DNA from: an uncultured virus (IMG/VR IMGVR_UViG_3300026254_000003)
Taxonomy: Duplodnaviria > Heunggongvirae > Uroviricota > Caudoviricetes
Length of the DNA stretch: 64,000 nt
Virus record (IMG/VR): IMGVR_UViG_3300026254_000003
Direction: 5' to 3' (one strand)
Part shown: one piece after another, positions 1-64,000 of the stretch
Numbering within the stretch: position 1 is the first letter of the stretch
Layout: the number at the start of each line of letters is the position of its first letter
Made by a program: the position numbers and the translations under genes
The notes under the pieces: generated by a model
Databases searched by the model: none
The model's input: the letters and a program-made list of their open reading frames with translations, nothing else
Told to the model about the DNA's origin: nothing

Positions 1-290
1 AACCTAACAAGCCCTTTACGCCACTTCTCTACATCTTCAAATATGTCCTGAGCTGCATTACGCATGAGCTGTACAGGTATATCTTTTAAGAAAGAGAGAG
101 CTTTATTTTTGCGTATATGGCTATAAGCCTTGTTTATCTCGCTGCCCTTCTGGGCAGCGAGTAGGCTTTTGTACTCAGTAAGTTTTTGATTGCGCATGAC
201 GTTGGACGCACCGATCCACTGAGCGAAGGTGATAGCTTGATTGCTATTAACCTTATCAGTTATATCGATGCTAAATCCACGCATTGCCAT
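1..290 (-). CDS. tnpB: TnpB-like (IS200/IS605 or IS607 OrfB) protein, N-terminal part; runs off the window edge
   Basis: Own translation MAMRGFSIDITDKVNSNQAITFAQWIGASNVMRNQK...AYSHIRK..LSFLKDIPVQLMRNAAQDIF..WRKGL resembles TnpB N-termini; hairpin at ~401-445 upstream. Confidence 0.6.
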   Translation of the reverse strand, partial: MAMRGFSIDITDKVNSNQAITFAQWIGASNVMRNQKLTEYKSLLAAQKGSEINKAYSHIRKNKALSFLKDIPVQLMRNAAQDIFEDVEKWRKGLVR

Positions 291-400
291 TAATCAAACA
301 CCTTGCCTAGCCACTAAATAAAGAATATTTTAGCCTTACACAAAAATCAACCGTAAGTTAAATGTGTACGAAAGCCATTATCAAGCATAACAAATAAAAC

Positions 401-446
401 CGCAGGGCTTAACTCGCAGCTAAAGCGCGCGAGGATGCGCCCTGCA
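401..446. mobile_element. Possible IS200/IS605 left-end subterminal hairpin
   Basis: gcagggc..ctcgc agctaaagc gcgcgag..gccctgc nested inverted repeat upstream of the TnpB-like ORF. Confidence 0.4.
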
Positions 447-551
447 TGCGCTCAAAGTGTCCACTAAGGTAATCTTCGATACGATCTGCAAGCATAAACG
501 TTGCTTTTGTGTTCGCGTAGCAAAAGGGGCGCACAGCACCCCGCCACAGAG

Positions 552-1136
552 TTAAAAGGCTTGGTTGTACACCGCTTCGGCTGCGAGGCGTCGGATAGCG
601 CGAGGGATAACATCTTCTACGCTACGACCCGCATCAGGCCACGCGTCGCCTTGGCGCCAAGAGAAATCATCGGTTGCATAATAGGTTGGCGTTAGCGTGA
701 GCGAAAGGCCATTTAATACGCTACCATGAGGGCGTGACAGGGTCGCGTCAAACATGATAGTCATATATTCTGACGTTACCGTCACCGAAAAGCTACGAGG
801 CGCAGCGGCTCTTGCTATCGCGGTAAAGGTATCGTTGCACGGCTTCATGTCGGCTAACATTGCAGGTGATACTACAAGGGTATCAACGTAAAGTGACGGT
901 GATGCATCATCAATCAAGCTGTCGCCAGCATTGCGAACGCTGATCGGTGATGATAAGTCTACAGCAAGAAGATTGTTGCTCGGTGATGCAGGCTCAAGGA
1001 ACGCAAGCTCTCTTAGCTCGCCATCAATGAAGTAAAGTGCTGCCACCTCGGATAATGCTTCAAACGCATTTTCTACACCAATGGCATTCGGTGAAAAGCA
1101 GTCTAGTGACGGTGCATAGTTGATGGTCATAGCCAT
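552..1136 (-). CDS. hypothetical protein
   Basis: 194-aa ORF behind repeat copy 1151. Confidence 0.8.
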   Translation of the reverse strand: MAMTINYAPSLDCFSPNAIGVENAFEALSEVAALYFIDGELRELAFLEPASPSNNLLAVDLSSPISVRNAGDSLIDDASPSLYVDTLVVSPAMLADMKPCNDTFTAIARAAAPRSFSVTVTSEYMTIMFDATLSRPHGSVLNGLSLTLTPTYYATDDFSWRQGDAWPDAGRSVEDVIPRAIRRLAAEAVYNQAF

Positions 1137-1362
1137 GATATATTCTCTCGTTGTTGTGTTGACAGGATCAGTATCGCAAAAACTGTGTGGATTGTCAAGT
1201 TTTTTGTGTGAGAAAAGCCAAAAAGCCTACCAAGATGGTAGGCTTACAGGGGTGTTGTCATCCAAGTGATGTTCATCTGAGGCGAACGTCATAGCATACT
1301 CTCCTTATCGATCGTATAAGTGTTGGTTGCGGTGACGCACAGCACGTACGCCACCCTATAGG

Positions 1363-1773
1363 TTACAGGCTATCTATCGCCTCGTCAAAGGCCGCAATGA
1401 GGCGTTCGGCTTCCATCTTCTTGCGAGTAAGAATAGCGCGCATCCCCTGCTTCATATCAGCAATCGCTTGCGTTTTAAGCGCAGGCGTCGTGTACACGTA
1501 AAGGTTTGGCGTATAATGAAAGGGCAAAGGATCTTCAAAGCGTGTAAGACCAGGAACGTAAAGCGATGATTTCTGGACGCGAGAACCGTTTATGCAAACT
1601 TCATCTTTGCCCCATGTGAGACCAGGCGTAGGCGTCGGTTGATAGCTGAACGCGGGCTGCTCAGTTAATCCACTCATCTTTAAAGACAATTTAATCACGG
1701 TGGTGCTGTCGTCAAAGTAGCCAAATTCTTTTAACGCGGCATCAAAGTCAGGGGTGATGGTTTGTTCTGGCAT
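1363..1773 (-). CDS. hypothetical protein
   Basis: 136-aa ORF, GGAG RBS, behind repeat copy 1786. Confidence 0.8.
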   Translation of the reverse strand: MPEQTITPDFDAALKEFGYFDDSTTVIKLSLKMSGLTEQPAFSYQPTPTPGLTWGKDEVCINGSRVQKSSLYVPGLTRFEDPLPFHYTPNLYVYTTPALKTQAIADMKQGMRAILTRKKMEAERLIAAFDEAIDSL

Positions 1774-1899
1774 GGATAAACTCCGTTGTTGTGTTGACGA
1801 GAGTTATTATCCCAAAGACTGAGAGTGTTGTCAATAAAGTTTTACCTATTATGACAACACTCGCCGTTGAAAGGATTGGTAGCTAGATTCCGCCCTATC

Positions 1900-2574
1900 T
1901 TATATTTCTAATTTTGCAACGTAATCGCGAAGTTGCTTTACGTCGTCTTCGTACTGCGAGTTATAAGGCATGTTTTTTGGCCCCAATATCATACCTTCTT
2001 TGAGATCGATTTTATCAAAAGAGGCATTGACGAGAACCTTATCGCTGCTTTTTTCCATCAAGAAAAAGAGCCGCATTCGACCGCTGTACATTTTTGCAAA
2101 GTTAGGCTCTCTTAGTGCGTTGTACATCTGGTGACCTATCATAATGAGACTGCTCTCATCTGTGACGGTACACCATACACGTCCACTTGATGTCTCCAGC
2201 ACCGTCGCTTTGCCTTGCAGTGGTGGATTTTTCGCAATGCCAGTGATAGAGGATTGTACGCGGAAGCCGCCATCGACACGAACAACGGTCAAATCGGTAT
2301 ATTCGTGAATAGTAGAAAGCAGCTTCTCCACATCATCGCTGAGCGCATCATCGATGATACCTAAAACATCTTCACTGCTAAGTAACGCGTTGTCATTATC
2401 TTCATTGCTGGTCTCAATAGACCACACCGAGTCCTCAAGGTAATGGACAGACGCTTCACTTAGCACGCTGTTTACGATGGTAGCGATAGACTCACCGCTG
2501 TCACCTGCAATACGCGCAAGGAAAAAGCCAAGCAAGGTGTTTTCTGTGAATAGGGCGTTGTCTTTGATGGTCAT
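1900..2574 (-). CDS. hypothetical protein
   Basis: 224-aa ORF, co-oriented with the upstream gene. Confidence 0.75.
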   Translation of the reverse strand: MTIKDNALFTENTLLGFFLARIAGDSGESIATIVNSVLSEASVHYLEDSVWSIETSNEDNDNALLSSEDVLGIIDDALSDDVEKLLSTIHEYTDLTVVRVDGGFRVQSSITGIAKNPPLQGKATVLETSSGRVWCTVTDESSLIMIGHQMYNALREPNFAKMYSGRMRLFFLMEKSSDKVLVNASFDKIDLKEGMILGPKNMPYNSQYEDDVKQLRDYVAKLEI

Positions 2575-2585
2575 GGTTGACGGCC

Positions 2586-3002
2586 TTATCGTTGATGGTA
2601 ATTAAGGTAGAGTGATTGACGTCTCATTTCACTTTCTCGCCAAGCGTTGTATCGCAGCGACGCATCCGCATGGCGACGTTTTCTGTCAATGCTGTAAGTA
2701 AGGCCACTCATTGCGGCGGTCATGCCGTGACAAAGTATAAAAGAGACTAGCACGGGGTGCTGTTCAAAGGACGGAATAGCTTGAAGCACAATAAGTGGGT
2801 ACAGCCCCATTGTACAAAATAACAGAGCAAACGCGGTGTTGGCCCAGTATACGAGGGCGCACGCGCCAAGCGTAGCTAGCGGTCGGCTACGCCATGCTTT
2901 ACGTTCCACCAGCTTAACTAGTGCGCTGGCAGCGGCGTTAAATTGTCGTTCAATACGCGTTCTAGGCGCTTGTAGGTGACTGAAGTCAGACATATAACTC
3001 AC
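2586..3002 (-). CDS. hypothetical membrane protein
   Basis: 138 aa, hydrophobic segments, leader half-repeat at 3021. Confidence 0.7.
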   Translation of the reverse strand: MSYMSDFSHLQAPRTRIERQFNAAASALVKLVERKAWRSRPLATLGACALVYWANTAFALLFCTMGLYPLIVLQAIPSFEQHPVLVSFILCHGMTAAMSGLTYSIDRKRRHADASLRYNAWRESEMRRQSLYLNYHQR

Positions 3003-3082
3003 AGTGGCGTTTCCTTATAATGTTGCGCTGACAGGCCCCCTCATCTCACTAATAAGGCGAGATGAGGAGGTGTGGCACTTAG

Positions 3083-3601
3083 TTAGATGACGTCAAGGAC
3101 GGCTTGTGCGCTTTCGATGAAGTTCTTGTATTCATCGGAAAGCAATTCAATGGCTTCGCGGTAGAAGTCATCATCGTAGCCAGAGCCATAAAAGTCATCA
3201 CCAACGAAACCGCCAATTGCGCTAATGCTCTCACCATTGACAATAAGCTCCACCGTAAAAAGGCCCACCTCTTCAACTCTTTTCTCAAGTGCATTGCGTT
3301 GGCGCGACAAGGTTGAAGGGTGCATGTCAGGATGATTGTCAGCTGAGAAAAGATCGTTGGCAAATTCGCTGGCTGAGCGGTCGTCTTCGATCTTTTCAAT
3401 GGCAGCAAGGTCGTGGTTCGCCAGCAAGGTGTATAGCGCTTGCGTGCGCGCCATAGCGTTGATTTTTGCGGTGCGTTCCGTTGGTGTATTGCCGTAGCCC
3501 TTTGGTATTTTCTTTGCGCGCTTGCGGATGGTCTCTTTAAACGCGTTAACATTGGCCGCAAGCGTATGGATGTCGTTTGCAGAAAGTGTGAGTATTTTCA
3601 T
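3083..3601 (-). CDS. hypothetical protein (acidic C-terminus)
   Basis: Start corrected to MKILTLS after repeat 3614. Confidence 0.8.
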   Translation of the reverse strand: MKILTLSANDIHTLAANVNAFKETIRKRAKKIPKGYGNTPTERTAKINAMARTQALYTLLANHDLAAIEKIEDDRSASEFANDLFSADNHPDMHPSTLSRQRNALEKRVEEVGLFTVELIVNGESISAIGGFVGDDFYGSGYDDDFYREAIELLSDEYKNFIESAQAVLDVI

Positions 3602-3681
3602 GATGCGGTTCCGTTGTTGTGTTGACAGAAATAGTGTCTCAAATGCTGTGTTAGTTGTCAACAAAAAAGAAATATGGTTGC

Positions 3682-4092
3682 TTAGGTTGCATCATTATTG
3701 CCGCTTTTCAGCGATTGTTGATGCTGATGATAGGCGAGGTTGTGTATTGCTGTGACGCGCTGAGCAATAAGCGTGTTGGCATACCATGCGAAACCCAGTA
3801 TGGGCGAGATGGCTAGCGCAATTAACAGTGACACCGCGATATCAATGAACGTATTGCCATAACGACGGCTCGCGACACGCTCTTTCATTGGGCTTGTTAG
3901 CGCATGAGGGGCTTTTTTTACGCCAGCGTAAATAAAGAAACTGCTGAGGAACATGACAGCAAGAGAAACCGAACATAGCCAGAAAATAACACTTTTTAAG
4001 GTGTCACTTGCCGTTAATAGATAAAATAAAATTAAACTGATGACAGTAAAATCAAGAAGGTGATGGATAAGAAAATATTCGCGTTTTTTCAT
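3682..4092 (-). CDS. hypothetical membrane protein
   Basis: MKKREYF start, 3-4 hydrophobic helices. Confidence 0.65.
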   Translation of the reverse strand: MKKREYFLIHHLLDFTVISLILFYLLTASDTLKSVIFWLCSVSLAVMFLSSFFIYAGVKKAPHALTSPMKERVASRRYGNTFIDIAVSLLIALAISPILGFAWYANTLIAQRVTAIHNLAYHQHQQSLKSGNNDAT

Positions 4093-4170
4093 CGTGAATG
4101 CCCGTGTTATGTTAGCAAGTGGTGGTGTAAATAGCTTGTGTTTTGACGCGCCGTGTAGCGCCAAGGCGCG

Positions 4171-4686
4171 CTAAAAGCGCACGCTGACCCCTAGTTGCTT
4201 AAAGTAATCGTTGGGGTGCAAGCCGCTTGCGCCAACGAAAACCTTGTTTGATGCGTCGCAATACGCGCGATATTCATCAGGTGTTGCAGCCTCCGCCTCC
4301 CCAAGCAGGTCTCGTGATAGCTTTATATCAAGGAATTCCTTGGGTGATGACGCAGACTCGCGTATTAAGTCGGTTTCTTTCTCGATGTAATCGTTACGTG
4401 CATCATGCAGTGTTTTCGATGCGGCATCGAGTGCTGGTACCTGAGAAAACAAATTGTCCTTATTCCATGCCAGCTTGTCCCGAAAAGCCGTGATGAGTGT
4501 TGGATCTTGGACTTCAGCAATAAACGAAATTGAATACTGATAGATGCTTACAAAGAAAAAGACGCCTGTTTTGCGTTCCTCAATCATAGGCTGATTGCCC
4601 TCGCGGTGATCGACGGCCATGTTAGACATAATAGTAATGAATTCTTTTACGTCTGATGCTGAACCTGTAGTGTACTGTGTTTTCAT
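4171..4686 (-). CDS. hypothetical protein
   Basis: 171-aa ORF behind repeat 4701. Confidence 0.8.
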   Translation of the reverse strand: MKTQYTTGSASDVKEFITIMSNMAVDHREGNQPMIEERKTGVFFFVSIYQYSISFIAEVQDPTLITAFRDKLAWNKDNLFSQVPALDAASKTLHDARNDYIEKETDLIRESASSPKEFLDIKLSRDLLGEAEAATPDEYRAYCDASNKVFVGASGLHPNDYFKQLGVSVRF

Positions 4687-4793
4687 GCGGGTTACCTGCT
4701 TGTTGTGCTGACTAAGAACAGTGTAACAAGCCTGTGTGCTAAGTCAATGTTTTTTTGCAGGCTGAGGAACGCCTCAACCCGCAGTGTACGCGA

Positions 4794-5573
4794 TTACGCC
4801 AATGCCTTGTAAGGAACGTAACCATCAAACAAAGCGAGGTGGCTTTGATGTGTGGTAAAGTCAGGATGCGGTATGGCACCAATAGCCTCAATAATGCGAG
4901 AAAGTTCCAGCGTCTGCATCGCCCTGAGAGCGGATGTGGATGCATAACTCACATTACATCGCTTAGGCTCTTGTTTAGCGCGCGCACATAACTCGGCGGT
5001 TTTGACGATGTCGGGCTGCGTGGCTTCCTGCAAGCGTTGCTGCGCATCTTCGTTAAGGTAATCAATACGGAAAATTAGACGGGAGTTGCCGCCATTTGTA
5101 CTAATAAGCTTCATGCTACAGGTTGCGCCGCAAGGTGCTAGCACGCATTCAACAAACTCACCTATTTGATCATCAAACGCTTTAATGGATTGGGTCACTC
5201 TGACGCACAACTCATCATCATCCATATGGGCCGTTGTAAATATCCCCACAGAGTTCGACGTCTCATCGCAAGTGAAAACAGGGTAGTAAAAGTCGAAATA
5301 TCCTTCGCCATAGAGGTGGTCGTGGGTGCGCGAGCAGATACTAATAAGCGAAGATGTGGTGCGTGTTACTGCTGACTCGGTGTTGGTGAGGGATGAGAAC
5401 ACGTGGGCGTTTTTAACGCCTGCTATCACTGCACCAAATGCCTTGGATTTAGACTCGTTAAGTGGTGTTCCAAAGAAGGCATTATGCGATGCGGAAAGCA
5501 AAGAAGCAAAGGCGCGAGGGCCATCGCTGTGTTGGCTGATAAGCGTGCGAAGTTTTTGTTGTAGCGTTGACAT
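4794..5573 (-). CDS. hypothetical protein, long-leader class
   Basis: Start MSTLQQK with GAGG RBS; own TTGACT-17-TATAAT promoter at 5766-5793. Confidence 0.75.
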   Translation of the reverse strand: MSTLQQKLRTLISQHSDGPRAFASLLSASHNAFFGTPLNESKSKAFGAVIAGVKNAHVFSSLTNTESAVTRTTSSLISICSRTHDHLYGEGYFDFYYPVFTCDETSNSVGIFTTAHMDDDELCVRVTQSIKAFDDQIGEFVECVLAPCGATCSMKLISTNGGNSRLIFRIDYLNEDAQQRLQEATQPDIVKTAELCARAKQEPKRCNVSYASTSALRAMQTLELSRIIEAIGAIPHPDFTTHQSHLALFDGYVPYKALA

Positions 5574-5806
5574 AATTATCCTCAATTGACCGATACATAA
5601 GAGTTCACCCGTTGTCCTGTGCGGCCATTGTGAATAATGCTGCAAAGAAACATACTGTAGATTGTGTGTTAACGTGATGCCGTGCCAGTCGCCTGGAGGG
5701 TGAAGCAATCCGCGCCGTTATACGCTTGGTAACATCTAGGCCGAATCACCTAAATATTGAAGTTAATTATACCAACTAAAGCGATAAAGTCAACCAAAAA
5801 AGAGTC

Positions 5807-5860
5807 AAAAAAGCCCGCGCATGGCGGGCTTGGGTGAGTGTGTCAGCACATCACCAAGGT
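5807..5860 (-). terminator. Hairpin (TGTGCTGACA) + intrinsic terminator module, copy 1
   Basis: Minus strand ggtga tgtgctgacacac tcacc, then agcccgc-catgc-gcgggc-TTTTTT. Confidence 0.8.
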
Positions 5861-5874
5861 GAAACTAAAGCGTG

Positions 5875-6438
5875 TTAGATACGCGTCATGTCAAAATCAG
5901 GGTAGCCTGCGCAACTCGTCAGCAAATCATCAAGTGTCATCCAGAATTTAGCGGGGTCGTTTTGTAGCATATCATCAAGCGCGCTTTCAACATCATACTT
6001 CTTGACCATCTCCATCAACGTATCGATGTAGGTGTAAACAAAAAGGTTAATGAGCGTACGTGCGCCATAGATGCTTAACTTATTAAGCGGCACGTGGCCT
6101 TCACGGTTATTGACAACCTCAATGGTCAGGTTGTCTGCACTGCGAGCAAGGGGCGAAAGTGCGTCGTACACCTCATCAGTAACGTTCATTTTCATACTGT
6201 TGATGCGAGAGGTAAGTTCATTGCCGTAGCTTTCAACTAATGCTGGGGCGTTATCAAGTCGCTTTTTCGTCATTATAGCGATCTGTTCAAGCGCTTGAGA
6301 CACCGTATCAAACGTTGAGAAATCATATGTACTTAAAGGTACGCAGATGGCAACTGAAATAGCTTCAGATACATTGCTGCAATAACCAATTTCAAAAACA
6401 TTAGGCTGGCTGTTGTGCTGTGTTGTAGTGCTGTTCAT
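5875..6438 (-). CDS. hypothetical protein, paralog family A
   Basis: Shares F..FD...AL..I / LSPLA..AD.LT / YGARTL.NLFV.TYID motifs with 13206 and 19924 ORFs. Confidence 0.8.
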   Translation of the reverse strand: MNSTTTQHNSQPNVFEIGYCSNVSEAISVAICVPLSTYDFSTFDTVSQALEQIAIMTKKRLDNAPALVESYGNELTSRINSMKMNVTDEVYDALSPLARSADNLTIEVVNNREGHVPLNKLSIYGARTLINLFVYTYIDTLMEMVKKYDVESALDDMLQNDPAKFWMTLDDLLTSCAGYPDFDMTRI

Positions 6439-6513
6439 AATGCATTCTCGTTGTTGTGTTGACGAAAATAATCCTCTCACAGATATGAGAGGGTTGTCAA
6501 TAGTGTGCCGTAA

Positions 6514-7107
6514 TTACGACACACTGTCGTCCTCGTCCACGACCTCGCCATTTTCATCAACGCGCTCGGGCTTGGTGTAGACGGTGCCACCATCATCATC
6601 AAGGTCAAGTTCATCATCATCATAGCTTGCTGACCAGAATGAAATAGATCCATCATCAAGGCGGTTGCCCACAGCATCTGCTCTGTAGTGTGGCACATCT
6701 GTCGCGCCGTCTATCAAGTAGCGAGCCGCATCAAAGATATTGTCGAATGTATAATCAACTAAACCTTGATAATTGTAATAAACCGTACCGTCTTCATAGT
6801 GCGAGCCTGTGCGATCTGCACGAAAGACAAAATCAGAACCTGCGGGGTTATCTCGCACGAAATCTTGTGCGCGCTTACTCATAGGTTTATTGACGCTGTT
6901 AATGGTCGTTGCGTTATTTGGGTTCACCGCCAGTGCGAGCATGTCGAATTTTTCTGCCATATCACGAAGGTTTTGTGCGGCGCGGCGGCATGCATTGTCA
7001 GCCCCTGACTCTCGCGGGAAAGAAAATTCACTATCACCGTTGATAAGCTCCGCTTCAAAATGATGTGAATTGTAGATAGAAGAAAGACCGATTTTGATGT
7101 TTTTCAT
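6514..7107 (-). CDS. hypothetical protein, very acidic C-terminus
   Basis: 197-aa ORF. Confidence 0.75.
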   Translation of the reverse strand: MKNIKIGLSSIYNSHHFEAELINGDSEFSFPRESGADNACRRAAQNLRDMAEKFDMLALAVNPNNATTINSVNKPMSKRAQDFVRDNPAGSDFVFRADRTGSHYEDGTVYYNYQGLVDYTFDNIFDAARYLIDGATDVPHYRADAVGNRLDDGSISFWSASYDDDELDLDDDGGTVYTKPERVDENGEVVDEDDSVS

Positions 7108-7142
7108 GCTGTTTCCCTAGTGACGAAAAGTGTTGTTGTGGT

Positions 7143-7451
7143 TTATTTACCGCGTGAAATAGGCGAGCGGTCGTGATACGGGGCGGCTTGTGTGTAATGC
7201 CAAACACCGTTTATTTTGATCCCCTCAAGCTCTCCACGAAGCCACAGTGACTTTAGCGCGTGGCCGTAAGTTTTGTTTGCTTTTCTGGCGCGCTTAGGGT
7301 AGCCAGTGGCCAGTTTTGTTGCCATGCAGGTGGCTTTTACCCAACCATGCTCACGAATATAACGAAGCAGTGATTTTCGACGCTTTGAGATGGGGAACGT
7401 CTTGTCTGCGGCATCGTGATCAAACATTGTTTTATTCGATAGTGTGTTCAT
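7143..7451 (-). CDS. small basic protein, possible winged-helix
   Basis: 102 aa, behind repeat 7464; L..L..RGEL...K..G.W.Y pattern. Confidence 0.7.
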   Translation of the reverse strand: MNTLSNKTMFDHDAADKTFPISKRRKSLLRYIREHGWVKATCMATKLATGYPKRARKANKTYGHALKSLWLRGELEGIKINGVWHYTQAAPYHDRSPISRGK

Positions 7452-7558
7452 GGTGGTAACCCGTGTTGTGCTGACAGGAACAGTATCTCAAAATCTGTGT
7501 TTTTTGTCAATGGGTTTTGCGTAAAAAAGCCCGTAAAATGCGGGCTTTAATGTTGGTG

Positions 7559-8071
7559 TTAGCTGCCGTAACGGTATTCGAAGGTATAAGGGCCTTCTTG
7601 TACTTCAAGATACATGTAATCTTCATAGATGCCATGCGTATCGCCAGCCATGTGGTAATCAATGCTAACACCTAGCGCCTCCATGGCCTTCAGGTGCGCA
7701 AGCGCTTTGTCAAACTTATCCTGAGCAAGTTTCGCATGCTTATCATAATCACGCTTTGCATCACTCTTATTCAAGAATTGGCCTGACGCAGGTGAATCAC
7801 TTAGGCATTTGCCTTGATGAACATCGAAATCTTTGCCGTTGTAGCGGTAAAGCGTTGACGGGAAGACGAATTCGCGGTCGCCCACTGTGAAGCACTTGGT
7901 GGTTTCGCGCCACGGGCAAATCATGAAGGGTTTATCTGATGGGACGCGCGACTGAGCAACATCTCTGGCTTTCTCAAGTGTGTCGGTGTCGATTTCGATT
8001 TCACCCAATTCAGGGCGTAGATTCATCGGAGAAAGGTTAAGGGGTAAGGCTTTGATAGCAAATAGTGCCAT
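7559..8071 (-). CDS. hypothetical protein
   Basis: Start corrected to MALFAIK after repeat 8086. Confidence 0.8.
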   Translation of the reverse strand: MALFAIKALPLNLSPMNLRPELGEIEIDTDTLEKARDVAQSRVPSDKPFMICPWRETTKCFTVGDREFVFPSTLYRYNGKDFDVHQGKCLSDSPASGQFLNKSDAKRDYDKHAKLAQDKFDKALAHLKAMEALGVSIDYHMAGDTHGIYEDYMYLEVQEGPYTFEYRYGS

Positions 8072-8152
8072 GGTACTGTTCCTGTGTTGTTGTGCTGACA
8101 GGAACAGTATCCCAAAAGCTGAGAGCGTTGTCAATGTTTTTTTGCATTATGT

Positions 8153-8647
8153 TTAATCGACATCTGGCTTTATTACCTTCCGTAAATCGGAGGTGAGGAT
8201 GACAAACAGTGTGTTAAATCCCAACGCAGCGGTTATAAAAACACTATCCCACATGGTGTTTTCGGCAGATGTCAGCATGTCTATCGCGATAATGGCACCA
8301 TAATTAGTAAACAGTGCAATCAATGCTGTGCTGACCAGGTCGAATGCCACCTGCGCATCATGCGACGTACTGTGAGGCTGGTTTCGGGTGACATTTTGAT
8401 ACCTGAATGCAACGGTATGAGCAAGCTTGGCGATTATCAAGCCGATACACATAGCCATAATTAAAAACGACGTCGTTAGCTTAAAAGTGTGAGGCTCAAA
8501 GTCGGGCAATGTGGCATAAGAATGTGCCATCAACGAAATGACCGCAAGAAGCGCGAAAAAACCGACGCCACGCCACATCCATAATAAGGCTTGCCCAATA
8601 GTATTCAGGGTGATGTCTGTTTGTGGATCTTCGTTGGTTATATCCAT
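8153..8647 (-). CDS. hypothetical membrane protein (about 4 TM)
   Basis: 164 aa, hydrophobic helices. Confidence 0.75.
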   Translation of the reverse strand: MDITNEDPQTDITLNTIGQALLWMWRGVGFFALLAVISLMAHSYATLPDFEPHTFKLTTSFLIMAMCIGLIIAKLAHTVAFRYQNVTRNQPHSTSHDAQVAFDLVSTALIALFTNYGAIIAIDMLTSAENTMWDSVFITAALGFNTLFVILTSDLRKVIKPDVD

Positions 8648-8692
8648 GTGATGTGCGCCCTCTGGTTGAAAAAGTATTACATTAGGGGGCGA

Positions 8693-9058
8693 TTAATGCA
8701 TCACCCGCTGGCCCATAAGCGCCTGCTCCATGTCCCAATACAGCCACGCCTCATTGTCGAGGTTGCGCTCTTTGTGTGCAAGCGCTTGTTCTGCGGCTGC
8801 AATCTCAAGGTCCACTTGCTTTTGCTCCTCACGCGAATGCCACACCACTTCGGTGCTGTCACGTTGACCCACTACAACTTTGTCTACACGCGCCAACGCG
8901 TACTCATCGTCGTTGCCCATGATATCATTGGCAAAAAGAAAATCCCAGCATGCCGCTTTCGCTGCATCGAGATCTGGCGTAGGGAGAAGCAACGCTTCGT
9001 TCTCGTACTCGTAGTCCATGCCTGTGATAGCGTATGCAAGAAAAAGAACCTGTTCCAT
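8693..9058 (-). CDS. acidic hypothetical protein
   Basis: 121 aa behind repeat 9075. Confidence 0.8.
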   Translation of the reverse strand: MEQVLFLAYAITGMDYEYENEALLLPTPDLDAAKAACWDFLFANDIMGNDDEYALARVDKVVVGQRDSTEVVWHSREEQKQVDLEIAAAEQALAHKERNLDNEAWLYWDMEQALMGQRVMH

Positions 9059-9167
9059 TGTGATATACCTTTAATGTTGTGCTGACAAGATAAGTATCTC
9101 AAACTCTGAGAGTGTTGTCAATAGAAAATGCGGCTGACCCATAATTAACCAGCCGCGCACCTCATAT

Positions 9168-9509
9168 TTAGGCTGCGAAAGCTGTCCTAAGGCCGTCGGG
9201 TATGTCGAAGCCTAAAATCCCAAAACGCTTCCCTTTCGAATCGGTAATCAGCCTTGTGTAAAGCCCCTCCATTAGTGCAAGTCCTGCATCCGTCGGCGTG
9301 GAAGTGAAGTAACCCTTGTCCATCAGTCTCTTGACGTGATGTCTGTCTCCAAAAGGACTCATATGACAGCCAAGGCAGTCTGGTTTTGGAATGGCCCAAA
9401 GACGTCCATCAGGTTGCGCATAGAGGTCCCAATTGGCGTCACCGATAAAGGCCAGAGTTTTACCTTTGATGGCGTTGTCGCGTTGCTGTTGCGTATCGAT
9501 TGCAGGCAT
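9168..9509 (-). CDS. hypothetical protein
   Basis: Start corrected to MPAIDTQ, AGGAG RBS, repeat 9524. Confidence 0.8.
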   Translation of the reverse strand: MPAIDTQQQRDNAIKGKTLAFIGDANWDLYAQPDGRLWAIPKPDCLGCHMSPFGDRHHVKRLMDKGYFTSTPTDAGLALMEGLYTRLITDSKGKRFGILGFDIPDGLRTAFAA

Positions 9510-9709
9510 GGTGATGCTCCTAAGTTGTGCTGACAGGGTTAGTATCTCAAAAGCTGAGAGTGTTGTCAATACAAAAAGTGATTGGTGTTTGTTTTATATG
9601 CAAAAAAAGGCGAGTTGGCAATCGTCTTCTTTGCAACGTATCACCACATATCTATATTCGCTTTTGCGATTTTGTAATGCGTGAAGAAACGGCTCTTATG
9701 AGCCTTTTC

Positions 9710-9865
9710 TTATTTAGCCTTGTCTACATAAGAAGCATTGCCTGTCGCGTAGGTGTACGCGTCAGCTTCAGCCCTGGCATCCTCAAGCGATGCGGGTGAT
9801 TTCATTAATGGCGTGTCGTTGTGGTTATACGCCATCCAAACTTTATTTTCGTTAGATTGTGCCAT
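9710..9865 (-). CDS. small hypothetical protein (51 aa, not in ORF track)
   Basis: MAQSNENKVWMAYNHNDTPLMKSPASLEDARAEADAYTYATGNASYVDKAK; AAGGAG RBS behind repeat 9881. Confidence 0.75.
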   Translation of the reverse strand: MAQSNENKVWMAYNHNDTPLMKSPASLEDARAEADAYTYATGNASYVDKAK

Positions 9866-9952
9866 GAGGCTTTCTCCTTGGTTGTGTTGACAGTGTTAGT
9901 ATCCCAAAGTCTGAGTGCGTTGTCAACACAGCCAAGAAAATTCATGCAGATA

Positions 9953-10729
9953 TTAACGCGTCGATGTTAATGTATAAGGTACTTGCGCCTCTTTAAGCAT
10001 GCTGTCTAGCACTTTGGTGTGGTCGAGATAAAGCTCCTCGTCTTCAGGCGAGGTGCCAGCATTAAGGTGGTGACGCTCAGCAACGGCATCCCATGCCACA
10101 TCTTCATTAGGCGCTTCAGCCAGCGCAGAACGCGGTTCTTCCCCTTCAGGGTGATAAACAACTAAAAATAACATCGCTTTTTCCTCGTAGTTAGGTGAAT
10201 AAGGAGAGATAAATTGTCGGTACTCATGCACATGCAGCAACGGTTGGTACGTTATCAGCCATTGCTGCCATTGCGCCCATGTGGCTTGCGAAAATGCCAT
10301 CGATAAATGCGAGTCTGCATAGTGTACGGTTGTGGTGCTGGTGCGCGTATCAATCACAACGTACCATACAAATGTCTCGGCTAACTCGACAGGCGCAAAA
10401 ACGCTGTCTGCGGCATTGGTTATTTCAAACGACAAGGCGCTATCGTCACGATTAAGGCCAATGCCCACAAAATCAGTAAGCGAGGTGTCTTGATAGCGTC
10501 CACCTGCTCTTGTAGTAAATTCTGGCTCGCTCTGGCCGCAGAGGTGCTCATTCTCAAGCGTCAGGATATCAAGGCTGTCTCTGATGTCGCCATCATCAAA
10601 ACTGATGTAAGTGCGGTTTTCCCATTGTTGTTGGGCTTTCGGCAGATGGCATAACTCGTCGAATATCGTGGTGGTGCCTGTCGGTTTAGGCGTGACATTT
10701 GAGAGAGGGGGCTTAGTGGTTTTTCCCAT
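9953..10729 (-). CDS. hypothetical protein
   Basis: 258 aa behind variant repeat 10741. Confidence 0.8.
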   Translation of the reverse strand: MGKTTKPPLSNVTPKPTGTTTIFDELCHLPKAQQQWENRTYISFDDGDIRDSLDILTLENEHLCGQSEPEFTTRAGGRYQDTSLTDFVGIGLNRDDSALSFEITNAADSVFAPVELAETFVWYVVIDTRTSTTTVHYADSHLSMAFSQATWAQWQQWLITYQPLLHVHEYRQFISPYSPNYEEKAMLFLVVYHPEGEEPRSALAEAPNEDVAWDAVAERHHLNAGTSPEDEELYLDHTKVLDSMLKEAQVPYTLTSTR

Positions 10730-10822
10730 GGAGTATACCTTGTTGTGTTGACCTGTTTATTGTCTCTTATAATCAGGGTTAAGTCAATGTTAAAATTGAA
10801 AATAACCAATGTTAAGAAAGAG

Positions 10823-10870
10823 AAAAGCCCGCGCGTGGCGGGCAGGGTGTGTATGTCAGCACAGCACCAA
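10823..10870 (-). terminator. Hairpin + terminator module, copy 2
   Basis: aaaagcccgcgcgtggcgggc...tgtcagcacagcacc, homologous to 5807-5860. Confidence 0.75.
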
Positions 10871-10877
10871 AAAGAGG

Positions 10878-11501
10878 TTATTTTGAGCGAGAGAAGTGCT
10901 TCGGCATGAGGATCGTACCATCTTCAAATTTTGCCTTGCAGATAGCGCCTGCCTGCTCGCACAATTCAACGTCAAACATTGACCAGTGGCATTGCTCAGC
11001 GCGAATGTTCATTTCTTGAGACAACCATAGATAGCCAATATTAAGACCGCACTGCTGACGCTTCATAAGGCGCATAAACCAGCTTTTATTGGCTTTGCGT
11101 GCCTCGCGAGTGGCCGCATCAGCCAGCGTGCCAAGCGGTATATCAGTGTGAGGATGAACACCTACGTAGGCACCGCATTCTTGATTTCGGCATAGGTAAA
11201 GGTAAGGCCACTCTCCATAGCTACGCTTATAAACGGTTTTATGCTCCACTAACTCGACATGCTCATGACCGCAGTAAGGGCATGTTTCAGGCACGGGAAC
11301 GCGGTGCTTTACACGCTTCAGTGAGCGACGGCTAATGTGCGGTAGTGGCGCAGGTGCAATAAGCTTCGCTTCGCTGGTGGCGCGAGGATCTATGCCCGAA
11401 ATGATAGTCACACCTGTATCAACAGGTTGATTGGAGTCAATGTTTTCTTGTGGTGACGTTTTACCGTTAACAAGTTGCGCAAGCGCTTGAAATAGTGCCA
11501 T
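10878..11501 (-). CDS. DUF3268-like zinc-finger protein
   Basis: CPYCG...YLYLC..CGAYVGVHPHT..PLGTLAD motif typical of this phage-associated family. Confidence 0.75.
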   Translation of the reverse strand: MALFQALAQLVNGKTSPQENIDSNQPVDTGVTIISGIDPRATSEAKLIAPAPLPHISRRSLKRVKHRVPVPETCPYCGHEHVELVEHKTVYKRSYGEWPYLYLCRNQECGAYVGVHPHTDIPLGTLADAATREARKANKSWFMRLMKRQQCGLNIGYLWLSQEMNIRAEQCHWSMFDVELCEQAGAICKAKFEDGTILMPKHFSRSK

Positions 11502-11618
11502 GATGGTTACCCTGATGTGTTGTGCTGACAGGATCAGTATCGCAAAATCTGTGATAGTTGTCAATGGTTTTGGCAACAGTCGCTCACAATAATCATGTTT
11601 ACGACTGCCGCTTGGCGA

Positions 11619-12320
11619 TTACTGTACCAATGGTGGTGCCGTGTGAGTAGACTGCGAACCGCGTATCGCTGCAACCTCTGAAAATGCGATGTAGTGGGTA
11701 GCAAGATGAAAAAAAGCGTCTTCCATCACCTTGGCGGTACGTTCTCGCAGGGCTTTACATTCTGGTGGCGCATTGGGGTCGAGTAGCCCAATCGTGGACA
11801 TGCCGTTGCTATAATTCACACACATATCGTGAAACATAAATACCACCCACATAAGCTTTACGTCATCAGGTGTCGCTTGTGCAGGGCAAGGCGTACCTGT
11901 TACGTAGGTGAGGTGGTCTGCTGTAATACCTTTGTTGGCAATATCGATGGCTTTTCTAAGTTTACCTAAGTCATCAAGTAACGCCTCGGCCCGCTTGATG
12001 TCCGCTTCACTGACAGGTGATCGGGGTTGCGTATTGAGGTTTTCTAAATTAAGACGCTCCGCACACACCAACATGAGAAAGAGGCCGTCAATGCGTTGTG
12101 CTGAACGTTTCGCATCACTAAATACATCAACAACAGAGGTCGAAGAAAAGGCGTTAGCCGCGTGATCAAGCACGCGTGTTAATGCAGGGTAAGTTAATGC
12201 AATGCGTGCAGCAGGATTAACAAAATCGCTGGCACGCTCACGCAACAAATCAGCGTGGTTCGAGTGGTATTTTGCTGGGCGAAAAGCCGCATGGAATGCA
12301 AGTTGATGATAGGTGGTCAT
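11619..12320 (-). CDS. hypothetical protein
   Basis: Start corrected to MTTYHQL after repeat 12335. Confidence 0.75.
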   Translation of the reverse strand: MTTYHQLAFHAAFRPAKYHSNHADLLRERASDFVNPAARIALTYPALTRVLDHAANAFSSTSVVDVFSDAKRSAQRIDGLFLMLVCAERLNLENLNTQPRSPVSEADIKRAEALLDDLGKLRKAIDIANKGITADHLTYVTGTPCPAQATPDDVKLMWVVFMFHDMCVNYSNGMSTIGLLDPNAPPECKALRERTAKVMEDAFFHLATHYIAFSEVAAIRGSQSTHTAPPLVQ

Positions 12321-12422
12321 AATGCGTTGCCTGTGTTGTTGTGCTGACAGGGTAAGTATCGCAAAATCTGTGTTATTTGTCAATAGGTTGTTTAGGTTGT
12401 CTGTAAGAAAAACGTACGATGA

Positions 12423-13100
12423 TCAATAATCATCGTACTCATCTTCATCAAAGTGTTCATCGTTGTAGGGGCGCGCATCAATCTCATGCAGCATACCCAC
12501 CACCACGGCTTTAGTACCAAGCTTGCCCGCCTTATGCATGGCGCGAACGGCCTTTTCTTTCTCGTTCTGCCATACGTCATAAGCGTCTGCGGCTCTTACT
12601 CTTGCCTTCTCGATAGATTGGCGTTGGGCTTGCGTTAGCGGCAGTGTGTCGTCGCCACAATGAGGGCAGCTACCCCCGAATGACGAATGGTAAGGCGAGT
12701 GACTAACACTCGACCTAAAGTAGCTAAAGTTACGGTGATAGCGCTGCATAGAAACGCGCTTGTTGCACTTAGGGCATGTTCGCGTTTTAAGGTTTTCTGC
12801 CTTTTGTATTGCTGCCAATGTCACTTCGCACTGGCGCTCAGAGCGTTTTTTAAATGTCTCATGGGCGCGGGTTACGCGTGCGTTCTTGAGGGGAGTGCTG
12901 CTCGACTCGAAGTCAATATATGTTGCGTACATGCAGCCTAGCTTGTCGAGTTCATCGCAAAGCGCGTTGGCTGCATCGTTCTCGTCAATATAAAGTGTAT
13001 TATTAAGTCGCGTAGGCAACCCAACTTCATTGCCCGCAAAAAGCTGAGGTTCGTTGACCTTATCAATGTCCGTTGTGTAGCTGCAAAATTCCCAACCCAT
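12423..13100 (-). CDS. zinc-ribbon hypothetical protein
   Basis: CPKC...CPHC pair; start MGWEFC after repeat 13115. Confidence 0.75.
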   Translation of the reverse strand: MGWEFCSYTTDIDKVNEPQLFAGNEVGLPTRLNNTLYIDENDAANALCDELDKLGCMYATYIDFESSSTPLKNARVTRAHETFKKRSERQCEVTLAAIQKAENLKTRTCPKCNKRVSMQRYHRNFSYFRSSVSHSPYHSSFGGSCPHCGDDTLPLTQAQRQSIEKARVRAADAYDVWQNEKEKAVRAMHKAGKLGTKAVVVGMLHEIDARPYNDEHFDEDEYDDY

Positions 13101-13205
13101 GATGTAACCCTTGTTGTTGTGCTGACAAGAACAGTATCTCAAAAACTGAGTGCGTTGTCAATTTTTTTGGCGGCGCGCCCTCGCGGAAAGGGCGCGTGTT
13201 GTGCA

Positions 13206-13760
13206 TTACAGGCCTAGTTGAGAAAGGCGGCTTATGTCATATTCGACGTAACCCATCGATTGCTGAAGTATGTCGTTAAGGTTTTTGAGGAATAAGGTAG
13301 AATCCCCCTTAACGCTGCCTTTCAATGTGCAAGCGGCGGCGTCAAAGCGAACGGCCTCTTTGATAAGCACATCAACGTAAAGCGCAACAAATGTATTTAC
13401 CATCGTACATGCACTACAGAGCATCAAGTGGTGCATAGGTACATTGTAGCTGTGGTTTAGGGTAATGCGGTCGGCGTAAAGCGCAATCGGCGAAAAGCCG
13501 TCATAGAAGTGATTGATTGTTGTATCGACAAGCGAGTCAAATGTTGACTCTGCCTGACTTAGCACCTTATCTTGCTCTGTGGCAAGGCGTTGCTGTGTTT
13601 GTGTGACAATGTGGTTAAGCGCATCATCAAGCGAAGCAAACGATGAAAAGTCTTCGTTATCGAATGGTGCGGTTATGGTATCGGCAATACAGGAAAGTAC
13701 CGTCTGTGAAATGTCGACTGAGAATGCGTAGCTTGGTAAAAAAGCGGATGTGATTTTCAT
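13206..13760 (-). CDS. hypothetical protein, paralog family A
   Basis: Motif similarity to 5875 and 19924 ORFs; behind repeat 13775. Confidence 0.8.
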   Translation of the reverse strand: MKITSAFLPSYAFSVDISQTVLSCIADTITAPFDNEDFSSFASLDDALNHIVTQTQQRLATEQDKVLSQAESTFDSLVDTTINHFYDGFSPIALYADRITLNHSYNVPMHHLMLCSACTMVNTFVALYVDVLIKEAVRFDAAACTLKGSVKGDSTLFLKNLNDILQQSMGYVEYDISRLSQLGL

Positions 13761-13880
13761 CGTGGTGTTCCTGTTGTTGTGCTGACAGGGGTTAGCATCT
13801 CAAAACCTGAGAGTGTTGTCAACAGGAAAGTAGAGAAAGCGCCTTTTTATGTGGCTAACTACTGCGCTATGTTATTTTCA

Positions 13881-14105
13881 TCACTCGTCCTGAAGATCTT
13901 TAGGTACAGCAACACAATCTTTAGCGATGCGATCAAACCGCTTCCCTCTGGGGAATATACTGCGGATCTTTCTGTTCATTTTAACCTTTTTGTTGTCTAG
14001 GTTGGCATAAAGGGTTTCTGAACGAAGGTTATACCGCCAAGGTATAAGTTGGCTTGCTTTGTGAGCACTCCACTCACTTAACAGATTTTTTGCGTTTGAA
14101 GGCAT
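13881..14105 (-). CDS. small basic hypothetical protein
   Basis: MPSNAKN start with AGGA RBS. Confidence 0.55.
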   Translation of the reverse strand: MPSNAKNLLSEWSAHKASQLIPWRYNLRSETLYANLDNKKVKMNRKIRSIFPRGKRFDRIAKDCVAVPKDLQDE

Positions 14106-14170
14106 GTTAGATTCCTGTAAACGTGATGCAAAAGCGCCACAAGGCGCTTTCGGCAATGTGAGTTCAATAC

Positions 14171-14695
14171 TTAGAATGTCATCACTTCTTTTCTGACCAC
14201 ATGGCAATACTCATTTTTTTTGCCAATAGGATTCATATACATATCAACTAAATTGTGCTTGATGTATGTCACATTTTGCGCCAGTGAGCCTTTTATTTCG
14301 ATGCCATCAAAGGTTTTTAGCGCACTCATGCAGTTTTCTTCAAAAATGATATGTTTGGTATACTGGGCGACACATTTGCCGTCTGCGGTGGGGGCGGCAA
14401 CAATATTCATGGTCATTGAGCCGTCACTATACGCGCGCTCAATGACGGCAGTATAATGTGAATCTTGTGAATCTGTTGCCCAAGTGCCATGCGCGCCATG
14501 CTCACCATCACCGATAAGAAAGTTAGAAATATCTGTAACGGCTTTAAGGCATGTTTTCACATTAGCGTTTTTGGCTTGTTCAATAGGCACGATGCCTTTT
14601 ATCGTTTCGCCTTCTGCCAGTGCGGTATGACTAACAGATAAAGCGCTCATGGCTAAGGCTGCGCTCATTAGTGTGCGTGTGATGCGTGTTTTCAT
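14171..14695 (-). CDS. secreted/periplasmic hypothetical protein
   Basis: Signal peptide MKTRITRTLMSAALAMSALSVSHTALA; four Cys. Confidence 0.8.
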   Translation of the reverse strand: MKTRITRTLMSAALAMSALSVSHTALAEGETIKGIVPIEQAKNANVKTCLKAVTDISNFLIGDGEHGAHGTWATDSQDSHYTAVIERAYSDGSMTMNIVAAPTADGKCVAQYTKHIIFEENCMSALKTFDGIEIKGSLAQNVTYIKHNLVDMYMNPIGKKNEYCHVVRKEVMTF

Positions 14696-14772
14696 AAGTC
14701 TATTTTCACTTTTAGTGAGACTTGTTGTGAGTGATTTTTTGTGAATGTGGGGGCGGGCGTTGCCCCCGTTTT

Positions 14773-15387
14773 TTATGCCTCGATAAGTTCATCAAGGCTC
14801 ATGTGCATGCAGCCGCCAAAGTATTCATGTAGGCGCGCTAACTCAGGGTATTTTTCTGCGTATTCAAGGTAAGCCGCTTCGCATTTTTTAACGGCAACTT
14901 TGAACTCTAGTACGTTACCCATCGCAAACTCGCGTGATGCTTTGTTATGCGCGACATAAATATCTGCGGCTTTTACCAATTCAGTCTCATAAGACTTGTC
15001 ATGGCAAATGGCTTCGATTTCGCTGCGCATGTAATCAGGAAGTTTGCTGAAAAGCAGTTTTTCGTTTTCAACTTCAAGGGCTTTCCACATATCGTAGAAC
15101 TCAGGTGAAGAGCGTTTGATAGGGGAAGGCAAATCCGTGGTTAGCGTTTCTTCACCGTCATGCAGGATAGCGTAAGATAGAAGCTTGCCTATGTCGATGG
15201 TTTTGCCAAACTCATGCTTAGAGATTAACCCTAAAAGCAGTGCTGTGATCGTGACTTCGGCAGTATGCTCTAGTACATTTTCGTTTTCGATAAGGTACAT
15301 GCGATTCCAGCGAGGAAGTAAACGCTGGCGAAACATTAGTGCCATGAATGCGTATTGTTTTGCGGTATCTGAAAGAGGTGTGTTCAT
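14773..15387 (-). CDS. yfbR: HD-domain 5'-deoxynucleotidase, YfbR-like
   Basis: RW..M....ENVLEH, ILHD.EE..T.DLPSPIK, VKAAD motifs of the YfbR family. Confidence 0.8.
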   Translation of the reverse strand: MNTPLSDTAKQYAFMALMFRQRLLPRWNRMYLIENENVLEHTAEVTITALLLGLISKHEFGKTIDIGKLLSYAILHDGEETLTTDLPSPIKRSSPEFYDMWKALEVENEKLLFSKLPDYMRSEIEAICHDKSYETELVKAADIYVAHNKASREFAMGNVLEFKVAVKKCEAAYLEYAEKYPELARLHEYFGGCMHMSLDELIEA

Positions 15388-15470
15388 CGTTTTTTACCTG
15401 TGTTGTGCTGACAGGATCAGTATCTCAAAATCTGTGTTGATTGTCAACAAAAAAGATGAAGAACGTGCCG

Positions 15471-15809
15471 TTATGCGACACGTTTCATGTTGGGGTTTCT
15501 TGCGGTAGTGCGTACCCAAAAGTCTTGTTTAATCGACTTTGTACCTGCTGCCCCGCGCTTGAAATACTCAATGTAATCAGGGTGAGAGTAAACCTTGACT
15601 TGATTGAATGCCAATCCTTTATCGGCAATGGCTTTAGCAAGATGCTCATCAGGGATGGTGCGGTCTTTTAGGCTAAGTTTAAACTGACGCACCGTTTGAT
15701 TTTTGGTGTTGCACTCAAAAAGATAAAGCGTATCACCGATAAAACCAATGTAGATGGCGACAATGTCTGACTTGGGCGTAAGAACGCGTTTAGCGTAGGT
15801 GGTATTCAT
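15471..15809 (-). CDS. hypothetical protein
   Basis: 112 aa behind repeat 15822. Confidence 0.75.
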   Translation of the reverse strand: MNTTYAKRVLTPKSDIVAIYIGFIGDTLYLFECNTKNQTVRQFKLSLKDRTIPDEHLAKAIADKGLAFNQVKVYSHPDYIEYFKRGAAGTKSIKQDFWVRTTARNPNMKRVA

Positions 15810-15920
15810 GCGAGTAACCTCTGTTGTGCTGACAGGGTTAGTATCTCAAAATCTGTGTTAATTGTCAATAAAAAAACAACCAAGGTTGCAAACAACCTTG
15901 GTTTTATGGGTAATAAAAAT

Positions 15921-16568
15921 CTAATTAGATGCCTGGCTGGCCAGCGCTTTAATAATGTCGTGTTGACTATCGGAAAGTGCCATCATTAAGGCACGTTCAG
16001 CAGCGGTTAGGCTGGCTAAACTGAAATCATCATTGTCGACCATGATATCAATGACCGTACTGTCGAGCACCCATAAGCGCTGGAGCATCGTCTTTGAACA
16101 TGCTTGATATGCATAGGTCATTATTGCATTGGGATTAATGTCTGCCCAGATATAGCGCGCTAACGGTGAGGCCGTGGCGATAGCTTGCTCAATTTTTTCA
16201 TTTTCTGCGGTGTCGTTCATATCGTCAATTGCAGCCACCTCCGCCTTGCTGATACCGTCAAGCCCTGCGTCAGAAAGCCAACCTAGAAGAGTATCAGACC
16301 ATGTGTCACTGTCTGGACTCCCAATGATGTTATCGATCTCAAGTAGTGCCGAGAGAGAAGGCTTATGGCCGTGAGTCGCTTGTTTTGAGATAAGGGGTAG
16401 CCAGTAGCGGCCTAATTGCCATGCCTTATTAGTATCTGGCGTAAGACGAGATGGCGTTTTTTGTGCCAGTGCAGTGGTGCGTTTAATGAGTGCAAGCTGT
16501 TGCTGAGGGGTCAGTAACGTTTGCTCTTCATCAATGCGAAGTGAAGCTAAAAGGGTTGTAGAGTTCAT
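15921..16568 (-). CDS. hypothetical protein, paralog family B
   Basis: G.KPSL.A...I.N.I / WS...L..L..AGL / SPL.RY.W.D.NP shared with the 34686 ORF. Confidence 0.8.
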   Translation of the reverse strand: MNSTTLLASLRIDEEQTLLTPQQQLALIKRTTALAQKTPSRLTPDTNKAWQLGRYWLPLISKQATHGHKPSLSALLEIDNIIGSPDSDTWSDTLLGWLSDAGLDGISKAEVAAIDDMNDTAENEKIEQAIATASPLARYIWADINPNAIMTYAYQACSKTMLQRLWVLDSTVIDIMVDNDDFSLASLTAAERALMMALSDSQHDIIKALASQASN

Positions 16569-16631
16569 AATGACGCCTTGGTGTTGAGTTGAGGTGAAGC
16601 GAAACGGCTTCACCTAAAAATATAAACCGTG

Positions 16632-17150
16632 TTACTTGAGGGCTTTGGGTGTAATGCTAACACGCCAGCCGACCGCGCCAAGAGCCGCAGACAGGTGTTC
16701 TTCCTTATATTCTGCGAGAGCCTCGTTGACAATATCCTCGTCAAGTGGGCAATTGACATCGCCAACCACATCCATTTTGGCATAAAATACCGCGTCAATG
16801 ATGGTGGTATCACGTTCAGTGATCTGCGCGTCCTTTGGGAGGCATTGTCGTTGTACACATATATCAATGTATTCGGGTTCGTTAAGGTCGTTGATGTAAA
16901 AGGCCGAGAACGTTACATCGAAAATAGCACGACCATCAGGGATAGCGTCAGGTGATGTATTGCCCCCAGTATCACCAAGGATAGCGCCAAGTAGCGAGAG
17001 AGCATCGTAGCCTTTTAAGTTAACGTTAGGCGAAAGCATGCTATCGGAAGAAAACATTTTGCTCTGGCATACGGTTGCTTTGATGCTTTGCCCAGCAATT
17101 TGCGCGCTATTTGGCGTAATTAACTCAAGTGGGACAAACAATGTTTTCAT
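16632..17150 (-). CDS. hypothetical protein
   Basis: 172 aa, GGAGAG RBS, repeat 17167. Confidence 0.8.
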   Translation of the reverse strand: MKTLFVPLELITPNSAQIAGQSIKATVCQSKMFSSDSMLSPNVNLKGYDALSLLGAILGDTGGNTSPDAIPDGRAIFDVTFSAFYINDLNEPEYIDICVQRQCLPKDAQITERDTTIIDAVFYAKMDVVGDVNCPLDEDIVNEALAEYKEEHLSAALGAVGWRVSITPKALK

Positions 17151-17226
17151 AGTGCTCTCCGAGACCGTTGTGTTGACAGGGTTAGTATCTCAAAAGCTGA
17201 GAGTGTTGTCAATAAAAAAGAGACAT

Positions 17227-17529
17227 TTATGGATGTTCTTTCTCACTATTGAAGACGGAACTAGCACGCTCCAGCGCTTCCATGAAATCGATGTTAAGAT
17301 GTTCGCATGTGTGCTGGAGATCAGATAGCAAGTCGCGTACTCCCTGCTCGACAGGTTCGCCTCCACTGCTTCCGTAAATGTGTTTTGCGTAGCCATGAAG
17401 GGCGCGCCATCCCTGCTTCGCGCGTGCCCCATTGGGGTTAGCGTGATTAACGCTATCAGGTAGCGCATTCATGACGGGTTCAGCGCAATCAAATGTTGCA
17501 TTTTCGATGGCTTCTGTAGGAGTACTCAT
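17227..17529 (-). CDS. hypothetical protein
   Basis: 100-aa ORF. Confidence 0.7.
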   Translation of the reverse strand: MSTPTEAIENATFDCAEPVMNALPDSVNHANPNGARAKQGWRALHGYAKHIYGSSGGEPVEQGVRDLLSDLQHTCEHLNIDFMEALERASSVFNSEKEHP

Positions 17530-17580
17530 TGTTTTTTGCCTATAGTGTTGCGTTAGTAAAATGAAGAGCAGTGAATGCGG

Positions 17581-17979
17581 CTATGCCGCATCACTTAACT
17601 TTACCACAACCGCTTCGTGAGGAGCGTCAGGGTTCGTGACAACAAGCCCTGCGTCTTGCATCGTGTCGACGATGATCTTGCGAGAGCTAGGAACCGTGCT
17701 ATTCCAAAAGATAGACGTTTGATTTGGTAGCGTCGTCCACCCACGCTTAATGATGCCACAAAACGCATAAAGGTTACCGCTATCTAGCGCCCCTTTGCCC
17801 AGTTTTTCCTCAGCAAGTTCAGAGCGCACCTGGCCAGAGTCGTGGTGATCTTTGGTAAGACGTGCTGCCGCGAAACCTTTGTCTTTTTTAAGCGAGCGAA
17901 AGGCTGCATCCAACTTTTTAAGGTGGAGGTTTAGTACTTGGCGACGGGCTTTAAGTGCTTGTTCACGCATGAAGCTCAT
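17581..17979 (-). CDS. hypothetical protein
   Basis: 132 aa behind repeat 17995. Confidence 0.8.
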   Translation of the reverse strand: MSFMREQALKARRQVLNLHLKKLDAAFRSLKKDKGFAAARLTKDHHDSGQVRSELAEEKLGKGALDSGNLYAFCGIIKRGWTTLPNQTSIFWNSTVPSSRKIIVDTMQDAGLVVTNPDAPHEAVVVKLSDAA

Positions 17980-18090
17980 GATGTTTTCCTGTGTTGTTGT
18001 GCTGACAGGATTAGTATCCCAAAACCTGTGTATGTTGTCAACAGTTTTTTGTGTTTTTTTGCAGCCGATAAGAGGTGTGGCAACTGCGGC

Positions 18091-18588
18091 CTACGTCTCT
18101 ATATAAGGTAATACAAGGAACTCGTCAGGATCGGCAATGGTGTGAGCATAGTCTCCTATCAGCATGCGATTTATTCCGAAGATGCGATGTGGTTCACCCA
18201 CCTTGCAGAACGTATTAAGCTTGCTGTTGATGCACGTGAGAACCTCACCTTGTTTTATCGCTAAGGTTAGGGGGGCGCTGTTGACGCACTTGATGTAACC
18301 TTTGGTGTCCACCTTGGCCTTCAGTGTATCACCGTGCTCAACAGGACGATGCTTAACAAAGCACGTCTTAACCGTGTCTGCTGACAGCGTGACATGGCGA
18401 ATACCAAGAGGTGTCTGTTCTGAATACTGGTAAGTGACGATATTACCTTGGTCGTTCTGCTCTTTCGGGTAAACACAGAAGAAGCGCGCGCATTTAACCG
18501 GTGTTTGCGAATTGTCTATCGTAAGGTCACGACCTTTGTGATCATGACCGTGAGCAATCTTGGTTTGTTCGATGTAGCATGGATCCAT
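18091..18588 (-). CDS. hypothetical protein
   Basis: Start MDPCYIE after leader-only copy at 18602. Confidence 0.75.
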   Translation of the reverse strand: MDPCYIEQTKIAHGHDHKGRDLTIDNSQTPVKCARFFCVYPKEQNDQGNIVTYQYSEQTPLGIRHVTLSADTVKTCFVKHRPVEHGDTLKAKVDTKGYIKCVNSAPLTLAIKQGEVLTCINSKLNTFCKVGEPHRIFGINRMLIGDYAHTIADPDEFLVLPYIET

Positions 18589-18644
18589 AGAGAATAACCT
18601 GTGTTGTGTTGACATTGTCATTGTAACACAGGTTGCCTACCATG

Positions 18645-19898
18645 TTAAGCGCTCGCTTTATGCTTGCGATGGAACTGCAAGACGTTGGATTTTTTCTTAG
18701 CATACTCTACATCACGCCTTAGCGCATCAATATCACGTTCCGTGCTGGCAATGATGCTCAGTGACATTCGAGTCACCGCAGCATTTAAAAGCAATGGCAA
18801 GAACGTGATCAATGCAAGCTGGAACGCAACCTCGGCCGTTGCCGACGAAAATAGCGTCGAAGGGGCTAGAGCAAGTGCCATCATGACAACAGGAATAAGG
18901 GGAGAGGTGACCGAAAATGCCCGTGAACGTATCAAGTCACTTGCTCGTGGTCCCGTATGGTCATAAGCATCTTGTTCATTGGTCGTAGTGAAGTCAAGCG
19001 TTGGGTTGACAGACAAGCTAAGTCCAATGTGACGCCCGACGTAAAGTCCGAACAACCCCATCATTAGTGAGAGTGGGTATGAAGCTGCTTGCGAGTCAGT
19101 TAGCGTGACTAATCCATGATGAGCAATGTACATAAAAATGACCGTGGCCACTGTGATAAGACAAGTCATTAAACCGTTTTGAAGGTAAATAGCGTCCCGG
19201 GCCTGACTGTGGCTTTTAATCACACCTTTACCGGCCTCAATAACAGCTGATTGCTCTTCTTTTGAGGTGAGAAGGCTGCCAAATTTGTTATGGCTGCTGG
19301 AAAGATAAAATCCAAAACGCTTAAGCACTGCGGTCTGCTTGCCGCTATCTGATGTTTCAAATTCACTGAGTGCGACATCCATCGCGCTCTTTTTATTTCT
19401 CGCCTCATGCGCAGGTTTAGCGCTATTGAATAAGAAAAGCGTCGCGCTATAGACCGTCACAATAAGGCATGTGCCTAGCAGCATGGAGGATGCGAACGTG
19501 CCCGTAGTGAGGGTGGAGTACGCTTCGTAAAAAATTACGCTCAATCCAAAAGGCAGCCCATAAGGGATAATTTTACTGGTTTGTTCGGGCAGGCGCAGGG
19601 CAAGTTTAAGGATGCCATTGTGATCACCTCGACGGATAGCGTCACGTCGCTCAAAGAACGCGTGCACAGCGATGTAGAAAAGAGGCGCTATGGCACCTAT
19701 GAAAGCGAGAAACATTAATGTTGTCGCTTTTATATCTGAGAGCGCAACCAATAGAAGCAGCGCGCCTAGCAGTGTGATGAGGCTGTTTCTTATGCCAACA
19801 TATAATGCGCGGGAAAGTGCGTGCATGGTCTGGTCGCAGTGTTTGTGTCGTTCAAGCAAAAGCAGCGCCTTTCCTTCATTTATCGATTTAATTCTCAT
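18645..19898 (-). CDS. multi-pass membrane protein (about 8 TM)
   Basis: Long ORF with two blocks of hydrophobic helices; start MRIKS with AAGGA RBS. Confidence 0.8.
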   Translation of the reverse strand: MRIKSINEGKALLLLERHKHCDQTMHALSRALYVGIRNSLITLLGALLLLVALSDIKATTLMFLAFIGAIAPLFYIAVHAFFERRDAIRRGDHNGILKLALRLPEQTSKIIPYGLPFGLSVIFYEAYSTLTTGTFASSMLLGTCLIVTVYSATLFLFNSAKPAHEARNKKSAMDVALSEFETSDSGKQTAVLKRFGFYLSSSHNKFGSLLTSKEEQSAVIEAGKGVIKSHSQARDAIYLQNGLMTCLITVATVIFMYIAHHGLVTLTDSQAASYPLSLMMGLFGLYVGRHIGLSLSVNPTLDFTTTNEQDAYDHTGPRASDLIRSRAFSVTSPLIPVVMMALALAPSTLFSSATAEVAFQLALITFLPLLLNAAVTRMSLSIIASTERDIDALRRDVEYAKKKSNVLQFHRKHKASA

Positions 19899-19923
19899 CA
19901 CATTATCCTTGTTGTCTATGCTT

Positions 19924-20475
19924 TTAAGCCGCGAGTGACAAATCGTAGGCAGTGCGTCCAAGACTTGCCATTAAGATGGCAGAAAGTGTCAAAGGAAAAC
20001 GACGCGGCTCGTTCTTAAGCACGTTACTAACATGCCCGTCTGTGTCGAAGCGCTTCACTTCATCGATGATCGTGTCAATGTAAGTGGCAACAAATAAATT
20101 GACCAGTGTTCTGGCCCCGTAAGACGGCAAGCAACACAAAAAGATACCTTTCCCTTCCGTCGCTTTTAGCGTCAAAGCGTCAGCCTTGGGTGCCAGAGGG
20201 GAGAGCGAACGATACACCTCGTAAATGGCGACAGGTGTGTCTTCATTGAGTTTGGCCACCAGTTCACTGCCACAGTATGTGGTTAACGCGGTTTGATCAG
20301 GGAGGCGCTCAGTAGTGATTTTTTTCACTTCGTCGAGCGCATCATGAGCATTATCGAATCGTGAAAAATTGAGCATTTTTAAGGGGACAGTGATTGCCGC
20401 AGCAACGATTTCTGCGGTGAATGTGTTCATGCCTATTTGAAAGTGCGTTGGTGTTTCAGGTGTTGCTGTACTCAT
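19924..20475 (-). CDS. hypothetical protein, paralog family A
   Basis: Motif similarity to 5875 and 13206 ORFs; degenerate repeat upstream. Confidence 0.8.
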   Translation of the reverse strand: MSTATPETPTHFQIGMNTFTAEIVAAAITVPLKMLNFSRFDNAHDALDEVKKITTERLPDQTALTTYCGSELVAKLNEDTPVAIYEVYRSLSPLAPKADALTLKATEGKGIFLCCLPSYGARTLVNLFVATYIDTIIDEVKRFDTDGHVSNVLKNEPRRFPLTLSAILMASLGRTAYDLSLAA

Positions 20476-20556
20476 GCGAGCATCCCTTGTTATTGTCTGT
20501 ATAAAACTGTAACGTGAATCTGTGAAGGTTGTCAATGGTGGCGCGACTCAACAGCC

Positions 20557-20613
20557 AAAAGAAAGCCCGCCAGTGGCGGGCTGGTGGTGAGCGTGTCAGC
20601 ACATCACCAAGGT
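20557..20613 (-). terminator. Hairpin + terminator module, copy 3
   Basis: aaagcccgccagtggcgggct ggtggtgagcgtgtcagcacatcaccaaggt. Confidence 0.8.
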
Positions 20614-20838
20614 TTAAAAGTAGTACTGCCTCGCACGTGATGTGCGTATGACACGCCCCTGAGGGGTCGTCAATGTCACCGTGGCTGTGTCGCGAAGGAA
20701 TGCCGCAGTAACGTGATCCATTGTTGCTTCATCGGCAAGAGAGGCGCTCGCCACGACCTGGCGTTGAAGCGTGCAGCCCGATGACGCGGTTATCGCGCAA
20801 AGTAGCAAAATGCACAGTGCAATAAGAGTCGGTTTCAT
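20614..20838 (-). CDS. small putative lipoprotein
   Basis: MKPTLIALCILLLCAITASSGC signal with lipobox-like ending. Confidence 0.6.
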   Translation of the reverse strand: MKPTLIALCILLLCAITASSGCTLQRQVVASASLADEATMDHVTAAFLRDTATVTLTTPQGRVIRTSRARQYYF

Positions 20839-20890
20839 GTTGCCTCACTGGTAGCTCCCACGGCCGCTATTGCAGCCGTGGTTAATAACG

Positions 20891-21154
20891 TTAATCTGAA
20901 TATTCTGACGGGTCAAATTCCCCGACAACTTCAGGATCACCATCGTTGCGTACGATGATAAGGTGAAGGCCTGAGTAGCGAACTTGTTTGAATACATCCA
21001 TGATGTTCTCAGTTTCTACGCTGTCCCACATGTCTGGTGTACCGCCATTATCGACATATGCCAAGTGTTCTTCCAAGGTGCCTTCTGTGCCGTCCTCGTC
21101 AATAGGGTAGCTGGGCTTAACCGGGAAAAGCAGGTAAGACTGAGTGGTTTGCAT
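20891..21154 (-). CDS. small acidic hypothetical protein
   Basis: 87 aa behind repeat 21168. Confidence 0.8.
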   Translation of the reverse strand: MQTTQSYLLFPVKPSYPIDEDGTEGTLEEHLAYVDNGGTPDMWDSVETENIMDVFKQVRYSGLHLIIVRNDGDPEVVGEFDPSEYSD

Positions 21155-21263
21155 TGGTGTATCCTCGTGTTATGTTGACAGGATTAGTATCTCAAAGCCT
21201 GTGAGTTATGTCAACACTTTTTCTTGTTTTGTTCACAAGGCAACAAAGCACATCAATGCGGTA

Positions 21264-21488
21264 TCAGTCGTCAATGTATTTGAGTTTGTCTACATACCTT
21301 AACCAGAGGAAACAAAGGCACATCAAGTTGATGGCTCCGGCGCCTATGATGGCATAGAATGCACTGGGCTCCACCGCGCTCCTGTCAACGCCGATGACTG
21401 CGCATATAAGCAGTAACAGCAGGCTGAATGCGCCGAAGATGAGTGCAATCACGCACCAGTGATACTCCTTGGCAACAGAAAATCCCAC
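21264..21488 (-). CDS. small membrane protein (2 TM)
   Basis: Overlaps stop of upstream ORF; hydrophobic. Confidence 0.6.
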   Translation of the reverse strand: MGFSVAKEYHWCVIALIFGAFSLLLLLICAVIGVDRSAVEPSAFYAIIGAGAINLMCLCFLWLRYVDKLKYIDD

Positions 21489-21772
21489 TATGCTTCAACC
21501 TCATCAAACAGAGCCATGTTGAAAAAGGTCTTTTCAAGGTGATAGTTAGACATCCCCGTAACCAAATCAATATCTGAGATGCGTACAGTGTGCGACTTTG
21601 GATCGGCAATAGCCACTTTAACATGAATGTTAGAGGTGTTCATGACTATCGAGTGCGGCCGCAGAGAGCCATCCTCCAACATCATGGCCTTGCCATCACG
21701 CCCCATATTTTTGCGAACAAGTGCTCTATGGGCCAACAAGTCGATGGTGCGCGCTTCCTGTGAGCGAGCCAT
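21488..21772 (-). CDS. hypothetical protein
   Basis: 94 aa, start/stop coupled in operon. Confidence 0.7.
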   Translation of the reverse strand: MARSQEARTIDLLAHRALVRKNMGRDGKAMMLEDGSLRPHSIVMNTSNIHVKVAIADPKSHTVRISDIDLVTGMSNYHLEKTFFNMALFDEVEA

Positions 21773-22065
21773 TAGAGGGGGGCTCCATTTTTGATAGCAG
21801 GAAATAGCGTGCTGTTGAGAAAATTGTCAAAGTCAGCTTGCCCTTGCTGTGTGAGCGAACCTTGGTCACACTCGAACGAAAAACACTGATTATTGAACTC
21901 AACATCAACAGATTCACCTACAATATCACCAGTAGGCTCTTGAGCGTCTATTTCGTTACTGGTAATAAAAACAATGTCACGTTGTGTCGTGCATAACGCT
22001 GCATAATTAAGTAGCATAAAGTCATTGTTTTCAAATTCTGTTGTGTGGATGCCAAAAAGTTGCAT
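21772..22065 (-). CDS. hypothetical protein
   Basis: MQLFGIH start with GGAG RBS. Confidence 0.7.
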   Translation of the reverse strand: MQLFGIHTTEFENNDFMLLNYAALCTTQRDIVFITSNEIDAQEPTGDIVGESVDVEFNNQCFSFECDQGSLTQQGQADFDNFLNSTLFPAIKNGAPL

Positions 22066-22134
22066 AATGATGCTCCAGTGCGGTTGTGCCCACGCGTCAA
22101 GCAATGGGCGCAATGTGAATGAGTGAAAGGTATG

Positions 22135-22563
22135 CTATGCGCTTGCGTGGTGACGATTTTGCTTTTTTAGCGCGGCAATTTCTTCTTTCATTAGTGTCGA
22201 CAAACGGTTGCGTAGTGGTGTTGGAAGATACGCGTCATTGTCTTTGTCAGCTACCTCTCTAATCCAAGCGTCAAGCCCTTTCTGCCAGATTGCGGTAATC
22301 TCCTTTTTGGCCTCATCAGAGGGCTCTCCGCCAAGATTGAAGTTTCTTACCCGCAGGATACTCGGGTTCAGCCAATCATGGTCAGATTCATCGCTGAGAA
22401 TGACTAATTGGTAAATCAGATTCTCATACTGCATGAGAATGCTGCTACCGCTTGGCGAAAAAAACATAAGTTTGCCGTTATTGGCATCATCTTCAGTGAT
22501 GCCGGTGGCGCGAAATGCGGCGCTGGTGATGCACGCAATGCATCGAGAAGTGGTCTCTATCAT
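22135..22563 (-). CDS. hypothetical protein
   Basis: 142 aa, ATGA overlap with upstream ORF. Confidence 0.75.
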   Translation of the reverse strand: MIETTSRCIACITSAAFRATGITEDDANNGKLMFFSPSGSSILMQYENLIYQLVILSDESDHDWLNPSILRVRNFNLGGEPSDEAKKEITAIWQKGLDAWIREVADKDNDAYLPTPLRNRLSTLMKEEIAALKKQNRHHASA

Positions 22564-22787
22564 GATTTTTCCTTGTTGTGTTTTTGTTTCGCCAATTCAA
22601 GGGCGTAAAGAAAATCATCGGCAAGGCTTTCGCCTCCGCTGTCAAAATCGTGTTCATTGCCATCCGGATCGATGATGGACATGCCTGAGCCGTGTAGTTC
22701 AATATCAAGTCGCACTCGCCATCCCTCTGGGAGCTCCCCTGCGCAGGTGTTGATGGCATCACTGATGCTGCATGGATGAGTGGGCAT
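22560..22787 (-). CDS. small hypothetical protein
   Basis: 75 aa, first gene behind repeat 22822. Confidence 0.75.
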   Translation of the reverse strand: MPTHPCSISDAINTCAGELPEGWRVRLDIELHGSGMSIIDPDGNEHDFDSGGESLADDFLYALELAKQKHNKEKS

Positions 22788-22890
22788 AAATGTTAACCTT
22801 ATTTGTTATCGCTGGGGCGATGTGTGTTGACAAGGTTAGTATCTCAAAAACTGCGAGTGTTGTCAAGATTTTGATGTAATGAGAGATAAG

Positions 22891-22943
22891 AAAAAGCCCG
22901 CGCATGGCGGGCTGGGGTGAGTGTGTCAGCACATCACCAAGGT
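22891..22943 (-). terminator. Hairpin + terminator module, copy 4
   Basis: Nearly identical to 5807-5860. Confidence 0.8.
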
Positions 22944-23012
22944 ATAAAAATTAGCATTAAAGCGGTTGCTGCCTGTGTTGCAGACAATACCAAGAGCCGG
23001 TAATAAGGCGAC

Positions 23013-23405
23013 CTAATGGCCGCACACTTCAGCCAGCGTTTGACGAGTAATTTCCTCATCAAGATTTTCCGGTGTATAGAATGACAGCGTGTCGTCGCCA
23101 TTCCAGCGAACAGCCATCAAGTCACCTTCCCACTCGTCATCTTCATCGCGTTCACCCTCACGGACTTGACGCTCATATTCTTCTACGTTTTCAGCGATGC
23201 ATGCTTCGATTTCACTGCGTACATCAAGGGCAGGGATTGCATCCTCGACATCACCTAAAGAGCCTGTTGAGTATTGGCCGCTCATACAAATGACAACCTC
23301 AGCAAAAAGCACCTCACCGCGCGAAAGCGTGTCGGTAATTTGGTCGCGTTTTTCGCCCTCAAAGGTATCGATAAATTGACGTTGTGCGTGAGTCAGTGCG
23401 TTCAT
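23013..23405 (-). CDS. acidic hypothetical protein
   Basis: 130 aa behind repeat 23418. Confidence 0.8.
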   Translation of the reverse strand: MNALTHAQRQFIDTFEGEKRDQITDTLSRGEVLFAEVVICMSGQYSTGSLGDVEDAIPALDVRSEIEACIAENVEEYERQVREGERDEDDEWEGDLMAVRWNGDDTLSFYTPENLDEEITRQTLAEVCGH

Positions 23406-23477
23406 GGTAAATCTCTCTGTTGTGTTGACAGGGTTAGTATCTCAAAATCAGTGTGCGTTGTCAAGCCGTCAGGTGAA

Positions 23478-23918
23478 TTAAATCACCCGACCTGCTTCTT
23501 TTTCCGACTGATACTGCCACTCATTGAGCAGAATTTCCAAACGACCTTTGTTTACCCATGCAGCCTCACCAAAGGCTTTAACGAGATATTGTGACATGAT
23601 AACACCGTCGGCAGTCATCACTTGACGCTCGGCGTACGCGCGTCGTGTGAAGCTTACCGTGCCACCCGTGTTTCGCTGACAGACCACCAGCATTGGTGCG
23701 GTAGACAAAATGTCGTCGCACTGCTCCTGTGTTAAATCTTCGGTGAAGTCGGTTAGGTTGCTAACCACCTTCGCCAGCAGCTGTCCGTCCTGCATAATGA
23801 GCTTATCGCCTGCATGTAGCGGTGCACCATTGAGCTGATTGTACAGTTCCGCACCTTGCGGTGGCTGAAGCCCATCACGAGTATCGACATAGCGTAAGTG
23901 GTAGCAGTTGGCATCCAT
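23478..23918 (-). CDS. hypothetical protein
   Basis: Start corrected to MDANCYH after repeat 23930. Confidence 0.8.
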   Translation of the reverse strand: MDANCYHLRYVDTRDGLQPPQGAELYNQLNGAPLHAGDKLIMQDGQLLAKVVSNLTDFTEDLTQEQCDDILSTAPMLVVCQRNTGGTVSFTRRAYAERQVMTADGVIMSQYLVKAFGEAAWVNKGRLEILLNEWQYQSEKEAGRVI

Positions 23919-24004
23919 AATAAAGTTCCTGTTGTGTTGACAGGAACAGTATCTCAAATGCTGTGTGAGTTGTCAATGTTTTTATTGCCGTGCCACAACA
24001 CAAG

Positions 24005-24502
24005 TTAGCTCAAGCGCTCGACATTAACATCAAACTCGGCATTGACTTCATCAACGTCGTTGTCAATGAGAGTGCAAGTCACACGCTTGTCGCTGATGAG
24101 CGCATCCAACGCGTCTTTTTCGTCGCCATGCTCGTCAAGTGATGCTGTCCAATCTGACTTCTTAATGTCGTAGGTGATGCTTTGATCAACAATGGCGTTA
24201 ACGCGACAGTATTTTTGCACGCGAACGATACCATTGCCGCTTTCATCATGAAGATCTTCAGCCAAGTCTTTAAGCGATTCGTACATGGCCATCACGCCCG
24301 TCTGGTAATCTTGTGAAGTCACATCTACACCTGCGATAAAGTGACCTAAAATAAGCGACTCAAGGTGCGCGACGGCAAGGTTAAATGCTGCATTGCCTTC
24401 CGTGTTTTTCATCTTCATGTTAGATGATATTGAGGCATTGTTTTTGTTTGTTTCACAGTGTGAAATGGTAATACCCAGATAGCCTACATTTACAGTTTTC
24501 AT
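24005..24502 (-). CDS. hypothetical protein
   Basis: MKTVNVG start with GAAGGG RBS. Confidence 0.7.
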   Translation of the reverse strand: MKTVNVGYLGITISHCETNKNNASISSNMKMKNTEGNAAFNLAVAHLESLILGHFIAGVDVTSQDYQTGVMAMYESLKDLAEDLHDESGNGIVRVQKYCRVNAIVDQSITYDIKKSDWTASLDEHGDEKDALDALISDKRVTCTLIDNDVDEVNAEFDVNVERLS

Positions 24503-24578
24503 ACTCTTCCCTTCGTGGTGGTGGGGGGTTAATTTGTAGTGAAGGAAAGGCGAAAATGATATCTCGCCCTTCCGTGAT

Positions 24579-25016
24579 TTAAAGTAAATTGTAACGGCGG
24601 ACAAGCTCTTCTACTTCAGGCTCCACAAGGTTTTTACCAAGACATGAAGATACAGTGAAGTACTTGTCGACAATGCGCTCATAAAGATGTAAATCAAGTT
24701 CATCAGCTTTCATATTACTGACACTGTCATCGATAACGCTTTCAGTGAGCGTGATATTGCCGTTGAGGAACGCTGTTAACGCGTAAAGTGTCTGGTAATT
24801 AGCGATGAAGTGAAAATAACCATTGTCGTCCTCAATAGCCAATGCCGGAGGAAGATCGATGCTAGATGCAATCATCTCGACGGCGGCGGTAGCAATCAGC
24901 GACAAGTCCTTGATGTCTGCCACATCAGCCGGAAAGGTGTAGCGGCCTTTTTTGATGAGCGTATTAAGATTCTCAATGGTCGTCTTTCGGGTGTAAGTAA
25001 TAAGCTTCATTTTCAT
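24579..25016 (-). CDS. possible degenerate DUF262/ParB-like domain protein
   Basis: VEMIASSIDLPPALAIEDDNGYFHFIANYQTLYALTAFLNG resembles the DUF262 IESI...IP.P....ED..G.Y.VIDGQQRL.AI..F pattern. Confidence 0.5.
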   Translation of the reverse strand: MKMKLITYTRKTTIENLNTLIKKGRYTFPADVADIKDLSLIATAAVEMIASSIDLPPALAIEDDNGYFHFIANYQTLYALTAFLNGNITLTESVIDDSVSNMKADELDLHLYERIVDKYFTVSSCLGKNLVEPEVEELVRRYNLL

Positions 25017-25069
25017 GACAAATCGTCCTCGTTGATGCAAGGCGCCATCGCACCTTGCACCACTCGTTA

Positions 25070-25543
25070 TTAGTGTGCGTTGCTGATTTCAGCGTTAATT
25101 TCGTTGAACAGCGTCGTCAATGGTTTCCCCATTAGCGCTACGTAAAACGCATCTACTGCTGCACGTGATGCAGGTGCCGCTTCAGACCAATGAAGAATAA
25201 CCTTGCCGGTCTCTTTAAGCGGGCATTGGTCGTCGCTGGTGATAGCGTCTATCATAACTTCAGTCCAGTCGACGAAACGACTCTTAGCTTTCGCATCTAA
25301 CGTGCTCAACGTCCACCCGCACGCCCCAAGCAGCGTCCAATCAAGTAGACCTTTAGCTTCATCGCCCATTTTCATAGCAATGGTCATTGCGGCATCAGCA
25401 TCAAGCTTTAAATTCGCATCAGCGTTAAGTAGCTCGCTCTGCATGGATGGCAGTGTGTCACTGACATCACTGTAATCTGGCAGTGATGCGATAATGTTCG
25501 CAGGAATAACAAACGGTGCAATGGTAGATGTTGGGGTCGTCAT
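25070..25543 (-). CDS. hypothetical protein
   Basis: 157 aa behind repeat 25559. Confidence 0.8.
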   Translation of the reverse strand: MTTPTSTIAPFVIPANIIASLPDYSDVSDTLPSMQSELLNADANLKLDADAAMTIAMKMGDEAKGLLDWTLLGACGWTLSTLDAKAKSRFVDWTEVMIDAITSDDQCPLKETGKVILHWSEAAPASRAAVDAFYVALMGKPLTTLFNEINAEISNAH

Positions 25544-25639
25544 AATGGCGTCCTGAGTTGTTGTGTTGACAGATGTAGTATCTCAAACTCTGAGTGCGTT
25601 GTCAAGCATAAAAAGAAAACCTTATTAAAAATAAACCCA

Positions 25640-25668
25640 TTGACAACACTCCAAGATTTATGGATAAT
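25640..25668 (+). promoter_or_regulatory. sigma70-like promoter, divergent from repeat 25559
   Basis: TTGACA acactccaagatttatg GATAAT; first 12 nt match the repeat family. Confidence 0.7.
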
Positions 25669-25873
25669 AGGCTTAACACGTATGACGCCACACCAATTGG
25701 TTGATGGTGGTGTATGTGAGGCGGCGGCCTTGGCTCGTCTACAACTGCATAACGCAGTGCTGATAACGCAACGCAAACATCCATTTACGATGACGCAAAA
25801 AACATCATACTTGTTCACGATACGTGACAAGTTGAGGAACGTAGACGCAACCTGTCATACTATGAGGAATACG

Positions 25874-26644
25874 ATGATGTATTATCGCTGCGATAACTGT
25901 AACTTTACGCAAAATGAAAGCGAATTTAATGCTGTAAGACGTGCAAGTGAGCGCTTCGATAGCGGTCAGTCTTTCACAACCTGCGAATGCCCCCTTTGCT
26001 CATGCTTGGCGTACCCTGTCGTAAAAGGTGAAGTTAACACTTATGTCAACAACCCTATGGCAGAGGTAAAAGACGAAGCGTCACTTTGTGTCACTGAGGA
26101 GCACGTCAAGCGCATCCTTGCTGACACACTCGATATCACGATAAATACGGATAAAAGTAAAGGGCGAGACCGCCTCCGCGATATTACCTTAAAACTTATC
26201 GGCTTCCCGAATGGCGAACAGCAATTCAAGCAGAGTTTATTGGGTGATGTAACCGTTCACTGCATGGCAGAATACGCCATGCAAGATATTATTGAAACGA
26301 GTGATACGAAGCGCTTTACGCTTTATATTAATGAAAACACCAATGAAGAGTGGGTGATGCCAGATGCAAGTTCAACCACACTTATGGGTGCAGATAAAGT
26401 AAACATCGGCGCTATTGACCAATTTGAAGAGCATGTGATCGACCGCATTCAGGGCGTTTACTCTGTCGTCGCCATTCATGTCCCTGTTGGTTTCGATGGA
26501 AGCAGCGAAGATGTTATGGAAACGCTGCGTAATAAGACTGGGTTTTTGGCTTGTTTTCATGACATCCAAACGACATCAGGCCTTGCTGTGGTACCACGTG
26601 ATGATATTCCAGAAGGATGTTTTTTAGTTACGCTTTCGAGTTAG
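25874..26644 (+). CDS. zinc-ribbon N-terminal hypothetical protein, long-leader class
   Basis: GAGGA RBS, MMYYRCDNC...CPLC. Confidence 0.8.
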   Translation: MMYYRCDNCNFTQNESEFNAVRRASERFDSGQSFTTCECPLCSCLAYPVVKGEVNTYVNNPMAEVKDEASLCVTEEHVKRILADTLDITINTDKSKGRDRLRDITLKLIGFPNGEQQFKQSLLGDVTVHCMAEYAMQDIIETSDTKRFTLYINENTNEEWVMPDASSTTLMGADKVNIGAIDQFEEHVIDRIQGVYSVVAIHVPVGFDGSSEDVMETLRNKTGFLACFHDIQTTSGLAVVPRDDIPEGCFLVTLSS

Positions 26645-26938
26645 TGGGTGATCAAAAAAAGGGCTGCGCTTGCAGCCCTTTTGCTTTATGTTGACAGCAC
26701 AGGTTGATGTTGATATTATTTTCACCATAGCGCTGCCCATTTGCATGTTATGCATCTGATAAGCCGGTGCTTGGGACGGCATCCCTCTACGGCCACTCGC
26801 CGACCTGTCTTATGGTCTGCCTGAGTAAGGTAAACTGCATCAACCACTATTTGCATCAACCACAATATGACTTTTTAGTCGGTTGTTGGGCAATGGCCGA
26901 ACTCATCACCTTATACCGACGACAAAGAGGATATTATT

Positions 26939-27553
26939 GTGTTTATTATTATTGATAGCAAACATTCACTCGACCAATTTTCAAAAGACACTGCGCAGCA
27001 CACGAAGATGCCCGCCACGCGACTGCGAAGCGCCATCGCAAAAGGGCAAAACTGTGCTGATATTGCGATACTAACCAATCAATTAACACCGGCACCGGTG
27101 ATTGCTCCCTCTGCGGCTATTGATGGCCTGTACAACTGGCTAAAAATCCAAGCGAAAGCGGGGGCGTTACTTGACGATACACACGAGGTTAGGGCGTCAG
27201 ACGTGCTGGCCGCCCTCCCCCCTAAAGCGCATGTATTTCAACAGAAGCATAGCGATGAAGATGCGCCAAATGATGCATTGAAAGCATGCGAGCAAAAAAT
27301 AAATATGTGGAAATCACAAGTGTCATCAAACATATTGGACGCACAGCAAGTGGATGATATGAGCGATGTGCCCGCTGACGCGCACGAGTCTACCGCAGAG
27401 GCGTTAAGTGATGATGCGCGAGAGCTGGCCAACCACCCCTTGTTAAAAGAAGCCCTGGTGACACTTGAGCAGCAAGGCCTGGTTGATGTTGCTGAGATCA
27501 TGGGCAGTATTGTGAGGAACAGTTTAGAGTATGACGTATTAACGTCGCGCTAA
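26939..27553 (+). CDS. hypothetical protein, long-leader class
   Basis: GAGGA RBS + GTG; promoter TTGACA-17-TATTAT at 26691-26719. Confidence 0.75.
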   Translation: MFIIIDSKHSLDQFSKDTAQHTKMPATRLRSAIAKGQNCADIAILTNQLTPAPVIAPSAAIDGLYNWLKIQAKAGALLDDTHEVRASDVLAALPPKAHVFQQKHSDEDAPNDALKACEQKINMWKSQVSSNILDAQQVDDMSDVPADAHESTAEALSDDARELANHPLLKEALVTLEQQGLVDVAEIMGSIVRNSLEYDVLTSR

Positions 27554-27628
27554 ATAAGAAGGGCAAAAGCAATTGGAAAATAGGTCATATGGTGGTATAA
27601 TTTAACTTCACCACCAAGGAGAAAAGCA

Positions 27629-28009
27629 ATGTCTGAAGTCACGGTAACACAAGTGCATTTAAGTGCGCTTATCACAAAAGAAAAAGCCATGCATTTAACG
27701 CTCAGAAAGAATAAGCATGGTTTCTATTTTAGCAATGCCTTAAACCCACTGTCGGGTAACATTCATATCGGCAGAACGTTAAAAGGTGTTGATATGCAGG
27801 CGCTCACTTCAAAGGTTAATGCGTCTACACCATCAAAGGCCGACCTCGAAACAATGAAGTCGGAATTGTCGCATAGTATTGCAGAGCACACAAAGCGCAT
27901 CGTAATGCTGGCTCAAATGGCGGATGCCGACGATGAACTGGTTACTCTTGCGGAAGCATTAAATGAACAGAAGCGGCGATTGGCCGTTGTTGTCGACCTG
28001 CTGTGCTAA
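27629..28009 (+). CDS. hypothetical protein
   Basis: AAGGAG RBS, 126 aa, terminator 28031-28058. Confidence 0.75.
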   Translation: MSEVTVTQVHLSALITKEKAMHLTLRKNKHGFYFSNALNPLSGNIHIGRTLKGVDMQALTSKVNASTPSKADLETMKSELSHSIAEHTKRIVMLAQMADADDELVTLAEALNEQKRRLAVVVDLLC

Positions 28010-28084
28010 TGCCGATAAGGGTCACAAATCAAAAAAGCGCCAAATGAGGCGCTTTTTTAGTACATGCAATAAACGTCTTGGTGT

Positions 28085-28804
28085 TTACATACCGCAGGCG
28101 CTTTTCATTTTGTTGATAACGCGCAGTTCGTGAGGGAAATACTCAAGGGAGTACTTTTTCATAATGCCGTCAAACTCACCCAAATACTCACAGCGGTAAG
28201 GTTGATAGGGCGGCATCCAATCAGTCGGCCCTTTTGCCGATTTCTGCCTGTTTAATGATGCGCTAACAGGGAGAAGGTTGTCCATATCGTTGGCAAAAGC
28301 ACGCTTTTGAGCGGCGCTCCATTTATCACCACCGTGCGCATGCGCATAAGCAAGGGGCACAATGTGGTCAATATCAAGATCGTCGTCGTCATAATAGAAT
28401 TTGCCGGAGTAGACGCCATACCACTTCCCCCGTGTCACATAACATCGTTTGATAATGTTATTGTAAAGAACGGGGGTCGTTGAGTGAGCAATCAAGACCT
28501 CAGCGCGCGTGTTCTGACAATCATTATCGTCATCCACCCAGTGTTCCCATGCGTCGCGATCATAGCGTTCGCCTTGCGGCAGGTTGTCTTTCGGTTTGGT
28601 GCCGGTGTAATTGCGCGGTGCGCGTCCACCAGAATCAATACAGGCCTCCATGGTGGCATAGGCTGTGAAGTTCTTCGTTTTTTCATACCAGCTGCTGCTG
28701 GTGTCGTGGCAAATACCGCTACTGCTTTTCTTTACGACATCAACAGCGAAAGCCGATGTAGACAGAAAGACAGAAAACAGCAAGGTGACAAATGACGTAC
28801 GCAT
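28085..28804 (-). CDS. secreted HNH endonuclease (DUF1524-like)
   Basis: Signal peptide MRTSFVTLLFSVFLSTSAFA; LDIDHIVPL...FAND..NLLPV.ASLNRQKSAK.P..WMP motif. Confidence 0.85.
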   Translation of the reverse strand: MRTSFVTLLFSVFLSTSAFAVDVVKKSSSGICHDTSSSWYEKTKNFTAYATMEACIDSGGRAPRNYTGTKPKDNLPQGERYDRDAWEHWVDDDNDCQNTRAEVLIAHSTTPVLYNNIIKRCYVTRGKWYGVYSGKFYYDDDDLDIDHIVPLAYAHAHGGDKWSAAQKRAFANDMDNLLPVSASLNRQKSAKGPTDWMPPYQPYRCEYLGEFDGIMKKYSLEYFPHELRVINKMKSACGM

Positions 28805-28910
28805 AGTGTGTCCTTGTTGGTGATTATAACGTGGTGATGTTGGCAGCGTGTCATAACAGGCTGCCGTTTCGTGCAACGTACCTAAAAGTGAGAAGTGGCG
28901 AAAGTGCACC

Positions 28911-29396
28911 CTATATGGTGCATGCACCACCCGCACATCCGCCCTCTGCGGAAGCTAATTCGGCAAGAATTTCTTCTTCAGATCGGCCTCGTGCAGCGGC
29001 ACGCTCTGCCTCTGTCATCATTGACCCTGCGGTGCTGCGAGAAGCCGTCAAAAACGCCCCTTCGTTTATCCATTGCTCTACGATGATATCACGAATTTTT
29101 TCATCTGGCGTGATGCTGTGAAGTGACAGGGTTTCGATGATGGTCGCTTCAGCCGCACACACCACTGCTTGTTCATAAAACGACAATGGGCGACGAGTTT
29201 CTGTTAAGATGAAGTCAGGGTCAAGCTTGCCTACCTTCGTGATCACATCCTGCTTGCCCATATTGATGGTGGCTTGAAAGGCTGCGATTGCCGCAATACT
29301 GACAAGTGAAGCGATAGATACAGTATTTTTGTTCTGCTGAACAACGGTGTTCAAATCAGATACAACGGGCGCGAAAAGATTAAAGGTTTTGCTCAT
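28911..29396 (-). CDS. hypothetical protein with C-terminal CAGGAC
   Basis: 161 aa behind repeat 29410. Confidence 0.75.
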   Translation of the reverse strand: MSKTFNLFAPVVSDLNTVVQQNKNTVSIASLVSIAAIAAFQATINMGKQDVITKVGKLDPDFILTETRRPLSFYEQAVVCAAEATIIETLSLHSITPDEKIRDIIVEQWINEGAFLTASRSTAGSMMTEAERAAARGRSEEEILAELASAEGGCAGGACTI

Positions 29397-29486
29397 GGTT
29401 TTCTCTCTGGTTGTGTTGACGATTAAATTGTCTCAAATTTGAGCAAAAAAGTCAACATAAAACGATGTGTTAATAGGTGATTCGCC

Positions 29487-30002
29487 TTACGGAAAAGTCC
29501 GAAGGCGTGCTAAGACACTGGGGCGAAAATTGATTTTCACGCTTTCTGCATCATAGCCGTGGAGGTTGTTTTTAATACCATGCAATCCTAACGTCAGCAT
29601 TAGCGCAAGGCGCGTGGTGGCTTCCATAACCGTATCACCCGTCAAGTAGGCCGCTTTGCGTGAATCGTCAGGGGAAAACGTGGTATTGTTTTTACGAAGC
29701 GGAATGAACTTGTCGCCTGTTGTATCAAAACGCTTGGCGTTAATGCGAAACGACTTTTGAATGATCACTGCGTGGACAGGGTTAGTGGCAGGTGAGAATT
29801 CAACCATGCTGCCGTATTCCGCTTCAGGAAAAGTTATACTCATGACTCGCTCAAGCTTTGGCGTCACAGGAACTTCTGTACGGCCTGTTGCGGTATTGAT
29901 GCGAGGTGACAATCTCATGGCATCAGCAAGCGCGTAATTAAGGGCTTCACCTGAAAGTTGAAGCAAAAAGATAAAATTGGCATGTGCGTAAGCTGAGTTC
30001 AT
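29487..30002 (-). CDS. hypothetical protein
   Basis: 171 aa behind repeat 30015. Confidence 0.75.
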   Translation of the reverse strand: MNSAYAHANFIFLLQLSGEALNYALADAMRLSPRINTATGRTEVPVTPKLERVMSITFPEAEYGSMVEFSPATNPVHAVIIQKSFRINAKRFDTTGDKFIPLRKNNTTFSPDDSRKAAYLTGDTVMEATTRLALMLTLGLHGIKNNLHGYDAESVKINFRPSVLARLRTFP

Positions 30003-30073
30003 GGGGCTAACCTTTGTTGTGTTGACAGGGTTAGTATCGCAAATTCGATGAGCGTTGTCAATAGACGATGAGC

Positions 30074-30226
30074 CTAATCAACATCACTTTGCTTGATAAC
30101 CGTGGTGCCTGTTAAAACATACGTCTCACCATTTAATTCATAAATGCCGTCTGCGCTTTCGCTATCAGCGTCACCATACGTTTTGATGCCAAGTGACAGT
30201 AATTCATGGAATGTAGGCAATGCCAT
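30074..30226 (-). CDS. small hypothetical protein (50 aa, not in ORF track)
   Basis: MALPTFHELLSLGIKTYGDADSESADGIYELNGETYVLTGTTVIKQSDVD; GGGAG RBS. Confidence 0.6.
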   Translation of the reverse strand: MALPTFHELLSLGIKTYGDADSESADGIYELNGETYVLTGTTVIKQSDVD

Positions 30227-30289
30227 AGTGTCTCCCGCTTAAATAATCGGCACAACCCTATGCTGTGCCGTTGTGTTTGCTGCTAAGGG

Positions 30290-30994
30290 TTAAGCGCGCC
30301 TGCGTTTGCCGCGAGACAAGTTGAAACGATCATGATGCATCTGTTCGCCTAGCGGCCCGAATCGAGAGGATACAGATGTGCTTTCTGTGCCATTTTCCTC
30401 TGCGGCTTCGCGAGAATGCTCATCCTCATAGTACCACTCGCCCCCTTCATTGCGTCTCCATTTGTGGTTCGATAATGCGGCATCTACCGCACTGTAAGTG
30501 CCGGTGTTTTGAGCGTCTCGAACGGCATGATTATCCCATTGCACGAGCCAATGTAGCGTCCCTGAGCCGTCACTGCACTGCTCTAGTGTAAACGTGCCGT
30601 CATCACAATCAATGCTAAAGGAAGTCTGTTTATTTGTGAGCGTTGGAAAGCTTCCCATGCGTGGCTTCGTCAGCGCGTCATTTTTGCCGCGAAACATTTC
30701 ATCGCGAAGCTTGTCCAAGTCGGCAGCCGATGACTCAAAGCCGTTTGAGTAAACGAGACAATTGTGACTTTCACGCGGAGGATTAAGGTATAGTGTGTTC
30801 CTAGAGACCATGCTATCAAACGCCCCCTTGCGCTCGCGAGGCTTAAGCTTGGCTAATTTAGCGTGTGCCTTTAAGGCGTTGTCGCGCAGTTCCGCGATGT
30901 AGCTGTTGTACTCTTTCCTTACAAGGCGCACAAAAGCGGGGTAGCCTGATTTAGAAAAATGAAGTGTGCCCCATTGTTTCTCGAAAGTTGACAT
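30290..30994 (-). CDS. hypothetical protein
   Basis: 234 aa, AGGAG RBS, repeat 31007. Confidence 0.8.
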   Translation of the reverse strand: MSTFEKQWGTLHFSKSGYPAFVRLVRKEYNSYIAELRDNALKAHAKLAKLKPRERKGAFDSMVSRNTLYLNPPRESHNCLVYSNGFESSAADLDKLRDEMFRGKNDALTKPRMGSFPTLTNKQTSFSIDCDDGTFTLEQCSDGSGTLHWLVQWDNHAVRDAQNTGTYSAVDAALSNHKWRRNEGGEWYYEDEHSREAAEENGTESTSVSSRFGPLGEQMHHDRFNLSRGKRRRA

Positions 30995-31080
30995 AGCGTT
31001 ATCTCCTGTTGTGTTGACAAGGTTAGTATCTCAAAACCTGTGTGGATTGTCAACAGGTTTACGTCTATTGCTGCGTTACA

Positions 31081-31440
31081 CTAAGAGAAAAAGAGCACCC
31101 ATTCGCCTTTGTCATTCACATCAGCATCAGGTTTCACATTGGCATATTTAGCGCTGATAATGGTAGGAAATTTTGCGATAAGCGTCTGCGCCAATCTAAC
31201 ATCCCAATGCGAAATGGTTCGCTGACCCTCTTGACGCTCAGCCTCAAAAAGGGCGCGCCAGTTGTTGTTGCTTTCATCGCATAGTGGCGATGACGAAGGT
31301 GTGATGTTGTGTTTCATGATGGCCGCAATAGCAAGGTCTCGGCTCGCCCCTCCAATCAGGCCATTGTTGATATCGGTTTCACCCATAAAGTGTTTTATGG
31401 CGCGTTTTTTCAGCGTGTCCCATTTTATACTGTAAGTCAT
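31081..31440 (-). CDS. hypothetical protein
   Basis: 119 aa, ATGA overlap with upstream ORF. Confidence 0.75.
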   Translation of the reverse strand: MTYSIKWDTLKKRAIKHFMGETDINNGLIGGASRDLAIAAIMKHNITPSSSPLCDESNNNWRALFEAERQEGQRTISHWDVRLAQTLIAKFPTIISAKYANVKPDADVNDKGEWVLFFS

Positions 31441-31694
31441 ACAGTTGCCTCACTTTGTTGTTTTTCAATAGCAGCTGTCGCGGCCTGTTGGGCTTTAGGA
31501 AGATTGATATCAAGAATAACATCAATGTCTTGCGCATAAAGGTGGGCATCGACAACAATCTCAATCAGCATGGAAGGTGAATTCACTGCATTGGTGCGAG
31601 AAGCAAAGTGCACCATTTTTCCGGTGGCGTGGCTGAAATAGTACGAAAACGTTTCAGGTGCTTTCTTCGCTGTGTTTTCGGTATGAATGATCAT
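31437..31694 (-). CDS. small hypothetical protein
   Basis: MIIHT start, GAGG RBS, repeat 31707. Confidence 0.7.
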   Translation of the reverse strand: MIIHTENTAKKAPETFSYYFSHATGKMVHFASRTNAVNSPSMLIEIVVDAHLYAQDIDVILDINLPKAQQAATAAIEKQQSEATV

Positions 31695-31752
31695 GTGAAA
31701 CCTCATTGTTGTGCTGACAAAACCAGTATCTCAAACTCTGAGAGTGTTGTCA

Positions 31753-31878
31753 ATGAAATATTCAATGAACGGCATTGCGCTTAACGCGCAAGGTAATCTG
31801 ATTGATGCATCCGCACCATTAGCCATTAGCGCTTTTGGGTTGTTAGGCTTGCTTGCAGCGCGTAGACGAAAAAAGTAG
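31753..31878 (+). pseudogene. C-terminal relic of a PEP-CTERM-like sorted protein
   Basis: Translates ...MNGIALNAQGNLIDASAPLAISAFGLLGLLAARRRKK*, same tail type as 50123..50884; begins exactly at the edge of repeat 31707-31753; terminator 31894-31924. Confidence 0.7.
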
Positions 31879-31940
31879 CGTTAAAGTTACCATAAAAAGA
31901 GGCTTGGTGTAGCCTCTTTTTTTTACGTTCAATGTGTCCG

Positions 31941-32609
31941 CTAAGGCTTAGCTGGCGGTCTGTTGGCGTCAATCCATAGGTAAACGAGCTCAACGGACGG
32001 CGAGATCAAGTGGTATGTTTTTTCTCTGCCTGTGAACGCGACGCTACCAACATCATCAGCTTGTTTCAAAAAGCTTGATACCGAGACTGTGTAGGCTTCT
32101 TGATTCTCCTTGTTGACTAGTACAAGTGAATCATCCTCGCCAGATTCGGGTGGATGAACCGTCAGCGTGACAGCGAACGCTTCACGCCGATGAACAATAT
32201 CCATATTCTTAGTCGATACACGCAAACCAAGTATGTCATTTGCCACAGACAGTAATGATGCGGCATGCATCGCAGCGGTCTCTTTGGCACGGTTTACAGC
32301 GCCTTGGTGGGTGCACATCTCTCGTTCAAGTGCTGCTTTCATCTCAGCGTTATCTGAGGTGAACTCAGCAGCGGTTTTAAAGGCGTAATGTGAAAGTGCG
32401 CATCTTGACCACTCGACAATCGCGCTGTTGACCAATGCGACTTGAACAGCAAGCCGTTGGCTTACCAGAGAGATGCTTTCTGTGGGTAGGCTTGCAATGT
32501 CTGCAATAGCCGTGCTTGTCTCCCCTGCTGCCGCATCCAGTGTTGATTTGGCAAAAAGCCGTGCTGCTGTTGCGGCATCAACGGCAGTGTTAAATAAAGG
32601 CTTGCTCAT
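31941..32609 (-). CDS. hypothetical protein (possible tandem paralog of 32683 ORF)
   Basis: 222 aa behind repeat 32626. Confidence 0.8.
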   Translation of the reverse strand: MSKPLFNTAVDAATAARLFAKSTLDAAAGETSTAIADIASLPTESISLVSQRLAVQVALVNSAIVEWSRCALSHYAFKTAAEFTSDNAEMKAALEREMCTHQGAVNRAKETAAMHAASLLSVANDILGLRVSTKNMDIVHRREAFAVTLTVHPPESGEDDSLVLVNKENQEAYTVSVSSFLKQADDVGSVAFTGREKTYHLISPSVELVYLWIDANRPPAKP

Positions 32610-32682
32610 AATGGATTAACTCCGAGTTGTGTTGACGGTTAAATTATCTCAAGAGTAGTGTGAAAAGTCAACAGGGAACGTG

Positions 32683-33294
32683 TCAACTGTCCACGATGGC
32701 CGCAACCCAATCCATGATCAGACTTTGCGTTTTTTCAGGTAGGCTGAATACGTTTCCACCACTGCCCCTTAGTTCGCATTTATCTAGTGCAAAGCGGAGG
32801 CTTGGCAGGGAACAGCGCATTTGCCTTTTGCCTTCGTAAGAGAGACTGAAATCAACTGAGTGCTCTGTCGTTAGTGAGGCAACAAAGCGTTCGCCGCCAG
32901 CCCGAAACTCCATATGGTGAGGTAATGTTTTCTTGGGTTTAATGTGGCACGTGTTGAGGTGTTCACGAAGGGATTTCAACGCGTTGTGCGCATTAGCCAA
33001 TGCAACATCGAGTTTCTCTTTCTCAGTAGCAATGAGGTGCGGGGAGGCATGATTATCTCGGGCACTTTGCAAAAGGATAGACTGGGCTTGCCATGCAAGA
33101 TGAGCGGATTTTGCCTCTAGCGTTAATGCCGCCAATTTGATGTCAACGCTCATTAGGAATGATGTGGGTGGCGTCTCGATGTCAATATCATTGTCATTGT
33201 CAGACTTGTCGCCTTTCTGAGCAAGGTGAGATTCGATGGTAGCAAGTAGCGCATCAGCATAGTTTAGCGCTGAAGCCATAGCAGTGATGTACAT
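32683..33294 (-). CDS. hypothetical protein
   Basis: 203 aa, AAGGAG RBS. Confidence 0.8.
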   Translation of the reverse strand: MYITAMASALNYADALLATIESHLAQKGDKSDNDNDIDIETPPTSFLMSVDIKLAALTLEAKSAHLAWQAQSILLQSARDNHASPHLIATEKEKLDVALANAHNALKSLREHLNTCHIKPKKTLPHHMEFRAGGERFVASLTTEHSVDFSLSYEGKRQMRCSLPSLRFALDKCELRGSGGNVFSLPEKTQSLIMDWVAAIVDS

Positions 33295-33320
33295 AAGCGT
33301 ACTCCTTGTTTTAATTAAGC

Positions 33321-33791
33321 TTAACGGCTTGTTGCTGCTTCGATGTGCGCAGTCATAAGCGACAACATGTCACGACACTCGCCAACAAGTTTGTTTAGTG
33401 TATCATAATAGATGCTCACAAGCGCCTGTTCCATATCTGCCACCGCCTTACTTTCTATGTCGTCGGGTACGATGACAGAAATACAGTAAAAGTCGATGTT
33501 GTGACGGGTTATCGTTATACAACCAAAGTCATCATGGTCAAAACAGACAGATTGCGATTTTAAACGACTCGTCGGCACCGCGCGCAATCGAGAAGGTGCA
33601 TCGCTTAATGCGGGTTGGGTGATACGATAAGCGCATCGGCTGAAGCTGGGTTTTACATTGATGTTGGCATGTTCTTCAGAGGTAATGCAAGAAGGTAGAA
33701 GACGGGCGCTTGTTTTAATTTGCGTAAAAGTGTTACCTTTTTGAAAAACAGGCGCTGTGATTGCAAAAGGGGTGATGCGTTGTTTGTTCAT
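33321..33791 (-). CDS. hypothetical protein
   Basis: 156 aa behind repeat 33803. Confidence 0.75.
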   Translation of the reverse strand: MNKQRITPFAITAPVFQKGNTFTQIKTSARLLPSCITSEEHANINVKPSFSRCAYRITQPALSDAPSRLRAVPTSRLKSQSVCFDHDDFGCITITRHNIDFYCISVIVPDDIESKAVADMEQALVSIYYDTLNKLVGECRDMLSLMTAHIEAATSR

Positions 33792-34066
33792 TGCATTGAC
33801 TCTGTTGTGTTGACTGCATGTAGTGTCTCACAATCAGTGTGGGTTGTCAATGGGTGCGGCTCAATATTACGCGCAGCTACGCTGTTTCACTGTCGATGCT
33901 ATCAACCACGTTCTCACCGTCTTCCCCTGCCTTTTCAGGCGATGATTCATCAGGATTTATGTGGCGCTCGATATGTTCATCTATCGCGCTTTCAAAGCCA
34001 GATGTAGCCATTGTTTTCTCCATATCAATACCTGAACTCACGTTGTGATATTAACGCAAAAAGTAG

Positions 34067-34240
34067 TTAGCCGCTTTCTTTTGTGCGTAATGCAAGCTGG
34101 TGGCGAAGTTCTGCGTTTTCACGCTGTAGCGCATGAATTTCCTTTAGCACATCCTCTAAGAACATGGTGTGACCATTACGTGTGATGACAAACTGTTTTT
34201 GACGAACACAAAGGGCGAATTCGGTTTGTTTTTGTGACAT
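34067..34240 (-). CDS. small coiled-coil hypothetical protein (57 aa, not in ORF track)
   Basis: MSQKQTEFALCVRQKQFVITRNGHTMFLEDVLKEIHALQRENAELRHQLALRTKESG. Confidence 0.55.
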   Translation of the reverse strand: MSQKQTEFALCVRQKQFVITRNGHTMFLEDVLKEIHALQRENAELRHQLALRTKESG

Positions 34241-34260
34241 AGGTAATATCCAATGCGTGA

Positions 34261-34623
34261 TTAGTGAAAAGCAAGGCCGTGGCGCGATATAAGTTTCGCG
34301 TGATGTATACGAGACATTTTGACATCATCAAGCGTCGCGTGCACCACCCCTATAAAGCCACTGACGGCCAAGTTAATGTCCGTAACGCTCGCGTTGGTAG
34401 GCACATAGCCTGTGAGGTGTGATAGCACATTGACACCATCGATAATACACTCGCCGGTTAAGCGGACGCGACGCCCTTCATAACCTAACAATAGGCGAGC
34501 CTCTTGTGCGCCTGGTATGCCGCCGGTGCGCTTAGTGGCAAAAACATCAAGGTTTGCTTCTGATGCTGACCAGCCGAGTGATGTGGCGGCGCGTGTTATT
34601 TGACGGTGCATTAATTCTGACAT
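34261..34623 (-). CDS. hypothetical protein
   Basis: Start MSELMHR, GAGGA RBS, repeat 34636. Confidence 0.75.
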   Translation of the reverse strand: MSELMHRQITRAATSLGWSASEANLDVFATKRTGGIPGAQEARLLLGYEGRRVRLTGECIIDGVNVLSHLTGYVPTNASVTDINLAVSGFIGVVHATLDDVKMSRIHHAKLISRHGLAFH

Positions 34624-34685
34624 GGCTTCCTCAGCGTTGTGTTGACAGGATAAGTGTAAATAAGTGAGGGTTGTCAAGGCCGATG

Positions 34686-35600
34686 TCACCCAGTGGTGAC
34701 ATCGTTAAGTTTTGCTGCGATTTCGGCAGGATCATCTACCAATGACAAAAACAACATCAAGTCGTCGTAAGAGAGCGTTTGCACGTCAATTTCGCCGTTG
34801 TGTAACATTACCTCAAAAATATGAGGATCAGCGCACAGCAAGCGTTTTTGCATGCTTGCAGGGCAGATTCGATAATACTGCTCGGCGAAGATGAAAGGGT
34901 TGAAGTCTGACCATACATAGCGTGTGAGTGGCGAGCCCCCCTGTATTGCTTTAGTGATCCAAGCGACGCTCTCCCTTTCACTCGCCTGCTTCATGGTAGA
35001 CACAACGATTTTGAGAACATCCTGCAACCCTGCTTCCTTTAGAAAGGCCAGCATGTCGGTCGACCACATTTCTGCGTCACCTTCTGGGTTGATTAAATTT
35101 TCAATGGCAATGATAGCGGCCAAAGAAGGCTTTTGCCCTTGCGTGATCTGCAAAATGAGTAGCGGTATATAGCGCACTTTGACCACGTCTACGTTATAGC
35201 TTTTATCCGGCATGGTGTTGATTTTTGCAGCAAGCGAAATAAGCATGGAAAGCAATTTACGACGCTGTTTTTCGCCCAATAAAGGCTGCTCAATGAAAGG
35301 AGACAGCGTGTCCCGGCCTTTATCAAGCCAAGCGTAAAGTTTACCTGCTTGATCAAAGTTAAGGCTGGTGGATTGAGGTGCGTCAGGCAACACAAAGCGT
35401 TCCTTGTACAACCCTTTTTCAAAAGAGATGGTAAACAGGGTCTGGGAGATTTCTGAAACCGGCTTCACTGATGAGGCGTCAGCATCGAAAAATTGGATGG
35501 TCGATGGAACGTCAGGCGTGCCGCTGTCGATGACGATAGCGCGAAGCGGGGTGCCGCATTCAGTCGTTAGTTCAATGTGACCTGTGTTTGTATTGTTCAT
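34686..35600 (-). CDS. hypothetical protein, paralog family B with extra N-terminal domain
   Basis: C-terminal ~200 aa aligns by eye with the 15921 ORF. Confidence 0.8.
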   Translation of the reverse strand: MNNTNTGHIELTTECGTPLRAIVIDSGTPDVPSTIQFFDADASSVKPVSEISQTLFTISFEKGLYKERFVLPDAPQSTSLNFDQAGKLYAWLDKGRDTLSPFIEQPLLGEKQRRKLLSMLISLAAKINTMPDKSYNVDVVKVRYIPLLILQITQGQKPSLAAIIAIENLINPEGDAEMWSTDMLAFLKEAGLQDVLKIVVSTMKQASERESVAWITKAIQGGSPLTRYVWSDFNPFIFAEQYYRICPASMQKRLLCADPHIFEVMLHNGEIDVQTLSYDDLMLFLSLVDDPAEIAAKLNDVTTG

Positions 35601-35655
35601 GATGATCCTTGGTAAAACGTGGTGGTGGAAGCGAGCCTACAGGCCCGCTAGCGCG

Positions 35656-35925
35656 TTATGCTGCAAGCGCACGCATGTCGTGGTGGCGTTTGTGTGCTAA
35701 TCGACGAAACTTGATGCGTTCAGCAAAGCGTCGGTTAACTTCCTCAATGGTGGCGCCGTGCACGACATCGTAGGTTTTCCGCTTCGCGTCAAACCCGACA
35801 AAGCGGCTTTTCATGCCATCACTCCCGCACGTTACCCATTGGCCTGTTTGAAGGACAAGCGTGCCATCCTCGATTTGGCGGGCGATAGCGGGATCCCAAA
35901 GGTTTACGGTTTTGATGAAGGCCAT
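35656..35925 (-). CDS. small hypothetical protein
   Basis: 89 aa behind repeat 35938. Confidence 0.8.
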   Translation of the reverse strand: MAFIKTVNLWDPAIARQIEDGTLVLQTGQWVTCGSDGMKSRFVGFDAKRKTYDVVHGATIEEVNRRFAERIKFRRLAHKRHHDMRALAA

Positions 35926-35981
35926 GTGTTTTCCTCATTGCTGTGTTGACATGACCAGCATCTCAAAAACTGTGTGTATTG

Positions 35982-36494
35982 TCAATCTTTTTTGTGTGAT
36001 TGCGATGCACCCAATGCAACACTAATGACAGCGATAACGGTGCTGTAATACTCAGGATAGCGTTCAGCAATCTCTTTGCAGGCAATCTGGTAAGCCTCAT
36101 ACCCGTGAGGGTGGGTGTAAAAGTCATCACCGACGCAGGCGTCATAGACTTTGAAGAGCACCTCTTCGACGTAAAGATTGAAGTAATAAGCGCCCTCTTG
36201 AGCGACGCGTTTTTTAAGCTGATTGGCTTGGTGCTTAAGCCCGTTACGTTCACTTTCAGCCTTGTAAAAGCAAGCCGCGAGATTCTTGGGCAGTTTCCCA
36301 CTATCGAGGGCGTCAATTTTATCTAACCGCACCAACTTATCGCGCACAAACTGTCTGAACGCAGTCAGTGACTCGACGCGTTTATACAGTTCCTTTTGAT
36401 CGGTGTCATCTTGGGTTAAGACGTGTAATTTTCTTACGTCAGCGCCGATGTTTTGAATATCAAACGCAGACAAGGTGAGTGTTATTTTTTGCAT
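35982..36494 (-). CDS. hypothetical protein
   Basis: 170 aa; TGA stop lies inside the -35 box of the next repeat. Confidence 0.75.
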   Translation of the reverse strand: MQKITLTLSAFDIQNIGADVRKLHVLTQDDTDQKELYKRVESLTAFRQFVRDKLVRLDKIDALDSGKLPKNLAACFYKAESERNGLKHQANQLKKRVAQEGAYYFNLYVEEVLFKVYDACVGDDFYTHPHGYEAYQIACKEIAERYPEYYSTVIAVISVALGASQSHKKD

Positions 36495-36514
36495 AGTTAA
36501 TCCCAGTAAGCAGG

Positions 36515-36757
36515 CTAATTTCTCTTCAGCAAGTCCAGAAGCGCAGGTCTAAATGGCGCGCGGTGAAGCGTGGCGTTATCAATGTCGGTGGTGATGGCTG
36601 TGCACTCTTTTTGCGTGAGCCAGATAATGCCACAGTCGCGGTCACAACTGTTTTTGATTGTATAGGGGCGTAGCTGGAACGGGTAAACAATTATCGGCCA
36701 TAAGTAAAAGACGAAAATAGAAGCCAGCGTGATAAGCAAAAGAGCGGTCGGCGACAT
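36515..36757 (-). CDS. small membrane-anchored protein
   Basis: MSPTALLLITLASIFVFYLWPII start after repeat 36770. Confidence 0.7.
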   Translation of the reverse strand: MSPTALLLITLASIFVFYLWPIIVYPFQLRPYTIKNSCDRDCGIIWLTQKECTAITTDIDNATLHRAPFRPALLDLLKRN

Positions 36758-36857
36758 AAAAATTCCTGCGTTGTGTTGACAAAACAAGTATCTCAAAATC
36801 TGAGAGTGTTGTCAAGTTGGTTTTTAGCGCGAACCCAAACGTCCGCGCTCTTAGCCA

Positions 36858-37376
36858 TTACAGGGCGTAGGCCATAATGCTCGGTGCTTTTGGCGTCATG
36901 CCGCAGTGCTGTAGTAATGTGCTGATCACAGATAGGGTGTTTTCATCTATCGTGTGGAAGGTGTAGTGCACATTAACGGTTGAGCCCATGTAGGTATTAA
37001 CATCAAGATTGACGCCACTAGTACCAAAAAATGAGGCAACGGGCTCGGCGTATGCCTCGCTGATCCGTGCGTTCCCCTCTTCTCGACGGCGTTTTGCCTC
37101 TTCACCAAGTTCAACCGCACTTTTTCCGGTTAGCTTCTTAGCTAGCGTATCACTGATGTTGTAAATGTACAGTTCCATATAGCCACTGTCATCTTTAGGT
37201 ACAAACTTTAAGCTGTTTTCTTTGATGGGGTTACGTCCGAACTGAATAGACAGCCCGTAGCTGGCGCTGCGTTCGCTGTGCTCAACCATATAGTGGCGTT
37301 CAATTGCAGCAAATAAGTTTTCAACGTGCTGAACCATTTGCGTCGGTGCGAGTGCTGTTTGCAGTACAATTGTCAT
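36858..37376 (-). CDS. hypothetical protein
   Basis: Start MTIVLQT after repeat 37389. Confidence 0.8.
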   Translation of the reverse strand: MTIVLQTALAPTQMVQHVENLFAAIERHYMVEHSERSASYGLSIQFGRNPIKENSLKFVPKDDSGYMELYIYNISDTLAKKLTGKSAVELGEEAKRRREEGNARISEAYAEPVASFFGTSGVNLDVNTYMGSTVNVHYTFHTIDENTLSVISTLLQHCGMTPKAPSIMAYAL

Positions 37377-37548
37377 AATGTATTCCTGTGTTGTGTTGAC
37401 AAAAAGAAGTGTCTCACAGCCTGTGAGTGAAGTCAATTGTTTTGGTTTTGCGGCATCATAGCGAGGGCAACGCTCGCACTTTTATGTTGATTTAACGGCT
37501 TTATTTAGATATAATTGGCATAAATCGTCAACACACAGGGTTTACATA

Positions 37549-39720
37549 ATGACTCACCGTTATTACAGTCCATCGCAACTAAAAAAAATGTTTAATAGCT
37601 GCTGCTCGCGAAAGATGCAGGTCGCACTGAGTGCACCTAATTTCCCCAAGTGTATCATGCGGGATGTATTAGAAAGCGAGACACCGAGATTTGTGGCGGG
37701 GTACTACGCCAATGCTAAAAGTATTGAGAGTATGGCACAGATGCTCAATCACCCCGCATTTAGCGACAATGAGGTCAGCGAATTGCTGGCGCTTAATCCT
37801 GCGCTGGATGTGCTTTCACTGTACAGCGAGCGAGTGCCAGAGGCACTGTATAACCGTCTTCTCAATCGCGTTATTGATGGTGAGTATTCTGACGGAAATG
37901 TAAGTTTCATGGCGCAGAACATAGTCAATCATCGCGCATTCCCGTGGGAACGTGCTGATGCTATTATTGCAATGAATAATGCATCGCTGCTTGCTGAAAT
38001 GGGGCAAGCTGCGTCATGTGATGCTGTATTGAGCGATATCGTTGCTGCTGTTCCACGCGTTGAAGATAAGACGCTCCATACCAACATATACATCAAAGTG
38101 GCTGAAAACGCCGCATGTTCACGTTCGTTGTTTAATCGCCTGTTAGCGCTGGAAATAGAGCCTAATAGCACATGCCGGATACGCATTGCGTTGCTAGATA
38201 ATCACGAACATACGATGGAGCAATTTCGCGAAGTTTTAGCGTATGTGCAAAACAATGCCAATACAGACTGTCGAGCAAGGTATGTATCGGATGTGTACGA
38301 CGCCGCATTTAAAAACGCTGACATGAAGCAATCCGATTTTATTGAGCTGGTTAAGTGCGACGCCTCTCAATACGGTATTGATGAAGGTTTTCACCGGCTT
38401 AATTTCTCAGATGCGCAAGCGGAAGCGATGCTGTTGGAATACCAGGGCAGCTGTGACGCGTTGTGCTACGCCATTCTTGACCGCGTAGATACATTGTCAC
38501 CGGAGGTCGTTTCACAATTCATCGAGCGCGAGCCTGTTGACTCCTTATTAGTACGCAAGCTGCTAAGCAGTGGTAATGTCCCGTCGGGCATCTTGGATAT
38601 GCTGGCGTACGACCCCGATCACACTATCCAAATGCGTGTCGCGATGCACCCCAATGTCTCAGACAGCACGTTTAAGTGTCTCTACCGTGTACGTGAGAGC
38701 ATTATGAGTTCTAATAAGGATTATGATAAAACACTCTTCAATGAAAGCCCCGCGTTCGCGTTGCTTACGTCATTAAAGAACTACCTCATCTTGCATAATG
38801 ATTACGGGTATGATCTGTTTGACTTCAAGAGTGTTAATTCGCCCAAGGCGATGACCAAAATGCTCATTGGTTCAAAACACCCTCAAGAGGTGCAGTTCTT
38901 GTTCGACAGTCAAGAGGCGGAGTCCTTGACCGCACTAAGCGCATTGCAGAGCGTGTTTACCAATTCACGTGGCAAACTCGACCGTCACGGATACATTCAG
39001 TTTCTTGCGCAGATTAATAGTGCATTAGGCACAGGTAAACAGGCGCAGAAGCGCGCAGGGCTTGCCATTGATGCGCCGTCACTACGCACCTGTTTGGCTT
39101 TTTTGTCACACGATGAAATGGTAGCCGTTGTGATGGATAACGCCATTACCGAAGCGCGAGATGTGTTTCGTATGTTAGCAACGCTCATTGCACGAGATTG
39201 CCCTGATGAAAGCGCCAAACAGTGTGCGTTGGTGCGTAAATGGCTTGCGTCTAAGAAAGACTACGGTGAAGCATTTCATAGCTACTTAAGCAACAAGCAG
39301 CAACGTGACTTCTCAATCAGTACCGTCAATGCGCGTTTCTATCAGGCCGATGCTATTGCGCAGCTTGACACTATCACTGAAAGCCTCCCGTCACACGTCA
39401 CACTAACACTGCCGGAGGACACAAAAGCCCTCCGTGCATTAGGTCGTGCTCAACATCACTGTGTAGGCACACGCTACTATGCTGACCGTTGTACGGATGG
39501 CTCAGCGGTGATTTTCGCCCTGTCTACAGGTAATAGGTCTGATGAAACGTTCACCTATCAATTTGAACGCAGTTCGGGACGATTGGCGCAAGCTAAAGGG
39601 TTTTCCAATAGTGACACACCGCCAGAGCTTAATAGCGTGGCGTACGAGGTGTTTAACGCCATTAAAGACGCGTGTGAGGCGGCACGTGAGCAAGCGGCCT
39701 TGCCACAAGAGAATGAATAG
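37549..39720 (+). CDS. large helical-repeat protein with C-terminal PcfJ-like domain
   Basis: 723 aa; LPED..AL...G..QHHCVG..Y....DG...IF.L, then QAKGF.N; LRV/HEAT-like L..LA.DP...I...VA.HPN segment. Confidence 0.7.
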   Translation: MTHRYYSPSQLKKMFNSCCSRKMQVALSAPNFPKCIMRDVLESETPRFVAGYYANAKSIESMAQMLNHPAFSDNEVSELLALNPALDVLSLYSERVPEALYNRLLNRVIDGEYSDGNVSFMAQNIVNHRAFPWERADAIIAMNNASLLAEMGQAASCDAVLSDIVAAVPRVEDKTLHTNIYIKVAENAACSRSLFNRLLALEIEPNSTCRIRIALLDNHEHTMEQFREVLAYVQNNANTDCRARYVSDVYDAAFKNADMKQSDFIELVKCDASQYGIDEGFHRLNFSDAQAEAMLLEYQGSCDALCYAILDRVDTLSPEVVSQFIEREPVDSLLVRKLLSSGNVPSGILDMLAYDPDHTIQMRVAMHPNVSDSTFKCLYRVRESIMSSNKDYDKTLFNESPAFALLTSLKNYLILHNDYGYDLFDFKSVNSPKAMTKMLIGSKHPQEVQFLFDSQEAESLTALSALQSVFTNSRGKLDRHGYIQFLAQINSALGTGKQAQKRAGLAIDAPSLRTCLAFLSHDEMVAVVMDNAITEARDVFRMLATLIARDCPDESAKQCALVRKWLASKKDYGEAFHSYLSNKQQRDFSISTVNARFYQADAIAQLDTITESLPSHVTLTLPEDTKALRALGRAQHHCVGTRYYADRCTDGSAVIFALSTGNRSDETFTYQFERSSGRLAQAKGFSNSDTPPELNSVAYEVFNAIKDACEAAREQAALPQENE

Positions 39721-39960
39721 GGGGTTCTAAGACCTAACAGCAGACTGCCGCTGGTGGTCTGTTGTTGCCTGTCAGGTCAGAGCGCCCAGTTGTGAGCCAC
39801 CCATAAACATTCTTCGCGCGAATATCTGGGTTTTCTTGATGGGTTTAGGAAAACGAGATGATTGTTGCACCACTTGCTGTGCGAACGAGTCATGTGAGCC
39901 CCGCTGCACTAAAAGTTATGGTGTTAACAAGAGAGAGTGTCTAGTGAGCTGTGTGCCAAG

Positions 39961-40395
39961 TCAGTAAAGTTCGATAACAAGGTTGTCTTTTCGCGGTGGA
40001 TACCGTGTTGGTGCTACGCGACGATGCATCCGCGCCTTTTCAGTAAGCGCGCGCTCAATACCCTGTTGAATATACAATTTGGACTCAGGAAGATGCAGAT
40101 CATTAACAAAGAGTCTTGTGCGATAGCGTCCGTTGCAAGGATGGGGAGGGATAATAAACGGGTGTTCCGCCAGTGAAGGCGTAAATATAGCCTGCCTCGG
40201 GCAAAGTTCGCCGCGAAAGCAAAACTCGTCACTGTTCCATGTTGCGCGACCTACCGATGAAAGCCAAAGAGGCGCGGGTGGGCTGCACTGAATGCGACAC
40301 TGAAGCACCTCTATTGCATAAGCAAAAGCGCCGTTTTTGTAACCCTGGGATAAAAGGTATGCCTTACTGATGTTTGGTGCAATGTCTGTTGTCAT
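39961..40395 (-). CDS. hypothetical protein
   Basis: 144 aa, AGGGA RBS. Confidence 0.6.
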   Translation of the reverse strand: MTTDIAPNISKAYLLSQGYKNGAFAYAIEVLQCRIQCSPPAPLWLSSVGRATWNSDEFCFRGELCPRQAIFTPSLAEHPFIIPPHPCNGRYRTRLFVNDLHLPESKLYIQQGIERALTEKARMHRRVAPTRYPPRKDNLVIELY

Positions 40396-40453
40396 GCGCT
40401 ATTTCCCTGAAAGCGCTGCATGACTCTTGTGATAGAGGCATGCAGGTAACGTT

Positions 40454-40621
40454 TTATGATAACGACAATGGCGCAGGTGCTTTTGATGTTGAGATATTGG
40501 TGATATCCTCCGCGGTCACGCCATGCTCTTTGTTTATCTGAGTTAGGAAGTCAGCAAGGTTATGCGCTATGCCACGTAAGGTTTCGCCGTTTTTTTGTGT
40601 TGCTACAAAGCTTGTACGCAT
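40454..40621 (-). CDS. small hypothetical protein
   Basis: MRTSFVA start, GGAG RBS, follows the 40623 ORF. Confidence 0.55.
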   Translation of the reverse strand: MRTSFVATQKNGETLRGIAHNLADFLTQINKEHGVTAEDITNISTSKAPAPLSLS

Positions 40622-40622
40622 G

Positions 40623-40901
40623 TTATTGGTCTCCATGTTCGCTGTGTGATGCTGCGTCATACGTTGCGCAGTCCAACGCGAAGTCAGCATAAAGTTCGTC
40701 TTCGCTGGCCTCGCTCGTAAAAATAAGGCCATTATTTGGGTCAAATGGCGTAAGTTCGCTCGTGTCGATGATAGGTGTTTCTATAGGCAATGAAGTTGGT
40801 TCAGCCCCCTGCATCATCGCCTCATACTCTGCATCATCATCTCGCACCTCATCATCTGTCATGTTGCTGTAGAAAATGGGGTTATCGTTAGGGTTAAACA
40901 C
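40623..40901 (-). CDS. small very acidic protein
   Basis: 92 aa, GTG start, AGGAG RBS, repeat 40914. Confidence 0.75.
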   Translation of the reverse strand: MFNPNDNPIFYSNMTDDEVRDDDAEYEAMMQGAEPTSLPIETPIIDTSELTPFDPNNGLIFTSEASEDELYADFALDCATYDAASHSEHGDQ

Positions 40902-41008
40902 GATGTAAACTCCTGTTTCGTTGACAGGATGAGTATCTCAAAAACTGAGAGTGTTGTCAAGATTAAGTGCGTATTGCGCCTTACTCTCGTAAAGCGCATA
41001 CCGTTACA

Positions 41009-41512
41009 TTATGACGCCTTGCTACACAGCGACTGAGAGAGCGCCTGTTCTGCGTTGACGATATCATCAAGCGCCTTTTGAGCGGCGTTGACTTCAGCGG
41101 TCTTTTCTTCTTTGAGTTTCTGAATATCCTCAGCATACACACTCAACGCATACGCACGGCCTTCTTCATTAAGAAAATCCCACAGCGAGAAGATAGTCAC
41201 GTAGTCATTGTAGACACTATTCAACCTTGCGCCTTCTACTTGGATTTTGCTGAGGTATTCTACGCCACCTGCACCAAGAGGGAAAGCGCCGTCAATCTGA
41301 ATCCCGTACTCGGCATTATAATAACACGACCATCCATTCCCTTTGCCTAGAAAACTTTCAGGTGTTGTGAAGCTGATATCCAAGAAAGATAAAAGCGACG
41401 ACATTTTAAGTCGATTTTCGCTGCGGTAGCTTATCTTATCTTTGTCTAACTGAGCAGCAAGATTTTTAATCGCCGGTGGCAGTTCAAATCGTGGTGATAC
41501 ATTCTTTTTCAT
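41009..41512 (-). CDS. hypothetical protein
   Basis: 167 aa behind repeat 41530. Confidence 0.8.
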   Translation of the reverse strand: MKKNVSPRFELPPAIKNLAAQLDKDKISYRSENRLKMSSLLSFLDISFTTPESFLGKGNGWSCYYNAEYGIQIDGAFPLGAGGVEYLSKIQVEGARLNSVYNDYVTIFSLWDFLNEEGRAYALSVYAEDIQKLKEEKTAEVNAAQKALDDIVNAEQALSQSLCSKAS

Positions 41513-41626
41513 GAGCGCGCTCTCTGTGTTGTTGTGTTGACAAGGTTAGTATCTCAGATGCTGAGAGCGTTGTCAATGGGTTTGACCTCGCACACGCAAG
41601 GCCAATGTCAGAAATAGCGATTGACG

Positions 41627-41971
41627 TTAGCTGCCAAGGTAGGTGCGCAGTGCGCGTTTGACGTCATTGGCATAGCTAGACGCTTCGCTTTCAGCCGCAT
41701 TTTTTTCTTGCTCTGCCTCCTCCGCTTCCTCGCTCTCCATGTCAGCGTTGTAGTAGGTGTCTTCAGCGAGTTTAAGTTCGCCTACGGCATGCGCCCAATT
41801 TTCATATGCCGAAAGAAGCTCATCGGCGTCCGCGTCCTCAGAGACATTGCGCTCTCCCATAGACTCACCCACGAGTGTTTTCACGAGTGTGGTGTCAGGC
41901 TGATGGTTCGCTAGCGAGTCTAACACGGTGGACTCAAGCTCTGAAGTCGATGGTGATTGTTCGTTGCTCAT
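41627..41971 (-). CDS. small acidic helical protein
   Basis: Start MSNEQSP after repeat 41990. Confidence 0.8.
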   Translation of the reverse strand: MSNEQSPSTSELESTVLDSLANHQPDTTLVKTLVGESMGERNVSEDADADELLSAYENWAHAVGELKLAEDTYYNADMESEEAEEAEQEKNAAESEASSYANDVKRALRTYLGS

Positions 41972-42137
41972 AGTGAGGCTTCTCTCTGTTGTTGTGTTGA
42001 CAGGATAAGTGTCGCAAAAACTGAGAGCGTTGTCAATAATTTTGTGCACAGTGGTTGATTATTAAACGACGAAACCGCCAGAGGGGGAAGCAAAAAAAGG
42101 CGCAGTGCGCCTTTCAAATGGATGTTGTCACAACGTG

Positions 42138-42728
42138 TCATTCCCATTCTGATTGCGTCAGTATCATGGTAATGATCGCATCCCCATCATCATGGCGAGC
42201 CATCACATCGTCATGCCATGCCACAATGTCGTCGCGACCCACTTCTTTGACCCGTGCCAGCCACGTTTCTCTCACCTTGCCTTCAGGGGCTTCGTCAGGG
42301 TAAGGCGCAATCAAATCCTCTGGCGTGTCACCGTTGTTGACTAAGTCGCGTAGCACCACGCCCTCTTTAGCAAAATGAATGCGGCTTATGACGTTGGCGT
42401 ATATCGTGACTAAATCAATAGTGTAACCCAGGGTTTTAAGTAACGCATTCGCGTCCTCTAGCTCAGCCTGACTGTACTCAGGTGGTAGGGCAGCAAATGA
42501 GCGAGCGCAGGTGCGGAACTGAACCGCCATGGGGATAACGGCATTAACATCCGCGGCACCACCCGCATTGGCTTCAAGTATGGCGGCGATATTCGCCTCA
42601 AGGGTTTCTGCATCGCACAGCTCGTCAAACGCGACCAGTAACAACGAAACAAACGCAGTGCTTTTGCCATTGATGCCAGAGCGTAGCGCATCAAGGTATT
42701 CTTCAGATAGTGGAACAGCGTTATTCAT
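42138..42728 (-). CDS. hypothetical protein
   Basis: 196 aa, AAGGA RBS. Confidence 0.75.
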   Translation of the reverse strand: MNNAVPLSEEYLDALRSGINGKSTAFVSLLLVAFDELCDAETLEANIAAILEANAGGAADVNAVIPMAVQFRTCARSFAALPPEYSQAELEDANALLKTLGYTIDLVTIYANVISRIHFAKEGVVLRDLVNNGDTPEDLIAPYPDEAPEGKVRETWLARVKEVGRDDIVAWHDDVMARHDDGDAIITMILTQSEWE

Positions 42729-42779
42729 GTTATGAATTCCTTTACATGGGTGTGCGCCACAATGGGCGCACAGGCGCAG

Positions 42780-42971
42780 TTAACCGTTGTCGGATACAGG
42801 GGCGCTTTGCACAAGCTCATTAAGATCAGCCATAAGCTGTGAGACTGCCTGAGACACTTCGTACGATTTTGGGTTAGACTCATCAAGCGCATTGATGATT
42901 TTACGTTTAAGCTTGCCTGCTTCGCTCGCGACCTCGCGAACTAATTGAATTTTCTTTTCTGACATTGTCAT
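42780..42971 (-). CDS. small hypothetical protein
   Basis: GGAG RBS after repeat 42979. Confidence 0.7.
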   Translation of the reverse strand: MTMSEKKIQLVREVASEAGKLKRKIINALDESNPKSYEVSQAVSQLMADLNELVQSAPVSDNG

Positions 42972-43068
42972 TCTCCGTTGTTGTGTTGACCAGGTGAGCA
43001 TCTCAAATTATGCGTGCGTTGTCAATGTTTTTCTCATTAAATTGAAAATAATCAAATTTAACAGGCGC

Positions 43069-43260
43069 AAAAAAGCCCGCCAGCATAACCTGGTACGGGC
43101 GTTGTCGTCACAACAATGTGAGGGTCGGCGGCGAGAAGGCGTCAACACAACAGGCCGCCGACGTAAAGGGTGCCCGGCGAAGGCGTTTTACGTCAACAAA
43201 ACAACAGGTGCCGGGACTTTAAGTTCAATACTGATGGTTGACGCATCAGGGCGCATTATC
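43069..43260 (-). ncRNA. Putative multi-hairpin RNA (3' UTR or sRNA) with loops antisense to the shared cassette leader, ending in an intrinsic terminator
   Basis: GC stems 43124-43132/43154-43162 and 43173-43178/43210-43215 enclose GTCAACACAACAG and GTCAACAAAACAACAGG on the plus strand; terminator 43069-43100 is oriented for the minus strand. Confidence 0.55.
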
Positions 43261-43261
43261 C

Positions 43262-43630
43262 TTATCCTTGATTCATTAGAATGGTTGCCAAGGCACCTTC
43301 GTATTCGGATAAGTAATCGCTCTCAGGGTTAGTGGCTAAGACGAGTGTAAGCACAATGATAAGGCTATCTCGCATCTGACCTACTAACTTATAGTTCATG
43401 TTACCTAACGGCTGGCTCGCAATATGATAGAGCAGGGAGGTTTTGGCGATGTACTCACTGCCGCAGACCCCGTTTTCAGCATTAAGTTTTTGTTCCATTT
43501 TGAGCACATCATCAAGCTTCATCGCCAATAGCGACGATTGCGCATTCAGTTTATCTCGCAGCGCTGTCCACAGTTTCCCCACGTTAACACGGTTTGTTTT
43601 TTGTTTATTGTTCGTTGATGCGTGAGACAT
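43262..43630 (-). CDS. hypothetical protein upstream of the putative antisense RNA
   Basis: 122 aa, AGGAG RBS. Confidence 0.75.
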   Translation of the reverse strand: MSHASTNNKQKTNRVNVGKLWTALRDKLNAQSSLLAMKLDDVLKMEQKLNAENGVCGSEYIAKTSLLYHIASQPLGNMNYKLVGQMRDSLIIVLTLVLATNPESDYLSEYEGALATILMNQG

Positions 43631-43702
43631 GATAGCTCCTGTTGAACGATGATTGTGTTAGGTCTTGATAGGGGTGGCAAATCGCCACCCGCATAGTGTT
43701 AC

Positions 43703-44194
43703 TTAAAGGGCCTCGTAGTTGATGACCAGCGCGCGCACTGCGTCATCATCCTCATCCCCCTCCTCAACTACGGCGTAGCCAGAGTCCGAGGATGGGCTGC
43801 GGTTAAGATAAACCTCATTAACCTCATTAAAACCAATCGCCTGAATCGTATTTCCGCGGTCTCCGTAGTTCCACGCAGCGACAACAAGGTCGTCATCATC
43901 AAGTCCCGTTAGGTTATCGAGAAAGTCGCCTACCGTCATATGTTCAGAGACGTCGCCCGGTTCGAAGAAGTGAATAGGGGTGTCGCTGTCATCTTCATCG
44001 CCCTCCTCAACCACGGCATACCCAGAGTCTGAGTAGCTCGATGAGGTGATAAAGCCAGATGTAAGGTCGCCCAGTGGTACTGCCTGCATCGTTCTAGCGC
44101 GGTCACCGAACGTGCATGTTGCTACAACAATGTCATCGCGATCAAAGTGAGATAGCGCGTCGATGCATTCAGCTTTGGTTAGGGTTGAAATCAT
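43703..44194 (-). CDS. very acidic protein with internal tandem duplication
   Basis: Two copies of DD.VVA....GDR..T.QA........SDSGYAVVEEGDEDD; repeat 44208 upstream. Confidence 0.85.
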   Translation of the reverse strand: MISTLTKAECIDALSHFDRDDIVVATCTFGDRARTMQAVPLGDLTSGFITSSSYSDSGYAVVEEGDEDDSDTPIHFFEPGDVSEHMTVGDFLDNLTGLDDDDLVVAAWNYGDRGNTIQAIGFNEVNEVYLNRSPSSDSGYAVVEEGDEDDDAVRALVINYEAL

Positions 44195-44312
44195 GGTGTT
44201 GCTCCGTTGTTGTGTTGACAGGGCTAGTGTCTCAAATGCTGTGTGTATTGTCAATGTTTTTTTATAAGCGTGGGGAGATTATTGTAGATAAATATCTCCC
44301 CGCTAACGATAA

Positions 44313-44663
44313 CTACATTGCTTCCACGGCGTTGCGCAAATCACGCAGCGCATCAGCAAGCTCGCCCTGAGTAAACTCTACTGCTTCGTGAGCGTCATCG
44401 ATATCATCAACATCGTCGTCACCCTCTTCCTCAGCAGCCTCAATTGCCTCTACGGTATTCATCGCATTGACCCACTCCATGAAGGTATCATCGACGCGTT
44501 TAATGTTTACCGCAAGGTTTTCAAGAGAGGCCTCTACCGCTTCTTTGAACAGTGCATCCACGCCCGCAATGTTTGTGCTGTCGTCGTTGTTGTCCATACG
44601 CGCTTGAATGCTTGCGCATGAAGCCAAGATTGCTGTTTTAAGTGAGGCAGTCAGTGTTGACAT
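44313..44663 (-). CDS. small acidic helical protein
   Basis: 116 aa, GGAG RBS, repeat 44679. Confidence 0.8.
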   Translation of the reverse strand: MSTLTASLKTAILASCASIQARMDNNDDSTNIAGVDALFKEAVEASLENLAVNIKRVDDTFMEWVNAMNTVEAIEAAEEEGDDDVDDIDDAHEAVEFTQGELADALRDLRNAVEAM

Positions 44664-45023
44664 AAAGTGTTACTCCGTTGTTGTGTTGACAGGATTAGTA
44701 TCGCAAAACCTGTGTTTATTGTCAACGTTTTTTTCATGTTTTCCTAAAAAAACAGCGAAAGTCAAAACTTAATTTATTATGCCGCGTACTTAGCGGCAAT
44801 CGTTTGCAGCCACGTTACGTCATAGCGCTCTGCTGGCACCCACTCTTGGTCGTTTTCAGACCACCATTCACCTTGGGCATTGACCCAAAACAAGTCTCTG
44901 CATTTGCTGTCATCTTGCTTCGGCCCCTTTAGGACCCAAATCAAAGTTAACCATTATATATTTCCTTGTTGTTTACGTATTGCGTGACAGTGAACGTGCC
45001 ACGCAAGCGCCGTGTGCGTTTAT

Positions 45024-46418
45024 CTAATGTTGCCGAGAAAACCCCGTGATCAGAACGAAGTGATGTCGCGGGGATGAATCGGTAAATTCAGGTTGACAGC
45101 TCTACTATATACAGTAATCTATACAGTATATGAAAAAGACGCTCAGATACAATTACAGGCTTAAGCCAACGCTGGAGCAGGAGGCTAGACTCATTGAGTT
45201 TGGTGCAACAGCCCGTGGCATTTGGAACCTGCTGTTGTCTGAAACAATGCGTCGATACGAGTACGATAAGACGTTCTTGTTTTACAGGGATATGGCTTCA
45301 TTGCTCAAAGAACTAAAGTCTTTTGATGAGTTTGCTTGGGTAAAGGCGTTTGACTCAGCAGCAGCCCAGCAAGTCGCAAGAGATCTGGAAACAGCACTAA
45401 AAAACGCCTTTTCAAAAGGTCGGTTGCAACGTTTTCCAAAACATAAAGTCTCTTATAAGCGAAAGAAGCTTCACAATGACAGCTTTCGAGCGGTGAACAA
45501 TTCCAATTGCATACGCATTGAAAATGACTCTATTAGCATCCCAAAAGTGGGTAAAATACCCATCATCTTACACCGCGACTTAGTGAGCCAAATTAAGACC
45601 GTTACTGTCCAGTATCGTCATGGAAAATGGGAATGCAGCATTACGCAAGAAGTGGAATGTAAAGCCGCTAAAAAACTACTGGAAAGCATCACAGGTTTTG
45701 ATATTAACTCTAAGCAAACGGTAGTGGGCTCAAATGGCTTTACTGCCAACAACCCGAAGTTCTTAAAACAATCAAAAGAGAAATTAAGCCACTTGCAACG
45801 CCAGCTTGCAAGGCGAAAGAAAGGGTCTAATCGCTGGCAAAAGACCAAGCAACGCATCAATAAGCTTCACGGCAAAATCTCACGGCAAAGACTCGACTTT
45901 GCACATCAAGTGTCACGACAGATAGCCAATGAAACTGATATTCTGGTGTTTGAGGATTTGAATGTGAAAGCGATGCAAAAGTTCAACGGCAGTATGGTGG
46001 CTGACAATGTGATGGGCTTAATTACCCAGCTCTCGAAATACAAGGCTGAGTTGGAAGGTAAGCTCTATCACGAAATTGGTCGCTTTGAAAAATCCACAGG
46101 GATTTGTTCAGAATGCGGCCAACGCCATGTTTTAACATTGAGCGATAGATATTTCACCTGTACTGCTTGCGGAACGTATCAAAACCGCGACTTCTCAGCG
46201 GCTAAAAGCATAGCAAAAACAGGTGAGACAGACTTAATTGCGGCTGGGATCGTCGCAAGGGTAATCCCCATATCTCAGCAGAAATCAGCTAGTAAAGCGA
46301 AAGCCTTCGAGCTATCGAAGTTTGCTGTTGGATCTGAGAAAAAAGAAGCGGCCTAGCTTCAAAGCTAGACTGTAGAAGCCCAGTGATCAGAGCGAAGCGA
46401 TGTCGCTGGGTAGTTCAC
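45024..46418 (+). mobile_element. IS200/IS605-family element carrying tnpB only (IS1341-like, non-autonomous)
   Basis: Homologous subterminal hairpins 45042-45073 and 46379-46410 (gtgatcaga.cgaag.gatgtcgc); right end ...GGGTAGTTCAC; candidate target motif TTTAT at 45019-45023; no tnpA. Confidence 0.8.
45130..46356 (+). CDS. tnpB: RNA-guided endonuclease TnpB
   Basis: N-terminal YRLKPT.EQ...L....G..R..WN; RuvC D (GFDIN), E (VFEDL), D (NRDFSAAKSI); CSECG/CTACG zinc finger. Confidence 0.93.
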   Translation: MKKTLRYNYRLKPTLEQEARLIEFGATARGIWNLLLSETMRRYEYDKTFLFYRDMASLLKELKSFDEFAWVKAFDSAAAQQVARDLETALKNAFSKGRLQRFPKHKVSYKRKKLHNDSFRAVNNSNCIRIENDSISIPKVGKIPIILHRDLVSQIKTVTVQYRHGKWECSITQEVECKAAKKLLESITGFDINSKQTVVGSNGFTANNPKFLKQSKEKLSHLQRQLARRKKGSNRWQKTKQRINKLHGKISRQRLDFAHQVSRQIANETDILVFEDLNVKAMQKFNGSMVADNVMGLITQLSKYKAELEGKLYHEIGRFEKSTGICSECGQRHVLTLSDRYFTCTACGTYQNRDFSAAKSIAKTGETDLIAAGIVARVIPISQQKSASKAKAFELSKFAVGSEKKEAA

Positions 46419-47386
46419 GCCAAGCCAGTAAATGCCTGACGTCGAAGGTCGTCCTCATGGAGGTGTATGCCGCCGCCAAAGCAGGGTGCGTCGTTGTGCG
46501 CCAAGATGAACATCATCGATGCCGGAGAAAAATGCAGTGTGTACCCATCCAGTAACGTATAGATATGCATGCCGTCTCTGATTGAAAGTGGCGCGAGTGG
46601 TAGCAATGCGGCTGGTAGTGGAACGGTGATTGTCCCCTCCAGCACCCCCTCTTCAAGAAAGACGGTCAGGAGGTCTAGCTCGCTATCAACGACATCCTGG
46701 GAAACCGAGAATATCGCCATATCAGAGAGCGTGTAGCGTTTCATTACCTCGTCGCTATCCAGTGCAAAGGGGATGCCGGCGCTTGTGGTTAAAATCATTG
46801 ATTCGAGCAAGGTGAATGCCTGTGACGCCATTGCGCTGTCTGACATTTTAATGTCATCAAACAGGCCATCTCTTGACATCGATAACACAACCGCAGGCGC
46901 ATCGCTTTTTGACGTGATGCAGGTTGCGAGATCTTCATCACTGGCAGGGTAGGCCTCATCCATAGCAAGGAGCTCAAAACGTTCATCAATGCGATCATGT
47001 TCGAAATCGTTGTCCTCTAGGGCGATGGCATCAAGTACAGAAAAGTGGACGCCAACTTCAACCAAATAGTCGGGTGCATAGTCTTCGTGTTTGTTTTTGT
47101 GTAAAAACTCCCAGCGACGAACATGCGTCACACTATTGTAATGCGCGAACATTTCATGGGTGTTATTAAAGCCAAGCAGGGTGGCTGTGATGTCGTCGGC
47201 GACGCGCACGTCGAGCTTGCTCTCGCCTTTTGAACCGATGGCTTTGCTCATTGCAGCCTGGACAGCAGGATCATTAATGGTGTGTGATAGCAGGACAGCA
47301 AGCTTATTCGGGGAGAATGATTCTCGCAGTGAGTCTCGTAGCCCCTGCATGTGTGATTTAGACACGATCTGTTGACGTAATGACAT
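46415..47386 (-). CDS. hypothetical protein, long-leader class
   Basis: MSLRQQ start, GAGGA RBS; promoter TTGACT...TATATT near 47554-47582. Confidence 0.8.
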   Translation of the reverse strand: MSLRQQIVSKSHMQGLRDSLRESFSPNKLAVLLSHTINDPAVQAAMSKAIGSKGESKLDVRVADDITATLLGFNNTHEMFAHYNSVTHVRRWEFLHKNKHEDYAPDYLVEVGVHFSVLDAIALEDNDFEHDRIDERFELLAMDEAYPASDEDLATCITSKSDAPAVVLSMSRDGLFDDIKMSDSAMASQAFTLLESMILTTSAGIPFALDSDEVMKRYTLSDMAIFSVSQDVVDSELDLLTVFLEEGVLEGTITVPLPAALLPLAPLSIRDGMHIYTLLDGYTLHFSPASMMFILAHNDAPCFGGGIHLHEDDLRRQAFTGLA

Positions 47387-47629
47387 AAGGTATTCCTCAT
47401 TAATGGTGCGCTTGTGCCCCGTTCCCAATCGCACCCAAGGTGTTATGTCGTTGTATGTAACGTACCACAGGTGAATAGGTAAAGATGTTGCTTACGATTT
47501 TGGCCAAAGGGGCGGCGTAGGTCGTATGGCCTACACTCCATCGGAGCAACTTAAATATATCAAACGAACAAACTAGAGTCAACAAAAAAAGACCCTTTAG
47601 GGTCTTTTTGTTAGAGCGCTGAGTGCCGC

Positions 47630-47878
47630 TTACGCGTTGTCTTTTTGCGAAAGCACAAAGTGATGCGTGACGGTGTTGACGGTTTCAACGTAAGCGTCTG
47701 CGTCCCCGCCAAAGTCATAATCGACCGTTTCGCCATCTTCTATGCCTGCATCCTCAAGCGCGGTCTGCGCCTCTTTGCTAAAAATAAGCGCGATGCCTTG
47801 ATTGCTGTCTCCCGGCGTCATGTACTTGCGTAGCACCTCAGCATCTTCGGGTGAAACAAAGAGAACCGTTGCTGCCAT
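47630..47878 (-). CDS. small acidic protein
   Basis: 82 aa, GAGG RBS. Confidence 0.7.
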   Translation of the reverse strand: MAATVLFVSPEDAEVLRKYMTPGDSNQGIALIFSKEAQTALEDAGIEDGETVDYDFGGDADAYVETVNTVTHHFVLSQKDNA

Positions 47879-47956
47879 AAAAACCTCGCTTGGTGTATTC
47901 GCCTGCGGATACGCCCGCAGGCTAGTTGGAAATAGAGTGTAATGAGTTGCGTGGCG

Positions 47957-48322
47957 CTATGCTATGAGGCGCGCACCAAGCAACGAGAGCTGGATGAGCA
48001 ATAAAACAAGCCCTGTTGCAATAAAAATAAAGAAGTAGGCAAGACCCGCGTTATTGTCGTTGTGCTCTGGCACCTCCAAGAACACACACAACGTAAATAA
48101 AGCGCGTGTGATGATGTTGCCACGCCCATACCCTTTGTTGAGCGTGTAGGCAAGCATCAAGAAGGTAAAAGCCAATGTGCCTGCTAAGAAGCCACTCATT
48201 GCCTCTGTGAGCGTGAGACCGGCTACCACGCTACCAAGAACCATCGCGATAGGGAAAACGATGTTAAGGTGTAGCGTGCTTGCTAATGCAAGGTACCACT
48301 GTGGGATGCGAAGCTCATTCAT
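47957..48322 (-). CDS. membrane protein
   Basis: MNELRIP start, GAGGA RBS, 3-4 hydrophobic helices. Confidence 0.7.
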   Translation of the reverse strand: MNELRIPQWYLALASTLHLNIVFPIAMVLGSVVAGLTLTEAMSGFLAGTLAFTFLMLAYTLNKGYGRGNIITRALFTLCVFLEVPEHNDNNAGLAYFFIFIATGLVLLLIQLSLLGARLIA

Positions 48323-48371
48323 GCCGATATGTCCTCTAGTTAATAGTCGTGGTGCTAGGAGATAAAAAGGC

Positions 48372-48761
48372 TCAGTTGCAGCCTTTAAATGCCCATTCAC
48401 CGTCAAGCGTCGAGACAAGCGTATTGGCAAGTGCGCCACACACTTCATCGGCTTTTCTCCATGACACGACAAGATCAAAGCCAAGGCATGAGCCAGACAG
48501 CATGTCGTCATTAGGGTTCTCAGGATCTTCAACTAAATGCAAGCGTCCAAAACCCTCTTTGCCATTGACAAGAATATCGATACCTTCTCCGTTGTCATCC
48601 CCTTCATCCGTGAAATCCTGGAAGGGTTTTAGTCGGATAGTGTTCTTTTTGCCATCGTCTCGTGCTGATAGCGTTAAAGAGGTGCGAACCTGACTGGCGC
48701 GTTCAATGAAGAAAGCAACCTGCTCTGGGGTAATGGTTGACGCTTGAACGGTAGTGCTCAT
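48372..48761 (-). CDS. hypothetical protein
   Basis: 129 aa behind repeat 48777. Confidence 0.8.
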   Translation of the reverse strand: MSTTVQASTITPEQVAFFIERASQVRTSLTLSARDDGKKNTIRLKPFQDFTDEGDDNGEGIDILVNGKEGFGRLHLVEDPENPNDDMLSGSCLGFDLVVSWRKADEVCGALANTLVSTLDGEWAFKGCN

Positions 48762-48887
48762 GGTGTTTTATCCTGCTGCTGTGTTGACAAGGTTAGTATC
48801 TCAAAAACTGAGAGCGTTGTCAAATAAAAAGGCTATCACAAATAAAATAATCTGCTATTATTAACATCATGTTCACAAGGAGGTTGG

Positions 48888-49046
48888 ATGATGACTAACG
48901 GAATATATGGCGTCGTGTTCGGTGGTGCCGTGGCGCTGGGAATATCACTTATCGCTTTATTTTTACCCGAACTACAAACAGTAGCCCCTGTCGCACTTTC
49001 AGCGCTAGGTTTGGCTGTTGGGTATGCAGGGCGGCGTAACGTATAG
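48888..49046 (+). CDS. small 2-TM membrane protein (52 aa, not in ORF track)
   Basis: AAGGAGG RBS; MMTNGIYGVVFGGAVALGISLIALFLPELQTVAPVALSALGLAVGYAGRRNV. Confidence 0.7.
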   Translation: MMTNGIYGVVFGGAVALGISLIALFLPELQTVAPVALSALGLAVGYAGRRNV

Positions 49047-49065
49047 TTACGCCAACAATGTAGCG

Positions 49066-49470
49066 TTAGGCTGTCTCTTTGGCAGCCTCAGTGTCTTTAA
49101 GATAAGCCATCTGAGCCTCGCCTTTTTCACTGAGTGTGAGCCCACTCATTTCACACACGCGCGCAACGAGCTTCTCAACATCAGCGCTAGGCAGAGATAA
49201 GGACTCAAGCGTTTTAACACTAAAGCGTGCCGCTTCCTTTAATCCCATAGTGACACCTTTACCGCCATAGGCTTTAACAAAGCTGCCGTCGCGTGACTTA
49301 AGCTGCGCATTGGCTTCATAACGCTTGGGTGGCTTACCGCCACGGGCACGCGGAACGCTGCCATCATTAAATGCGACCTCTACCTCGATATAGGTAGGCA
49401 AGCCTTTGGTTAGCGGGCAGCTGTCTGATGTTAGGCAGTCGATACGTGCAATGACATTACGTCTATTCAT
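49066..49470 (-). CDS. hypothetical protein
   Basis: 134 aa behind repeat 49485. Confidence 0.8.
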   Translation of the reverse strand: MNRRNVIARIDCLTSDSCPLTKGLPTYIEVEVAFNDGSVPRARGGKPPKRYEANAQLKSRDGSFVKAYGGKGVTMGLKEAARFSVKTLESLSLPSADVEKLVARVCEMSGLTLSEKGEAQMAYLKDTEAAKETA

Positions 49471-49554
49471 GGAATTACCTTCTTTGTTGTGTTGACCCGT
49501 GTATCATCTCACAATGTGAGTGCGTTGTCAATGATAACGCACTTAATGGCGCTT

Positions 49555-49863
49555 TTACTCAGCGGCGTAAAGATCACTGTTAGGGTTTTGAAGCTCTGAG
49601 ATGACGTGTTCAGCTTGCTCTCTCAGTGCAAAGAACACTTTGTTTCGGAAAGACTCAGGTGTGCGGTATGTGATTCTAATTTTGGTCCCACTTCGCATAG
49701 GAATTTCAGGATCATAGTCATCCGCTCCTGGTGAGTTGTCAAAAGCCGTCACCAGGTCGACCTGGTAATTGATTTTAACCACGGTGCCATCATCGCGCTT
49801 TCCATCTGTGTTGCTGCTGATAAGGCGTGTGGTGTAGATGTTCTGAAGTCTGGTTTTGCTCAT
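49555..49863 (-). CDS. hypothetical protein
   Basis: MSKTRLQ start after repeat 49877. Confidence 0.75.
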   Translation of the reverse strand: MSKTRLQNIYTTRLISSNTDGKRDDGTVVKINYQVDLVTAFDNSPGADDYDPEIPMRSGTKIRITYRTPESFRNKVFFALREQAEHVISELQNPNSDLYAAE

Positions 49864-50054
49864 AGCGAAGTTCTCTTGTTGTGTTGACAATGTTAGTATC
49901 TCACAGTCTGTGTGGGGTGTCAATGGTTTGTTTTATGGTGCTGCAAGTGTCAGGTTGTTTTACACTGGTGGGTGTATATCCATAAGGAGTGTAAATGTGT
50001 GAATATACAAGGCGCTGAACGACTGCGGGTGCGCTTTTAAATGCGTGAAAAAGG

Positions 50055-50070
50055 CGGCATAAGCATTGCA
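50055..50070 (+). promoter_or_regulatory. Putative sigma54 -24/-12 promoter
   Basis: CGGCATAAGCATTGCA has GG-N10-GC spacing; TTTACAC/GTGTAAA inverted pair at 49959-49995 upstream. Confidence 0.55.
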
Positions 50071-50122
50071 TGGAGTGGGGCGATTTAAGGATAAACATAC
50101 AAATGTAAAGTGGGGAAGAAGT

Positions 50123-50884
50123 ATGAAAAATTTTTTCAAAAAAGGTGTTGCTGCTTTTGCAATAACCATTGCAATGGTAAGTGGTGCAAACGCTGCAAAC
50201 TATATTCCGCTAGACTGGAAGGCAGAAGGTGACGGGCTTGCTTTTCTTGACTATGACACCGGGATAGAGTGGTTAAAGCTTGACCAGACAAAAGGGATGT
50301 CAATTAACCAGGTGAGTGCAGAGCTCGGCGAGGGCGGTTTGTTTGACGGGTGGCGTTTTGCAACGGCACTTGAAGTACAGGATATTGTGACTGATTTAAC
50401 GGGATATGACACCAGTCAATCTCGCTATTATTACAACAACCGCGAAAGCTCACCAGCAGTACAAGAAATTGTTGACGATTTTAGTGCTCAGTTCGGGTGG
50501 ACGTACAAGCGCATATCGGGTTCGTCATGGAATGTAGAACATGACTATTACTCCTACGGCATGTATGTTAATGAAGGCAATGTGAATATGGCGGGTGTAC
50601 GTTGGTTCAAAGATCCGATGACAACGCAGCGAACGCGGTATTATTCGTATTCCTATATTGATTACACGCATGAGTCATATACGTTAGACGCAACAGCAGC
50701 AAGTCGGGGCGTTTACCTGGTTGCTGACGGTGGCGCCACATTGACCACGCAAGAAGATATGTCCCTGGTGGAGAATAATGCTAATGCCCGGTTAGCCAAT
50801 GTAAGCGCGCCAGGCGCTGTCATGGCGGGATTGGGGTTGTTGTCTTTAGCCGGTCTAAAAAGACGTAAGAGCGCCGCGCGCTAA
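50123..50884 (+). CDS. secreted PEP-CTERM-like sorting-domain protein
   Basis: Signal peptide; D.DTG.EWL.L..T.G.S...GWR.AT..EV motif; tail VSAPGAVMAGLGLLSLAGLKRRK. Confidence 0.8.
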   Translation: MKNFFKKGVAAFAITIAMVSGANAANYIPLDWKAEGDGLAFLDYDTGIEWLKLDQTKGMSINQVSAELGEGGLFDGWRFATALEVQDIVTDLTGYDTSQSRYYYNNRESSPAVQEIVDDFSAQFGWTYKRISGSSWNVEHDYYSYGMYVNEGNVNMAGVRWFKDPMTTQRTRYYSYSYIDYTHESYTLDATAASRGVYLVADGGATLTTQEDMSLVENNANARLANVSAPGAVMAGLGLLSLAGLKRRKSAAR

Positions 50885-51022
50885 CATCTCAATTTCATAC
50901 CTCGCCCCGTTTTTTCTGGGGCGAGTTTTACCCTCATAGCTCACACCAAAAACCTCAAAAAAGTTGACTTATGATGTTAATTTTAGTAAAATTGACTACG
51001 TCAACACAACGAGGTAACAGCC

Positions 51023-51370
51023 ATGAACATTGAACAACTACTCCAAGAGCCACGCATCCTGTCATCGCTCATACAAGCAACGGCAACCATTTTTGGTTCA
51101 CTTGTCGCGCTGGTGGGGCTATTAATCACAACCAATGCGATATGGAATAGGCGTAAGCTGAAAACGAGCCTGCTTGAAGCCTATCAAGACCTGCGCGTAT
51201 ACCAAGAGGTTGAGCGAGTCCATGTTGAGATGAACATTGGACGTGGTGAAACGTCAAACATGAACAAGGTGAGAAACATTGTGTTTGAAGAAAAAGGTAT
51301 TCGTACGTCTGGCAAAAACTCTCCAGCTCAAGTAGAGCGTAAAATCGCAAGGCTGGAAGGAAGCGAATAG
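51023..51370 (+). CDS. membrane-anchored hypothetical protein
   Basis: N-terminal TM; preceded by TTGACT-17-TAAAAT and leader GTCAACACAACGAGG. Confidence 0.8.
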   Translation: MNIEQLLQEPRILSSLIQATATIFGSLVALVGLLITTNAIWNRRKLKTSLLEAYQDLRVYQEVERVHVEMNIGRGETSNMNKVRNIVFEEKGIRTSGKNSPAQVERKIARLEGSE

Positions 51371-51475
51371 CACGCCACAGAACTCACTTAACATACAAAA
51401 AAGGCGGTTCTTTCGAACTGCCTTTTCTTATGCTGAAACTCAAAGTGACTAATAAACGACACCTTTAGCAATGAC

Positions 51476-52051
51476 CTAAATCAAGTGCTTTGATTGAGGT
51501 AATGATGTAAAGCTCACCTCTTCTTTATCAGGATTAATGTCGATAGTGTATCCTAGCGCTTTCACCACCGCATCGTATTCCATTGCATACAGAGAAAGAC
51601 GTGTGGCGACGCGCAACCATTCCTTGTCACAGTTGTCGTTAGTGATACAGACTATATACTCGCTTACCTCATCATTAAAAACGAGCGAATCGTCAATGTC
51701 CGATAACTGAGCGTGAAATTTGCTGAGGCCGTCAGGTTCGTAAGTGCGATCGATGACGCTAAGGGCAGATGAGTAATCATCTTGATGCACCAGCGCAAGG
51801 GATAGCTGTGTGCCACGTTGCTCTGTCGTTTCTATATCAAAGTAAACGGGAACAAAGCCAAGTGCATTAAGCTCGCGCAGTGTGTTTGTCGTCACATGCA
51901 TGGTGCTAGGCACGTCAGATGACGCACGGCGAGCGTAGATTTCAAACTCATTAAGGTTAACATCGTCTTGAATATAGAAGCGTAAGTGTTGCCATTTAAT
52001 TAGCGTGGCATTGATGGTTTTGCCATTAATAGATAATGATAGTCTATCCAT
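51476..52051 (-). CDS. hypothetical protein
   Basis: 191 aa, GAGGA RBS. Confidence 0.75.
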   Translation of the reverse strand: MDRLSLSINGKTINATLIKWQHLRFYIQDDVNLNEFEIYARRASSDVPSTMHVTTNTLRELNALGFVPVYFDIETTEQRGTQLSLALVHQDDYSSALSVIDRTYEPDGLSKFHAQLSDIDDSLVFNDEVSEYIVCITNDNCDKEWLRVATRLSLYAMEYDAVVKALGYTIDINPDKEEVSFTSLPQSKHLI

Positions 52052-52122
52052 GTAAGTCCTCGTTGTCAGTGTTGTGCATCACATTGGATGCGTGCATCAG
52101 CGTTAATGTTGCCAAAACGTTA

Positions 52123-52428
52123 TCACCAGCCTTGCGTGGCAAGTGTCGCTACACGTTCAATGGCACGTGAGGGCATCATATTAGTAAACTTGCACGGTTT
52201 CAGATTATTGTGTGGCGCGCAGTTAACCAGTCCCGTGGTTGCGTAAAGCTCAACGGTTCGTGCAGGTCCGATAACCTTGATATGGCGATTGGTGCTGTTA
52301 CACACGCGCACGGTAACGTCTTTTCCAAGTCGAGACTCCAGCGCAGGAATAAGTTTGTGGTTAGGCATTGCTTTCCATGCTGAACGAACTGGATCGGTTG
52401 CGCGTTTTTGTGCTGGCGTTAGTGGCAT
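52123..52428 (-). CDS. small basic protein
   Basis: MPLTPAQ start after repeat 52440. Confidence 0.75.
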   Translation of the reverse strand: MPLTPAQKRATDPVRSAWKAMPNHKLIPALESRLGKDVTVRVCNSTNRHIKVIGPARTVELYATTGLVNCAPHNNLKPCKFTNMMPSRAIERVATLATQGW

Positions 52429-52578
52429 GTGTTCTCTCCGTTGTGTTGACTGTATAAGTGTCTCAAAGCGTGTGAATTTTGTCAAGTGCGGCGAGGTGAA
52501 GGTGGTTTTTATTATTGTAAATAATCAAGAATAGTAACGCGACCTATGCCGCGTTACTTTAGCGATGCGTTTTTTATC

Positions 52579-53199
52579 TTACATCATTTTGCAAATCATG
52601 GTCGCCCACGTTTCGAGGGCATAGTCGCCATTGAGCAGTTCATCAGGCGAAAAGAAGCCGAGAGACTCAAGCTCGTCTTCTTTGCTTTCTACCGTCATGG
52701 CATCAAGCTCTATCATCGTAACCAAGGCAACGTGTTTCGCATCAACACCGGTCTCATCAGCAGTGATCACTTTGTCCAACTTGGTTTGACTCACCACGTT
52801 GGCCCCATTCAATAAGACCTCTTCGTCAATTTCACGCGCAGTAGCGTTCTCAAGTGACTTTTCAAGATCAATGACACTTTTATCATACACTAGGTCGCCA
52901 AGGTCAAAATGACCGCCCACCACCACAGCAACCTTGTTATGAAGCCCCTTTTCACCGCCTTTTTCAGTGCGGCGATATGCCCAGATTTTGCCCTTGTGCG
53001 TAAACACCAGCATAGGCATAACTTGACGGAAGCGATAATCTCTTTCAAGCTCGTGGCGGCGTGCAATGATGATATCGCCTGGTTCTAGCGTGAAGTCGCA
53101 AAAACCATCTTCGCTGCGGTTTACAAAATGCATAGCGTCAACACACACAATGTGCGCAAGATGTTTTGGGTTAATGTTGTCAGTGCGTAGTTTAACCAT
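52579..53199 (-). CDS. Nudix-family phosphoesterase (COG4112/YmaB-like)
   Basis: E.D..FRQV.P.....YRR...GGE..LH.K....VGGH and Nudix-box ATAREIDEEV. Confidence 0.8.
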   Translation of the reverse strand: MVKLRTDNINPKHLAHIVCVDAMHFVNRSEDGFCDFTLEPGDIIIARRHELERDYRFRQVMPMLVFTHKGKIWAYRRTEKGGEKGLHNKVAVVVGGHFDLGDLVYDKSVIDLEKSLENATAREIDEEVLLNGANVVSQTKLDKVITADETGVDAKHVALVTMIELDAMTVESKEDELESLGFFSPDELLNGDYALETWATMICKMM

Positions 53200-53300
53200 A
53201 TTTATTCCTCAGTAAATGAAAATGCCACCGTCAGCAGTGGCATAAAAATGATATAAAGAAGGTATCACATTTTTGTGTTGATGTGTTCGACAATCTCGAA

Positions 53301-53537
53301 TCAGGCTGTCGTTTGAAGCATGTCGTCAATCTCTTGCTTAACCCGCTCTAAAAAGTCGCGTCGTGCTTTGACATCACTGCGTGAACGTTCACCGTCAGCA
53401 TGAAGGTTTTCAGGGCTGAGATCACACTCCACCGTTTGCAATACACGCACCGCGTCGTCAGGTAAGGTGTAAGGTTTAGCATTAAAGAAAGCTTGACGTT
53501 TGTTGAGGTGGTCAAGGTATGCATTCAAAGGTGACAT
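53301..53537 (-). CDS. small hypothetical protein
   Basis: AGGAGGAG RBS; LSPENLHADGE motif. Confidence 0.75.
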   Translation of the reverse strand: MSPLNAYLDHLNKRQAFFNAKPYTLPDDAVRVLQTVECDLSPENLHADGERSRSDVKARRDFLERVKQEIDDMLQTTA

Positions 53538-53549
53538 AATGTACTCCTC

Positions 53550-53990
53550 CTATGCCAGTGAAACGCTAAAGCCGTTATGACAAAAGCCGGTTTCGTTTGA
53601 GATAAAGTCGGAGGCACGTTCTTGAAGCGCTTCTCCGTCCAACGGCGTATCCAGCGTCATGGTAAGTGAGGTGGGTAATGCATCATGGCCCTCATCATAA
53701 TCAATATCTGAGATTAAGTATGAGGTTGAAGCTTGAGCAAAACCGTATTCAACGGCGAGGCGCTGTGCAACAAGGTTGGCTTCTTTCATCTTGGCTTCGT
53801 TGGCCGCAAGCGCATTGTGAATGGCCGTGGCTTCGCGTTCTAATCGAGCGCCATCCATAGGGTGCAGCGTCTCACATTGCAATTGTTTTGTTGCAATGTC
53901 ATGGCAGGTGGTCTCTTGACCTAATGCTTTAGCTGCAAGAATTTTTATCGCTAACGCATCCGCGTAAGCCATTGTTTTCGTCGTAGACAT
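53550..53990 (-). CDS. hypothetical protein
   Basis: MSTTKTM start after repeat 54005. Confidence 0.75.
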   Translation of the reverse strand: MSTTKTMAYADALAIKILAAKALGQETTCHDIATKQLQCETLHPMDGARLEREATAIHNALAANEAKMKEANLVAQRLAVEYGFAQASTSYLISDIDYDEGHDALPTSLTMTLDTPLDGEALQERASDFISNETGFCHNGFSVSLA

Positions 53991-54073
53991 AGAGGTATTC
54001 CTTTTGCTGTGTTGACAGGAATAGTATCTCATGGTGTGAGGGCGTTGTCAATGAAAACAACGCCCTCGCACGA

Positions 54074-54844
54074 CTAGCCGCGATGCATACGGCGCGCTTT
54101 TTTACCAATGTGCTGGCGACGGTCAGACAGGAAAAAGGGCTTCTTTTGCGAACTAATGTCACGCATATTAATCGTTTGCTCACAGCGGTCAACGTAAAGC
54201 TTAAGCTCCATAACGTCAAAGCTCGGCATCGCATCCGTAACAAGCACATGGCGCATACGACGGACAGCGGCCTCTCGCAATTCATCCGTAGTGGCATGAA
54301 ACAAAACGGGGTCGGCATCTTTGCATTCGTTCACCAGTTCAGCCAGTGGCATATCATCTTTGCGCCATAGGCCACGGATTTGAAGCCCAAGCAGTAGTGT
54401 TGAGCGGTAGACATCCTGTGAAATAATGTCCGCATCCACCACGTATTGACACCATGCCTCAACCATTGCCAGCGAACTGACTGACACCATGCGGCTTAAT
54501 GCGTTTAACTCGTTGTTGGGGTCGCGAAAACCAAGCGTAAATGTCGCTGTGTTGTCACCTGAATCGTCGGCAACGCATACACGCAACTGTGTGGTTTCAT
54601 CATCAGAAGTGTTATCGTGGGCCCACTGCTCTACGGTAATCGAAAAGCCACCCACATTATCTACCTCTGAAAAAAGAAGCGCTGCCATCATAGTAAGCTT
54701 GTCTGGGGCTTGGCTAGACGCGCCTGTCACTGTGCCAGATGCTGAAAGTGACATACCGTCTGGTGTATCTGAAAATGCGGCCACAAAAGCTTTTGTGCCA
54801 CGTTCATTCGCAGTTAATGACAGTGATGATAAGATGGGATGCAT
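54074..54844 (-). CDS. hypothetical protein
   Basis: 256 aa behind repeat 54859. Confidence 0.8.
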   Translation of the reverse strand: MHPILSSLSLTANERGTKAFVAAFSDTPDGMSLSASGTVTGASSQAPDKLTMMAALLFSEVDNVGGFSITVEQWAHDNTSDDETTQLRVCVADDSGDNTATFTLGFRDPNNELNALSRMVSVSSLAMVEAWCQYVVDADIISQDVYRSTLLLGLQIRGLWRKDDMPLAELVNECKDADPVLFHATTDELREAAVRRMRHVLVTDAMPSFDVMELKLYVDRCEQTINMRDISSQKKPFFLSDRRQHIGKKARRMHRG

Positions 54845-54927
54845 ACGTGTTTTTCCTTTGCTGTGTTGACAGAAAAGAGTATCTCACAAGGTGAGTGTGT
54901 TGTCAATGGCGATGGCGTATTAAAACG

Positions 54928-55356
54928 CTAACGAGAACAAGCAACACCTATCATTAGTTCACAAGGTGGCACCGCGTCATTGCCATCATCGATGCTGACA
55001 TGCTTGACGTCTCGTTTTTCACACACCGCTTTCACATATAAATTGAAGTGTTCATCACTGTCTATCACAATAGAAAAAGTAAGGCCAAACGCGGAAACGT
55101 TCTCGCATATTTGGTCAAGGCGTGCTTCACCCTCAACATCATACTTGCGCTCAATCGCTTTCGCGGTGAGGCGATAGCCCAATTCATCTTCAGCGCCAAT
55201 ATCTTGATCGGTGTCTACCACCGGTGTGAAGCTGTTGTGAGTCACGATACACGACACGACGTCTTCGCGTGGCGATTCTGCACTCTGTCCTTCATTCTGG
55301 TTGATAACAAGTGTCCAATTGCCTACGTTGATGATGCGTTGCGTTTCAGTATTCAT
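54928..55356 (-). CDS. hypothetical protein
   Basis: MNTETQ start, AAGGA RBS. Confidence 0.7.
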   Translation of the reverse strand: MNTETQRIINVGNWTLVINQNEGQSAESPREDVVSCIVTHNSFTPVVDTDQDIGAEDELGYRLTAKAIERKYDVEGEARLDQICENVSAFGLTFSIVIDSDEHFNLYVKAVCEKRDVKHVSIDDGNDAVPPCELMIGVACSR

Positions 55357-55423
55357 GTTGTTTCCTTGATGTACGCCTATGTTGATAAAAAAGAAAAAGC
55401 GTCTCAATGAGGCTCTCAACTAT

Positions 55424-55723
55424 TTAAAGCGGGCTTTCATCTAGCCAGAAAGCAGATAAAGTGCTGATATTAATAAATAGTTTAGAAGCATCACCTGCGC
55501 TATTACCGTAATCAACAATAATCAAGTCAAATTTCGACTCTTGAATTTGAGAAAGTGAATATAGGTTATCTAATTCAATTCTTTCTGCTGTCTTTCCAAG
55601 TTCAATCCCGTAAACGCCTCCCATAGCATCATCTTGGGCGTATGGGGTAAGGCTATTTTGAAAGTCATTAAACTGCTCTGGGTTTTCTAGATCGTAAAAT
55701 CCACTTGGTTTTGCTTTTTTCAT
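55424..55723 (-). CDS. hypothetical protein (AT-richer segment)
   Basis: MKKAKP start, AAGGA RBS. Confidence 0.65.
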   Translation of the reverse strand: MKKAKPSGFYDLENPEQFNDFQNSLTPYAQDDAMGGVYGIELGKTAERIELDNLYSLSQIQESKFDLIIVDYGNSAGDASKLFINISTLSAFWLDESPL

Positions 55724-55864
55724 GAATGTGTCCTTGGTTAACTTGACGGGTAATCTTGTCAAAAAGGTAGCGACACCGTATTGACAAAACTAGAGTCTAT
55801 TGGCGTTTCTAGTGGAAGCCGATTTTTGTCCACTCTCTGCCCTCGCTGAGCAGCTCACGTTAAG

Positions 55865-56122
55865 TTAGTGTTTCTGCATCACTATGGCAGTGAATGGTCC
55901 CATACAAGTAGACTCTGTGATTGTAAACGTCGCATACCTGGCATTTAATGTTGCATTGATATTGTCACGTCGCTCTCCCGCAGTGTTACGTACAGAACGA
56001 ACACCTTGCGCCTTCAATGCATCAATCAGCGCCTTGCCGTGGTGTCCATCAATGCACTTCTCTGTGCGCTTAAACGTGGATGACAGTAGTTCTGATATGA
56101 GTTTTGCTACTTGATTGTTCAT
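55865..56122 (-). CDS. hypothetical protein
   Basis: MNNQVAK start; weak RBS. Confidence 0.5.
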   Translation of the reverse strand: MNNQVAKLISELLSSTFKRTEKCIDGHHGKALIDALKAQGVRSVRNTAGERRDNINATLNARYATFTITESTCMGPFTAIVMQKH

Positions 56123-56351
56123 AAAATTCAGTCGTGCTAAGCAAGGGGGTTTTTTATATGGTATTCGTACAGTGAGGGTTCTTGGCGTCGCCAAAAATCA
56201 ACATCTTCACTAAAGTAACCGTTGTCTAAATCAAAGCCGCATTCAGCAAGAAAGTTGCGCTCACGGCGCTCACGTTCAACGTTATTCATAACAAAAAATC
56301 GCTCTTTGATACTGGTTGATAGTGGCAGGGCGTGTGCCCTGCCTCGTGACG

Positions 56352-56858
56352 CTAGGTGCGCGTGATGATGTCGACAAAAAGACTGTCGTGGATACGCTGT
56401 GATACTGTTAAGGTGATGGGTTTTTTGAACGCTCTACCATCAAGACTTTGCGTACAACCGTCCAATTCAAGCGATTGCTTTGCAATCCCCATTGACGCAT
56501 AACGCGTGCGGATAAGACGCATGGCATCTTGGCAGCTTTGTATATCGTCGTAACGATACGATAAGTTGTAGTCAACCTTGACCGGCACATACTTCCCTGA
56601 CTGTCCTTTGACGGCTGTGACCTTGCCTTCAATGCCCGTCGGTAAGAACGCCGTAAGGCGCTTGTCCGTTGTGGTCGGAAAGGCAATGGCAGGTGTTGAT
56701 TGATACAGCACGCCATCTACGACGTTAGGGACATTGGTCGCCTGACCTAACTCAACGTGCCCAAACGTATTGTCTTGTTTAGCGGGGAACGCTGATGCGC
56801 CATAAGCAATAGCGCCAAAAAGTAGAACTGAGCCAAAAATAGTTTTGAGATGTTCCAT
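56352..56858 (-). CDS. secreted hypothetical protein
   Basis: Signal peptide-like N-terminus; behind repeat 56871. Confidence 0.8.
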   Translation of the reverse strand: MEHLKTIFGSVLLFGAIAYGASAFPAKQDNTFGHVELGQATNVPNVVDGVLYQSTPAIAFPTTTDKRLTAFLPTGIEGKVTAVKGQSGKYVPVKVDYNLSYRYDDIQSCQDAMRLIRTRYASMGIAKQSLELDGCTQSLDGRAFKKPITLTVSQRIHDSLFVDIITRT

Positions 56859-56989
56859 CGTTTTTCCTCGGTTGTGTTGACAGGTTTAGTATCGCAAAAA
56901 CGGTGAGTGTTGTCAAGCTTTTGTATGCAATAAAACAAAGCCATCAATCAAGATGGCTTTGTTTGTTCGATGCACGAGTGCGGTGAGGA

Positions 56990-57610
56990 TTAGTTGACGA
57001 GGTCGAAAAACTGACCATACGTGATCTCACTAAAACCTTCCGGCACATCAACGGGCTCGTCAACAGGCGGGGCATCGCCCGTGCGCTCGGTGTACTTGGG
57101 CACGCGAAGCACAGCAACATCCTCGCCATTATCATCTTTGGCAATACCGAAGTTTGTCGATATCATTGAACTGGCGCTGCTGTTAGGCACGCGATCGCCA
57201 ATCATGGTTCGCATCAGGTTATTAGAAGAAATAAACCAGTCGCTAAGGTACGGATACTCGGTCAGTGCGTCATTGGCTTTGGCAACAAGGGCGTTCAGTG
57301 CCTTACCAAGCTTATGATTGCCTTTGCCACCGACAATCGCCACTTTCTCACCGTTATGCTCACGGGTGTCATGGACTTTAATGTGCGAGGCAGACACAAT
57401 TGGGTGAGCGACGGGGTAGACCAAATAGCGAATGCTAGACGCCCTGCCCCAGTTGGACGCTTCAGTATGCGCGACGGCACCACCGGCTTCGATATAAAGC
57501 GAGTTCACAATTTCATCACGCTTAGGGGCGATGTTGGCATCAAAGTTACTCAATATCGCTTTGGCTGCATCAGGCGTGCTGACAAAGTAAAAGTAGCGTT
57601 TTTCGTTCAT
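56990..57610 (-). CDS. hypothetical protein
   Basis: MNEKRYF start, AAGGA RBS. Confidence 0.75.
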   Translation of the reverse strand: MNEKRYFYFVSTPDAAKAILSNFDANIAPKRDEIVNSLYIEAGGAVAHTEASNWGRASSIRYLVYPVAHPIVSASHIKVHDTREHNGEKVAIVGGKGNHKLGKALNALVAKANDALTEYPYLSDWFISSNNLMRTMIGDRVPNSSASSMISTNFGIAKDDNGEDVAVLRVPKYTERTGDAPPVDEPVDVPEGFSEITYGQFFDLVN

Positions 57611-57635
57611 GATTGAGATTCCTTGTGAGGGCAGC

Positions 57636-57857
57636 TTACTGCCCAAGTGGATAAGTGACGCGCTCGGCAGCACGCTGCTTTTTGATACTGCGCATTAGCG
57701 CAACAGAGCCTGCACTTCTCGCAGCCACTTCACATTCAGAGTGATTGGGAAAAAGCGCAGTGTAATACGATGCCGGCTTATCACTCTTCTTTGCGCGTTC
57801 TGACGCTGAAGGTGAAAGGATAACGGGTTGATTACAGTATTTGCATATTGACGGCAT
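57636..57857 (-). CDS. small Cys/His zinc-binding protein
   Basis: CKYC...H..C; AGGAGG RBS after repeat 57868. Confidence 0.75.
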   Translation of the reverse strand: MPSICKYCNQPVILSPSASERAKKSDKPASYYTALFPNHSECEVAARSAGSVALMRSIKKQRAAERVTYPLGQ

Positions 57858-57946
57858 GACGGCCTCCTGTTGTGTTGACAAGACAAGTATCTCAAATGGT
57901 GTGAGCGTTGTCAAGTAAATTAGGCAAAAGGCCGCCTCTTGCAACG

Positions 57947-58225
57947 TTATGCCGCGTAATAACCTTCATTCACACCAAAGCGGCGTAGCGGGTCTGGCAC
58001 AAGCGTAAAGCCTTTGCTTTCCATGAGCGCGTCATTGTCTAACTCGCTGTCAGTAAGCGCAAAAAGCGCCGCCTCGATGTCATCATCATTGCCATAGCCT
58101 TCAAAGCCGTGCTCATCACGCCCGATAATATACAGTGATTCACTGTCATCATGGTAAAGCCAGTGTGCTGACATAATATCATTGTCAAAGAGGTACTTGC
58201 CGGTCTCGTTGTCGTAAGGGCCCAT
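57947..58225 (-). CDS. small acidic protein
   Basis: MGPYDNE start just after the upstream stop. Confidence 0.65.
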   Translation of the reverse strand: MGPYDNETGKYLFDNDIMSAHWLYHDDSESLYIIGRDEHGFEGYGNDDDIEAALFALTDSELDNDALMESKGFTLVPDPLRRFGVNEGYYAA

Positions 58226-58226
58226 G

Positions 58227-58577
58227 TTAATCTCTGCCTTTGTTATCGTTGATGTTAGGGGTTTCACCTGGGCGAGGTAAGATGTCGTTGATACGCTGCC
58301 CTAATGGTGTCTCTATTGAGGGGATGTCAATTGCCAGTGGCGCGCCCGTGTTCGTCGTGTTAAGCAAACACTCGTATACTGCCGCAAGCTCAACGATGAC
58401 ATCGCGAATATCGCTTAAAAGCACGCTGTCATTTTCGGGTTCGCCGGGTGGGATGCCTGCATCCGTCATGATCTGAACGAGTTCAGATGTCGTGCTGGCG
58501 GCCACATTAGCAGAGAGTTCACCTCCAAAGTTCTCGCTGAGAAAGGCGTTTATCGCTTTAGATGATAGTCGTGACAT
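58227..58577 (-). CDS. hypothetical protein
   Basis: 116 aa, coupled to upstream ORF. Confidence 0.7.
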   Translation of the reverse strand: MSRLSSKAINAFLSENFGGELSANVAASTTSELVQIMTDAGIPPGEPENDSVLLSDIRDVIVELAAVYECLLNTTNTGAPLAIDIPSIETPLGQRINDILPRPGETPNINDNKGRD

Positions 58578-58948
58578 TATTGTTCATCCAAATCAATGAT
58601 GCTTCGCAGCGTCGCCCGTGATGTAGGGCAAAGCATATTACCTAACGTCGCAAGGTCAATGGGTATTAAGGGGTTGTCGTTGCAACCTTCCCATCCAATT
58701 GCAATGTTTTCGTTAACAAATGCAATAGAGAAGCCAGGGTATTGCGTAAACAAGTACTCTAAATCAGCATATGGCGCGTTATCATAACGAAGCGGCAATG
58801 TTCGCTTTAGCATAAACAGCGCCTGAGCCAACCACGGGTTGGTGATAATAATGGGCGATTTGGTTGCCTTGACGAAATCGGTGAGGCGTGCGGCAATCTG
58901 TCGGCTAAGATAAAGGGTGTCGCCCTGTGGTTGTGATGCGTTGTTCAT
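58577..58948 (-). CDS. hypothetical protein
   Basis: 123 aa, TAAGG RBS. Confidence 0.7.
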   Translation of the reverse strand: MNNASQPQGDTLYLSRQIAARLTDFVKATKSPIIITNPWLAQALFMLKRTLPLRYDNAPYADLEYLFTQYPGFSIAFVNENIAIGWEGCNDNPLIPIDLATLGNMLCPTSRATLRSIIDLDEQ

Positions 58949-58998
58949 AGATAAACCTTATTTTGCATAGATTGAATAAGGGGTGCCCCCCTCATTGT

Positions 58999-59283
58999 TT
59001 ATTGTGGGGCTCGAAAACGAACCTGATCACTTTCGTGTACGAAAACAATAGTTTCCGCATTCTCCCATTCCCAGTAGCCCTTTTGCTTCTTTGCCCATTG
59101 TTCAAGTGCAGGGGCAATCCACTGATAGCCTCTGACTTCGCAATCGTAGCTGATGGCGTCGATGTCTGAACAAAAAAGTTGCCCCTCGTCGCCTACACGA
59201 AAATTTACATGACGGTCGACCATATTGAAAGTGCCATTTTCAAGTACGGATATGTAGACCGTTGGGATGTTGCGTAAGACCAT
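58999..59283 (-). CDS. hypothetical protein
   Basis: MVLRNIP start after repeat 59295. Confidence 0.75.
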   Translation of the reverse strand: MVLRNIPTVYISVLENGTFNMVDRHVNFRVGDEGQLFCSDIDAISYDCEVRGYQWIAPALEQWAKKQKGYWEWENAETIVFVHESDQVRFRAPQ

Positions 59284-59368
59284 AATATTTCCTCTGTTGT
59301 GCTGACAGAGCGAGTATTGCAAAAGCTGTGTTTTTTGTCAATAATCGCGTGAAGAACATCCAGAAAAA

Positions 59369-59578
59369 TCAAGAAAAGCTATCGCGAACATCGTCGTTCA
59401 TGGCTTTTTTAGCCGTCGCTCGTGCCACTTTGTTGTGGTAGCGACGTTTCGCTTTCTTGTTGCGAATGCGTTCTCCCTGAGGAAGAAACTCTTGGCAGTC
59501 TGCAACATCCGGCCCGTAGGGCGAGATGTGTTCAGGGTTGCCTTTATAAATCCCGTAAGGGCGTCTTTTATTCGCCAT
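59369..59578 (-). CDS. small basic protein
   Basis: 69 aa, GAGGA RBS. Confidence 0.65.
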   Translation of the reverse strand: MANKRRPYGIYKGNPEHISPYGPDVADCQEFLPQGERIRNKKAKRRYHNKVARATAKKAMNDDVRDSFS

Positions 59579-59612
59579 CGTTATTTCCTCAACTCGTTTT
59601 TAACATGTGCAC

Positions 59613-59918
59613 CTACGGTTCTACGCGGATGCACTTGCCGTAAATATTTTTTATCGGTGTCCACCCATTAACCTTGCCGTGGTTGTTGGATATTTGGACG
59701 CGACCTGGCTGCACCGCAGTGACAAGGTGCAAATACTGCACCCCTGATACCGTACAGAGCACAATATCACGTTTTTTAAGGCCCTCGTCGCTGCCAAGAG
59801 GGCGCACGGTGACCTTTTGTCCTGACGATATGCGCCCTGTCATTGAGTTGCCTCGCGGACGAAACGACACGGTTTCGCCTCGCTGCAACTTAGTGATATA
59901 AGGCGTGGCCCAGCACAC
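59613..59918 (-). CDS. S24/S26 peptidase-like domain protein
   Basis: F.P.GNSM...I..G..V.V.P....DIVL......YLH.V motif (Ser/His dyad-like). Confidence 0.65.
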   Translation of the reverse strand: MCWATPYITKLQRGETVSFRPRGNSMTGRISSGQKVTVRPLGSDEGLKKRDIVLCTVSGVQYLHLVTAVQPGRVQISNNHGKVNGWTPIKNIYGKCIRVEP

Positions 59919-59920
59919 GG

Positions 59921-60190
59921 CTACACCTTGTATAGCATTAGCGTGCCACCGTCATAGGGTTCGCCGTACCAGCCATTGTCATCGACGATAGCTTGTAGTG
60001 TAGGGTGCAGAGCGTCCTCGATAGTGCCTGCGTTAAAGATAGGTAAACCATCTGATGCAAACTCTTCGCTGCCTCGTAGCCAGATGCCTTTACGTGACGG
60101 GTCGCCGTAAAATTCAGCCATAGGTACGGCGTTCGCTTCTGGTAGCGCCTTATTGATTTTGCTGATCATTGCTTGTTCAGATAAAGCCAT
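59921..60190 (-). CDS. hypothetical protein
   Basis: MALSEQ start after repeat 60201. Confidence 0.8.
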   Translation of the reverse strand: MALSEQAMISKINKALPEANAVPMAEFYGDPSRKGIWLRGSEEFASDGLPIFNAGTIEDALHPTLQAIVDDNGWYGEPYDGGTLMLYKV

Positions 60191-60200
60191 GTCTCTCTCC

Positions 60201-60247
60201 TGTTGTGTTGACAGGATTAGTATCTCAAAAACTGAGAGTGTTGTCAA
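60201..60247 (-). promoter_or_regulatory. Representative copy of the repeat: sigma70-like promoter with extended -10 and shared leader
   Basis: Minus strand reads TTGACA acactctcagtttttga (17 nt) GATACT aatcct GTCAACACAACAGGAGAG, then ATG at 60190. Confidence 0.85.
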
Positions 60248-60271
60248 TAAGAAACCGACATATTGCTCGTA

Positions 60272-60508
60272 TTAGTTAAACTTAGGTGTCACCAAGTTGG
60301 CGACGGCCTTACTCATGATATGAGCGGTATCTTTGTTTTCCGAAAGCCTGACTTCCTGGATGAAACGGCGTATTGTAGCACGCTGCTGCGCACGCCATTG
60401 AAGCACCCTTTCAGGATTGCGTTGTCGGGAGTAGGGAGCGCGATTACGTAATGCAAAATTAGCGCTTATTGCTCGTTGGCGAGATAAGACAAAGTCATTA
60501 AGCGTCAT
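60272..60508 (-). CDS. small basic protein
   Basis: MTLNDF start after repeat 60519. Confidence 0.75.
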   Translation of the reverse strand: MTLNDFVLSRQRAISANFALRNRAPYSRQRNPERVLQWRAQQRATIRRFIQEVRLSENKDTAHIMSKAVANLVTPKFN

Positions 60509-60602
60509 GGCATTCTCCTGTTGTGTTGACCATGTCAGCGTCTCAAAGTCAGAGAGCGTTGTCAATATTTCCGACAAGTGTGTCGCGTGAATTAAGGAAA
60601 GA

Positions 60603-60800
60603 TTACTCTTCCGAAATGACGAAGCTTTGAGTAGCTTGTGATATTGCGCTTTCAGTTGGCTCCAGCATTGTTAAAATGGCTTGCTTTTGCTCTTGTGTGA
60701 ATGAGGCATCTGACATGAGCGCCATCTTGCTTTTTTGCAGCGTAAGGTTAATGTTGGTTACAGCCTCGCAAGCGTTGTCGATAAGTTGACTAAGGTGCAT
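60603..60800 (-). CDS. small hypothetical protein
   Basis: MHLSQL start after variant repeat 60811. Confidence 0.7.
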   Translation of the reverse strand: MHLSQLIDNACEAVTNINLTLQKSKMALMSDASFTQEQKQAILTMLEPTESAISQATQSFVISEE

Positions 60801-60863
60801 GTTTCTCTCCTGTTGTGTTGACAGTTTAAATATATCAATAAATTTGACAAAGTGCAACAAAAT

Positions 60864-61334
60864 TTATTCAGACAAGTATGTCGACAATGACTCATCAAGT
60901 TCATCGAACAGTGCATCGAATGCGGCTTCGGTTATACGCCCTTCACGTAACGCCTTTCGTGCAGCAAGTAATTGGGACGCATGACTCAGCATGTCGCTAA
61001 CACCATGAAGCGGGATGCAGCGTTGCGTTGGCGCTGGGTTGGTTGGCGTTATGCCGTTATAGATGTTAATGGTTAACGGAACGCTGACATTGTTATGCGG
61101 GCCGTTAAATGTCTCGCAGTCTGAAGAAAGCATATTGATGCCTTCTCCGCAGGGGATAAAGTAGAGGTTAACGCCGTCATCTCTAATGTCGTTTAACAGT
61201 TCTTCTGCGTTGCAGTCAGGGTAGATCTTACCGTGGCGCTGAACGGCACTGTCCAGTCCAGTCTTGGCGCTCTCAGGCGTGGTGCCTACGGCAATAAACT
61301 CAAAGTGTCGCGTTTCGTAAGTCGTGATATACAT
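60864..61334 (-). CDS. hypothetical protein
   Basis: 156 aa, GGAG RBS. Confidence 0.75.
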   Translation of the reverse strand: MYITTYETRHFEFIAVGTTPESAKTGLDSAVQRHGKIYPDCNAEELLNDIRDDGVNLYFIPCGEGINMLSSDCETFNGPHNNVSVPLTINIYNGITPTNPAPTQRCIPLHGVSDMLSHASQLLAARKALREGRITEAAFDALFDELDESLSTYLSE

Positions 61335-61436
61335 AACAAAGGCTCCGTAGGAGTCATGGCAATCACAGTGTGTGCTGTGTCGCCATGGTCTAATTAAAAA
61401 GGCTGACGGTGGCTTGGTTCGTCTTGTCGCTGCTCG

Positions 61437-61928
61437 TTAGGAAGAGGTTTCTTCTGGCTCAACGAGAATAACACCTTTTCCGCTAACAGGGCTGATCACG
61501 CCTTCATCGTCTCCGAGCCTTGATATGTATGCGCTGTCCACGCCAAACATGGCGTCAGTACCACGGTCTTTGTAGATAACGATGTCGACGGGAAGTTGCG
61601 TGTCAGGATCGGTGACCGTGACTTCTTTGACATACATGGCGGTATCAGACGATGTGGGCGGTATGTTCTTCTCTGTGAGGTAGTCGATGGTTTTAACCCA
61701 ATCCACTTCTGCTGATGTCGTACTCATAATGACGTCGTAGATGCCGTAGTCCACATGACTATGGGCTTCCTTTAACCGGGCGATCAGCGTCGATGCTAAA
61801 CGCTCAAAGACCTCGTCATCCCCCACTTGATCTGAGGTTAAGACAGGCACTCGGTTAACCAATACAGCTAATGATTTAACGTTGGCAAAAAATGCGCGAA
61901 TGAGCGTAACGGTGACATGCTTATACAT
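61437..61928 (-). CDS. hypothetical protein
   Basis: 163 aa, AAGGGA RBS. Confidence 0.75.
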   Translation of the reverse strand: MYKHVTVTLIRAFFANVKSLAVLVNRVPVLTSDQVGDDEVFERLASTLIARLKEAHSHVDYGIYDVIMSTTSAEVDWVKTIDYLTEKNIPPTSSDTAMYVKEVTVTDPDTQLPVDIVIYKDRGTDAMFGVDSAYISRLGDDEGVISPVSGKGVILVEPEETSS

Positions 61929-61995
61929 GGCGTTCCCTTTATCAATGAGACTGTGAAGGCGCCGAAGCGCCTAGCTGTAGCGTAAAACGAAGTGG

Positions 61996-62238
61996 CTATT
62001 TAAAGATAGCCAGCACGTCTGCACTGAGGAACTCTGATTTAACCAGAATGCTGGTGATTTCTTCGCTGAGGGGGTCAACGTTCAGCAAGTAGAAGCCTTC
62101 TTCTTTTTGTCTGATGAACGTATAGGTGTCCAAGCAAGCGAGCGTATCAGAGACCGTTACCGTACCGTGCAAGTCTTCCGTTTTCGCCTTTTTCATGCGA
62201 CGGTCTTCGTTGAGTTCAAGTAAACGAGATACTTTCAT
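61996..62238 (-). CDS. small hypothetical protein
   Basis: 80 aa behind variant repeat 62253. Confidence 0.75.
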   Translation of the reverse strand: MKVSRLLELNEDRRMKKAKTEDLHGTVTVSDTLACLDTYTFIRQKEEGFYLLNVDPLSEEITSILVKSEFLSADVLAIFK

Positions 62239-62324
62239 GTGTGCATTCCTGTTGTTGTGTTGACGGTTATTATATTAACAACAAACACAGCCTGTGTCAA
62301 CAAACACAGGCCACAAATTGATGG

Positions 62325-62951
62325 TTATCTGTCTTGTGCCGAACGGGCATTGCGAAGCGCATCCGTGACACTCTCAACATCAGATTGAAAGCGCTCTAGG
62401 GCGCGATATTTCTCCGCAGCCTGTTTAACAGGCAACATGGTGTCGTCGGTCACTTCATCAAACTCTGCGTGAAGAAACTGCGCAATACGTGGTGGGAAAG
62501 CAATCAACACTTCGTTTATAGCGTCAGTGCCAGACTCAATAACGTCTTCAAGGCGGTCGCACAAGCGGTTCCAGCGCTCAAGCTCATCGACCGCTGCATG
62601 TAGTTCATTACTGAGTAAATCCCACATGACGGCGAAGGGTGCATCGCATCCCCAATCAGGGTGCGAAACGAGGGAGCCTTTAAATGTGATGGCTTCACCA
62701 AGTTCTATGGGAAGTAAGTCAGAATGTGGATAGTTGGCGTAAAGAAGCCCTCGCAATGCGACAACGTCCGATGGCAGTGGTTTGTCATCGTTACGCGTAG
62801 CAGTTGCGTTGTCTCGCGCCTGTATACTTCTGTAGCCTTCATGCTTAGTAAGAACATCAAGGACGGTGCTCTGTTTGACGTGTTTTGCGTTGTCTTTAGT
62901 TTGACAAGCAGTAACAATGGCGGTGGCAAGGTGGCGTAATGGGTTGCTCAT
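62325..62951 (-). CDS. hypothetical protein, long-leader class
   Basis: MSNPLRH start, GGAG RBS; promoter TTGACA-16-TATTAT at ~63156-63183. Confidence 0.75.
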   Translation of the reverse strand: MSNPLRHLATAIVTACQTKDNAKHVKQSTVLDVLTKHEGYRSIQARDNATATRNDDKPLPSDVVALRGLLYANYPHSDLLPIELGEAITFKGSLVSHPDWGCDAPFAVMWDLLSNELHAAVDELERWNRLCDRLEDVIESGTDAINEVLIAFPPRIAQFLHAEFDEVTDDTMLPVKQAAEKYRALERFQSDVESVTDALRNARSAQDR

Positions 62952-63244
62952 AATAGCGTTCTCCGAATGTGAATGTTCAAGCCCTACCAATTAACCTTGA
63001 AGCCTCACGCGGTAAACGATTATAAACGTAAGTGTGCATTCAATGGTGCAAGAGTGGCCGGTCTGTATAAAACAAACACCCAAAGGGCGGTAGGCGGCGT
63101 GTGCTGCAACACACATTTCGGTCATAGCGTCGTAACGCTCTCGAAACTTGTGTTAATAATACCAGTATTGATTAAAATGTCAATAAAAAAGAAGCGAGGT
63201 TATGGCGGGGGAAACTCGCTTCTGTGTTGTTGATTGATTATTAA

Positions 63245-63604
63245 TTAGGACTCGGCGGTAGATTTTAATGATTCCGCCATCGTTTGCAGTACGGTTGCGC
63301 CCAACCCACGTGCGGTTTTGGCCCCACGGTTGGTAACATAGCGGCCATCAGCACCTGTCTTTAGTCCAAGCATTTGTGCAATGGCGTTGCCCACATTTTC
63401 TTGCGCTGAGGCGCTTGCTTCATCGCCTGAATCGTCCATCATTAACACGGTTGAGATGGCATCAAGTTGCGTTGGCGAAACGCTAAGTTGGTTCGTCTTG
63501 CCGGATACGGCTCCATACAGTTGAACAGAAGGTTTAAGGCCATCGCTGTTTTTGTTTTCTAGGCGTGACAGCTGGGTTTTGATGTAGCTTGTTTTTTGCG
63601 TCAT
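63245..63604 (-). CDS. hypothetical protein
   Basis: 119 aa, TAAGGA RBS. Confidence 0.75.
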   Translation of the reverse strand: MTQKTSYIKTQLSRLENKNSDGLKPSVQLYGAVSGKTNQLSVSPTQLDAISTVLMMDDSGDEASASAQENVGNAIAQMLGLKTGADGRYVTNRGAKTARGLGATVLQTMAESLKSTAES

Positions 63605-63667
63605 AGCAATTCCTTATTAGGCCGCTGACCGCGGCCCTGTGGTTTAGTCAAAAAAAGAAAATGGTGC

Positions 63668-64000
63668 CTAGGCGTTTACGGACTTGCGCACTAACTCGTG
63701 ATATTGCGCATCAATGTCATTGAGCATACCATTAGACTCGATGTCACAGCCTTCATAGCCAGAACGTTCGCAAATCATCGTGCCGTCATCATCGACCAGA
63801 AGAAAGCCGAAAGTGTCTTCCGAAATAAAGGCGTCGTACGCTTTAACCTCGGCTTTCATGTGTTCTTTAGCTTGGTTGCAGTGGTGAGCTTCAGTGCCGC
63901 CATAATAGGTGTCCATGTCGCTGTGCGTCATGTAAATGACTCCGACCTGTCCGCTATCAAAAGCGCATGAGAACGGGATCGTTGACATGGTGATGCCAGA
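63668..64000 (-). CDS. mobile-element hypothetical protein, probably 5'-truncated by the window edge
   Basis: Frame is open to the edge (SGITMSTIPFSCAFDSGQVGVIY...EV..YD). Confidence 0.7.
   Translation of the reverse strand, partial: SGITMSTIPFSCAFDSGQVGVIYMTHSDMDTYYGGTEAHHCNQAKEHMKAEVKAYDAFISEDTFGFLLVDDDGTMICERSGYEGCDIESNGMLNDIDAQYHELVRKSVNA

Follow-up and report, generated by a model that had tools for sequence, protein, structure and literature searches.

Promoter-leader repeats head gene cassettes and act as crossover points in a probable accessory region of an uncultured marine element

Introduction

Within a 64-kb stretch of DNA (the window, meaning the whole stretch analysed), a short sequence recurs dozens of times in front of genes that bear no relation to one another. 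The locus raises the question of whether this repeat is a promoter, a regulatory site, a recombination site or a mobile element, and on what kind of replicon such an array would be carried.

Results

The repeat and its geometry

A 46-bp unit, TTGACAA-N4-CNCAG-N2-TTTG-N-GATACT-N6-GTCA(A/G)CACAAC, occurs 54 times in the window, where fewer than one copy is expected by chance (Table 1). Its core, TTGACA-N17-GATACT, has 32 matches, none of them on the plus strand, where shuffled sequence would yield 0.05, and a weight matrix derived from these matches detects, above 12 bits, 44 minus-strand copies and no plus-strand copy in the window, the top score over 20 shuffles being 2.8 bits. The terminal box alone, GTCARCAYARC, yields 57 matches on both strands (53 minus, 4 plus; 0.38 expected), and promoter-like sequence precedes 52 of the 53 minus-strand boxes, the exception lying within an ORF at 8325-8335. 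Two matrix matches with variant boxes, at 22821-22866 and 40915-40960, raise the total from 52 to 54, in agreement with the approximately 54 copies proposed by the sequence-only reading. The TTGACA, 17-nt spacer, TGn, GATACT and 28-nt interval between TTGACA and TGTCA described there are likewise borne out, as are the irregular spacing (292 to 4141 bp, median 906) and the single orientation, all array copies lying on the minus strand; an additional plus-strand box, at 51000-51010, sits behind a different promoter, TTGACT-N17-TAAAAT. The proposed dyad fared less well, as its N28 layout is present but the symmetry is lost in 13 of the 43 canonical copies, those reading TGTCAG, in which the -35 hexamer carries no compensating change.

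Table 1. Positions of the repeated elements and associated features in the window.
Feature	Position	Strand	Evidence
element -35 to +11, canonical	1153..1198	-	pattern, matrix 70.3 bits, box
element, GATAAT -10, 7-nt discriminator	1788..1834	-	matrix 22.2 bits, box
element, GACACT -10	3616..3661	-	matrix, box
element, promoter variant TTGACT/TACACT + box	4702..4747	-	box
element, promoter variant + box	6453..6500	-	box
element, canonical	7465..7510	-	pattern, matrix, box
element, canonical	8089..8134	-	pattern, matrix, box
element, canonical; terminator-like hairpin directly upstream 9130-9156	9076..9121	-	pattern, matrix, hairpin
element, canonical	9524..9569	-	pattern, matrix, box
element, canonical	9881..9926	-	pattern, matrix, box
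element, promoter variant TTGACT/GACAAT + box	10742..10787	-	box
element, canonical; before DUF3268 gene 10878-11501	11519..11564	-	pattern, matrix, domain match
element, canonical	12338..12383	-	pattern, matrix, box
element, canonical	13116..13161	-	pattern, matrix, box
element, GATGCT -10, 7-nt discriminator	13776..13822	-	matrix 23.8 bits, box
element, canonical; before 5'-deoxynucleotidase gene 14773-15387	15402..15447	-	pattern, matrix, domain match
element, canonical; hairpin + T-run upstream	15823..15868	-	pattern, matrix, hairpin
element, canonical	17167..17212	-	pattern, matrix, box
element, canonical	17996..18041	-	pattern, matrix, box
element, promoter variant TTAACA/TACAAT + box	18603..18648	-	box
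element, box variant GTCAACATAAC	21169..21214	-	pattern, matrix, box
element, variant box GTCAACACACA, outside box pattern	22821..22866	-	pattern, matrix 61.5 bits
element, canonical	23419..23464	-	pattern, matrix, box
element, canonical	23931..23976	-	pattern, matrix, box
element, canonical	25560..25605	-	pattern, matrix, box
element, promoter variant TTGACT/GACAAT + box	29410..29455	-	box
element, canonical	30016..30061	-	pattern, matrix, box
element, canonical	31008..31053	-	pattern, matrix, box
element, canonical	31708..31753	-	pattern, matrix, comparison with 486-kb relative
element, TTGACT/GATAAT	32626..32671	-	matrix 25 bits, box
element, GACACT -10, 7-nt discriminator	33804..33850	-	box
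box after divergent promoter (TTGACA.. TACACT)	34636..34681	-	box
element, GATGCT -10	35940..35985	-	matrix, box
element, canonical	36770..36815	-	pattern, matrix, box
element, TTGACT/GACACT, 7-nt discriminator	37390..37436	-	box
element, variant box GTCAACGAAAC, outside box pattern	40915..40960	-	pattern, matrix 67.6 bits
element, canonical; downstream partner in recombination example	41531..41576	-	pattern, matrix, junction
cassette between recombination partners, gene 41627-41971 (114 aa)	41577..41990	-	comparison with locus L186
element, GACACT -10; upstream partner in recombination example	41991..42036	-	matrix, junction
element, GATGCT -10	42980..43025	-	matrix, box
element, GACACT -10	44209..44254	-	matrix, box
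element, canonical	44680..44725	-	pattern, matrix, box
element, canonical	48778..48823	-	pattern, matrix, box
element, variant -10 region	49486..49531	-	matrix 43 bits, box
element, canonical	49878..49923	-	pattern, matrix, box
promoter TTGACT-N17-TAAAAT + same box, SD, ATG of gene 51023-51370	50964..51010	+	
element, GACACT -10	52440..52485	-	matrix, box
element, canonical	54006..54051	-	pattern, matrix, box
element, 7-nt discriminator	54860..54906	-	pattern, matrix 18.6 bits, box
element, canonical; strong hairpin upstream	56871..56916	-	pattern, matrix, hairpin
element, canonical	57869..57914	-	pattern, matrix, box
promoter+ORF unit: element 59296-59341, gene 58999-59283	58999..59343	-	comparison with 486-kb relative
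element, canonical, top score 79.1 bits	60202..60247	-	pattern, matrix, box
element, GACGCT -10	60520..60565	-	matrix, box
box after promoter variant TTGCAC/TATATT	60812..60857	-	box
box after promoter variant TTGACA/TAATAT, 7-nt discriminator	62254..62300	-	box

Across the 43 canonical copies, TTGACA is found in 38 and T at -15 in 41, while G at -14, A at -11 and T at -7 are each present in 42; T precedes the start at -1 in 35, followed by G at +1. A TTGACA hexamer, 17-nt spacer, TG at -15/-14, A at -11, T at -7 and pyrimidine-purine start make up the textbook sigma-70 extended -10 promoter. G at -12 (40/43) and C at -8 (37/43) are off the sigma-70 consensus, yet selectively kept. The element had been said to lie shortly before a start codon, and an ATG indeed follows at +19 to +31 from the predicted +1 in 52 of 52 elements. 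The box is retained after divergent promoters and one plus-strand promoter, constantly 6-7 nt past the -10 hexamer; with this fixed distance, a promoter before 52 of 53 boxes and the downstream ATG, it is tied to the predicted transcript start. Leader regions headed by an element fold less than those of 46 promoter-less genes (-2.6 vs -3.95 kcal/mol, p = 0.005).

Selection between orthologous elements

Between the window and a 486-kb contig (44 elements), divergence is 0.2% in the box, 1.5% in the -35 and 3.3% in the -10 region, against 9.9% in the discriminator and 4.7% in coding sequence. In 82 element pairs from orthologues of 70-90% identity, the corresponding values are 2% for the -35, 0% for TG, 1% for the -10 and 1% for the box, against 12-24% for the flanks, 13% for the spacer and 14% for the discriminator; the per-position profile shows that -24 to -20 and -17 to -14 are conserved too. 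Because purifying selection thus falls exactly on the -35, TG, -10 and box, the repeats behave as sigma-70-type promoters ("-35/TGn/-10") with a shared leader, as the sequence-only reading had supposed, in which the predicted transcript start is as constrained as the promoter itself.

Genes behind the elements

The 54 elements serve approximately 105 minus-strand ORFs, and therefore roughly half of the genes are without a promoter of their own. The description of the cassettes as self-contained thus holds for about half of the genes; the remainder lack their own promoter, and a strong hairpin lies just upstream of only 17 of 52 elements. That the genes are unrelated and mostly ORFans is upheld, as paralogy among the 140 called ORFs is confined to 3 small families (7 ORFs), while 6 of the 112 window proteins have a Pfam match above cut-off and 13 of the 112 have any PHROG match. 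Accessory genes of phage type on the replicon include EaC (homologues in 66 phage records), NinX, a 5'-deoxynucleotidase and several PHROG families. The window also encodes a 723-aa PcfJ-domain protein, whose matches in annotated records are only on Vibrio plasmids, and a TnpB element whose DNA is 81% identical to copies on Pseudoalteromonas plasmids.

Replicon and relatives

The window belongs to a marine metagenome contig of 229,889 bp, with loci of which it shares 100% identity, and it is collinear with a relative of 486,177 bp, in which a motif scan of the kind the earlier reading had proposed finds 90 boxes in one orientation and 5 in the opposite one within the 110,186 bp read, that is, at least 90 copies. 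An SSB gene adjoins the array in relatives, and an SSB encoded by the 486,177-bp relative shares 86.5% identity with the SSB of Alteromonas phage P24 over residues 21-131. SSB and PcfJ-like proteins occur on conjugative plasmids too, a point against a phage reading. The DNA read, up to 3 kb from promoter matches, revealed no gene for a capsid, portal, terminase, tail or polymerase, and the lineage was found neither in the viral contig collection searched nor in 50,697 phage records; the element pattern has no match among 185,579 species genomes, and the 20 kb compared with 72,556 plasmid records matched nothing beyond an insertion element. The most likely identity of this uncultured marine element of at least 486 kb is that of a giant phage infecting an Alteromonas-like gammaproteobacterium.

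Cassette gain and loss

Among 34 listed structural differences, 11 take the form of element-cassette-element versus one element and represent 5 distinct events, whereas 13 have no boundary at any element. One of the five polymorphisms falls in the window, with its crossover within the repeat, and hybrid elements are read directly in the sequence. The cassette 41577..41990 is missing from contig locus L186, where a single hybrid element stands, and the crossover for the 41531..41576 / 41991..42036 pair lies within TTGACAACGCTCTCAG. A whole cassette (5861-6511, with element 6453..6500) is missing in a variant found in 4 runs; the 486-kb relative carries 743 extra bp ending exactly at the -35 edge of element 31708..31753; and the unit 58999..59343 is missing at the matching place in that relative, with a 75.6% paralogue at another site there. 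One cassette replacement between two elements was also found. The repeats are therefore crossover points for gene gain and loss, as anticipated, although the prediction that breakpoints would concentrate at repeats stands only in part: they are enriched against a uniform null (32/87 vs 7.9% expected), but not significantly against an intergenic-only null (20/44 vs 37%, p = 0.16).

Discussion

Taken as a whole, the data favor a model, which we consider probable, in which the window is part of a hyperplastic accessory-gene region of a giant marine phage, carrying an array of host sigma-70 promoters whose cassettes recombine homologously. Each repeat would be a very strong promoter read by host sigma-70 RNA polymerase, with a moderately A+T-rich upstream region, a -35 TTGACAA, a 17-nt spacer in which a CNCAG block is conserved, TTTGnGATACT as extended -10 and then a discriminator of 6-7 nt. 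The first base transcribed would be the initial G of the invariant box, GTCA(A/G)CACAAC; all transcripts would share their first 11 nt and continue into an unstructured, A/C-rich leader of 22-30 nt that carries a Shine-Dalgarno sequence and an ATG. Upon entry of the DNA into the cell, the 54 promoters may fire jointly, so that the approximately 105 small, mostly uncharacterised genes would be expressed, each promoter serving one or a few of them. RNA libraries entered the analysis as assembled contigs, which may include DNA and carry no information on start sites or levels. Because the copies are direct repeats with identical stretches, homologous recombination between neighboring copies would delete, insert or swap promoter-gene units, and related genomes would therefore differ by whole cassettes. 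As to what reads the box, we lean towards a trans-acting factor encoded by the element, which may control the whole regulon via a DNA operator or the RNA 5' end.

Alternatively, the replicon could be a giant plasmid or integrative conjugative element, with the array as an establishment (leading-region) regulon and the box as operator for an element-encoded repressor. This scenario, which we regard as unlikely, would account for the PcfJ-domain protein with its Vibrio plasmid matches, for the neighboring SSB gene and for a box constrained like the hexamers and placed at +1 to +11, where operators classically sit; orphan inverted boxes occur away from promoters, which would also suit a DNA-binding site. 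However, relaxase, type IV secretion, replication and partition domains are absent from the 112 + 76 + 24 proteins scanned, the plasmid records match only the insertion element in the 20 kb searched, and the genes for which relatives can be recognised are accessory genes of phages. In addition, the array runs to at least 90 copies over more than 100 kb, and we know of no leading region of that size with so many promoter copies. A parallel exists in the CUP/ArdK system of IncN plasmids; CUP sequences are conserved sites that ArdK binds and that overlap promoters (PMC6289460).

It is also conceivable, if distinctly improbable, that a sigma factor or polymerase brought or encoded by the element prefers GATACT and contacts the CNCAG block and the box, as the retained G at -12 and C at -8 and the selection on -24 to -20 and +2 to +11, positions without a known sigma-70 role, might suggest. 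However, the layout is that of a sigma-70 extended -10 promoter, the same box stands on copies with TACAAT, TAATAT, TATATT or TAAAAT, and no sigma or polymerase domain is present in the 112 + 76 + 24 proteins scanned. Further, T4 early promoters, composed of UP/-35/TGn/-10 with extra consensus regions, use the host polymerase despite these regions (PMC2988021).

The high number of near-identical copies might point to a selfish miniature mobile element, spread by transposition and promoter-like in appearance only, but this is very improbable, as all 54 copies share one orientation and a fixed start-codon distance, the sole inverted repeat spans just 6 bp (TTGACA/TGTCAA), the junctions read showed no obvious target duplications on either side, and the positions under selection are exactly those that sigma-70 contacts. 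Least credible is an integron-like site-specific system with its recombinase outside the window, a likeness the sequence-only reading had drawn and to which whole promoter-gene differences between related genomes might appeal, as no integrase or recombinase domain occurs in the 112 window proteins, the cassettes carry their own promoters, the crossover intervals are identity stretches within a 46-bp direct repeat, which fits homologous recombination, and several indels end away from elements; the resemblance is no more than a loose analogy, and the array is very probably not an integron.

Returning to the preferred model of a phage-borne array of host-read promoters, its nearest known counterpart is found in T4-type phages, in their PeSL early-promoter cassettes, and the T4-type analogy drawn from the sequence is apt, matching those published cassettes (PMC2839356).

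Architecture of the repeated element

The array is built on a 46-bp element in which a predicted promoter precedes an 11-nt box, GTCA(A/G)CACAAC, whose first G is the predicted transcript start (+1). The pattern TTGACA-N17-GATACT has 32 matches in the window, all on the minus strand, where shuffled sequences give 0.05, and a weight matrix built from these 32 copies returns 44 copies above a cut-off of 12 bits, every one of them on the minus strand; shuffling the window 20 times gave no score better than 2.8 bits. Searched as GTCARCAYARC, the box has 53 minus-strand and 4 plus-strand matches against 0.38 expected on both strands, and a promoter-like sequence precedes 52 of the 53 minus-strand boxes, the sole exception (8325-8335) lying within an ORF. 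Together with two matrix matches that carry a variant box, these 52 bear out the 54 elements counted in the sequence-only reading. Distances between copies range from 292 to 4141 bp (median 906), and neighbouring elements are not more alike than distant ones (permutation p = 0.44).

In the position profile, drawn from the 43 copies with canonical spacing, positions -35 to -30 read TTGACA in 38 copies and TTGACT in 4, followed by A at -29, and 17 nt separate the two hexamers. Beyond a variable stretch (-28 to -25), the spacer holds a block with C at both -24 (41/43) and -22 (40), followed by A at -21 (37), by G at -20 (34), and then by T at -17 (41/43) and at -16 (37/43). An extended -10 (T at -15 in 41/43, G at -14 in 42/43) leads into GATACT at -12 to -7, which agrees with TATAAT at four of six positions and in which A at -11 and T at -7 are each present in 42 of the 43. 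Between this hexamer and the box stands a variable discriminator, 6 nt long or, in some copies, 7 nt, whose last base (-1) is T in 35/43, and the box is followed by an A-rich stretch, by a Shine-Dalgarno-like GGA or GAG in 41 of 52 elements and by an ATG at +19 to +31 in all 52; a crude gene caller places a gene start 22-30 nt past +1 for 48 of the 53 boxes. Upstream, positions -50 to -38 are 64% A+T, compared with 53% overall. Judged from these motifs, the layout is that of a predicted sigma-70 promoter with a consensus -35, an extended -10 and a pyrimidine-purine start.

The box also stands behind other hexamer pairs, namely TTAACA/TACAAT, TTGCAC/TATATT, TTGACA/TAATAT and TTGACT/GACAAT, and behind every divergent promoter it lies 6-7 nt past the -10 hexamer, so that it is tied to the predicted transcript start and not to one version of the promoter. 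No box was found ahead of the promoter-less genes of the window. The G variant of the box (GTCAGCACAAC) is clustered, being carried by nearly all copies at about 4.7-18 kb (elements 4702-18041) and by few elsewhere.

Of 52 elements, 17 have a hairpin of -12 kcal/mol or stronger in the 55 nt upstream, whereas among 300 random windows the share is 14% (Mann-Whitney p = 0.039), and several of these hairpins have T-runs; approximately a third of the units are thus predicted to be insulated promoter-terminator composites. A TCTCA/TGAGA dyad in the spacer is found in one element subtype only.

Coordinates of the array features and of the SSB gene of related contigs
Feature	Position	Strand	Remarks
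Element with variant box	22821-22866	minus	weight matrix
Element with variant box	40915-40960	minus	weight matrix
Promoter TTGACT-N17-TAAAAT with box	box 51000-51010	plus	
Predicted 5'-deoxynucleotidase, YfbR-type HD enzyme	14773-15387	minus	NCBIfam equivalog, scoring 122.5 (cut-off 122)
EaC homologue (P22-like and Vibrio phages)	56990-57610	minus	31-36% identity in the 12 records listed
Large gene with C-terminal PcfJ domain	37549-39720	plus	runs against the array
IS605-family TnpB, 408 aa	45130-46356	plus	between cassettes
SSB gene	2103-2762 of locus L155; 47-697 of locus L099		relative contigs, upstream of the dense array

Selection on the element

The strongest evidence that the element is functional lies in the comparison of orthologous copies, which was made once between the window and a collinear 486,177-bp marine metagenome contig (the 486-kb relative; 44 elements) and once among pairs of 70-90% identity (82 element pairs, which are not independent).

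Divergence between orthologous copies, by part of the element
Part	Window and 486-kb relative	Pairs of 70-90% identity
Flanks	upstream 5.6%, coding 4.7%	12-24%
-35 hexamer	1.5%	2%
Spacer	5.1%	13%
TG		0%
-10	3.3% (whole -10 region)	1% (hexamer)
Discriminator	9.9%	14%
Box	0.2% (1 of 492 positions)	1%

The low divergence of the -35, TG and -10 relative to the flanks shows that the sigma-70 contact positions are under purifying selection. A per-position profile of 206 pairs adds two more conserved blocks, at -24 to -20 and -17 to -14, and the divergence profile indicates that purifying selection likewise acts on the block in the spacer and on the initial 11 bases of the predicted transcript. Sigma-70 has no need of either.

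Possible roles of the box

Several explanations of the box were tested. Element leaders fold less than the starts of 46 promoter-less genes (-2.6 vs. -3.95 kcal/mol, p = 0.005) and are 70% A+C, and an open leader of this composition would fit efficient ribosome loading. Openness as such leaves the invariance of eleven bases unaccounted for. The dyad TTGACA-N28-TGTC(A/G), noted in the sequence-only reading, was also considered as an operator. The dyad is real, but 13 of 43 copies read TGTCAG (G at +5) with the -35 unchanged and so do not maintain it, and its extension to TGTTGACA holds in a minority of copies only, which weakens the operator as a candidate. A hairpin between discriminator and Shine-Dalgarno sequence, with the box as its loop, is somewhat more stable with a copy's own partners than with swapped ones (-4.9 vs. 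-4.3 kcal/mol, permutation p = 0.014), but own partners have a median rank of 19.5 of 52 and many copies are without a stem, and this pairing is weak and inconsistent. Pairing of the box with 16S rRNA, for which E. coli rrsH served as a stand-in, was rejected, as the best duplex (-7.6 kcal/mol) is weaker than those of 99% of shuffled boxes.

It is likely that the box is read by a sequence-specific reader, which could be a protein or an RNA and could act on the DNA or on the RNA 5' end. Pfam recognised no DNA-binding domain among the 112 window proteins, and a search of Rfam gave 0 families. A more specific and quite tentative version holds that GUCA(A/G)CACAAC might be a shared 5' tag, or a DNA operator at +1, by which a factor of the element switches, protects or translates more than 90 promoters and their messages as one class. 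If true, the box would be the bacterial-virus counterpart of the common leader that marks the messages of some eukaryotic viruses, and the tag would work on the largest promoter-cassette gene library so far in a phage-like genome.

Inverted boxes also occur as orphans with no promoter, at 43141-43151 and 10855-10865 (both plus strand), and the relative has a pair of paralogous sites; against about 0.2-0.4 expected, two or three sites of this kind were found. The orphan at 43141-43151, which is conserved in the 486-kb relative, lies on the sense transcript in the loop of a 9-bp G+C-rich hairpin (-20.8 kcal/mol, z = -1.9) and is there the exact complement of the shared leader. It may act as a further binding site, or it may pair with the leader as antisense.

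Genes of the array

The window holds 140 called ORFs at a coding density of 87%. Pfam matches above cut-off were obtained for 6 of 112 ORFs (DUF3268, YfbR-like 5'-deoxynucleotidase, GmrSD_C/HNH, PcfJ domain, IS605-type TnpB and NUDIX), any PHROG match for 13 of the 112, mainly to families of unknown function, and only three paralogue families, covering 7 ORFs, were found, all of which agrees with the earlier description of the genes as unrelated ORFans. Approximately 105 ORFs of at least 50 aa lie on the minus strand as against 54 elements, so that roughly half are without a promoter of their own; the picture of cassettes each headed by its own promoter therefore holds at the 54 elements but not for this other half. 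Along the whole window the plus strand has a positive GC skew and, for the most part, a negative AT skew, which makes the coding (minus) strand A+C-rich, like the leader.

Among 29 of the 112 proteins run against NCBIfam, the 5'-deoxynucleotidase was the sole match, and a 417-aa ORFan gave a best score of 0.79 in a protein atlas, which is uninformative. The 5'-deoxynucleotidase gene stands directly behind a canonical element. Such an activity is a pre-early function of T5, and the predicted enzyme would suit the breakdown of host nucleotides early in infection. EaC homologues occur in 66 phage records from Vibrio, Salmonella and other hosts. The PcfJ-like protein falls into one of only four clusters among 5.8 billion proteins, the three others, at about 40% identity, being all metagenomic. 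The TnpB site measures 1498 bp in the window and 298 bp in the 486-kb relative, which points to a recent insertion or replacement; a second TnpB lies inside the relative's part of the array. The relative's array adds 76 further ORFs, nearly all unknown, with three Pfam matches (2OG oxygenase, TnpB and NinX).

Gain and loss of cassettes

Of 87 ends of homology between related sequences, 32 fall in the interval from -60 to +30 around a start, compared with 7.9% if ends were uniform (p ~4e-14); homology starts peak at -40 to -31 (10 cases) and ends at +10 to +39 (9 cases). Against an intergenic-only null, however, the enrichment is not significant (20 of 44 vs. 37%, p = 0.16, with a crude coding mask). 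The typing of indels is more telling than breakpoint enrichment on whether the repeats are recombination points. Among 34 listed structural differences, 11, representing 5 distinct events, set two elements flanking a unit of 400-860 bp against a single element; one replaces the DNA between two elements, 9 meet an element at one boundary and 13 at neither. In one such case the cassette between elements 41991-42036 and 41531-41576 (gene 41627-41971) is missing in L186, a metagenome locus whose single element combines the upstream flank of 41991-42036 with the -19 to +11 segment and downstream gene of 41531-41576, and this hybrid make-up places the crossover within the shared TTGACAACGCTCTCAG. 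Two large relatives likewise show two elements against one, with a crossover between -27 and +18, and also two unrelated ORFs swapped between conserved elements. The suggestion that the repeats may act as recombination points is supported by the 5 distinct events and by the three junctions that were read directly, with the caveat that the enrichment over intergenic DNA alone is not significant.

Units may also move by other means. The promoter-ORF unit 58999-59343 moved without a second element, and a 651-bp deletion (5861-6511), seen in contigs of four RNA-library runs from three studies, removes exactly one promoter and ORF unit (gene 5875-6438) with no second element used. In two runs there are contigs in which 450 is followed by 5581, and in several runs unrelated sequence follows past ~455; the approximately seven genes of 451-5580 seem to be exchanged for another block in other strains.

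The RNA-library data, from four runs, are assembled contigs, which show no starts, strand or expression, and their uncovered parts were not counted as evidence. These contigs break at the repeats, as expected from a de Bruijn assembler, and in window 1-20000 contig ends fall inside elements at ~9542-9560, 13132-13147, 15829-15841, 17185-17203 and 17989-18013. The repeats thus break short-read assemblies, and published assemblies of this replicon may be mis-joined in the array. Joints between elements that lead back along the array have their ends in repeats and are hence ambiguous as signs of excised mini-circles.

The replicon and its relatives

A scan of metagenome contigs with a 19-base pattern returned 119 stretches, and one match, at locus L184, was set aside as chance within a coding region. 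Taken as its reverse complement, the window matches loci of a 229,889-bp contig at 100% identity, and the 486-kb relative is collinear with it at 92-99.7% identity. The relative's array continues for approximately 47 kb past the window end, and in the 110,186 bp of the relative that were read, one strand carries 90 boxes and the opposite strand 5. In a third contig (290,245 bp), 40.5 kb contain 43 boxes, and many short contigs of other assemblies are 73-100% identical. At least half of the words of a 9.9-kb stretch of the window are found in 18 public runs, all runs with any share coming from 13 studies, and six runs recorded as RNA contain the stretch.

The replicon is probably a phage. In favor of this are the EaC homologues, NinX, the 5'-deoxynucleotidase and several PHROG families, as well as the unidirectional small ORFans behind very strong predicted promoters; against it, virion and replication hallmark genes were not seen in the parts of the replicon read, and the viral collections that were searched do not contain the lineage. 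An Alteromonas-like host is suggested by the OB-fold of the relatives' SSB, which is 86.5% identical to that of the Alteromonas phage P24 SSB, and by the DNA of the TnpB element, which is 81% identical to Pseudoalteromonas plasmid copies. In one relative a trypsin-like protease gene and another ORF are inserted between SSB and the next element.

A near-identity DNA search of window 1-20000 and a tblastn search with two large ORFans found nothing in phage records, 20 kb of the window found nothing in plasmid records besides the insertion element, and neither the element pattern, absent from 185,579 species genomes, nor a PcfJ alignment returned anything from species genomes. Viral contigs gave 0 matches to the strict element pattern and no relatives in protein-based scans; the loose pattern gave 85 single matches, which were judged chance. 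In the literature, motif strings among the matches listed were unrelated primers or eukaryotic sequences, and no account of this element was found.

Implications

The array would extend the "mobile regulatory cassette" principle of T4-type phages (~170-250 kb) to an unrelated, widespread marine element of ~0.5 Mb, more than 100 kb of which would be a library of promoter-gene units, and it may serve as a population-level record of cassette gain and loss. A box as constrained as polymerase contact sites offers a handle on how an early transcriptome is controlled or marked in a possible giant phage, and equally on the way early transcription is turned off, a step that the available text of PMC2988021 describes as unexplained even for T4. 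The element consensus is, moreover, a compact and very strong candidate promoter and leader for marine gammaproteobacteria.

Comparison with known systems

The integron-like gene library envisaged in the sequence-only reading is not supported beyond a loose analogy. As in an integron, small unrelated genes in one orientation are arrayed and are gained or lost as units; however, the 54 elements supply the units with promoters of their own in place of a common promoter, exchange proceeds by homology within the promoter repeat, and Pfam found no integrase domain in any of the 112 window proteins. The array is not an integron. The CUP elements of the IncN plasmid leading region are bound by ArdK, and the CUP repeat overlaps promoters of genes expressed on cell entry, so that one regulator controls the set, according to the available text of PMC6289460 (citing Delver and Belogurov, 1997). 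The window repeat is likewise a conserved sequence overlapping many promoters, but CUP amounts to a handful of copies on a ~50-kb plasmid, and no ArdK-like regulator, relaxase or transfer genes were found here among the proteins scanned, in which, for the part of the replicon covered, plasmid-type signs were confined to the PcfJ domain and SSB.

T5 early promoters are of the strong UP/-35/TGn/-10 kind and drive many small genes. In the text available for T4 (Hinton, 2010, PMC2988021), early promoters are similarly "uber" UP/-35/TGn/-10 promoters with additional consensus regions, which win host polymerase away from host promoters and stand before many small genes that are not essential. The window array shares with T4 the -35/TGn/-10, the extra consensus regions and the small genes, whereas its consensus, with a -10 of GATACT, a CNCAG spacer block and a start-site box, is unlike that of T4 or T5.

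The closest known kind is the promoter-early stem-loop (PeSL) cassettes of T4-type phages. In the portions available of two accounts (Arbiol et al., 2010, PMC2839356; Comeau et al., 2014, PMC4122927), strong promoters of a sigma-70-like type, with stem-loops and with A+T-rich sequence upstream, are repeated ahead of ORFans in hyperplastic regions. The first of these (PMC2839356) reports about 50 copies in the genome of each of phi1 and RB49, and ORFs that lie between two repeats in one phage where its relative has a single repeat, recombination between repeats being the proposed cause of such ORF differences. The window elements are likewise repeated sigma-70-like promoters directly before ORFans in a variable region, with indels and replacements bounded by repeats and a single chimeric repeat in the shorter form (5 distinct events), and the analogy drawn earlier with T4-type phages is upheld by these PeSL repeats and by cassette indels of the same form. 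In contrast to PeSL, the lineage here is unrelated and uncultured, with no T4 core gene among 212 proteins scanned; the array is far larger, that of the relative spanning more than 100 kb and holding at least 90 copies; the stem-loop is found at only about a third of the copies; and the 11-nt box is invariant and conserved like the hexamers, where the available text of PMC2839356 describes no such box. The array thus differs from known systems in lineage, in scale, in its partial stem-loops and in its invariant start-site box. It is real and striking, and the sequence-only reading was largely right as to its kind; T4-type phages already exemplify the concept, and the box is the interesting part of the array.

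What the first reader, a model, noticed from the sequence alone, without database searches (positions are those of the whole stretch)
5807..22943. Four hairpin+terminator modules carry the anti-leader, and their variant co-localises with the matching leader variant
Seen in sequence: near-identical modules lie at 5807-5860, 10823-10870, 20557-20613 and 22891-22943. The minus strand reads GGTGA-TGTGCTGACACAC-TCACC followed by a GCCCGC terminator. UGUGCUGAC is complementary to the GUCAGCACA leader variant. That variant dominates at 4.7-18 kb (4701, 7464, 8086, 9075, 9524, 11518, 12335, 13115, 13775, 15401, 15822, 17995) and is rare elsewhere (31707, 59295). The 43-kb hairpins instead match the GUCAACACA variant that dominates the rest of the window. 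Inference: matched leader/anti-leader pairs, either 3'-derived small RNAs or 5'-3' end pairing, define two sub-regulons.
Basis: partly seen in the sequence, partly recalled or inferred. Interest (0 to 1): 0.8.

Follow-up and report, generated by a model that had tools for sequence, protein, structure and literature searches.

The report
Terminator hairpins that mirror phage mRNA leaders
Four copies of a hairpin-plus-terminator unit in an uncultured marine, phage-like genome carry a sequence complementary to the invariant first bases of a subset of its roughly fifty near-identical early transcripts; this could be an RNA control circuit, but it may equally be a by-product of how these recombining promoter and terminator cassettes are built.

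Summary
The sequence observation holds. Four homologous ~55-nt units (hairpin plus GCCCGC intrinsic terminator) lie at the stated places on the minus strand. Their hairpins contain UGUGCUGAC, the complement of the G variant of a 12-nt leader. That leader sits 6-7 nt after the -10 box of 52 near-identical sigma-70 promoters, so it is the predicted 5' end of the mRNAs. G leaders cluster at 4.7-18 kb.

- For: complementarity is 12 of 13 nt and beats shuffles. Pairing is feasible and discriminates G from A leaders (-14.0 vs -7.3 kcal/mol). A second element at 43.1 kb displays a perfect 13-nt anti-leader in an open loop.
- Against: 5 of 9 anti-leader bases are stem-paired. Two of four modules follow only A-type leaders. 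The 43-kb U variant pairs with both classes through G.U. Co-localisation is not significant once clustering is preserved. The hairpin also resembles a promoter -35 half in the same sense. The only relative (95% identical) shows no informative change.

The closest known kind is the PeSL promoter/terminator cassettes of T4-type phages. My odds: structural 3'-end cassette with incidental complementarity 0.45; functional anti-leader RNA 0.33.

The parts
5807..5860 (-). Module M1: hairpin 5833-5855 (anti-leader UGUGCUGAC at 5842-5850), terminator stem-loop 5811-5831, T-run to about 5805. A non-canonical promoter follows at 5793-5766.
10823..10870 (-). Module M2, the diverged copy: hairpin 10846-10868 (anti-leader 10855-10863), terminator 10827-10843.
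20557..20613 (-). Module M3: hairpin 20586-20608 (anti-leader 20595-20603), terminator 20564-20582. The promoter that follows (20535-20506) has no canonical leader.
22891..22943 (-). Module M4: hairpin 22916-22938 (anti-leader 22925-22933), terminator 22895-22913. A canonical promoter (22866-22838) with an A-type leader at 22831 follows.
4701..18006 (-). Cluster of 12 G-variant leaders (GTCAGCACAAC-). Their first bases are at 4712, 7475, 8099, 9086, 9534, 11529, 12348, 13126, 13786, 15412, 15833 and 18006. Four A-variant leaders (6463, 9891, 10752, 17177) are interspersed.
31707..31718 (-). Isolated G-variant leader.
59295..59306 (-). Isolated G-variant leader.
43069..43215 (-). Structured non-coding 3' region after gene 43262-43630. 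Hairpin 1 (43173-43215) holds an 11-of-12 anti-leader at 43192-43203. Hairpin 2 (stem 43154-43162 with 43124-43132) shows a perfect 13-nt A/U-type anti-leader (43141-43153) in a 21-nt loop. A small hairpin lies near 43101-43116. The terminator is 43075-43100 with a T-run at 43069-43074.
9877..9934 (-). Promoter-leader unit enclosed by a long inverted repeat: an anti-leader-like stretch runs into the -35 box and is complementary to the unit's own leader and the start of its ribosome-binding site.
1152..62300 (-). 52 minus-strand promoter-leader units (TTGACA, 17 nt, TG-extended GATACT-like -10, 6-7 nt, then the 12-nt leader), one in front of most small genes. The same leader follows different promoters on the + strand at 37527 and 51000.

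Best explanation
The four modules are portable 3'-end cassettes of a PeSL-like gene-cassette system in a large, uncultured, phage-like marine genome. Each is an RNA hairpin followed directly by an intrinsic terminator, and a promoter for the next unit follows within 20-40 nt. They end the nested sets of early transcripts that start at the many near-identical sigma-70 promoters. The double hairpin probably also protects the 3' ends. The modules spread as blocks by the same recombination that shuffles the ORFan cassettes.

On this reading, the complementarity to the leader arises because the hairpin is built on a degraded promoter half. It has a -35-like YTGACA core followed by CA-rich spacer, closed by a TGTG arm. 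The leader itself contains the complement of the -35 pentamer plus CACA. The local excess of G-type leaders is a variant that spread among neighbouring cassettes by short-tract recombination.

Shown: the module anatomy, the hairpin, the terminators, the block-wise indel, the mosaic divergence and the same-sense likeness to promoters. Inferred: termination and stabilisation in vivo, the origin from a promoter half, and the absence of a pairing function.
For: Hairpin plus terminator fold well beyond shuffles. 59 of 60 pair cells are standard pairs across the four copies. The two variable stem pairs change U-A to U.G and G-C to G.U, which preserves an RNA helix but not a DNA one. Each module is followed at once by a promoter. 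Contigs in runs of two studies join 5860 directly to 6512. A promoter-plus-gene cassette is therefore gained or lost exactly at the module's 5' edge. A further M4-like copy sits in front of another promoter elsewhere.

Divergence from L088 is mosaic, which indicates frequent recombination. 93 of 104 ORFs have no PHROG family, as in the ORFan-rich hyperplastic regions where PeSLs were described (PMC2839356 and PMC4122927, passages read). The hairpin's loop and 3' arm match -35/spacer halves of promoters 54870, 56881, 9891 and 57879 in the same sense (scores 20-22; 7-15 of 200 shuffles reach them).

Other terminators in the window are also preceded by -35-like GACAAC remnants. G and A promoters differ at no other column after correction for multiple tests. 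Co-localisation of modules and G leaders is not significant when clustering is preserved (11 of 52 circular shifts).
Against: The antisense match to the leader is somewhat stronger than the same-sense match to promoters (0-3 against 7-15 of 200 shuffles). It starts exactly at the predicted +1. All 4 substitutions among the hairpin copies fall outside the 9-mer, and all stem changes are on the 3' arm; this is suggestive but not significant, p about 0.13.

An anti-leader of the other variant is displayed in GC-clamped loops at 43.1 kb. A 'relic' model explains that poorly. Anti-leader 12-mers with at most 1 mismatch number 7 on this strand against 0.225 in shuffles. The six that are not a plus-strand leader all lie just upstream of terminators. 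The leader is far more conserved than the promoter (1 of 240 against 42 of 820 changed positions), so something reads it sequence-specifically.
Confidence: 0.45

Rival explanations
1. Functional anti-leader RNA. The module stays in the 3' UTR or is cut out as a ~55-nt 3'-derived small RNA. It pairs through its YUNR-type loop (CUGA) and 5' arm with the accessible 5'-terminal 9-13 nt of G-class early mRNAs, next to the ribosome-binding site. This lowers their translation or changes their stability. The 43-kb element is a general anti-leader that reaches both classes through G.U. G-class genes would thus get an extra, class-specific layer of control that grows with early transcription.
For: Complementarity is 12 of 13 nt and begins at the predicted +1. 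Duplex energy is -14.0 kcal/mol with G leaders against -7.3 with A leaders, and net -8 to -10 kcal/mol after hairpin opening. Leader nt 1-12 are predicted nearly unpaired (median 0.7 kcal/mol). The variable base sits at the first loop position. The diverged copy M2 keeps the 9-mer.

The 43.1-kb element shows a perfect 13-mer in a 21-nt loop, opening cost 3.5 and duplex -16.8 kcal/mol. G leaders in blocks that are 20-24% diverged from L088 stay G. The modules have an A/U-rich single-stranded stretch before the hairpin and a U tail, as 3'-derived sRNAs do (PMC7038943 and PMC5222698, search listings only). That CUGA fits the YUNR U-turn loop of antisense RNAs is recalled, not checked here.
Against: 5 of 9 anti-leader bases are paired in a stable stem and the loop has only 4 nt. 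No covariation is available. M3 and M4 sit in units without G leaders, and three G leaders sit far from any module. The four copies count as one evolutionary event. The 43-kb terminal hairpin may be a distant homologue of the module (13.1 bits), so independent support may be a single event. Given a YTGAC pentamer, the chance of an upstream match is not negligible: 213 sites give 0.29 expected. No expression data on ends or small species are available.
Confidence: 0.33
2. A shared DNA site. The 12 bp at +1 to +12 form the operator of a phage-encoded (or host) DNA-binding protein that switches the roughly 50 early promoters. The inverted copies in the modules and the three direct copies at 43.1 kb are further binding sites, acting as roadblocks or a sink. 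G/A at +5 tunes affinity. With the T at -1, the A-type site is also the exact inverse of the -35 hexamer, and the G variant breaks that.
For: The leader is the most conserved part of the promoter unit, 0 of 180 (9-mer) and 1 of 240 (12-mer) positions changed against 42 of 820 for -35 to discriminator. It keeps a fixed 6-7 nt distance from the -10 box even behind unrelated promoters, including plus-strand ones. T stands at -1 in 40 of 52 units, and the module match includes that untranscribed T. Three anti-leader-like 12-mers lie in direct order within 90 bp at 43.1 kb.
Against: A fixed distance from the -10 box is equally required if the sequence must be the RNA 5' end. The module hairpin varies through G.U-preserving changes, which points to RNA. 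No DNA-binding protein was identified among the window's ORFs, although a DUF3268 zinc-finger protein exists. Nothing ties it to the site.
Confidence: 0.1
3. The hairpin is a recognition or processing signal unrelated to the leader. It could be a binding site for an anti-termination or RNA-stability protein that decides whether the adjacent terminator is read through, or a nuclease entry or stop site.
For: The hairpin sits 1-4 nt before the terminator stem in all four copies, and its sequence is more constant than the spacer and the terminator loop. The genes after M1 and M3 use atypical promoters and leaders, so the modules mark boundaries between differently controlled units. RNA-library contigs run across M3 and M4; this does not show a single transcript.
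Against: No candidate protein was found, and no known RNA family matches (Rfam, 0 hits at gathering score). This model does not explain the anti-leader at 43 kb.
Confidence: 0.1

Closest known systems
PeSLs (promoter-early stem-loops), the mobile regulatory cassettes of T4-type phages (Arbiol et al. 2010, PMC2839356; Comeau et al. 2014, PMC4122927; passages read)
   Same: Near-identical strong sigma-70 promoters repeat in the intergenic spaces of an ORFan-rich region. Stem-loops lie between or around the promoter boxes, here a 5-bp inverted repeat in the spacer. Terminator-promoter junctions are composite. Indels and mosaic divergence occur at the elements.
   Different: Here a 12-nt transcribed leader is the most conserved part of the unit, and it comes in two variants. 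A separate four-copy hairpin-plus-terminator block carries its complement. The passages I read describe no leader or anti-leader relation. Whether this genome is a T4-type phage is unknown, since the window holds no core gene.
5'-3' UTR pairing in icaR mRNA of Staphylococcus aureus (PMC3868564; title and start of abstract seen in search listing)
   Same: A motif in the 3' UTR is complementary to the 5' UTR of the same transcript and controls translation.
   Different: Per that paper's title and abstract, the icaR pairing controls translation of one mRNA; that it covers the ribosome-binding site is my recollection, not read here. In this window the complement covers the first 9-13 nt, next to but not over the ribosome-binding site. 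It would serve nested transcripts of many genes, and the matching variant is absent upstream of two of the four modules.
3' UTR-derived small RNAs of enterobacteria such as NarS and CpxQ, processed by RNase E (PMC7038943, PMC5222698; search listings only)
   Same: They lie at the 3' end of an mRNA, share its intrinsic terminator and U tail, and have an A/U-rich single-stranded stretch upstream that could be a cleavage site.
   Different: Known seeds are single-stranded, whereas here most of the seed is in a stem. No processed species has been shown. The host and its RNA chaperones are unknown.
c4 antisense RNA of phages P1 and P7 (Citron and Schuster 1990, cited in PMC8198154; passages read; details of the matched P1/P7 variants are recalled)
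   Same: A phage antisense RNA is made from the same operon as its target, uses loop-displayed complementary segments, and has sequence variants that set specificity.
   Different: c4 controls one operon for immunity. Here the putative target is the common 5' end of about 50 early mRNAs.

Membership tests
PeSL-type regulatory cassettes | Repeated, near-consensus sigma-70 early promoter in intergenic spaces | tested here: met
   52 minus-strand units; 44 of 52 lie in one fixed register with TTGAC, a 17-nt spacer and a TG-extended GATACT-like -10.
PeSL-type regulatory cassettes | Associated stem-loop acting as terminator or attenuator | tested here: inconclusive
   A short inverted repeat lies in the promoter spacer. 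Separate hairpin-plus-terminator modules sit directly before promoters. Terminator activity was not measured.
PeSL-type regulatory cassettes | Flank ORFans in variable regions; indels and replacements between close relatives occur at the elements | tested here: met
   93 of 104 ORFs have no PHROG family. The joint 5860 to 6512 removes one promoter-plus-gene cassette. Divergence from L088 is mosaic, 0-24%.
PeSL-type regulatory cassettes | Host genome is a T4-type myovirus | not testable with these tools
   The window has no core or structural gene. The rest of the source contig could not be fetched. There is no nucleotide match to 50,697 phage records.
3' UTR-derived trans-acting sRNA | Shares the mRNA's intrinsic terminator and U tail | tested here: met
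   The hairpin begins about 12 nt after the stop codon in M1. The terminator and a run of 4-6 T follow.
3' UTR-derived trans-acting sRNA | Accessible, conserved seed complementary to its targets | tested here: inconclusive
   Complementarity is met, 12 of 13 nt. Accessibility is poor: 5 of 9 nt are paired and opening costs 4-6 kcal/mol. The seed is invariant in 4 copies and in L088, but the local background divergence is near zero for 3 of the 4.
3' UTR-derived trans-acting sRNA | Accumulates as a discrete processed RNA | not testable with these tools
   The runs laid were contigs, which show no ends.
5'-3' UTR pairing within one mRNA (icaR type) | The 3' UTR motif matches the 5' UTR of the transcripts that end there | tested here: not met
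   Met for part of the units ending at M1 (4 of 7 leaders G) and M2 (7 of 9). Not met for M3 (0 of 2) and M4 (0 of 3).
Any Rfam family | Match at gathering score | tested here: not met
   0 matches in the 64-kb window on both strands.

The most novel reading that the evidence does not exclude
A large marine phage controls its whole early gene set after transcription with anti-leader RNAs carried at the 3' ends of its own early transcripts. A general anti-leader at 43.1 kb is loop-displayed, and its U variant pairs with A and G leaders. A class-specific anti-leader, the C variant in at least four or five hairpin-terminator modules, reaches only the G-class leaders. A single base at +5 of the mRNA would thus split about 50 otherwise identical promoter-leader units into two regulons.
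Probability: 0.3. Interest if true: 0.85.

Novelty: new variant of a known kind. Interest (0 to 1): 0.55.

Why it matters
Phage early genes are usually thought to be shut off by proteins; T4 RegA and RegB are examples recalled from the literature. This genome has an invariant 12-nt 5' end shared by about 50 early mRNAs, and complements of it sit in structured 3' ends. That combination would be an RNA-only way to address a whole temporal class at once, and to split it with one base. Even on the structural reading, the locus is a clear example of PeSL-like cassette shuffling outside the cultured T4-type phages. The transcribed leader, not the promoter, is the most constrained part. The element also occurs in RNA libraries of four studies, so raw metatranscriptome reads could test it.

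Tried and rejected
1. Identity of the element.
- Megablast against phages and plasmids gave no match.
- blastn with one promoter unit gave only chance hits.
- tblastn with ORFs found either nothing or scattered, distant phage homologues.
- No whole genome is held for the window, and the loci's records are not held.

2. Relatives for a covariation test.
- The module pattern had 0 hits in viral contigs.
- Promoter-leader patterns gave only single chance hits: 86 stretches in viral contigs, all one per contig, and 2 in genome contigs.
- The metagenome scan gave the window's own contig (L087) and one 95% relative (L088) in which every state is the same.
- Protein-anchored scans of viral contigs found nothing.
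- Three homologues of the 723-aa protein at about 40% identity exist, but their DNA could not be reached.

3. RNA evidence. The four RNA-library runs laid were contigs, so they show no ends, strand or level, and they do not show transcription. Most contig breaks coincide with the repeated promoters. The uncovered stretch between about 10740 and 10844 in two runs of one study is not usable evidence.

4. Cis 5'-3' matched pairing is rejected for M3 and M4.

5. 'Insulation' of read-through transcripts by pairing with the next leader downstream is rejected for the modules. The next leaders are A type (22831, 10752) or non-canonical. It remains possible for the 43-kb element and for the promoter at 9891.

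6. A distinct G-class promoter type is rejected. Only one column of 66 (-26) differs, at p 0.005 uncorrected.

7. The nearest-distance co-localisation test is not significant (p 0.8; 22 of 52 circular shifts).

8. Conservation of the hairpins against L088 (0 of 92 positions changed) is uninformative. Three modules lie in blocks with 0-5 differences per 600 nt, and only M4 has a diverged flank (39 of 600).

9. Rfam gave no hits and no tRNA was found.

10. Literature searches by the leader sequences and by keywords found no description of such a leader/anti-leader system. The library covers open-access papers only.

Full report
**What is there**

- The hairpin has arms GGUGA and UCACC, an inner stem UGUG/CACA with one bulged C, and loop CUGA.
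- After 1-4 nt comes a GCCCGC(C) terminator stem-loop and a T-run.
- The repeat finder reports them as one four-copy family.
- A covariance model built from them finds only these four in the 64-kb window at 74-92 bits. The next hit scores 13.7 bits.
- Each folds much better than shuffles: MFE -19.2 to -27.0 kcal/mol, z -3.5 to -5.2, and 0 of 200 shuffles as good.
- Across the four copies, 59 of 60 pair cells are standard pairs. Two stem pairs vary on one side only (U-A to U.G, G-C to G.U), and none shows a double compensatory change.

**What the 'leader' is**

The motif GTCA[A/G]CACA is not free-standing. It lies 6-7 nt after the -10 box of a highly repeated sigma-70 promoter: TTGACA, a 17-nt spacer, and a TG-extended GATACT-like -10.
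- I count 52 such units on the minus strand, one in front of most of the small genes.
- The same leader follows two different promoters on the plus strand, at 37527 and 51000.
- The leader is therefore the predicted first 12 nt of the mRNAs (GUCA[A/G]CACAACA), about 10-20 nt before the ribosome-binding site. The start site is inferred from spacing, not measured.
- Fourteen units carry G at +5. Twelve of these lie at 4.7-18.0 kb, and the others are at 31718 and 59306.
- The 9-mers are far above chance: 20 against 0.85 expected, and 43 against 0.82 expected.
- The first 12 nt of the predicted transcripts are unusually unstructured. The median opening energy is 0.7 kcal/mol, against 3.7 for control windows in the same RNAs.

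**Context**

Of 104 ORFs, 93 have no PHROG family and 97 have no Pfam family.
- The few hits are a DUF3268 zinc-finger protein, a YfbR-like HD nucleotidase, a NUDIX protein, a GmrSD_C domain, a PcfJ-like protein and a TnpB. The homologues found by tblastn lie scattered in unrelated phages.
- There is no tRNA and no Rfam family.
- The window has no nucleotide match in the phage or plasmid collections.
- Its own contig (L087) is 229,889 bp. A 95% identical relative (L088) lies on a 486,177-bp contig.
- I take the element to be the early, hyperplastic region of a large uncultured phage. This is an inference, because no structural gene is in view.
- The architecture matches the PeSL cassettes of T4-type phages: repeated sigma-70 promoters with stem-loops that flank ORFans and mediate indels (PMC2839356 and PMC4122927, passages read).
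- Two observations fit that recombination picture. First, divergence from L088 is mosaic, 0-5 differences per 500 nt in some blocks and 98-121 in others. Second, contigs in runs of two studies join 5860 directly to 6512. One promoter-plus-gene cassette is therefore present or absent exactly at the 5' edge of module M1. Another contig shows an M4-like module in front of a different promoter.

**Is the anti-leader more than chance?**

- The module matches 11 of 12 leader positions, and 12 of 13 for leaders that continue ACAC.
- Only 0-3 of 200 shuffles of a module reach the antisense score against the 52 promoter units.
- On the gene-sense strand there are 7 sites within one mismatch of the 12-nt anti-leader, against 0.225 in shuffles. 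One is simply a plus-strand gene's leader. The other six are the four modules and two sites at 43.1 kb, all just upstream of terminators.
- The caveat is independence. The four modules are one family, and the terminal hairpin-terminator of the 43-kb region is a weak match to the module model (13.1 bits).
- The anti-leader also ends in YTGAC, which is the -35 pentamer. Given the 213 YTGAC sites on this strand, 0.29 would have the upstream 7-mer within one mismatch by chance.
- My estimate of the chance probability therefore ranges from about 0.004 to about 0.25, depending on how many independent events are granted.

**The 43-kb element**

After gene 43262-43630 comes about 190 nt of structured non-coding RNA that ends in a terminator.
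- Its second hairpin has a 9-bp GC stem closing a 21-nt loop. That loop displays a perfect 13-nt complement of the A-type leader.
- The first hairpin displays an 11-of-12 copy.
- Opening costs 3.5 kcal/mol. The duplex is -16.8 kcal/mol with both A and G leaders, because the U opposite +5 pairs with either base.
- This is the best-looking antisense element in the window. It argues that the complementarity theme is not confined to one repeat family.
- It also means the system is not two symmetric matched pairs.

(a) Locked in a stem? Partly. Five of the nine bases are paired. The 9-mer costs 4-6 kcal/mol to open, yet the net energy with a G leader stays at -8 to -10 kcal/mol. The C variant discriminates G from A leaders, -14.0 against -7.3 kcal/mol. 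The variable base is the first loop base.

(b) 5'-3' pairing within a transcript. I assigned promoters to the next module downstream and ignored weaker terminators in between. On that basis the leaders are 4 G of 7 for M1, 7 of 9 for M2, 0 of 2 for M3 and 0 of 3 for M4. The cis model with matched variants fails for half of the modules.

(c) Co-localisation. G labels are clustered (p 0.0036). 11 of the 21 promoters upstream of modules are G, against 3 of 31 elsewhere. But 11 of 52 circular shifts of the label order do as well, and a nearest-distance statistic is unremarkable. In effect one cluster of G leaders partly overlaps one cluster of modules.

(d) Duplication or conversion. G and A promoters share both spacer sub-types and differ at no other column after correction. 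The G state therefore did not spread by copying whole promoters. Short-tract conversion and selection both remain possible.

(e) Relatives. In L088 every leader and module keeps its state.
- Leaders are strikingly conserved: 0 of 180 positions changed in the 9-mers and 1 of 240 in the 12-mers. This compares with 42 of 820 in the promoter from -35 to the discriminator and 165 of 3513 in all non-coding positions.
- Four G leaders lie in blocks that are 20-24% diverged, and they stay G.
- The hairpins show 0 of 92 changes. However, three modules lie in nearly identical blocks, so this says little.

**An alternative origin for the complementarity**

In the same sense, the hairpin's loop and 3' arm resemble the -35 box plus spacer of several promoters.
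- M1 and M4 share an exact 11-mer with the unit at 54870.
- M2 aligns at 16 of 19 positions with the anti-leader/-35 region of the unit at 9891.
- M3 aligns with the unit at 57879.
- 7-15 of 200 shuffles reach these same-sense scores.
- Several other terminators are also preceded by -35-like remnants.
- A hairpin closed on a YTGACA-CA core needs a TGTG 5' arm. Since the leader contains the complement of TTGAC followed by CACA, such a hairpin is complementary to the leader almost automatically.
- Degraded half-PeSLs are described in the T4-type phages (PMC4122927, figure legend read).

**Verdict**

The anatomy is shown: a portable hairpin-plus-terminator block at the terminator side of PeSL-like junctions, in a genome whose early mRNAs share an invariant, accessible 12-nt 5' end. 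Whether the block pairs with that 5' end is open. My odds are:
- 0.45 that the complementarity has no pairing function.
- 0.33 that it is a working anti-leader, most plausibly acting in trans, with the 43-kb element as the general member.
- 0.10 that the 12-mer is a DNA operator, so that the inverted copies are protein sites.
- 0.10 that the hairpin is a protein or nuclease signal unrelated to the leader.

I found no description of such a leader/anti-leader arrangement in searches by sequence and by keywords (open-access library only). I file it as a new variant of a known kind, PeSL-type cassettes. Its novel reading is moderately probable, would be of high interest, and can be tested directly with raw metatranscriptome reads or simple reporter assays.

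Noticed in passing
window 45130-46356 (+): A TnpB (OrfB_IS605 plus Cas12f1-like TNB domain, 408 aa) sits on the opposite strand in the middle of the ORFan array. No TnpA was seen among the ORFs scanned.
   Followed up: no
window 9877-9934 (-): One promoter unit is enclosed by a ~15-bp inverted repeat. The stretch running into its -35 box is complementary to its own leader and the start of its ribosome-binding site. Transcripts reading through from upstream would therefore hide that site, while transcripts from its own promoter would not.
   Followed up: partly
window 4776-25387 against L088: Divergence is sharply mosaic, with near-identical blocks next to blocks of 20-24% difference. The borders often lie near promoter units, as expected for cassette exchange.
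   Followed up: partly
window 5861-6511: Contigs in RNA-library runs of two studies (X17, X18) lack this promoter-plus-gene cassette. They join module M1 directly to the stop codon of gene 6514-7107, with one extra letter.
   Followed up: partly
window 8134 joined to 22892 in contigs of X15 and X17: A further M4-like module copy lies 37 nt before a promoter like that at 8134. It is either outside the window or in a variant genome, so the module family has at least five members.
   Followed up: no
all 52 promoter-leader units: With the T at -1 (40 of 52 units), the A-type leader start is the exact inverse of the -35 hexamer, so each unit is bracketed by a 6-bp inverted repeat 35 bp apart. The G variant breaks it.
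   Followed up: no
L088 contig length against L087 contig length: The relative's contig (486,177 bp) is about twice the size expected from the window's contig (229,889 bp). It may be a two-unit concatemer of a ~243-kb genome; this was not checked.
   Followed up: no
window 5700-15600: Six RNA-library runs from four studies hold 42-89% of the sampled words of this stretch. Fourteen DNA rows hold 99-100%, but all are flagged as possible sources. The element seems common in marine samples.
   Followed up: no
window 37549-39720 (+): The 723-aa PcfJ-like protein has only three homologues below 90% identity among 5.8 billion clusters, all at about 40% identity and of similar length.
   Followed up: partly

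Follow-up and report, generated by a model that had tools for sequence, protein, structure and literature searches.

A hairpin module in the 3′UTR of an operon of an uncultured marine mobile element, a candidate GcvB-like antisense RNA against a leader shared by dozens of gene cassettes

The c4 antisense RNA of phages P1 and P7 is embedded in an operon and processed, and its exposed segments pair at the ribosome-binding site (RBS) of downstream phage genes. CpxQ and DapZ are base-pairing sRNAs derived from 3′UTRs and sharing the parental terminator. The sRNA GcvB is produced from a free-standing gene, and its seed lies in a linear region. According to excerpts of PMC3879156, ACA motifs adjoining the Shine–Dalgarno sequence (SD) act as translational enhancers, which GcvB covers to repress its targets. 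In Pasteurella, the GcvB targets have the consensus AACACAACAT, the core in E. coli and Salmonella being CACAACAT, and the GcvB seed is AUGUUGUGUU (excerpts of PMC5900567). SroC is an mRNA-derived RNA within the GcvB network (excerpts of PMC4474525). In T4-type phages, PeSL arrays associate strong sigma-70 promoters with stem-loops and recombine frequently (excerpts of PMC2839356 and PMC4122927). We describe here a locus that shares features with each of these systems.

The window, by which we mean the whole 64-kb stretch of DNA that was analysed (64,000 nucleotides), was a run of approximately 53 small gene cassettes, each with a sigma-70 promoter and the near-invariant leader GTCARCACARCA. 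Loci of a marine metagenome contig of 229,889 bp matched it at 100% identity in reverse orientation. Another contig, of 486 kb, was a 92–99% relative, and several Tara-type contigs were related as well. We call its source an uncultured marine giant mobile element, which may be a phage or a plasmid. Phage collections contained no near match to the window DNA, and the sole match in plasmid collections was a tnpB element. Almost all of the 106 window ORFs scanned (24 + 82) were orphans, and a 723-aa ORF had no protein match. Those with family matches were PcfJ-like, TnpB, GmrSD_C/HNH, DUF3268, YfbR-like and NUDIX, located as follows.

10878-11576, minus strand: ORF with a DUF3268 zinc-finger domain (family match)
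14773-15387, minus strand: YfbR-like 5′-deoxynucleotidase ORF (family match)
28085-28936, minus strand: GmrSD_C/HNH-like nuclease ORF (family match)
37549-39720, plus strand: PcfJ-like ORF (family match)
45093-46420, plus strand: tnpB-only IS200/IS605-type element, TnpB of 408 aa with OrfB_IS605 and Cas12f1-like TNB domains
52579-53199, minus strand: NUDIX ORF (family match)

No phage hallmark protein was present among the 24 + 82 window proteins or among 17 proteins from the neighbouring loci; these 17 contributed an SSB and contained no T4 core gene. Rfam and tRNA scans of the window yielded nothing, with 0 matches over the whole window at the gathering threshold. A search for the promoter-leader pattern gave 0 matches in the viral contig collection and 0 in the genome contig collection, and the literature matches listed for the leader string were all of an unrelated primer type.

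The 13-mer GTCAACACAACAG occurred 59 times in the window when up to two mismatches were allowed, for 2.24 occurrences expected, and none of 100 shuffles reached 59. By our own filters, 52 of these occurrences were minus-strand leaders linked to a promoter and one, at 51000, headed a plus-strand gene; the initial annotation was right in describing a leader common to dozens of transcription units. Promoter class 1 comprised 46 of the 52 minus-strand units and was made of TTGACAAC, a spacer and the extended -10 TGnGATACT. The class-1 -10 ended 6 nt (41/46) or 7 nt (5/46) upstream of the G in GTCAAC, and given this spacing that G is the predicted +1. The same leader was retained behind six promoters of different sequence and ahead of the plus-strand genes 51000 and 37527. 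Its persistence behind differing promoters suggests that the RNA itself is under selection.

Downstream of the leader, an SD and a start codon were reached within approximately 10–15 nt. The first 11 positions were near-invariant, with 20 variant cells in 53 filtered sequences, a set of 52 real leaders plus 3657+, a -35 region in reverse that contains no leader. Nineteen of the 20 variant cells were A>G or C>U and preserve the pairing with the anti-leader described below by wobble, these changes being also plain transitions and counted as cells rather than as independent events. Two to four ACA triplets were found within the first 16 nt in 51 of the 52 leaders, and the ACA-rich leader abutting the SD most likely works as a translational enhancer.

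The array resembles the PeSL arrays, as these are described in the excerpts, by its dozens of near-identical strong sigma-70 promoters, AT-rich upstream segments, stem-loops, small orphan genes and plastic region. The repeated sigma-70-like early promoters stood with stem-loops ahead of orphan genes, and terminator-like hairpins were visible upstream of several promoter-leader units. It differs from them by its leader, as the excerpts of the two reports describe no shared transcribed leader or anti-leader element (PMC2839356; PMC4122927). An inverted repeat CTCA-N3-8-TGAG was present between the -35 element and the -10 element in 19 of the 52 promoters, for example at 60212-60260 on the minus strand. 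It may be an operator for some regulator, and according to the same excerpts the stem-loops of PeSLs are most commonly placed there.

Stop codons were typically separated from the following -35 by approximately 0–60 nt. This distance reached 229 nt at the junction containing the gap 43069-43261, one of the 4 junctions among 52 that exceeded 150 nt. This gap was the only one of the 52 to possess anti-leader copies, and the only place in the 64-kb window with non-promoter leader copies in opposite orientation. Similarly, promoterless accumulations of leader 8-mers on the plus strand were seen only there in the 64 kb, and an exact 13-mer like that at 43141 on the plus strand would be expected by chance approximately 0.001 times in 64 kb. 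The other long junctions were the following.

1200-1365 (junction 1206-1362): strong 10-bp hairpin and possible mini-ORF (z = -2.68), no anti-leader
37443-37548: the PcfJ-like gene on the plus strand has its divergent promoter region here, no anti-leader
48825-49070 (junction 48831-49065): not unusually structured (z = -0.54), no anti-leader

The initial annotation had described the motif of the gap as opposite to all cassette leaders, which is too general since the plus-strand genes 51000 and 37527 have a plus-sense leader. In the minus-strand reading, this gap corresponds to the 3′UTR of a two-gene operon (genes A and B) and contains three anti-leader copies (H0, H1 and H2) and an additional hairpin, H3.

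43069-43100, minus strand only: intrinsic terminator, hairpin 43075-43100 followed by U6 (43069-43074), -15.3 kcal/mol, which ends the operon and the module
43104-43124, minus strand: H0, third anti-leader copy, minus RNA CCCUCACAUUGUUGUGACGAC, folding weakly
43124-43162, minus strand: H1, 21-nt loop on a perfect GC stem of 9 bp
43173-43215, minus strand: H2, 6-bp GC stem with a 31-nt loop (43179-43209)
43231-43249, minus strand: H3, 6-bp stem whose 7-nt loop, CGUCAAC, has the sense orientation of the leader 5′ end

H1 and H2 are the two GC-clamped stems with leader-like loops reported in the initial annotation, which both exist. The stem of H1 is made of GTCGGCGGC (43124-43132) and GCCGCCGAC (43154-43162), and its plus-strand loop is GAGAAGGCGTCAACACAACAG (43133-43153). 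In the minus RNA, the 5′ 13 nt of this loop, CUGUUGUGUUGAC, are the exact complement of GUCAACACAACAG, and the remainder is GCCUUCUC. The stem of H2 consists of CCCGGC (43173-43178) and GCCGGG (43210-43215), and its plus-strand loop contains GAAGGCGT...GTCAACAAAACAACAGG. The H2 anti-leader, CUGUUGUUUUGUUGAC, is located at 43192-43207, where an inner 5-bp helix leaves GUUGACGU exposed. The third copy, initially noticed at 43107, is real and longer than claimed: the plus-strand segment GTCACAACAATGTGAGGG (43107-43124) corresponds to the leader plus an SD-like GAGGG, so that the H0 layout in the minus RNA is an anti-SD-like CCCUCA followed by the anti-leader CAUUGUUGUGAC. An 8-bp alternative pairing of GACGUAAA with UUUACGUC, derived from a chance Rfam alignment, was rejected, its appearance by chance being about as probable as its absence.

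Both strands of the gap fold better than their shuffles, with z = -2.34 for the minus strand and -3.18 for the plus strand. The stems are all pure Watson–Crick and the structure itself is thus without strand information. It is the context, with the flanking genes, the U-run and the absence of an upstream plus-strand promoter, that indicates the minus strand. A search for a plus-strand promoter upstream of the gap found none, and the minus-strand orientation of the gene 43262-43630 and the minus-only polarity of the terminator were as initially described. The idea that the gap, transcribed from the plus strand, would act as a sponge has no support from this promoter search or from the terminator polarity. 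H1 and H2 do not have the form of intrinsic terminators, with loops of 21 and 31 nt and no U-run after either. The module lies on the minus strand between a stop codon (43262-43264) and the parental intrinsic terminator with its U-tail, and in this it resembles the 3′UTR-derived sRNAs SroC, CpxQ and DapZ. It would differ from SroC, which sponges an sRNA and is no mRNA repressor.

The initial annotation took the loop for the exact complement of the leader. This holds for the 13-mer GUCAACACAACAG; the full 13-mer was exact in only 7 of the 53 sequences passing the leader filter, the near-invariant part being positions 1-11. Compared with all the leaders, as had been suggested, the H1 loop gave duplexes of -19.6 kcal/mol on average with the 53 filtered sequences, versus -8.7 kcal/mol (sd 1.5) for 300 shuffled loops. 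The duplexes reached -15 kcal/mol or lower with 52 of the 53 sequences, the weakest being that with 3657+ (-10.8 kcal/mol), the reverse of a -35 region. The H2 loop matches with one mismatch a longer natural subtype of the leader, GUCARCACAACAACAGG, and its duplex with the leaders at 62264, 48788 and 13786 reached -24.5 kcal/mol. Two distinct natural subtypes of the leader are thus matched by H1 and H2 respectively, and H2 is no sloppy copy. The similarity between the gap and the cassettes starts at the predicted +1 and does not include the equally conserved promoter DNA. A target leader is present directly downstream of the module.

42978-43025, minus strand: promoter and leader belonging to the cassette that follows (gene 42780-42971)

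The loop part GCCUUC in the minus RNA (GAAGGC on the plus strand) was conserved in H1, in H2 and at a second locus described below. As a possible partner, GAAGGC occurred 15 times on the plus strand and 21 times on the minus strand of the window, for approximately 16 expected, and none of these sites was near a leader. The 10-mer GCGTCAACAC of the H1 loop recurred at 53135-53145 (plus strand) inside the NUDIX gene 52579-53199, approximately 55 nt after the start. The NUDIX mRNA thus has an internal anti-leader-like UGUGUUGACGC, which may be due to chance.

The statement in the initial annotation that nothing similar has been described was too strong, as GcvB silences dozens of mRNAs via a nearly identical CA-rich site adjacent to the SD, according to the excerpts cited above. 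The leader of the element contains AACACAACA, which corresponds to 9 of the 10 bases of the GcvB target consensus given there, and the H1 anti-leader CUGUUGUGUUGAC contains UGUUGUGUU, corresponding to 9 of the 10 nt of the GcvB seed. Fifty-three window leaders have a CACAACA-type site complementary to the anti-leader. In both cases, as far as the excerpts go, a G/U-rich seed is opposed to a CA-rich SD-adjacent site of dozens of mRNAs. Unlike in GcvB, the seed is displayed here in hairpin loops within a 3′UTR, and the predicted targets are the cassette mRNAs of the element itself, with the site at their extreme 5′ end. The Rfam model of GcvB (RF00022) gave no match: cmscan of positions 42900-43700 at E up to 10 returned five chance-level matches, none of which was GcvB. 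By analogy, the system would work like GcvB and its regulon, without being a GcvB homologue by the Rfam model. The module is also similar to c4 in being an operon-embedded RNA with predicted pairing near the RBS of genes of the element. It differs in that c4 controls one operon in cis/trans for immunity, and not approximately 50 dispersed promoters.

The parent operon was organized as follows.

43262-43630, minus strand: gene B, orphan of 122 aa, of which the module is the 3′UTR
43703-44194, minus strand: gene A, orphan of 163 aa, first gene of the operon
44207-44254, minus strand: A-B operon promoter including the leader, with the -35 at 44249-44254 and the -10 at 44226-44231

The leader of the operon is GUCAACACAACAA (44207-44219), and the promoter 44226-44254 is the likely source of the module-carrying transcript; no internal minus-strand promoter was found within 43262-43630. 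Gene B had no Pfam or PHROG match and only seven homologues, six of them full-length at 87–98% identity. Gene A, for which Pfam and PHROG gave no family match either, is an internal duplication, each half of which ends in the acidic SDSGYAVVEEGDEDD. By its look, it resembles small acidic early proteins. The Atlas scores of 0.87 (gene B) and 0.83 were uninformative. Between the two genes, a perfect 7-bp GC hairpin (-14.5 kcal/mol) without U-run was observed at 43672-43690 (minus strand). A weak promoter-like site at 43652-43680 (minus strand; TTGCCA, 17 nt, CACAAT), upstream of gene B, overlaps this hairpin, and the leader of gene B is degenerate (GTTCAACAGGAG).

When the predicted 1154-nt A-B transcript was folded, 11 of the 13 leader positions paired with the 3′UTR with a probability of at least 0.90; the probabilities at the remaining positions were 0.64 (positions 4 and 5) and 0.36 (position 8). 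In the minimum free energy structure, nucleotides 1-3, 6-13 and 15-18 of the leader and SD pair with 43104-43122, in H0, and approximately 63% of the ensemble pairs the leader with the H2 sequence instead of H0. The cost of opening the loops was 3.5 kcal/mol for H1 and 5.7 kcal/mol for H2, so the loops are partly closed in the prediction. The H3 loop is complementary over 7–8 nt to GUUGACG(C) of the H1 and H2 loops, with duplexes of -13.1 and -11.6 kcal/mol, suggestive of a contact between loops inside the module or of a masked state. H3 and H0 may mask the H1 and H2 loops.

A relative of the locus, on a 4.9-kb contig approximately 95% identical (L037), allowed the conservation of the module to be compared with that of its flanking gene. 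One of 166 module positions (terminator, H0, H1, H2 and H3) was changed, versus 17 of the 369 positions of gene B (Fisher p = 0.017, for a single relative at approximately 95% identity and segments drawn after viewing the alignment). No difference was observed in the terminator (0/32), H1 (0/39), H2 (0/42, positions 43174-43215) or H3, and four changes clustered in the 13-nt linker between H2 and H3. In the adjoining promoter (42991-43040), 8 of 50 positions were changed and the leader was unchanged. Leader and loop were invariant among the relatives compared, and with an invariant leader there is no leader/anti-leader covariation among them. In 50 metagenome loci (265,537 bases, overlapping), no anti-leader module was found besides the copy in L037. 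The loop 19-mer had one match each in the viral and genome contig collections, both of them stemless and chance-like.

Among 24 public runs listed, 20 contained the stretch or part of it, and six of those were RNA libraries. Four RNA runs (X15, X16, X17 and X19) were examined as contigs, in which strand and ends are not visible. In three of the four, from three studies, contigs of 8.6–17.8 kb crossed the gap at approximately 95% identity; these contigs also span plus-strand genes and may include DNA carry-over. In the X15 run, positions 42934-43184 were not covered and adapter-bearing contig ends were present at 43345 and 44202, contigs being unable to show RNA ends. A second contig of the X16 run contained two copies of the 21-nt H1 loop, separated by 29 nt. 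The first loop copy was flanked by GCTGCACGCT and AGCGTGCAGC, which as read by eye form a perfect 10-bp stem unlike that of H1; this stem swap is one case, and the 3′ arm is visible for the first loop copy only. A loop that is kept while its stem is replaced is the mark of a hairpin existing for loop display.

No indel within the hairpin module was reported for any of the four RNA runs. The X16 and X17 contigs were devoid of 6 nt at 43256-43261, corresponding to one CCTTAT/CCTTGA repeat unit after the stop codon of gene B, and this unit was kept in X19 and L037. The X17 contig spanned positions 41500-44700 at a word depth of approximately 1678, well beyond that of the other runs. The X17 sample contained the element, or a 95% relative, in great abundance, as RNA or DNA.

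We propose that the gap encodes a 3′UTR-borne, GcvB-like antisense RNA directed against an ACA-rich translational enhancer, acting in trans on the cassettes and in cis on its own operon, a reading to which we give even chances. In this model, transcription of the minus strand would start at the early-type promoter 44226-44254 and end at the terminator 43069-43100. The transcript would carry three G/U-rich anti-leader elements, of which H1 and H2 would be displayed in large loops and H0, nearly unstructured, would add an anti-SD. The anti-leaders would pair with the first 11–17 nt of the element mRNAs, block the loading of ribosomes and possibly change mRNA decay, in the manner of GcvB at CA-rich sites that are nearly the same. 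Approximately 50 cassette mRNAs of the window would be acted on in trans, and the module's own mRNA in cis, and a folded 3′ fragment, if released in stable form and outliving the mRNAs, would constitute a delayed brake. Hfq may be involved, the terminator with its U6 tail being the only Hfq-related feature visible in the module. The minus-strand reading fits the position in a 3′UTR, the minus-only terminator, the complementarity anchored at the +1, the loop retention and a conservation above that of the flanking gene. The initial proposal of one antisense RNA for the whole regulon is partly supported: the minus-strand antisense reading agrees with the checks, and silencing of the whole regulon would face a problem of stoichiometry. 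A single module with the same class of promoter as its approximately 50 targets would matter only if it were far more stable or multicopy.

The pairing of the leader with the 3′UTR in the fold of the whole 1154-nt A-B transcript, and the existence of such a module in only one of the 52 junctions, would also be expected if the 3′UTR folded onto the leader and SD of its own operon and limited or stabilised this one transcript, with no role elsewhere. We hold this to be decidedly unlikely. An equal pairing energy is open to every other leader, H1 and H2 match leader subtypes other than that of the operon, a second locus with the same loops exists in X16, and long-range folds of 1-kb mRNAs are unreliable and would be disrupted by ribosomes. 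The same second locus, with its identical loop in an unrelated stem, and the hairpins more conserved than coding DNA in L037 speak against the explanation without any dedicated function. The hairpins would then be extra attenuator or stabiliser stem-loops at a PeSL-like junction, and the inverted leader pieces leftovers of recombination, which is frequent in PeSL arrays according to the excerpts (PMC2839356; PMC4122927), arrays that the window array looks like. The similarity stops exactly at the leader, without promoter DNA, the three copies are matched to different leader subtypes, and loops of 21–31 nt make poor terminators, neither hairpin having a U-run. This explanation consequently appears unlikely to us.

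Two other readings assign the loops a different partner. A loop-recognising factor could bind the hairpins in the form of RNA, extruded DNA or single-stranded DNA; this factor could be a regulator that binds the leader, in the case of plus-strand use, or else a protein reading GUUGACG...GCCUUC. The conservation of GCCUUC/GAAGGC in H1, H2 and the second locus, without RNA partner, speaks for such a protein-binding site or decoy, as do stems that are perfect Watson–Crick on both strands and the z of -3.18 for the plus-strand fold. We nevertheless consider it quite unlikely, given that no plus-strand promoter was found, that the terminator polarity and the flanking genes indicate the minus strand, that a double-stranded DNA operator does not need stems that are replaced and yet complementary, and that genes A and B bear no hint of nucleic-acid binding. 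Alternatively, the loops could mimic GcvB and target host mRNAs with CACAACA-type sites, for example those of amino-acid transporters. The loop contains UGUUGUGUU, 9 of the 10 nt of the GcvB seed given in the excerpts, and GcvB was reported in a marine Vibrio (excerpts of PMC9409037). The complementarity reaches the GUC at the +1 of the element's own leaders, outside the GcvB consensus, and Rfam gives no GcvB match. We regard a host-directed mimic as very unlikely.

If the preferred reading of a GcvB-like antisense RNA is true, dozens of genes under separate promoters are coordinated post-transcriptionally in a mobile element by one 5′ tag and one antisense module. This would be a compact means to time or cap an entire accessory regulon, in which the logic of the CA-rich enhancer and G/U seed of GcvB was adopted, or reinvented, by mobile DNA. 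It is conceivable, and in our opinion improbable, that the whole regulon is built on this logic. The cassette leaders would be ACA enhancers that listen to, and titrate, a host sRNA reporting amino-acid status; the element's own loop-displayed seed mimic, accumulating as a stable fragment of a 3′UTR, would shut approximately 50–100 cassettes at once and may reach the host targets of GcvB.

The tnpB element at 45093-46420 is a possible clue to the host. Its DNA is 81% identical to elements on two Pseudoalteromonas plasmids, where the copies adjoin a tnpA gene, none being seen in the window. In the 486-kb relative, the flanking loci lie approximately 1200 bp closer to each other, which would be compatible with the element being missing there.
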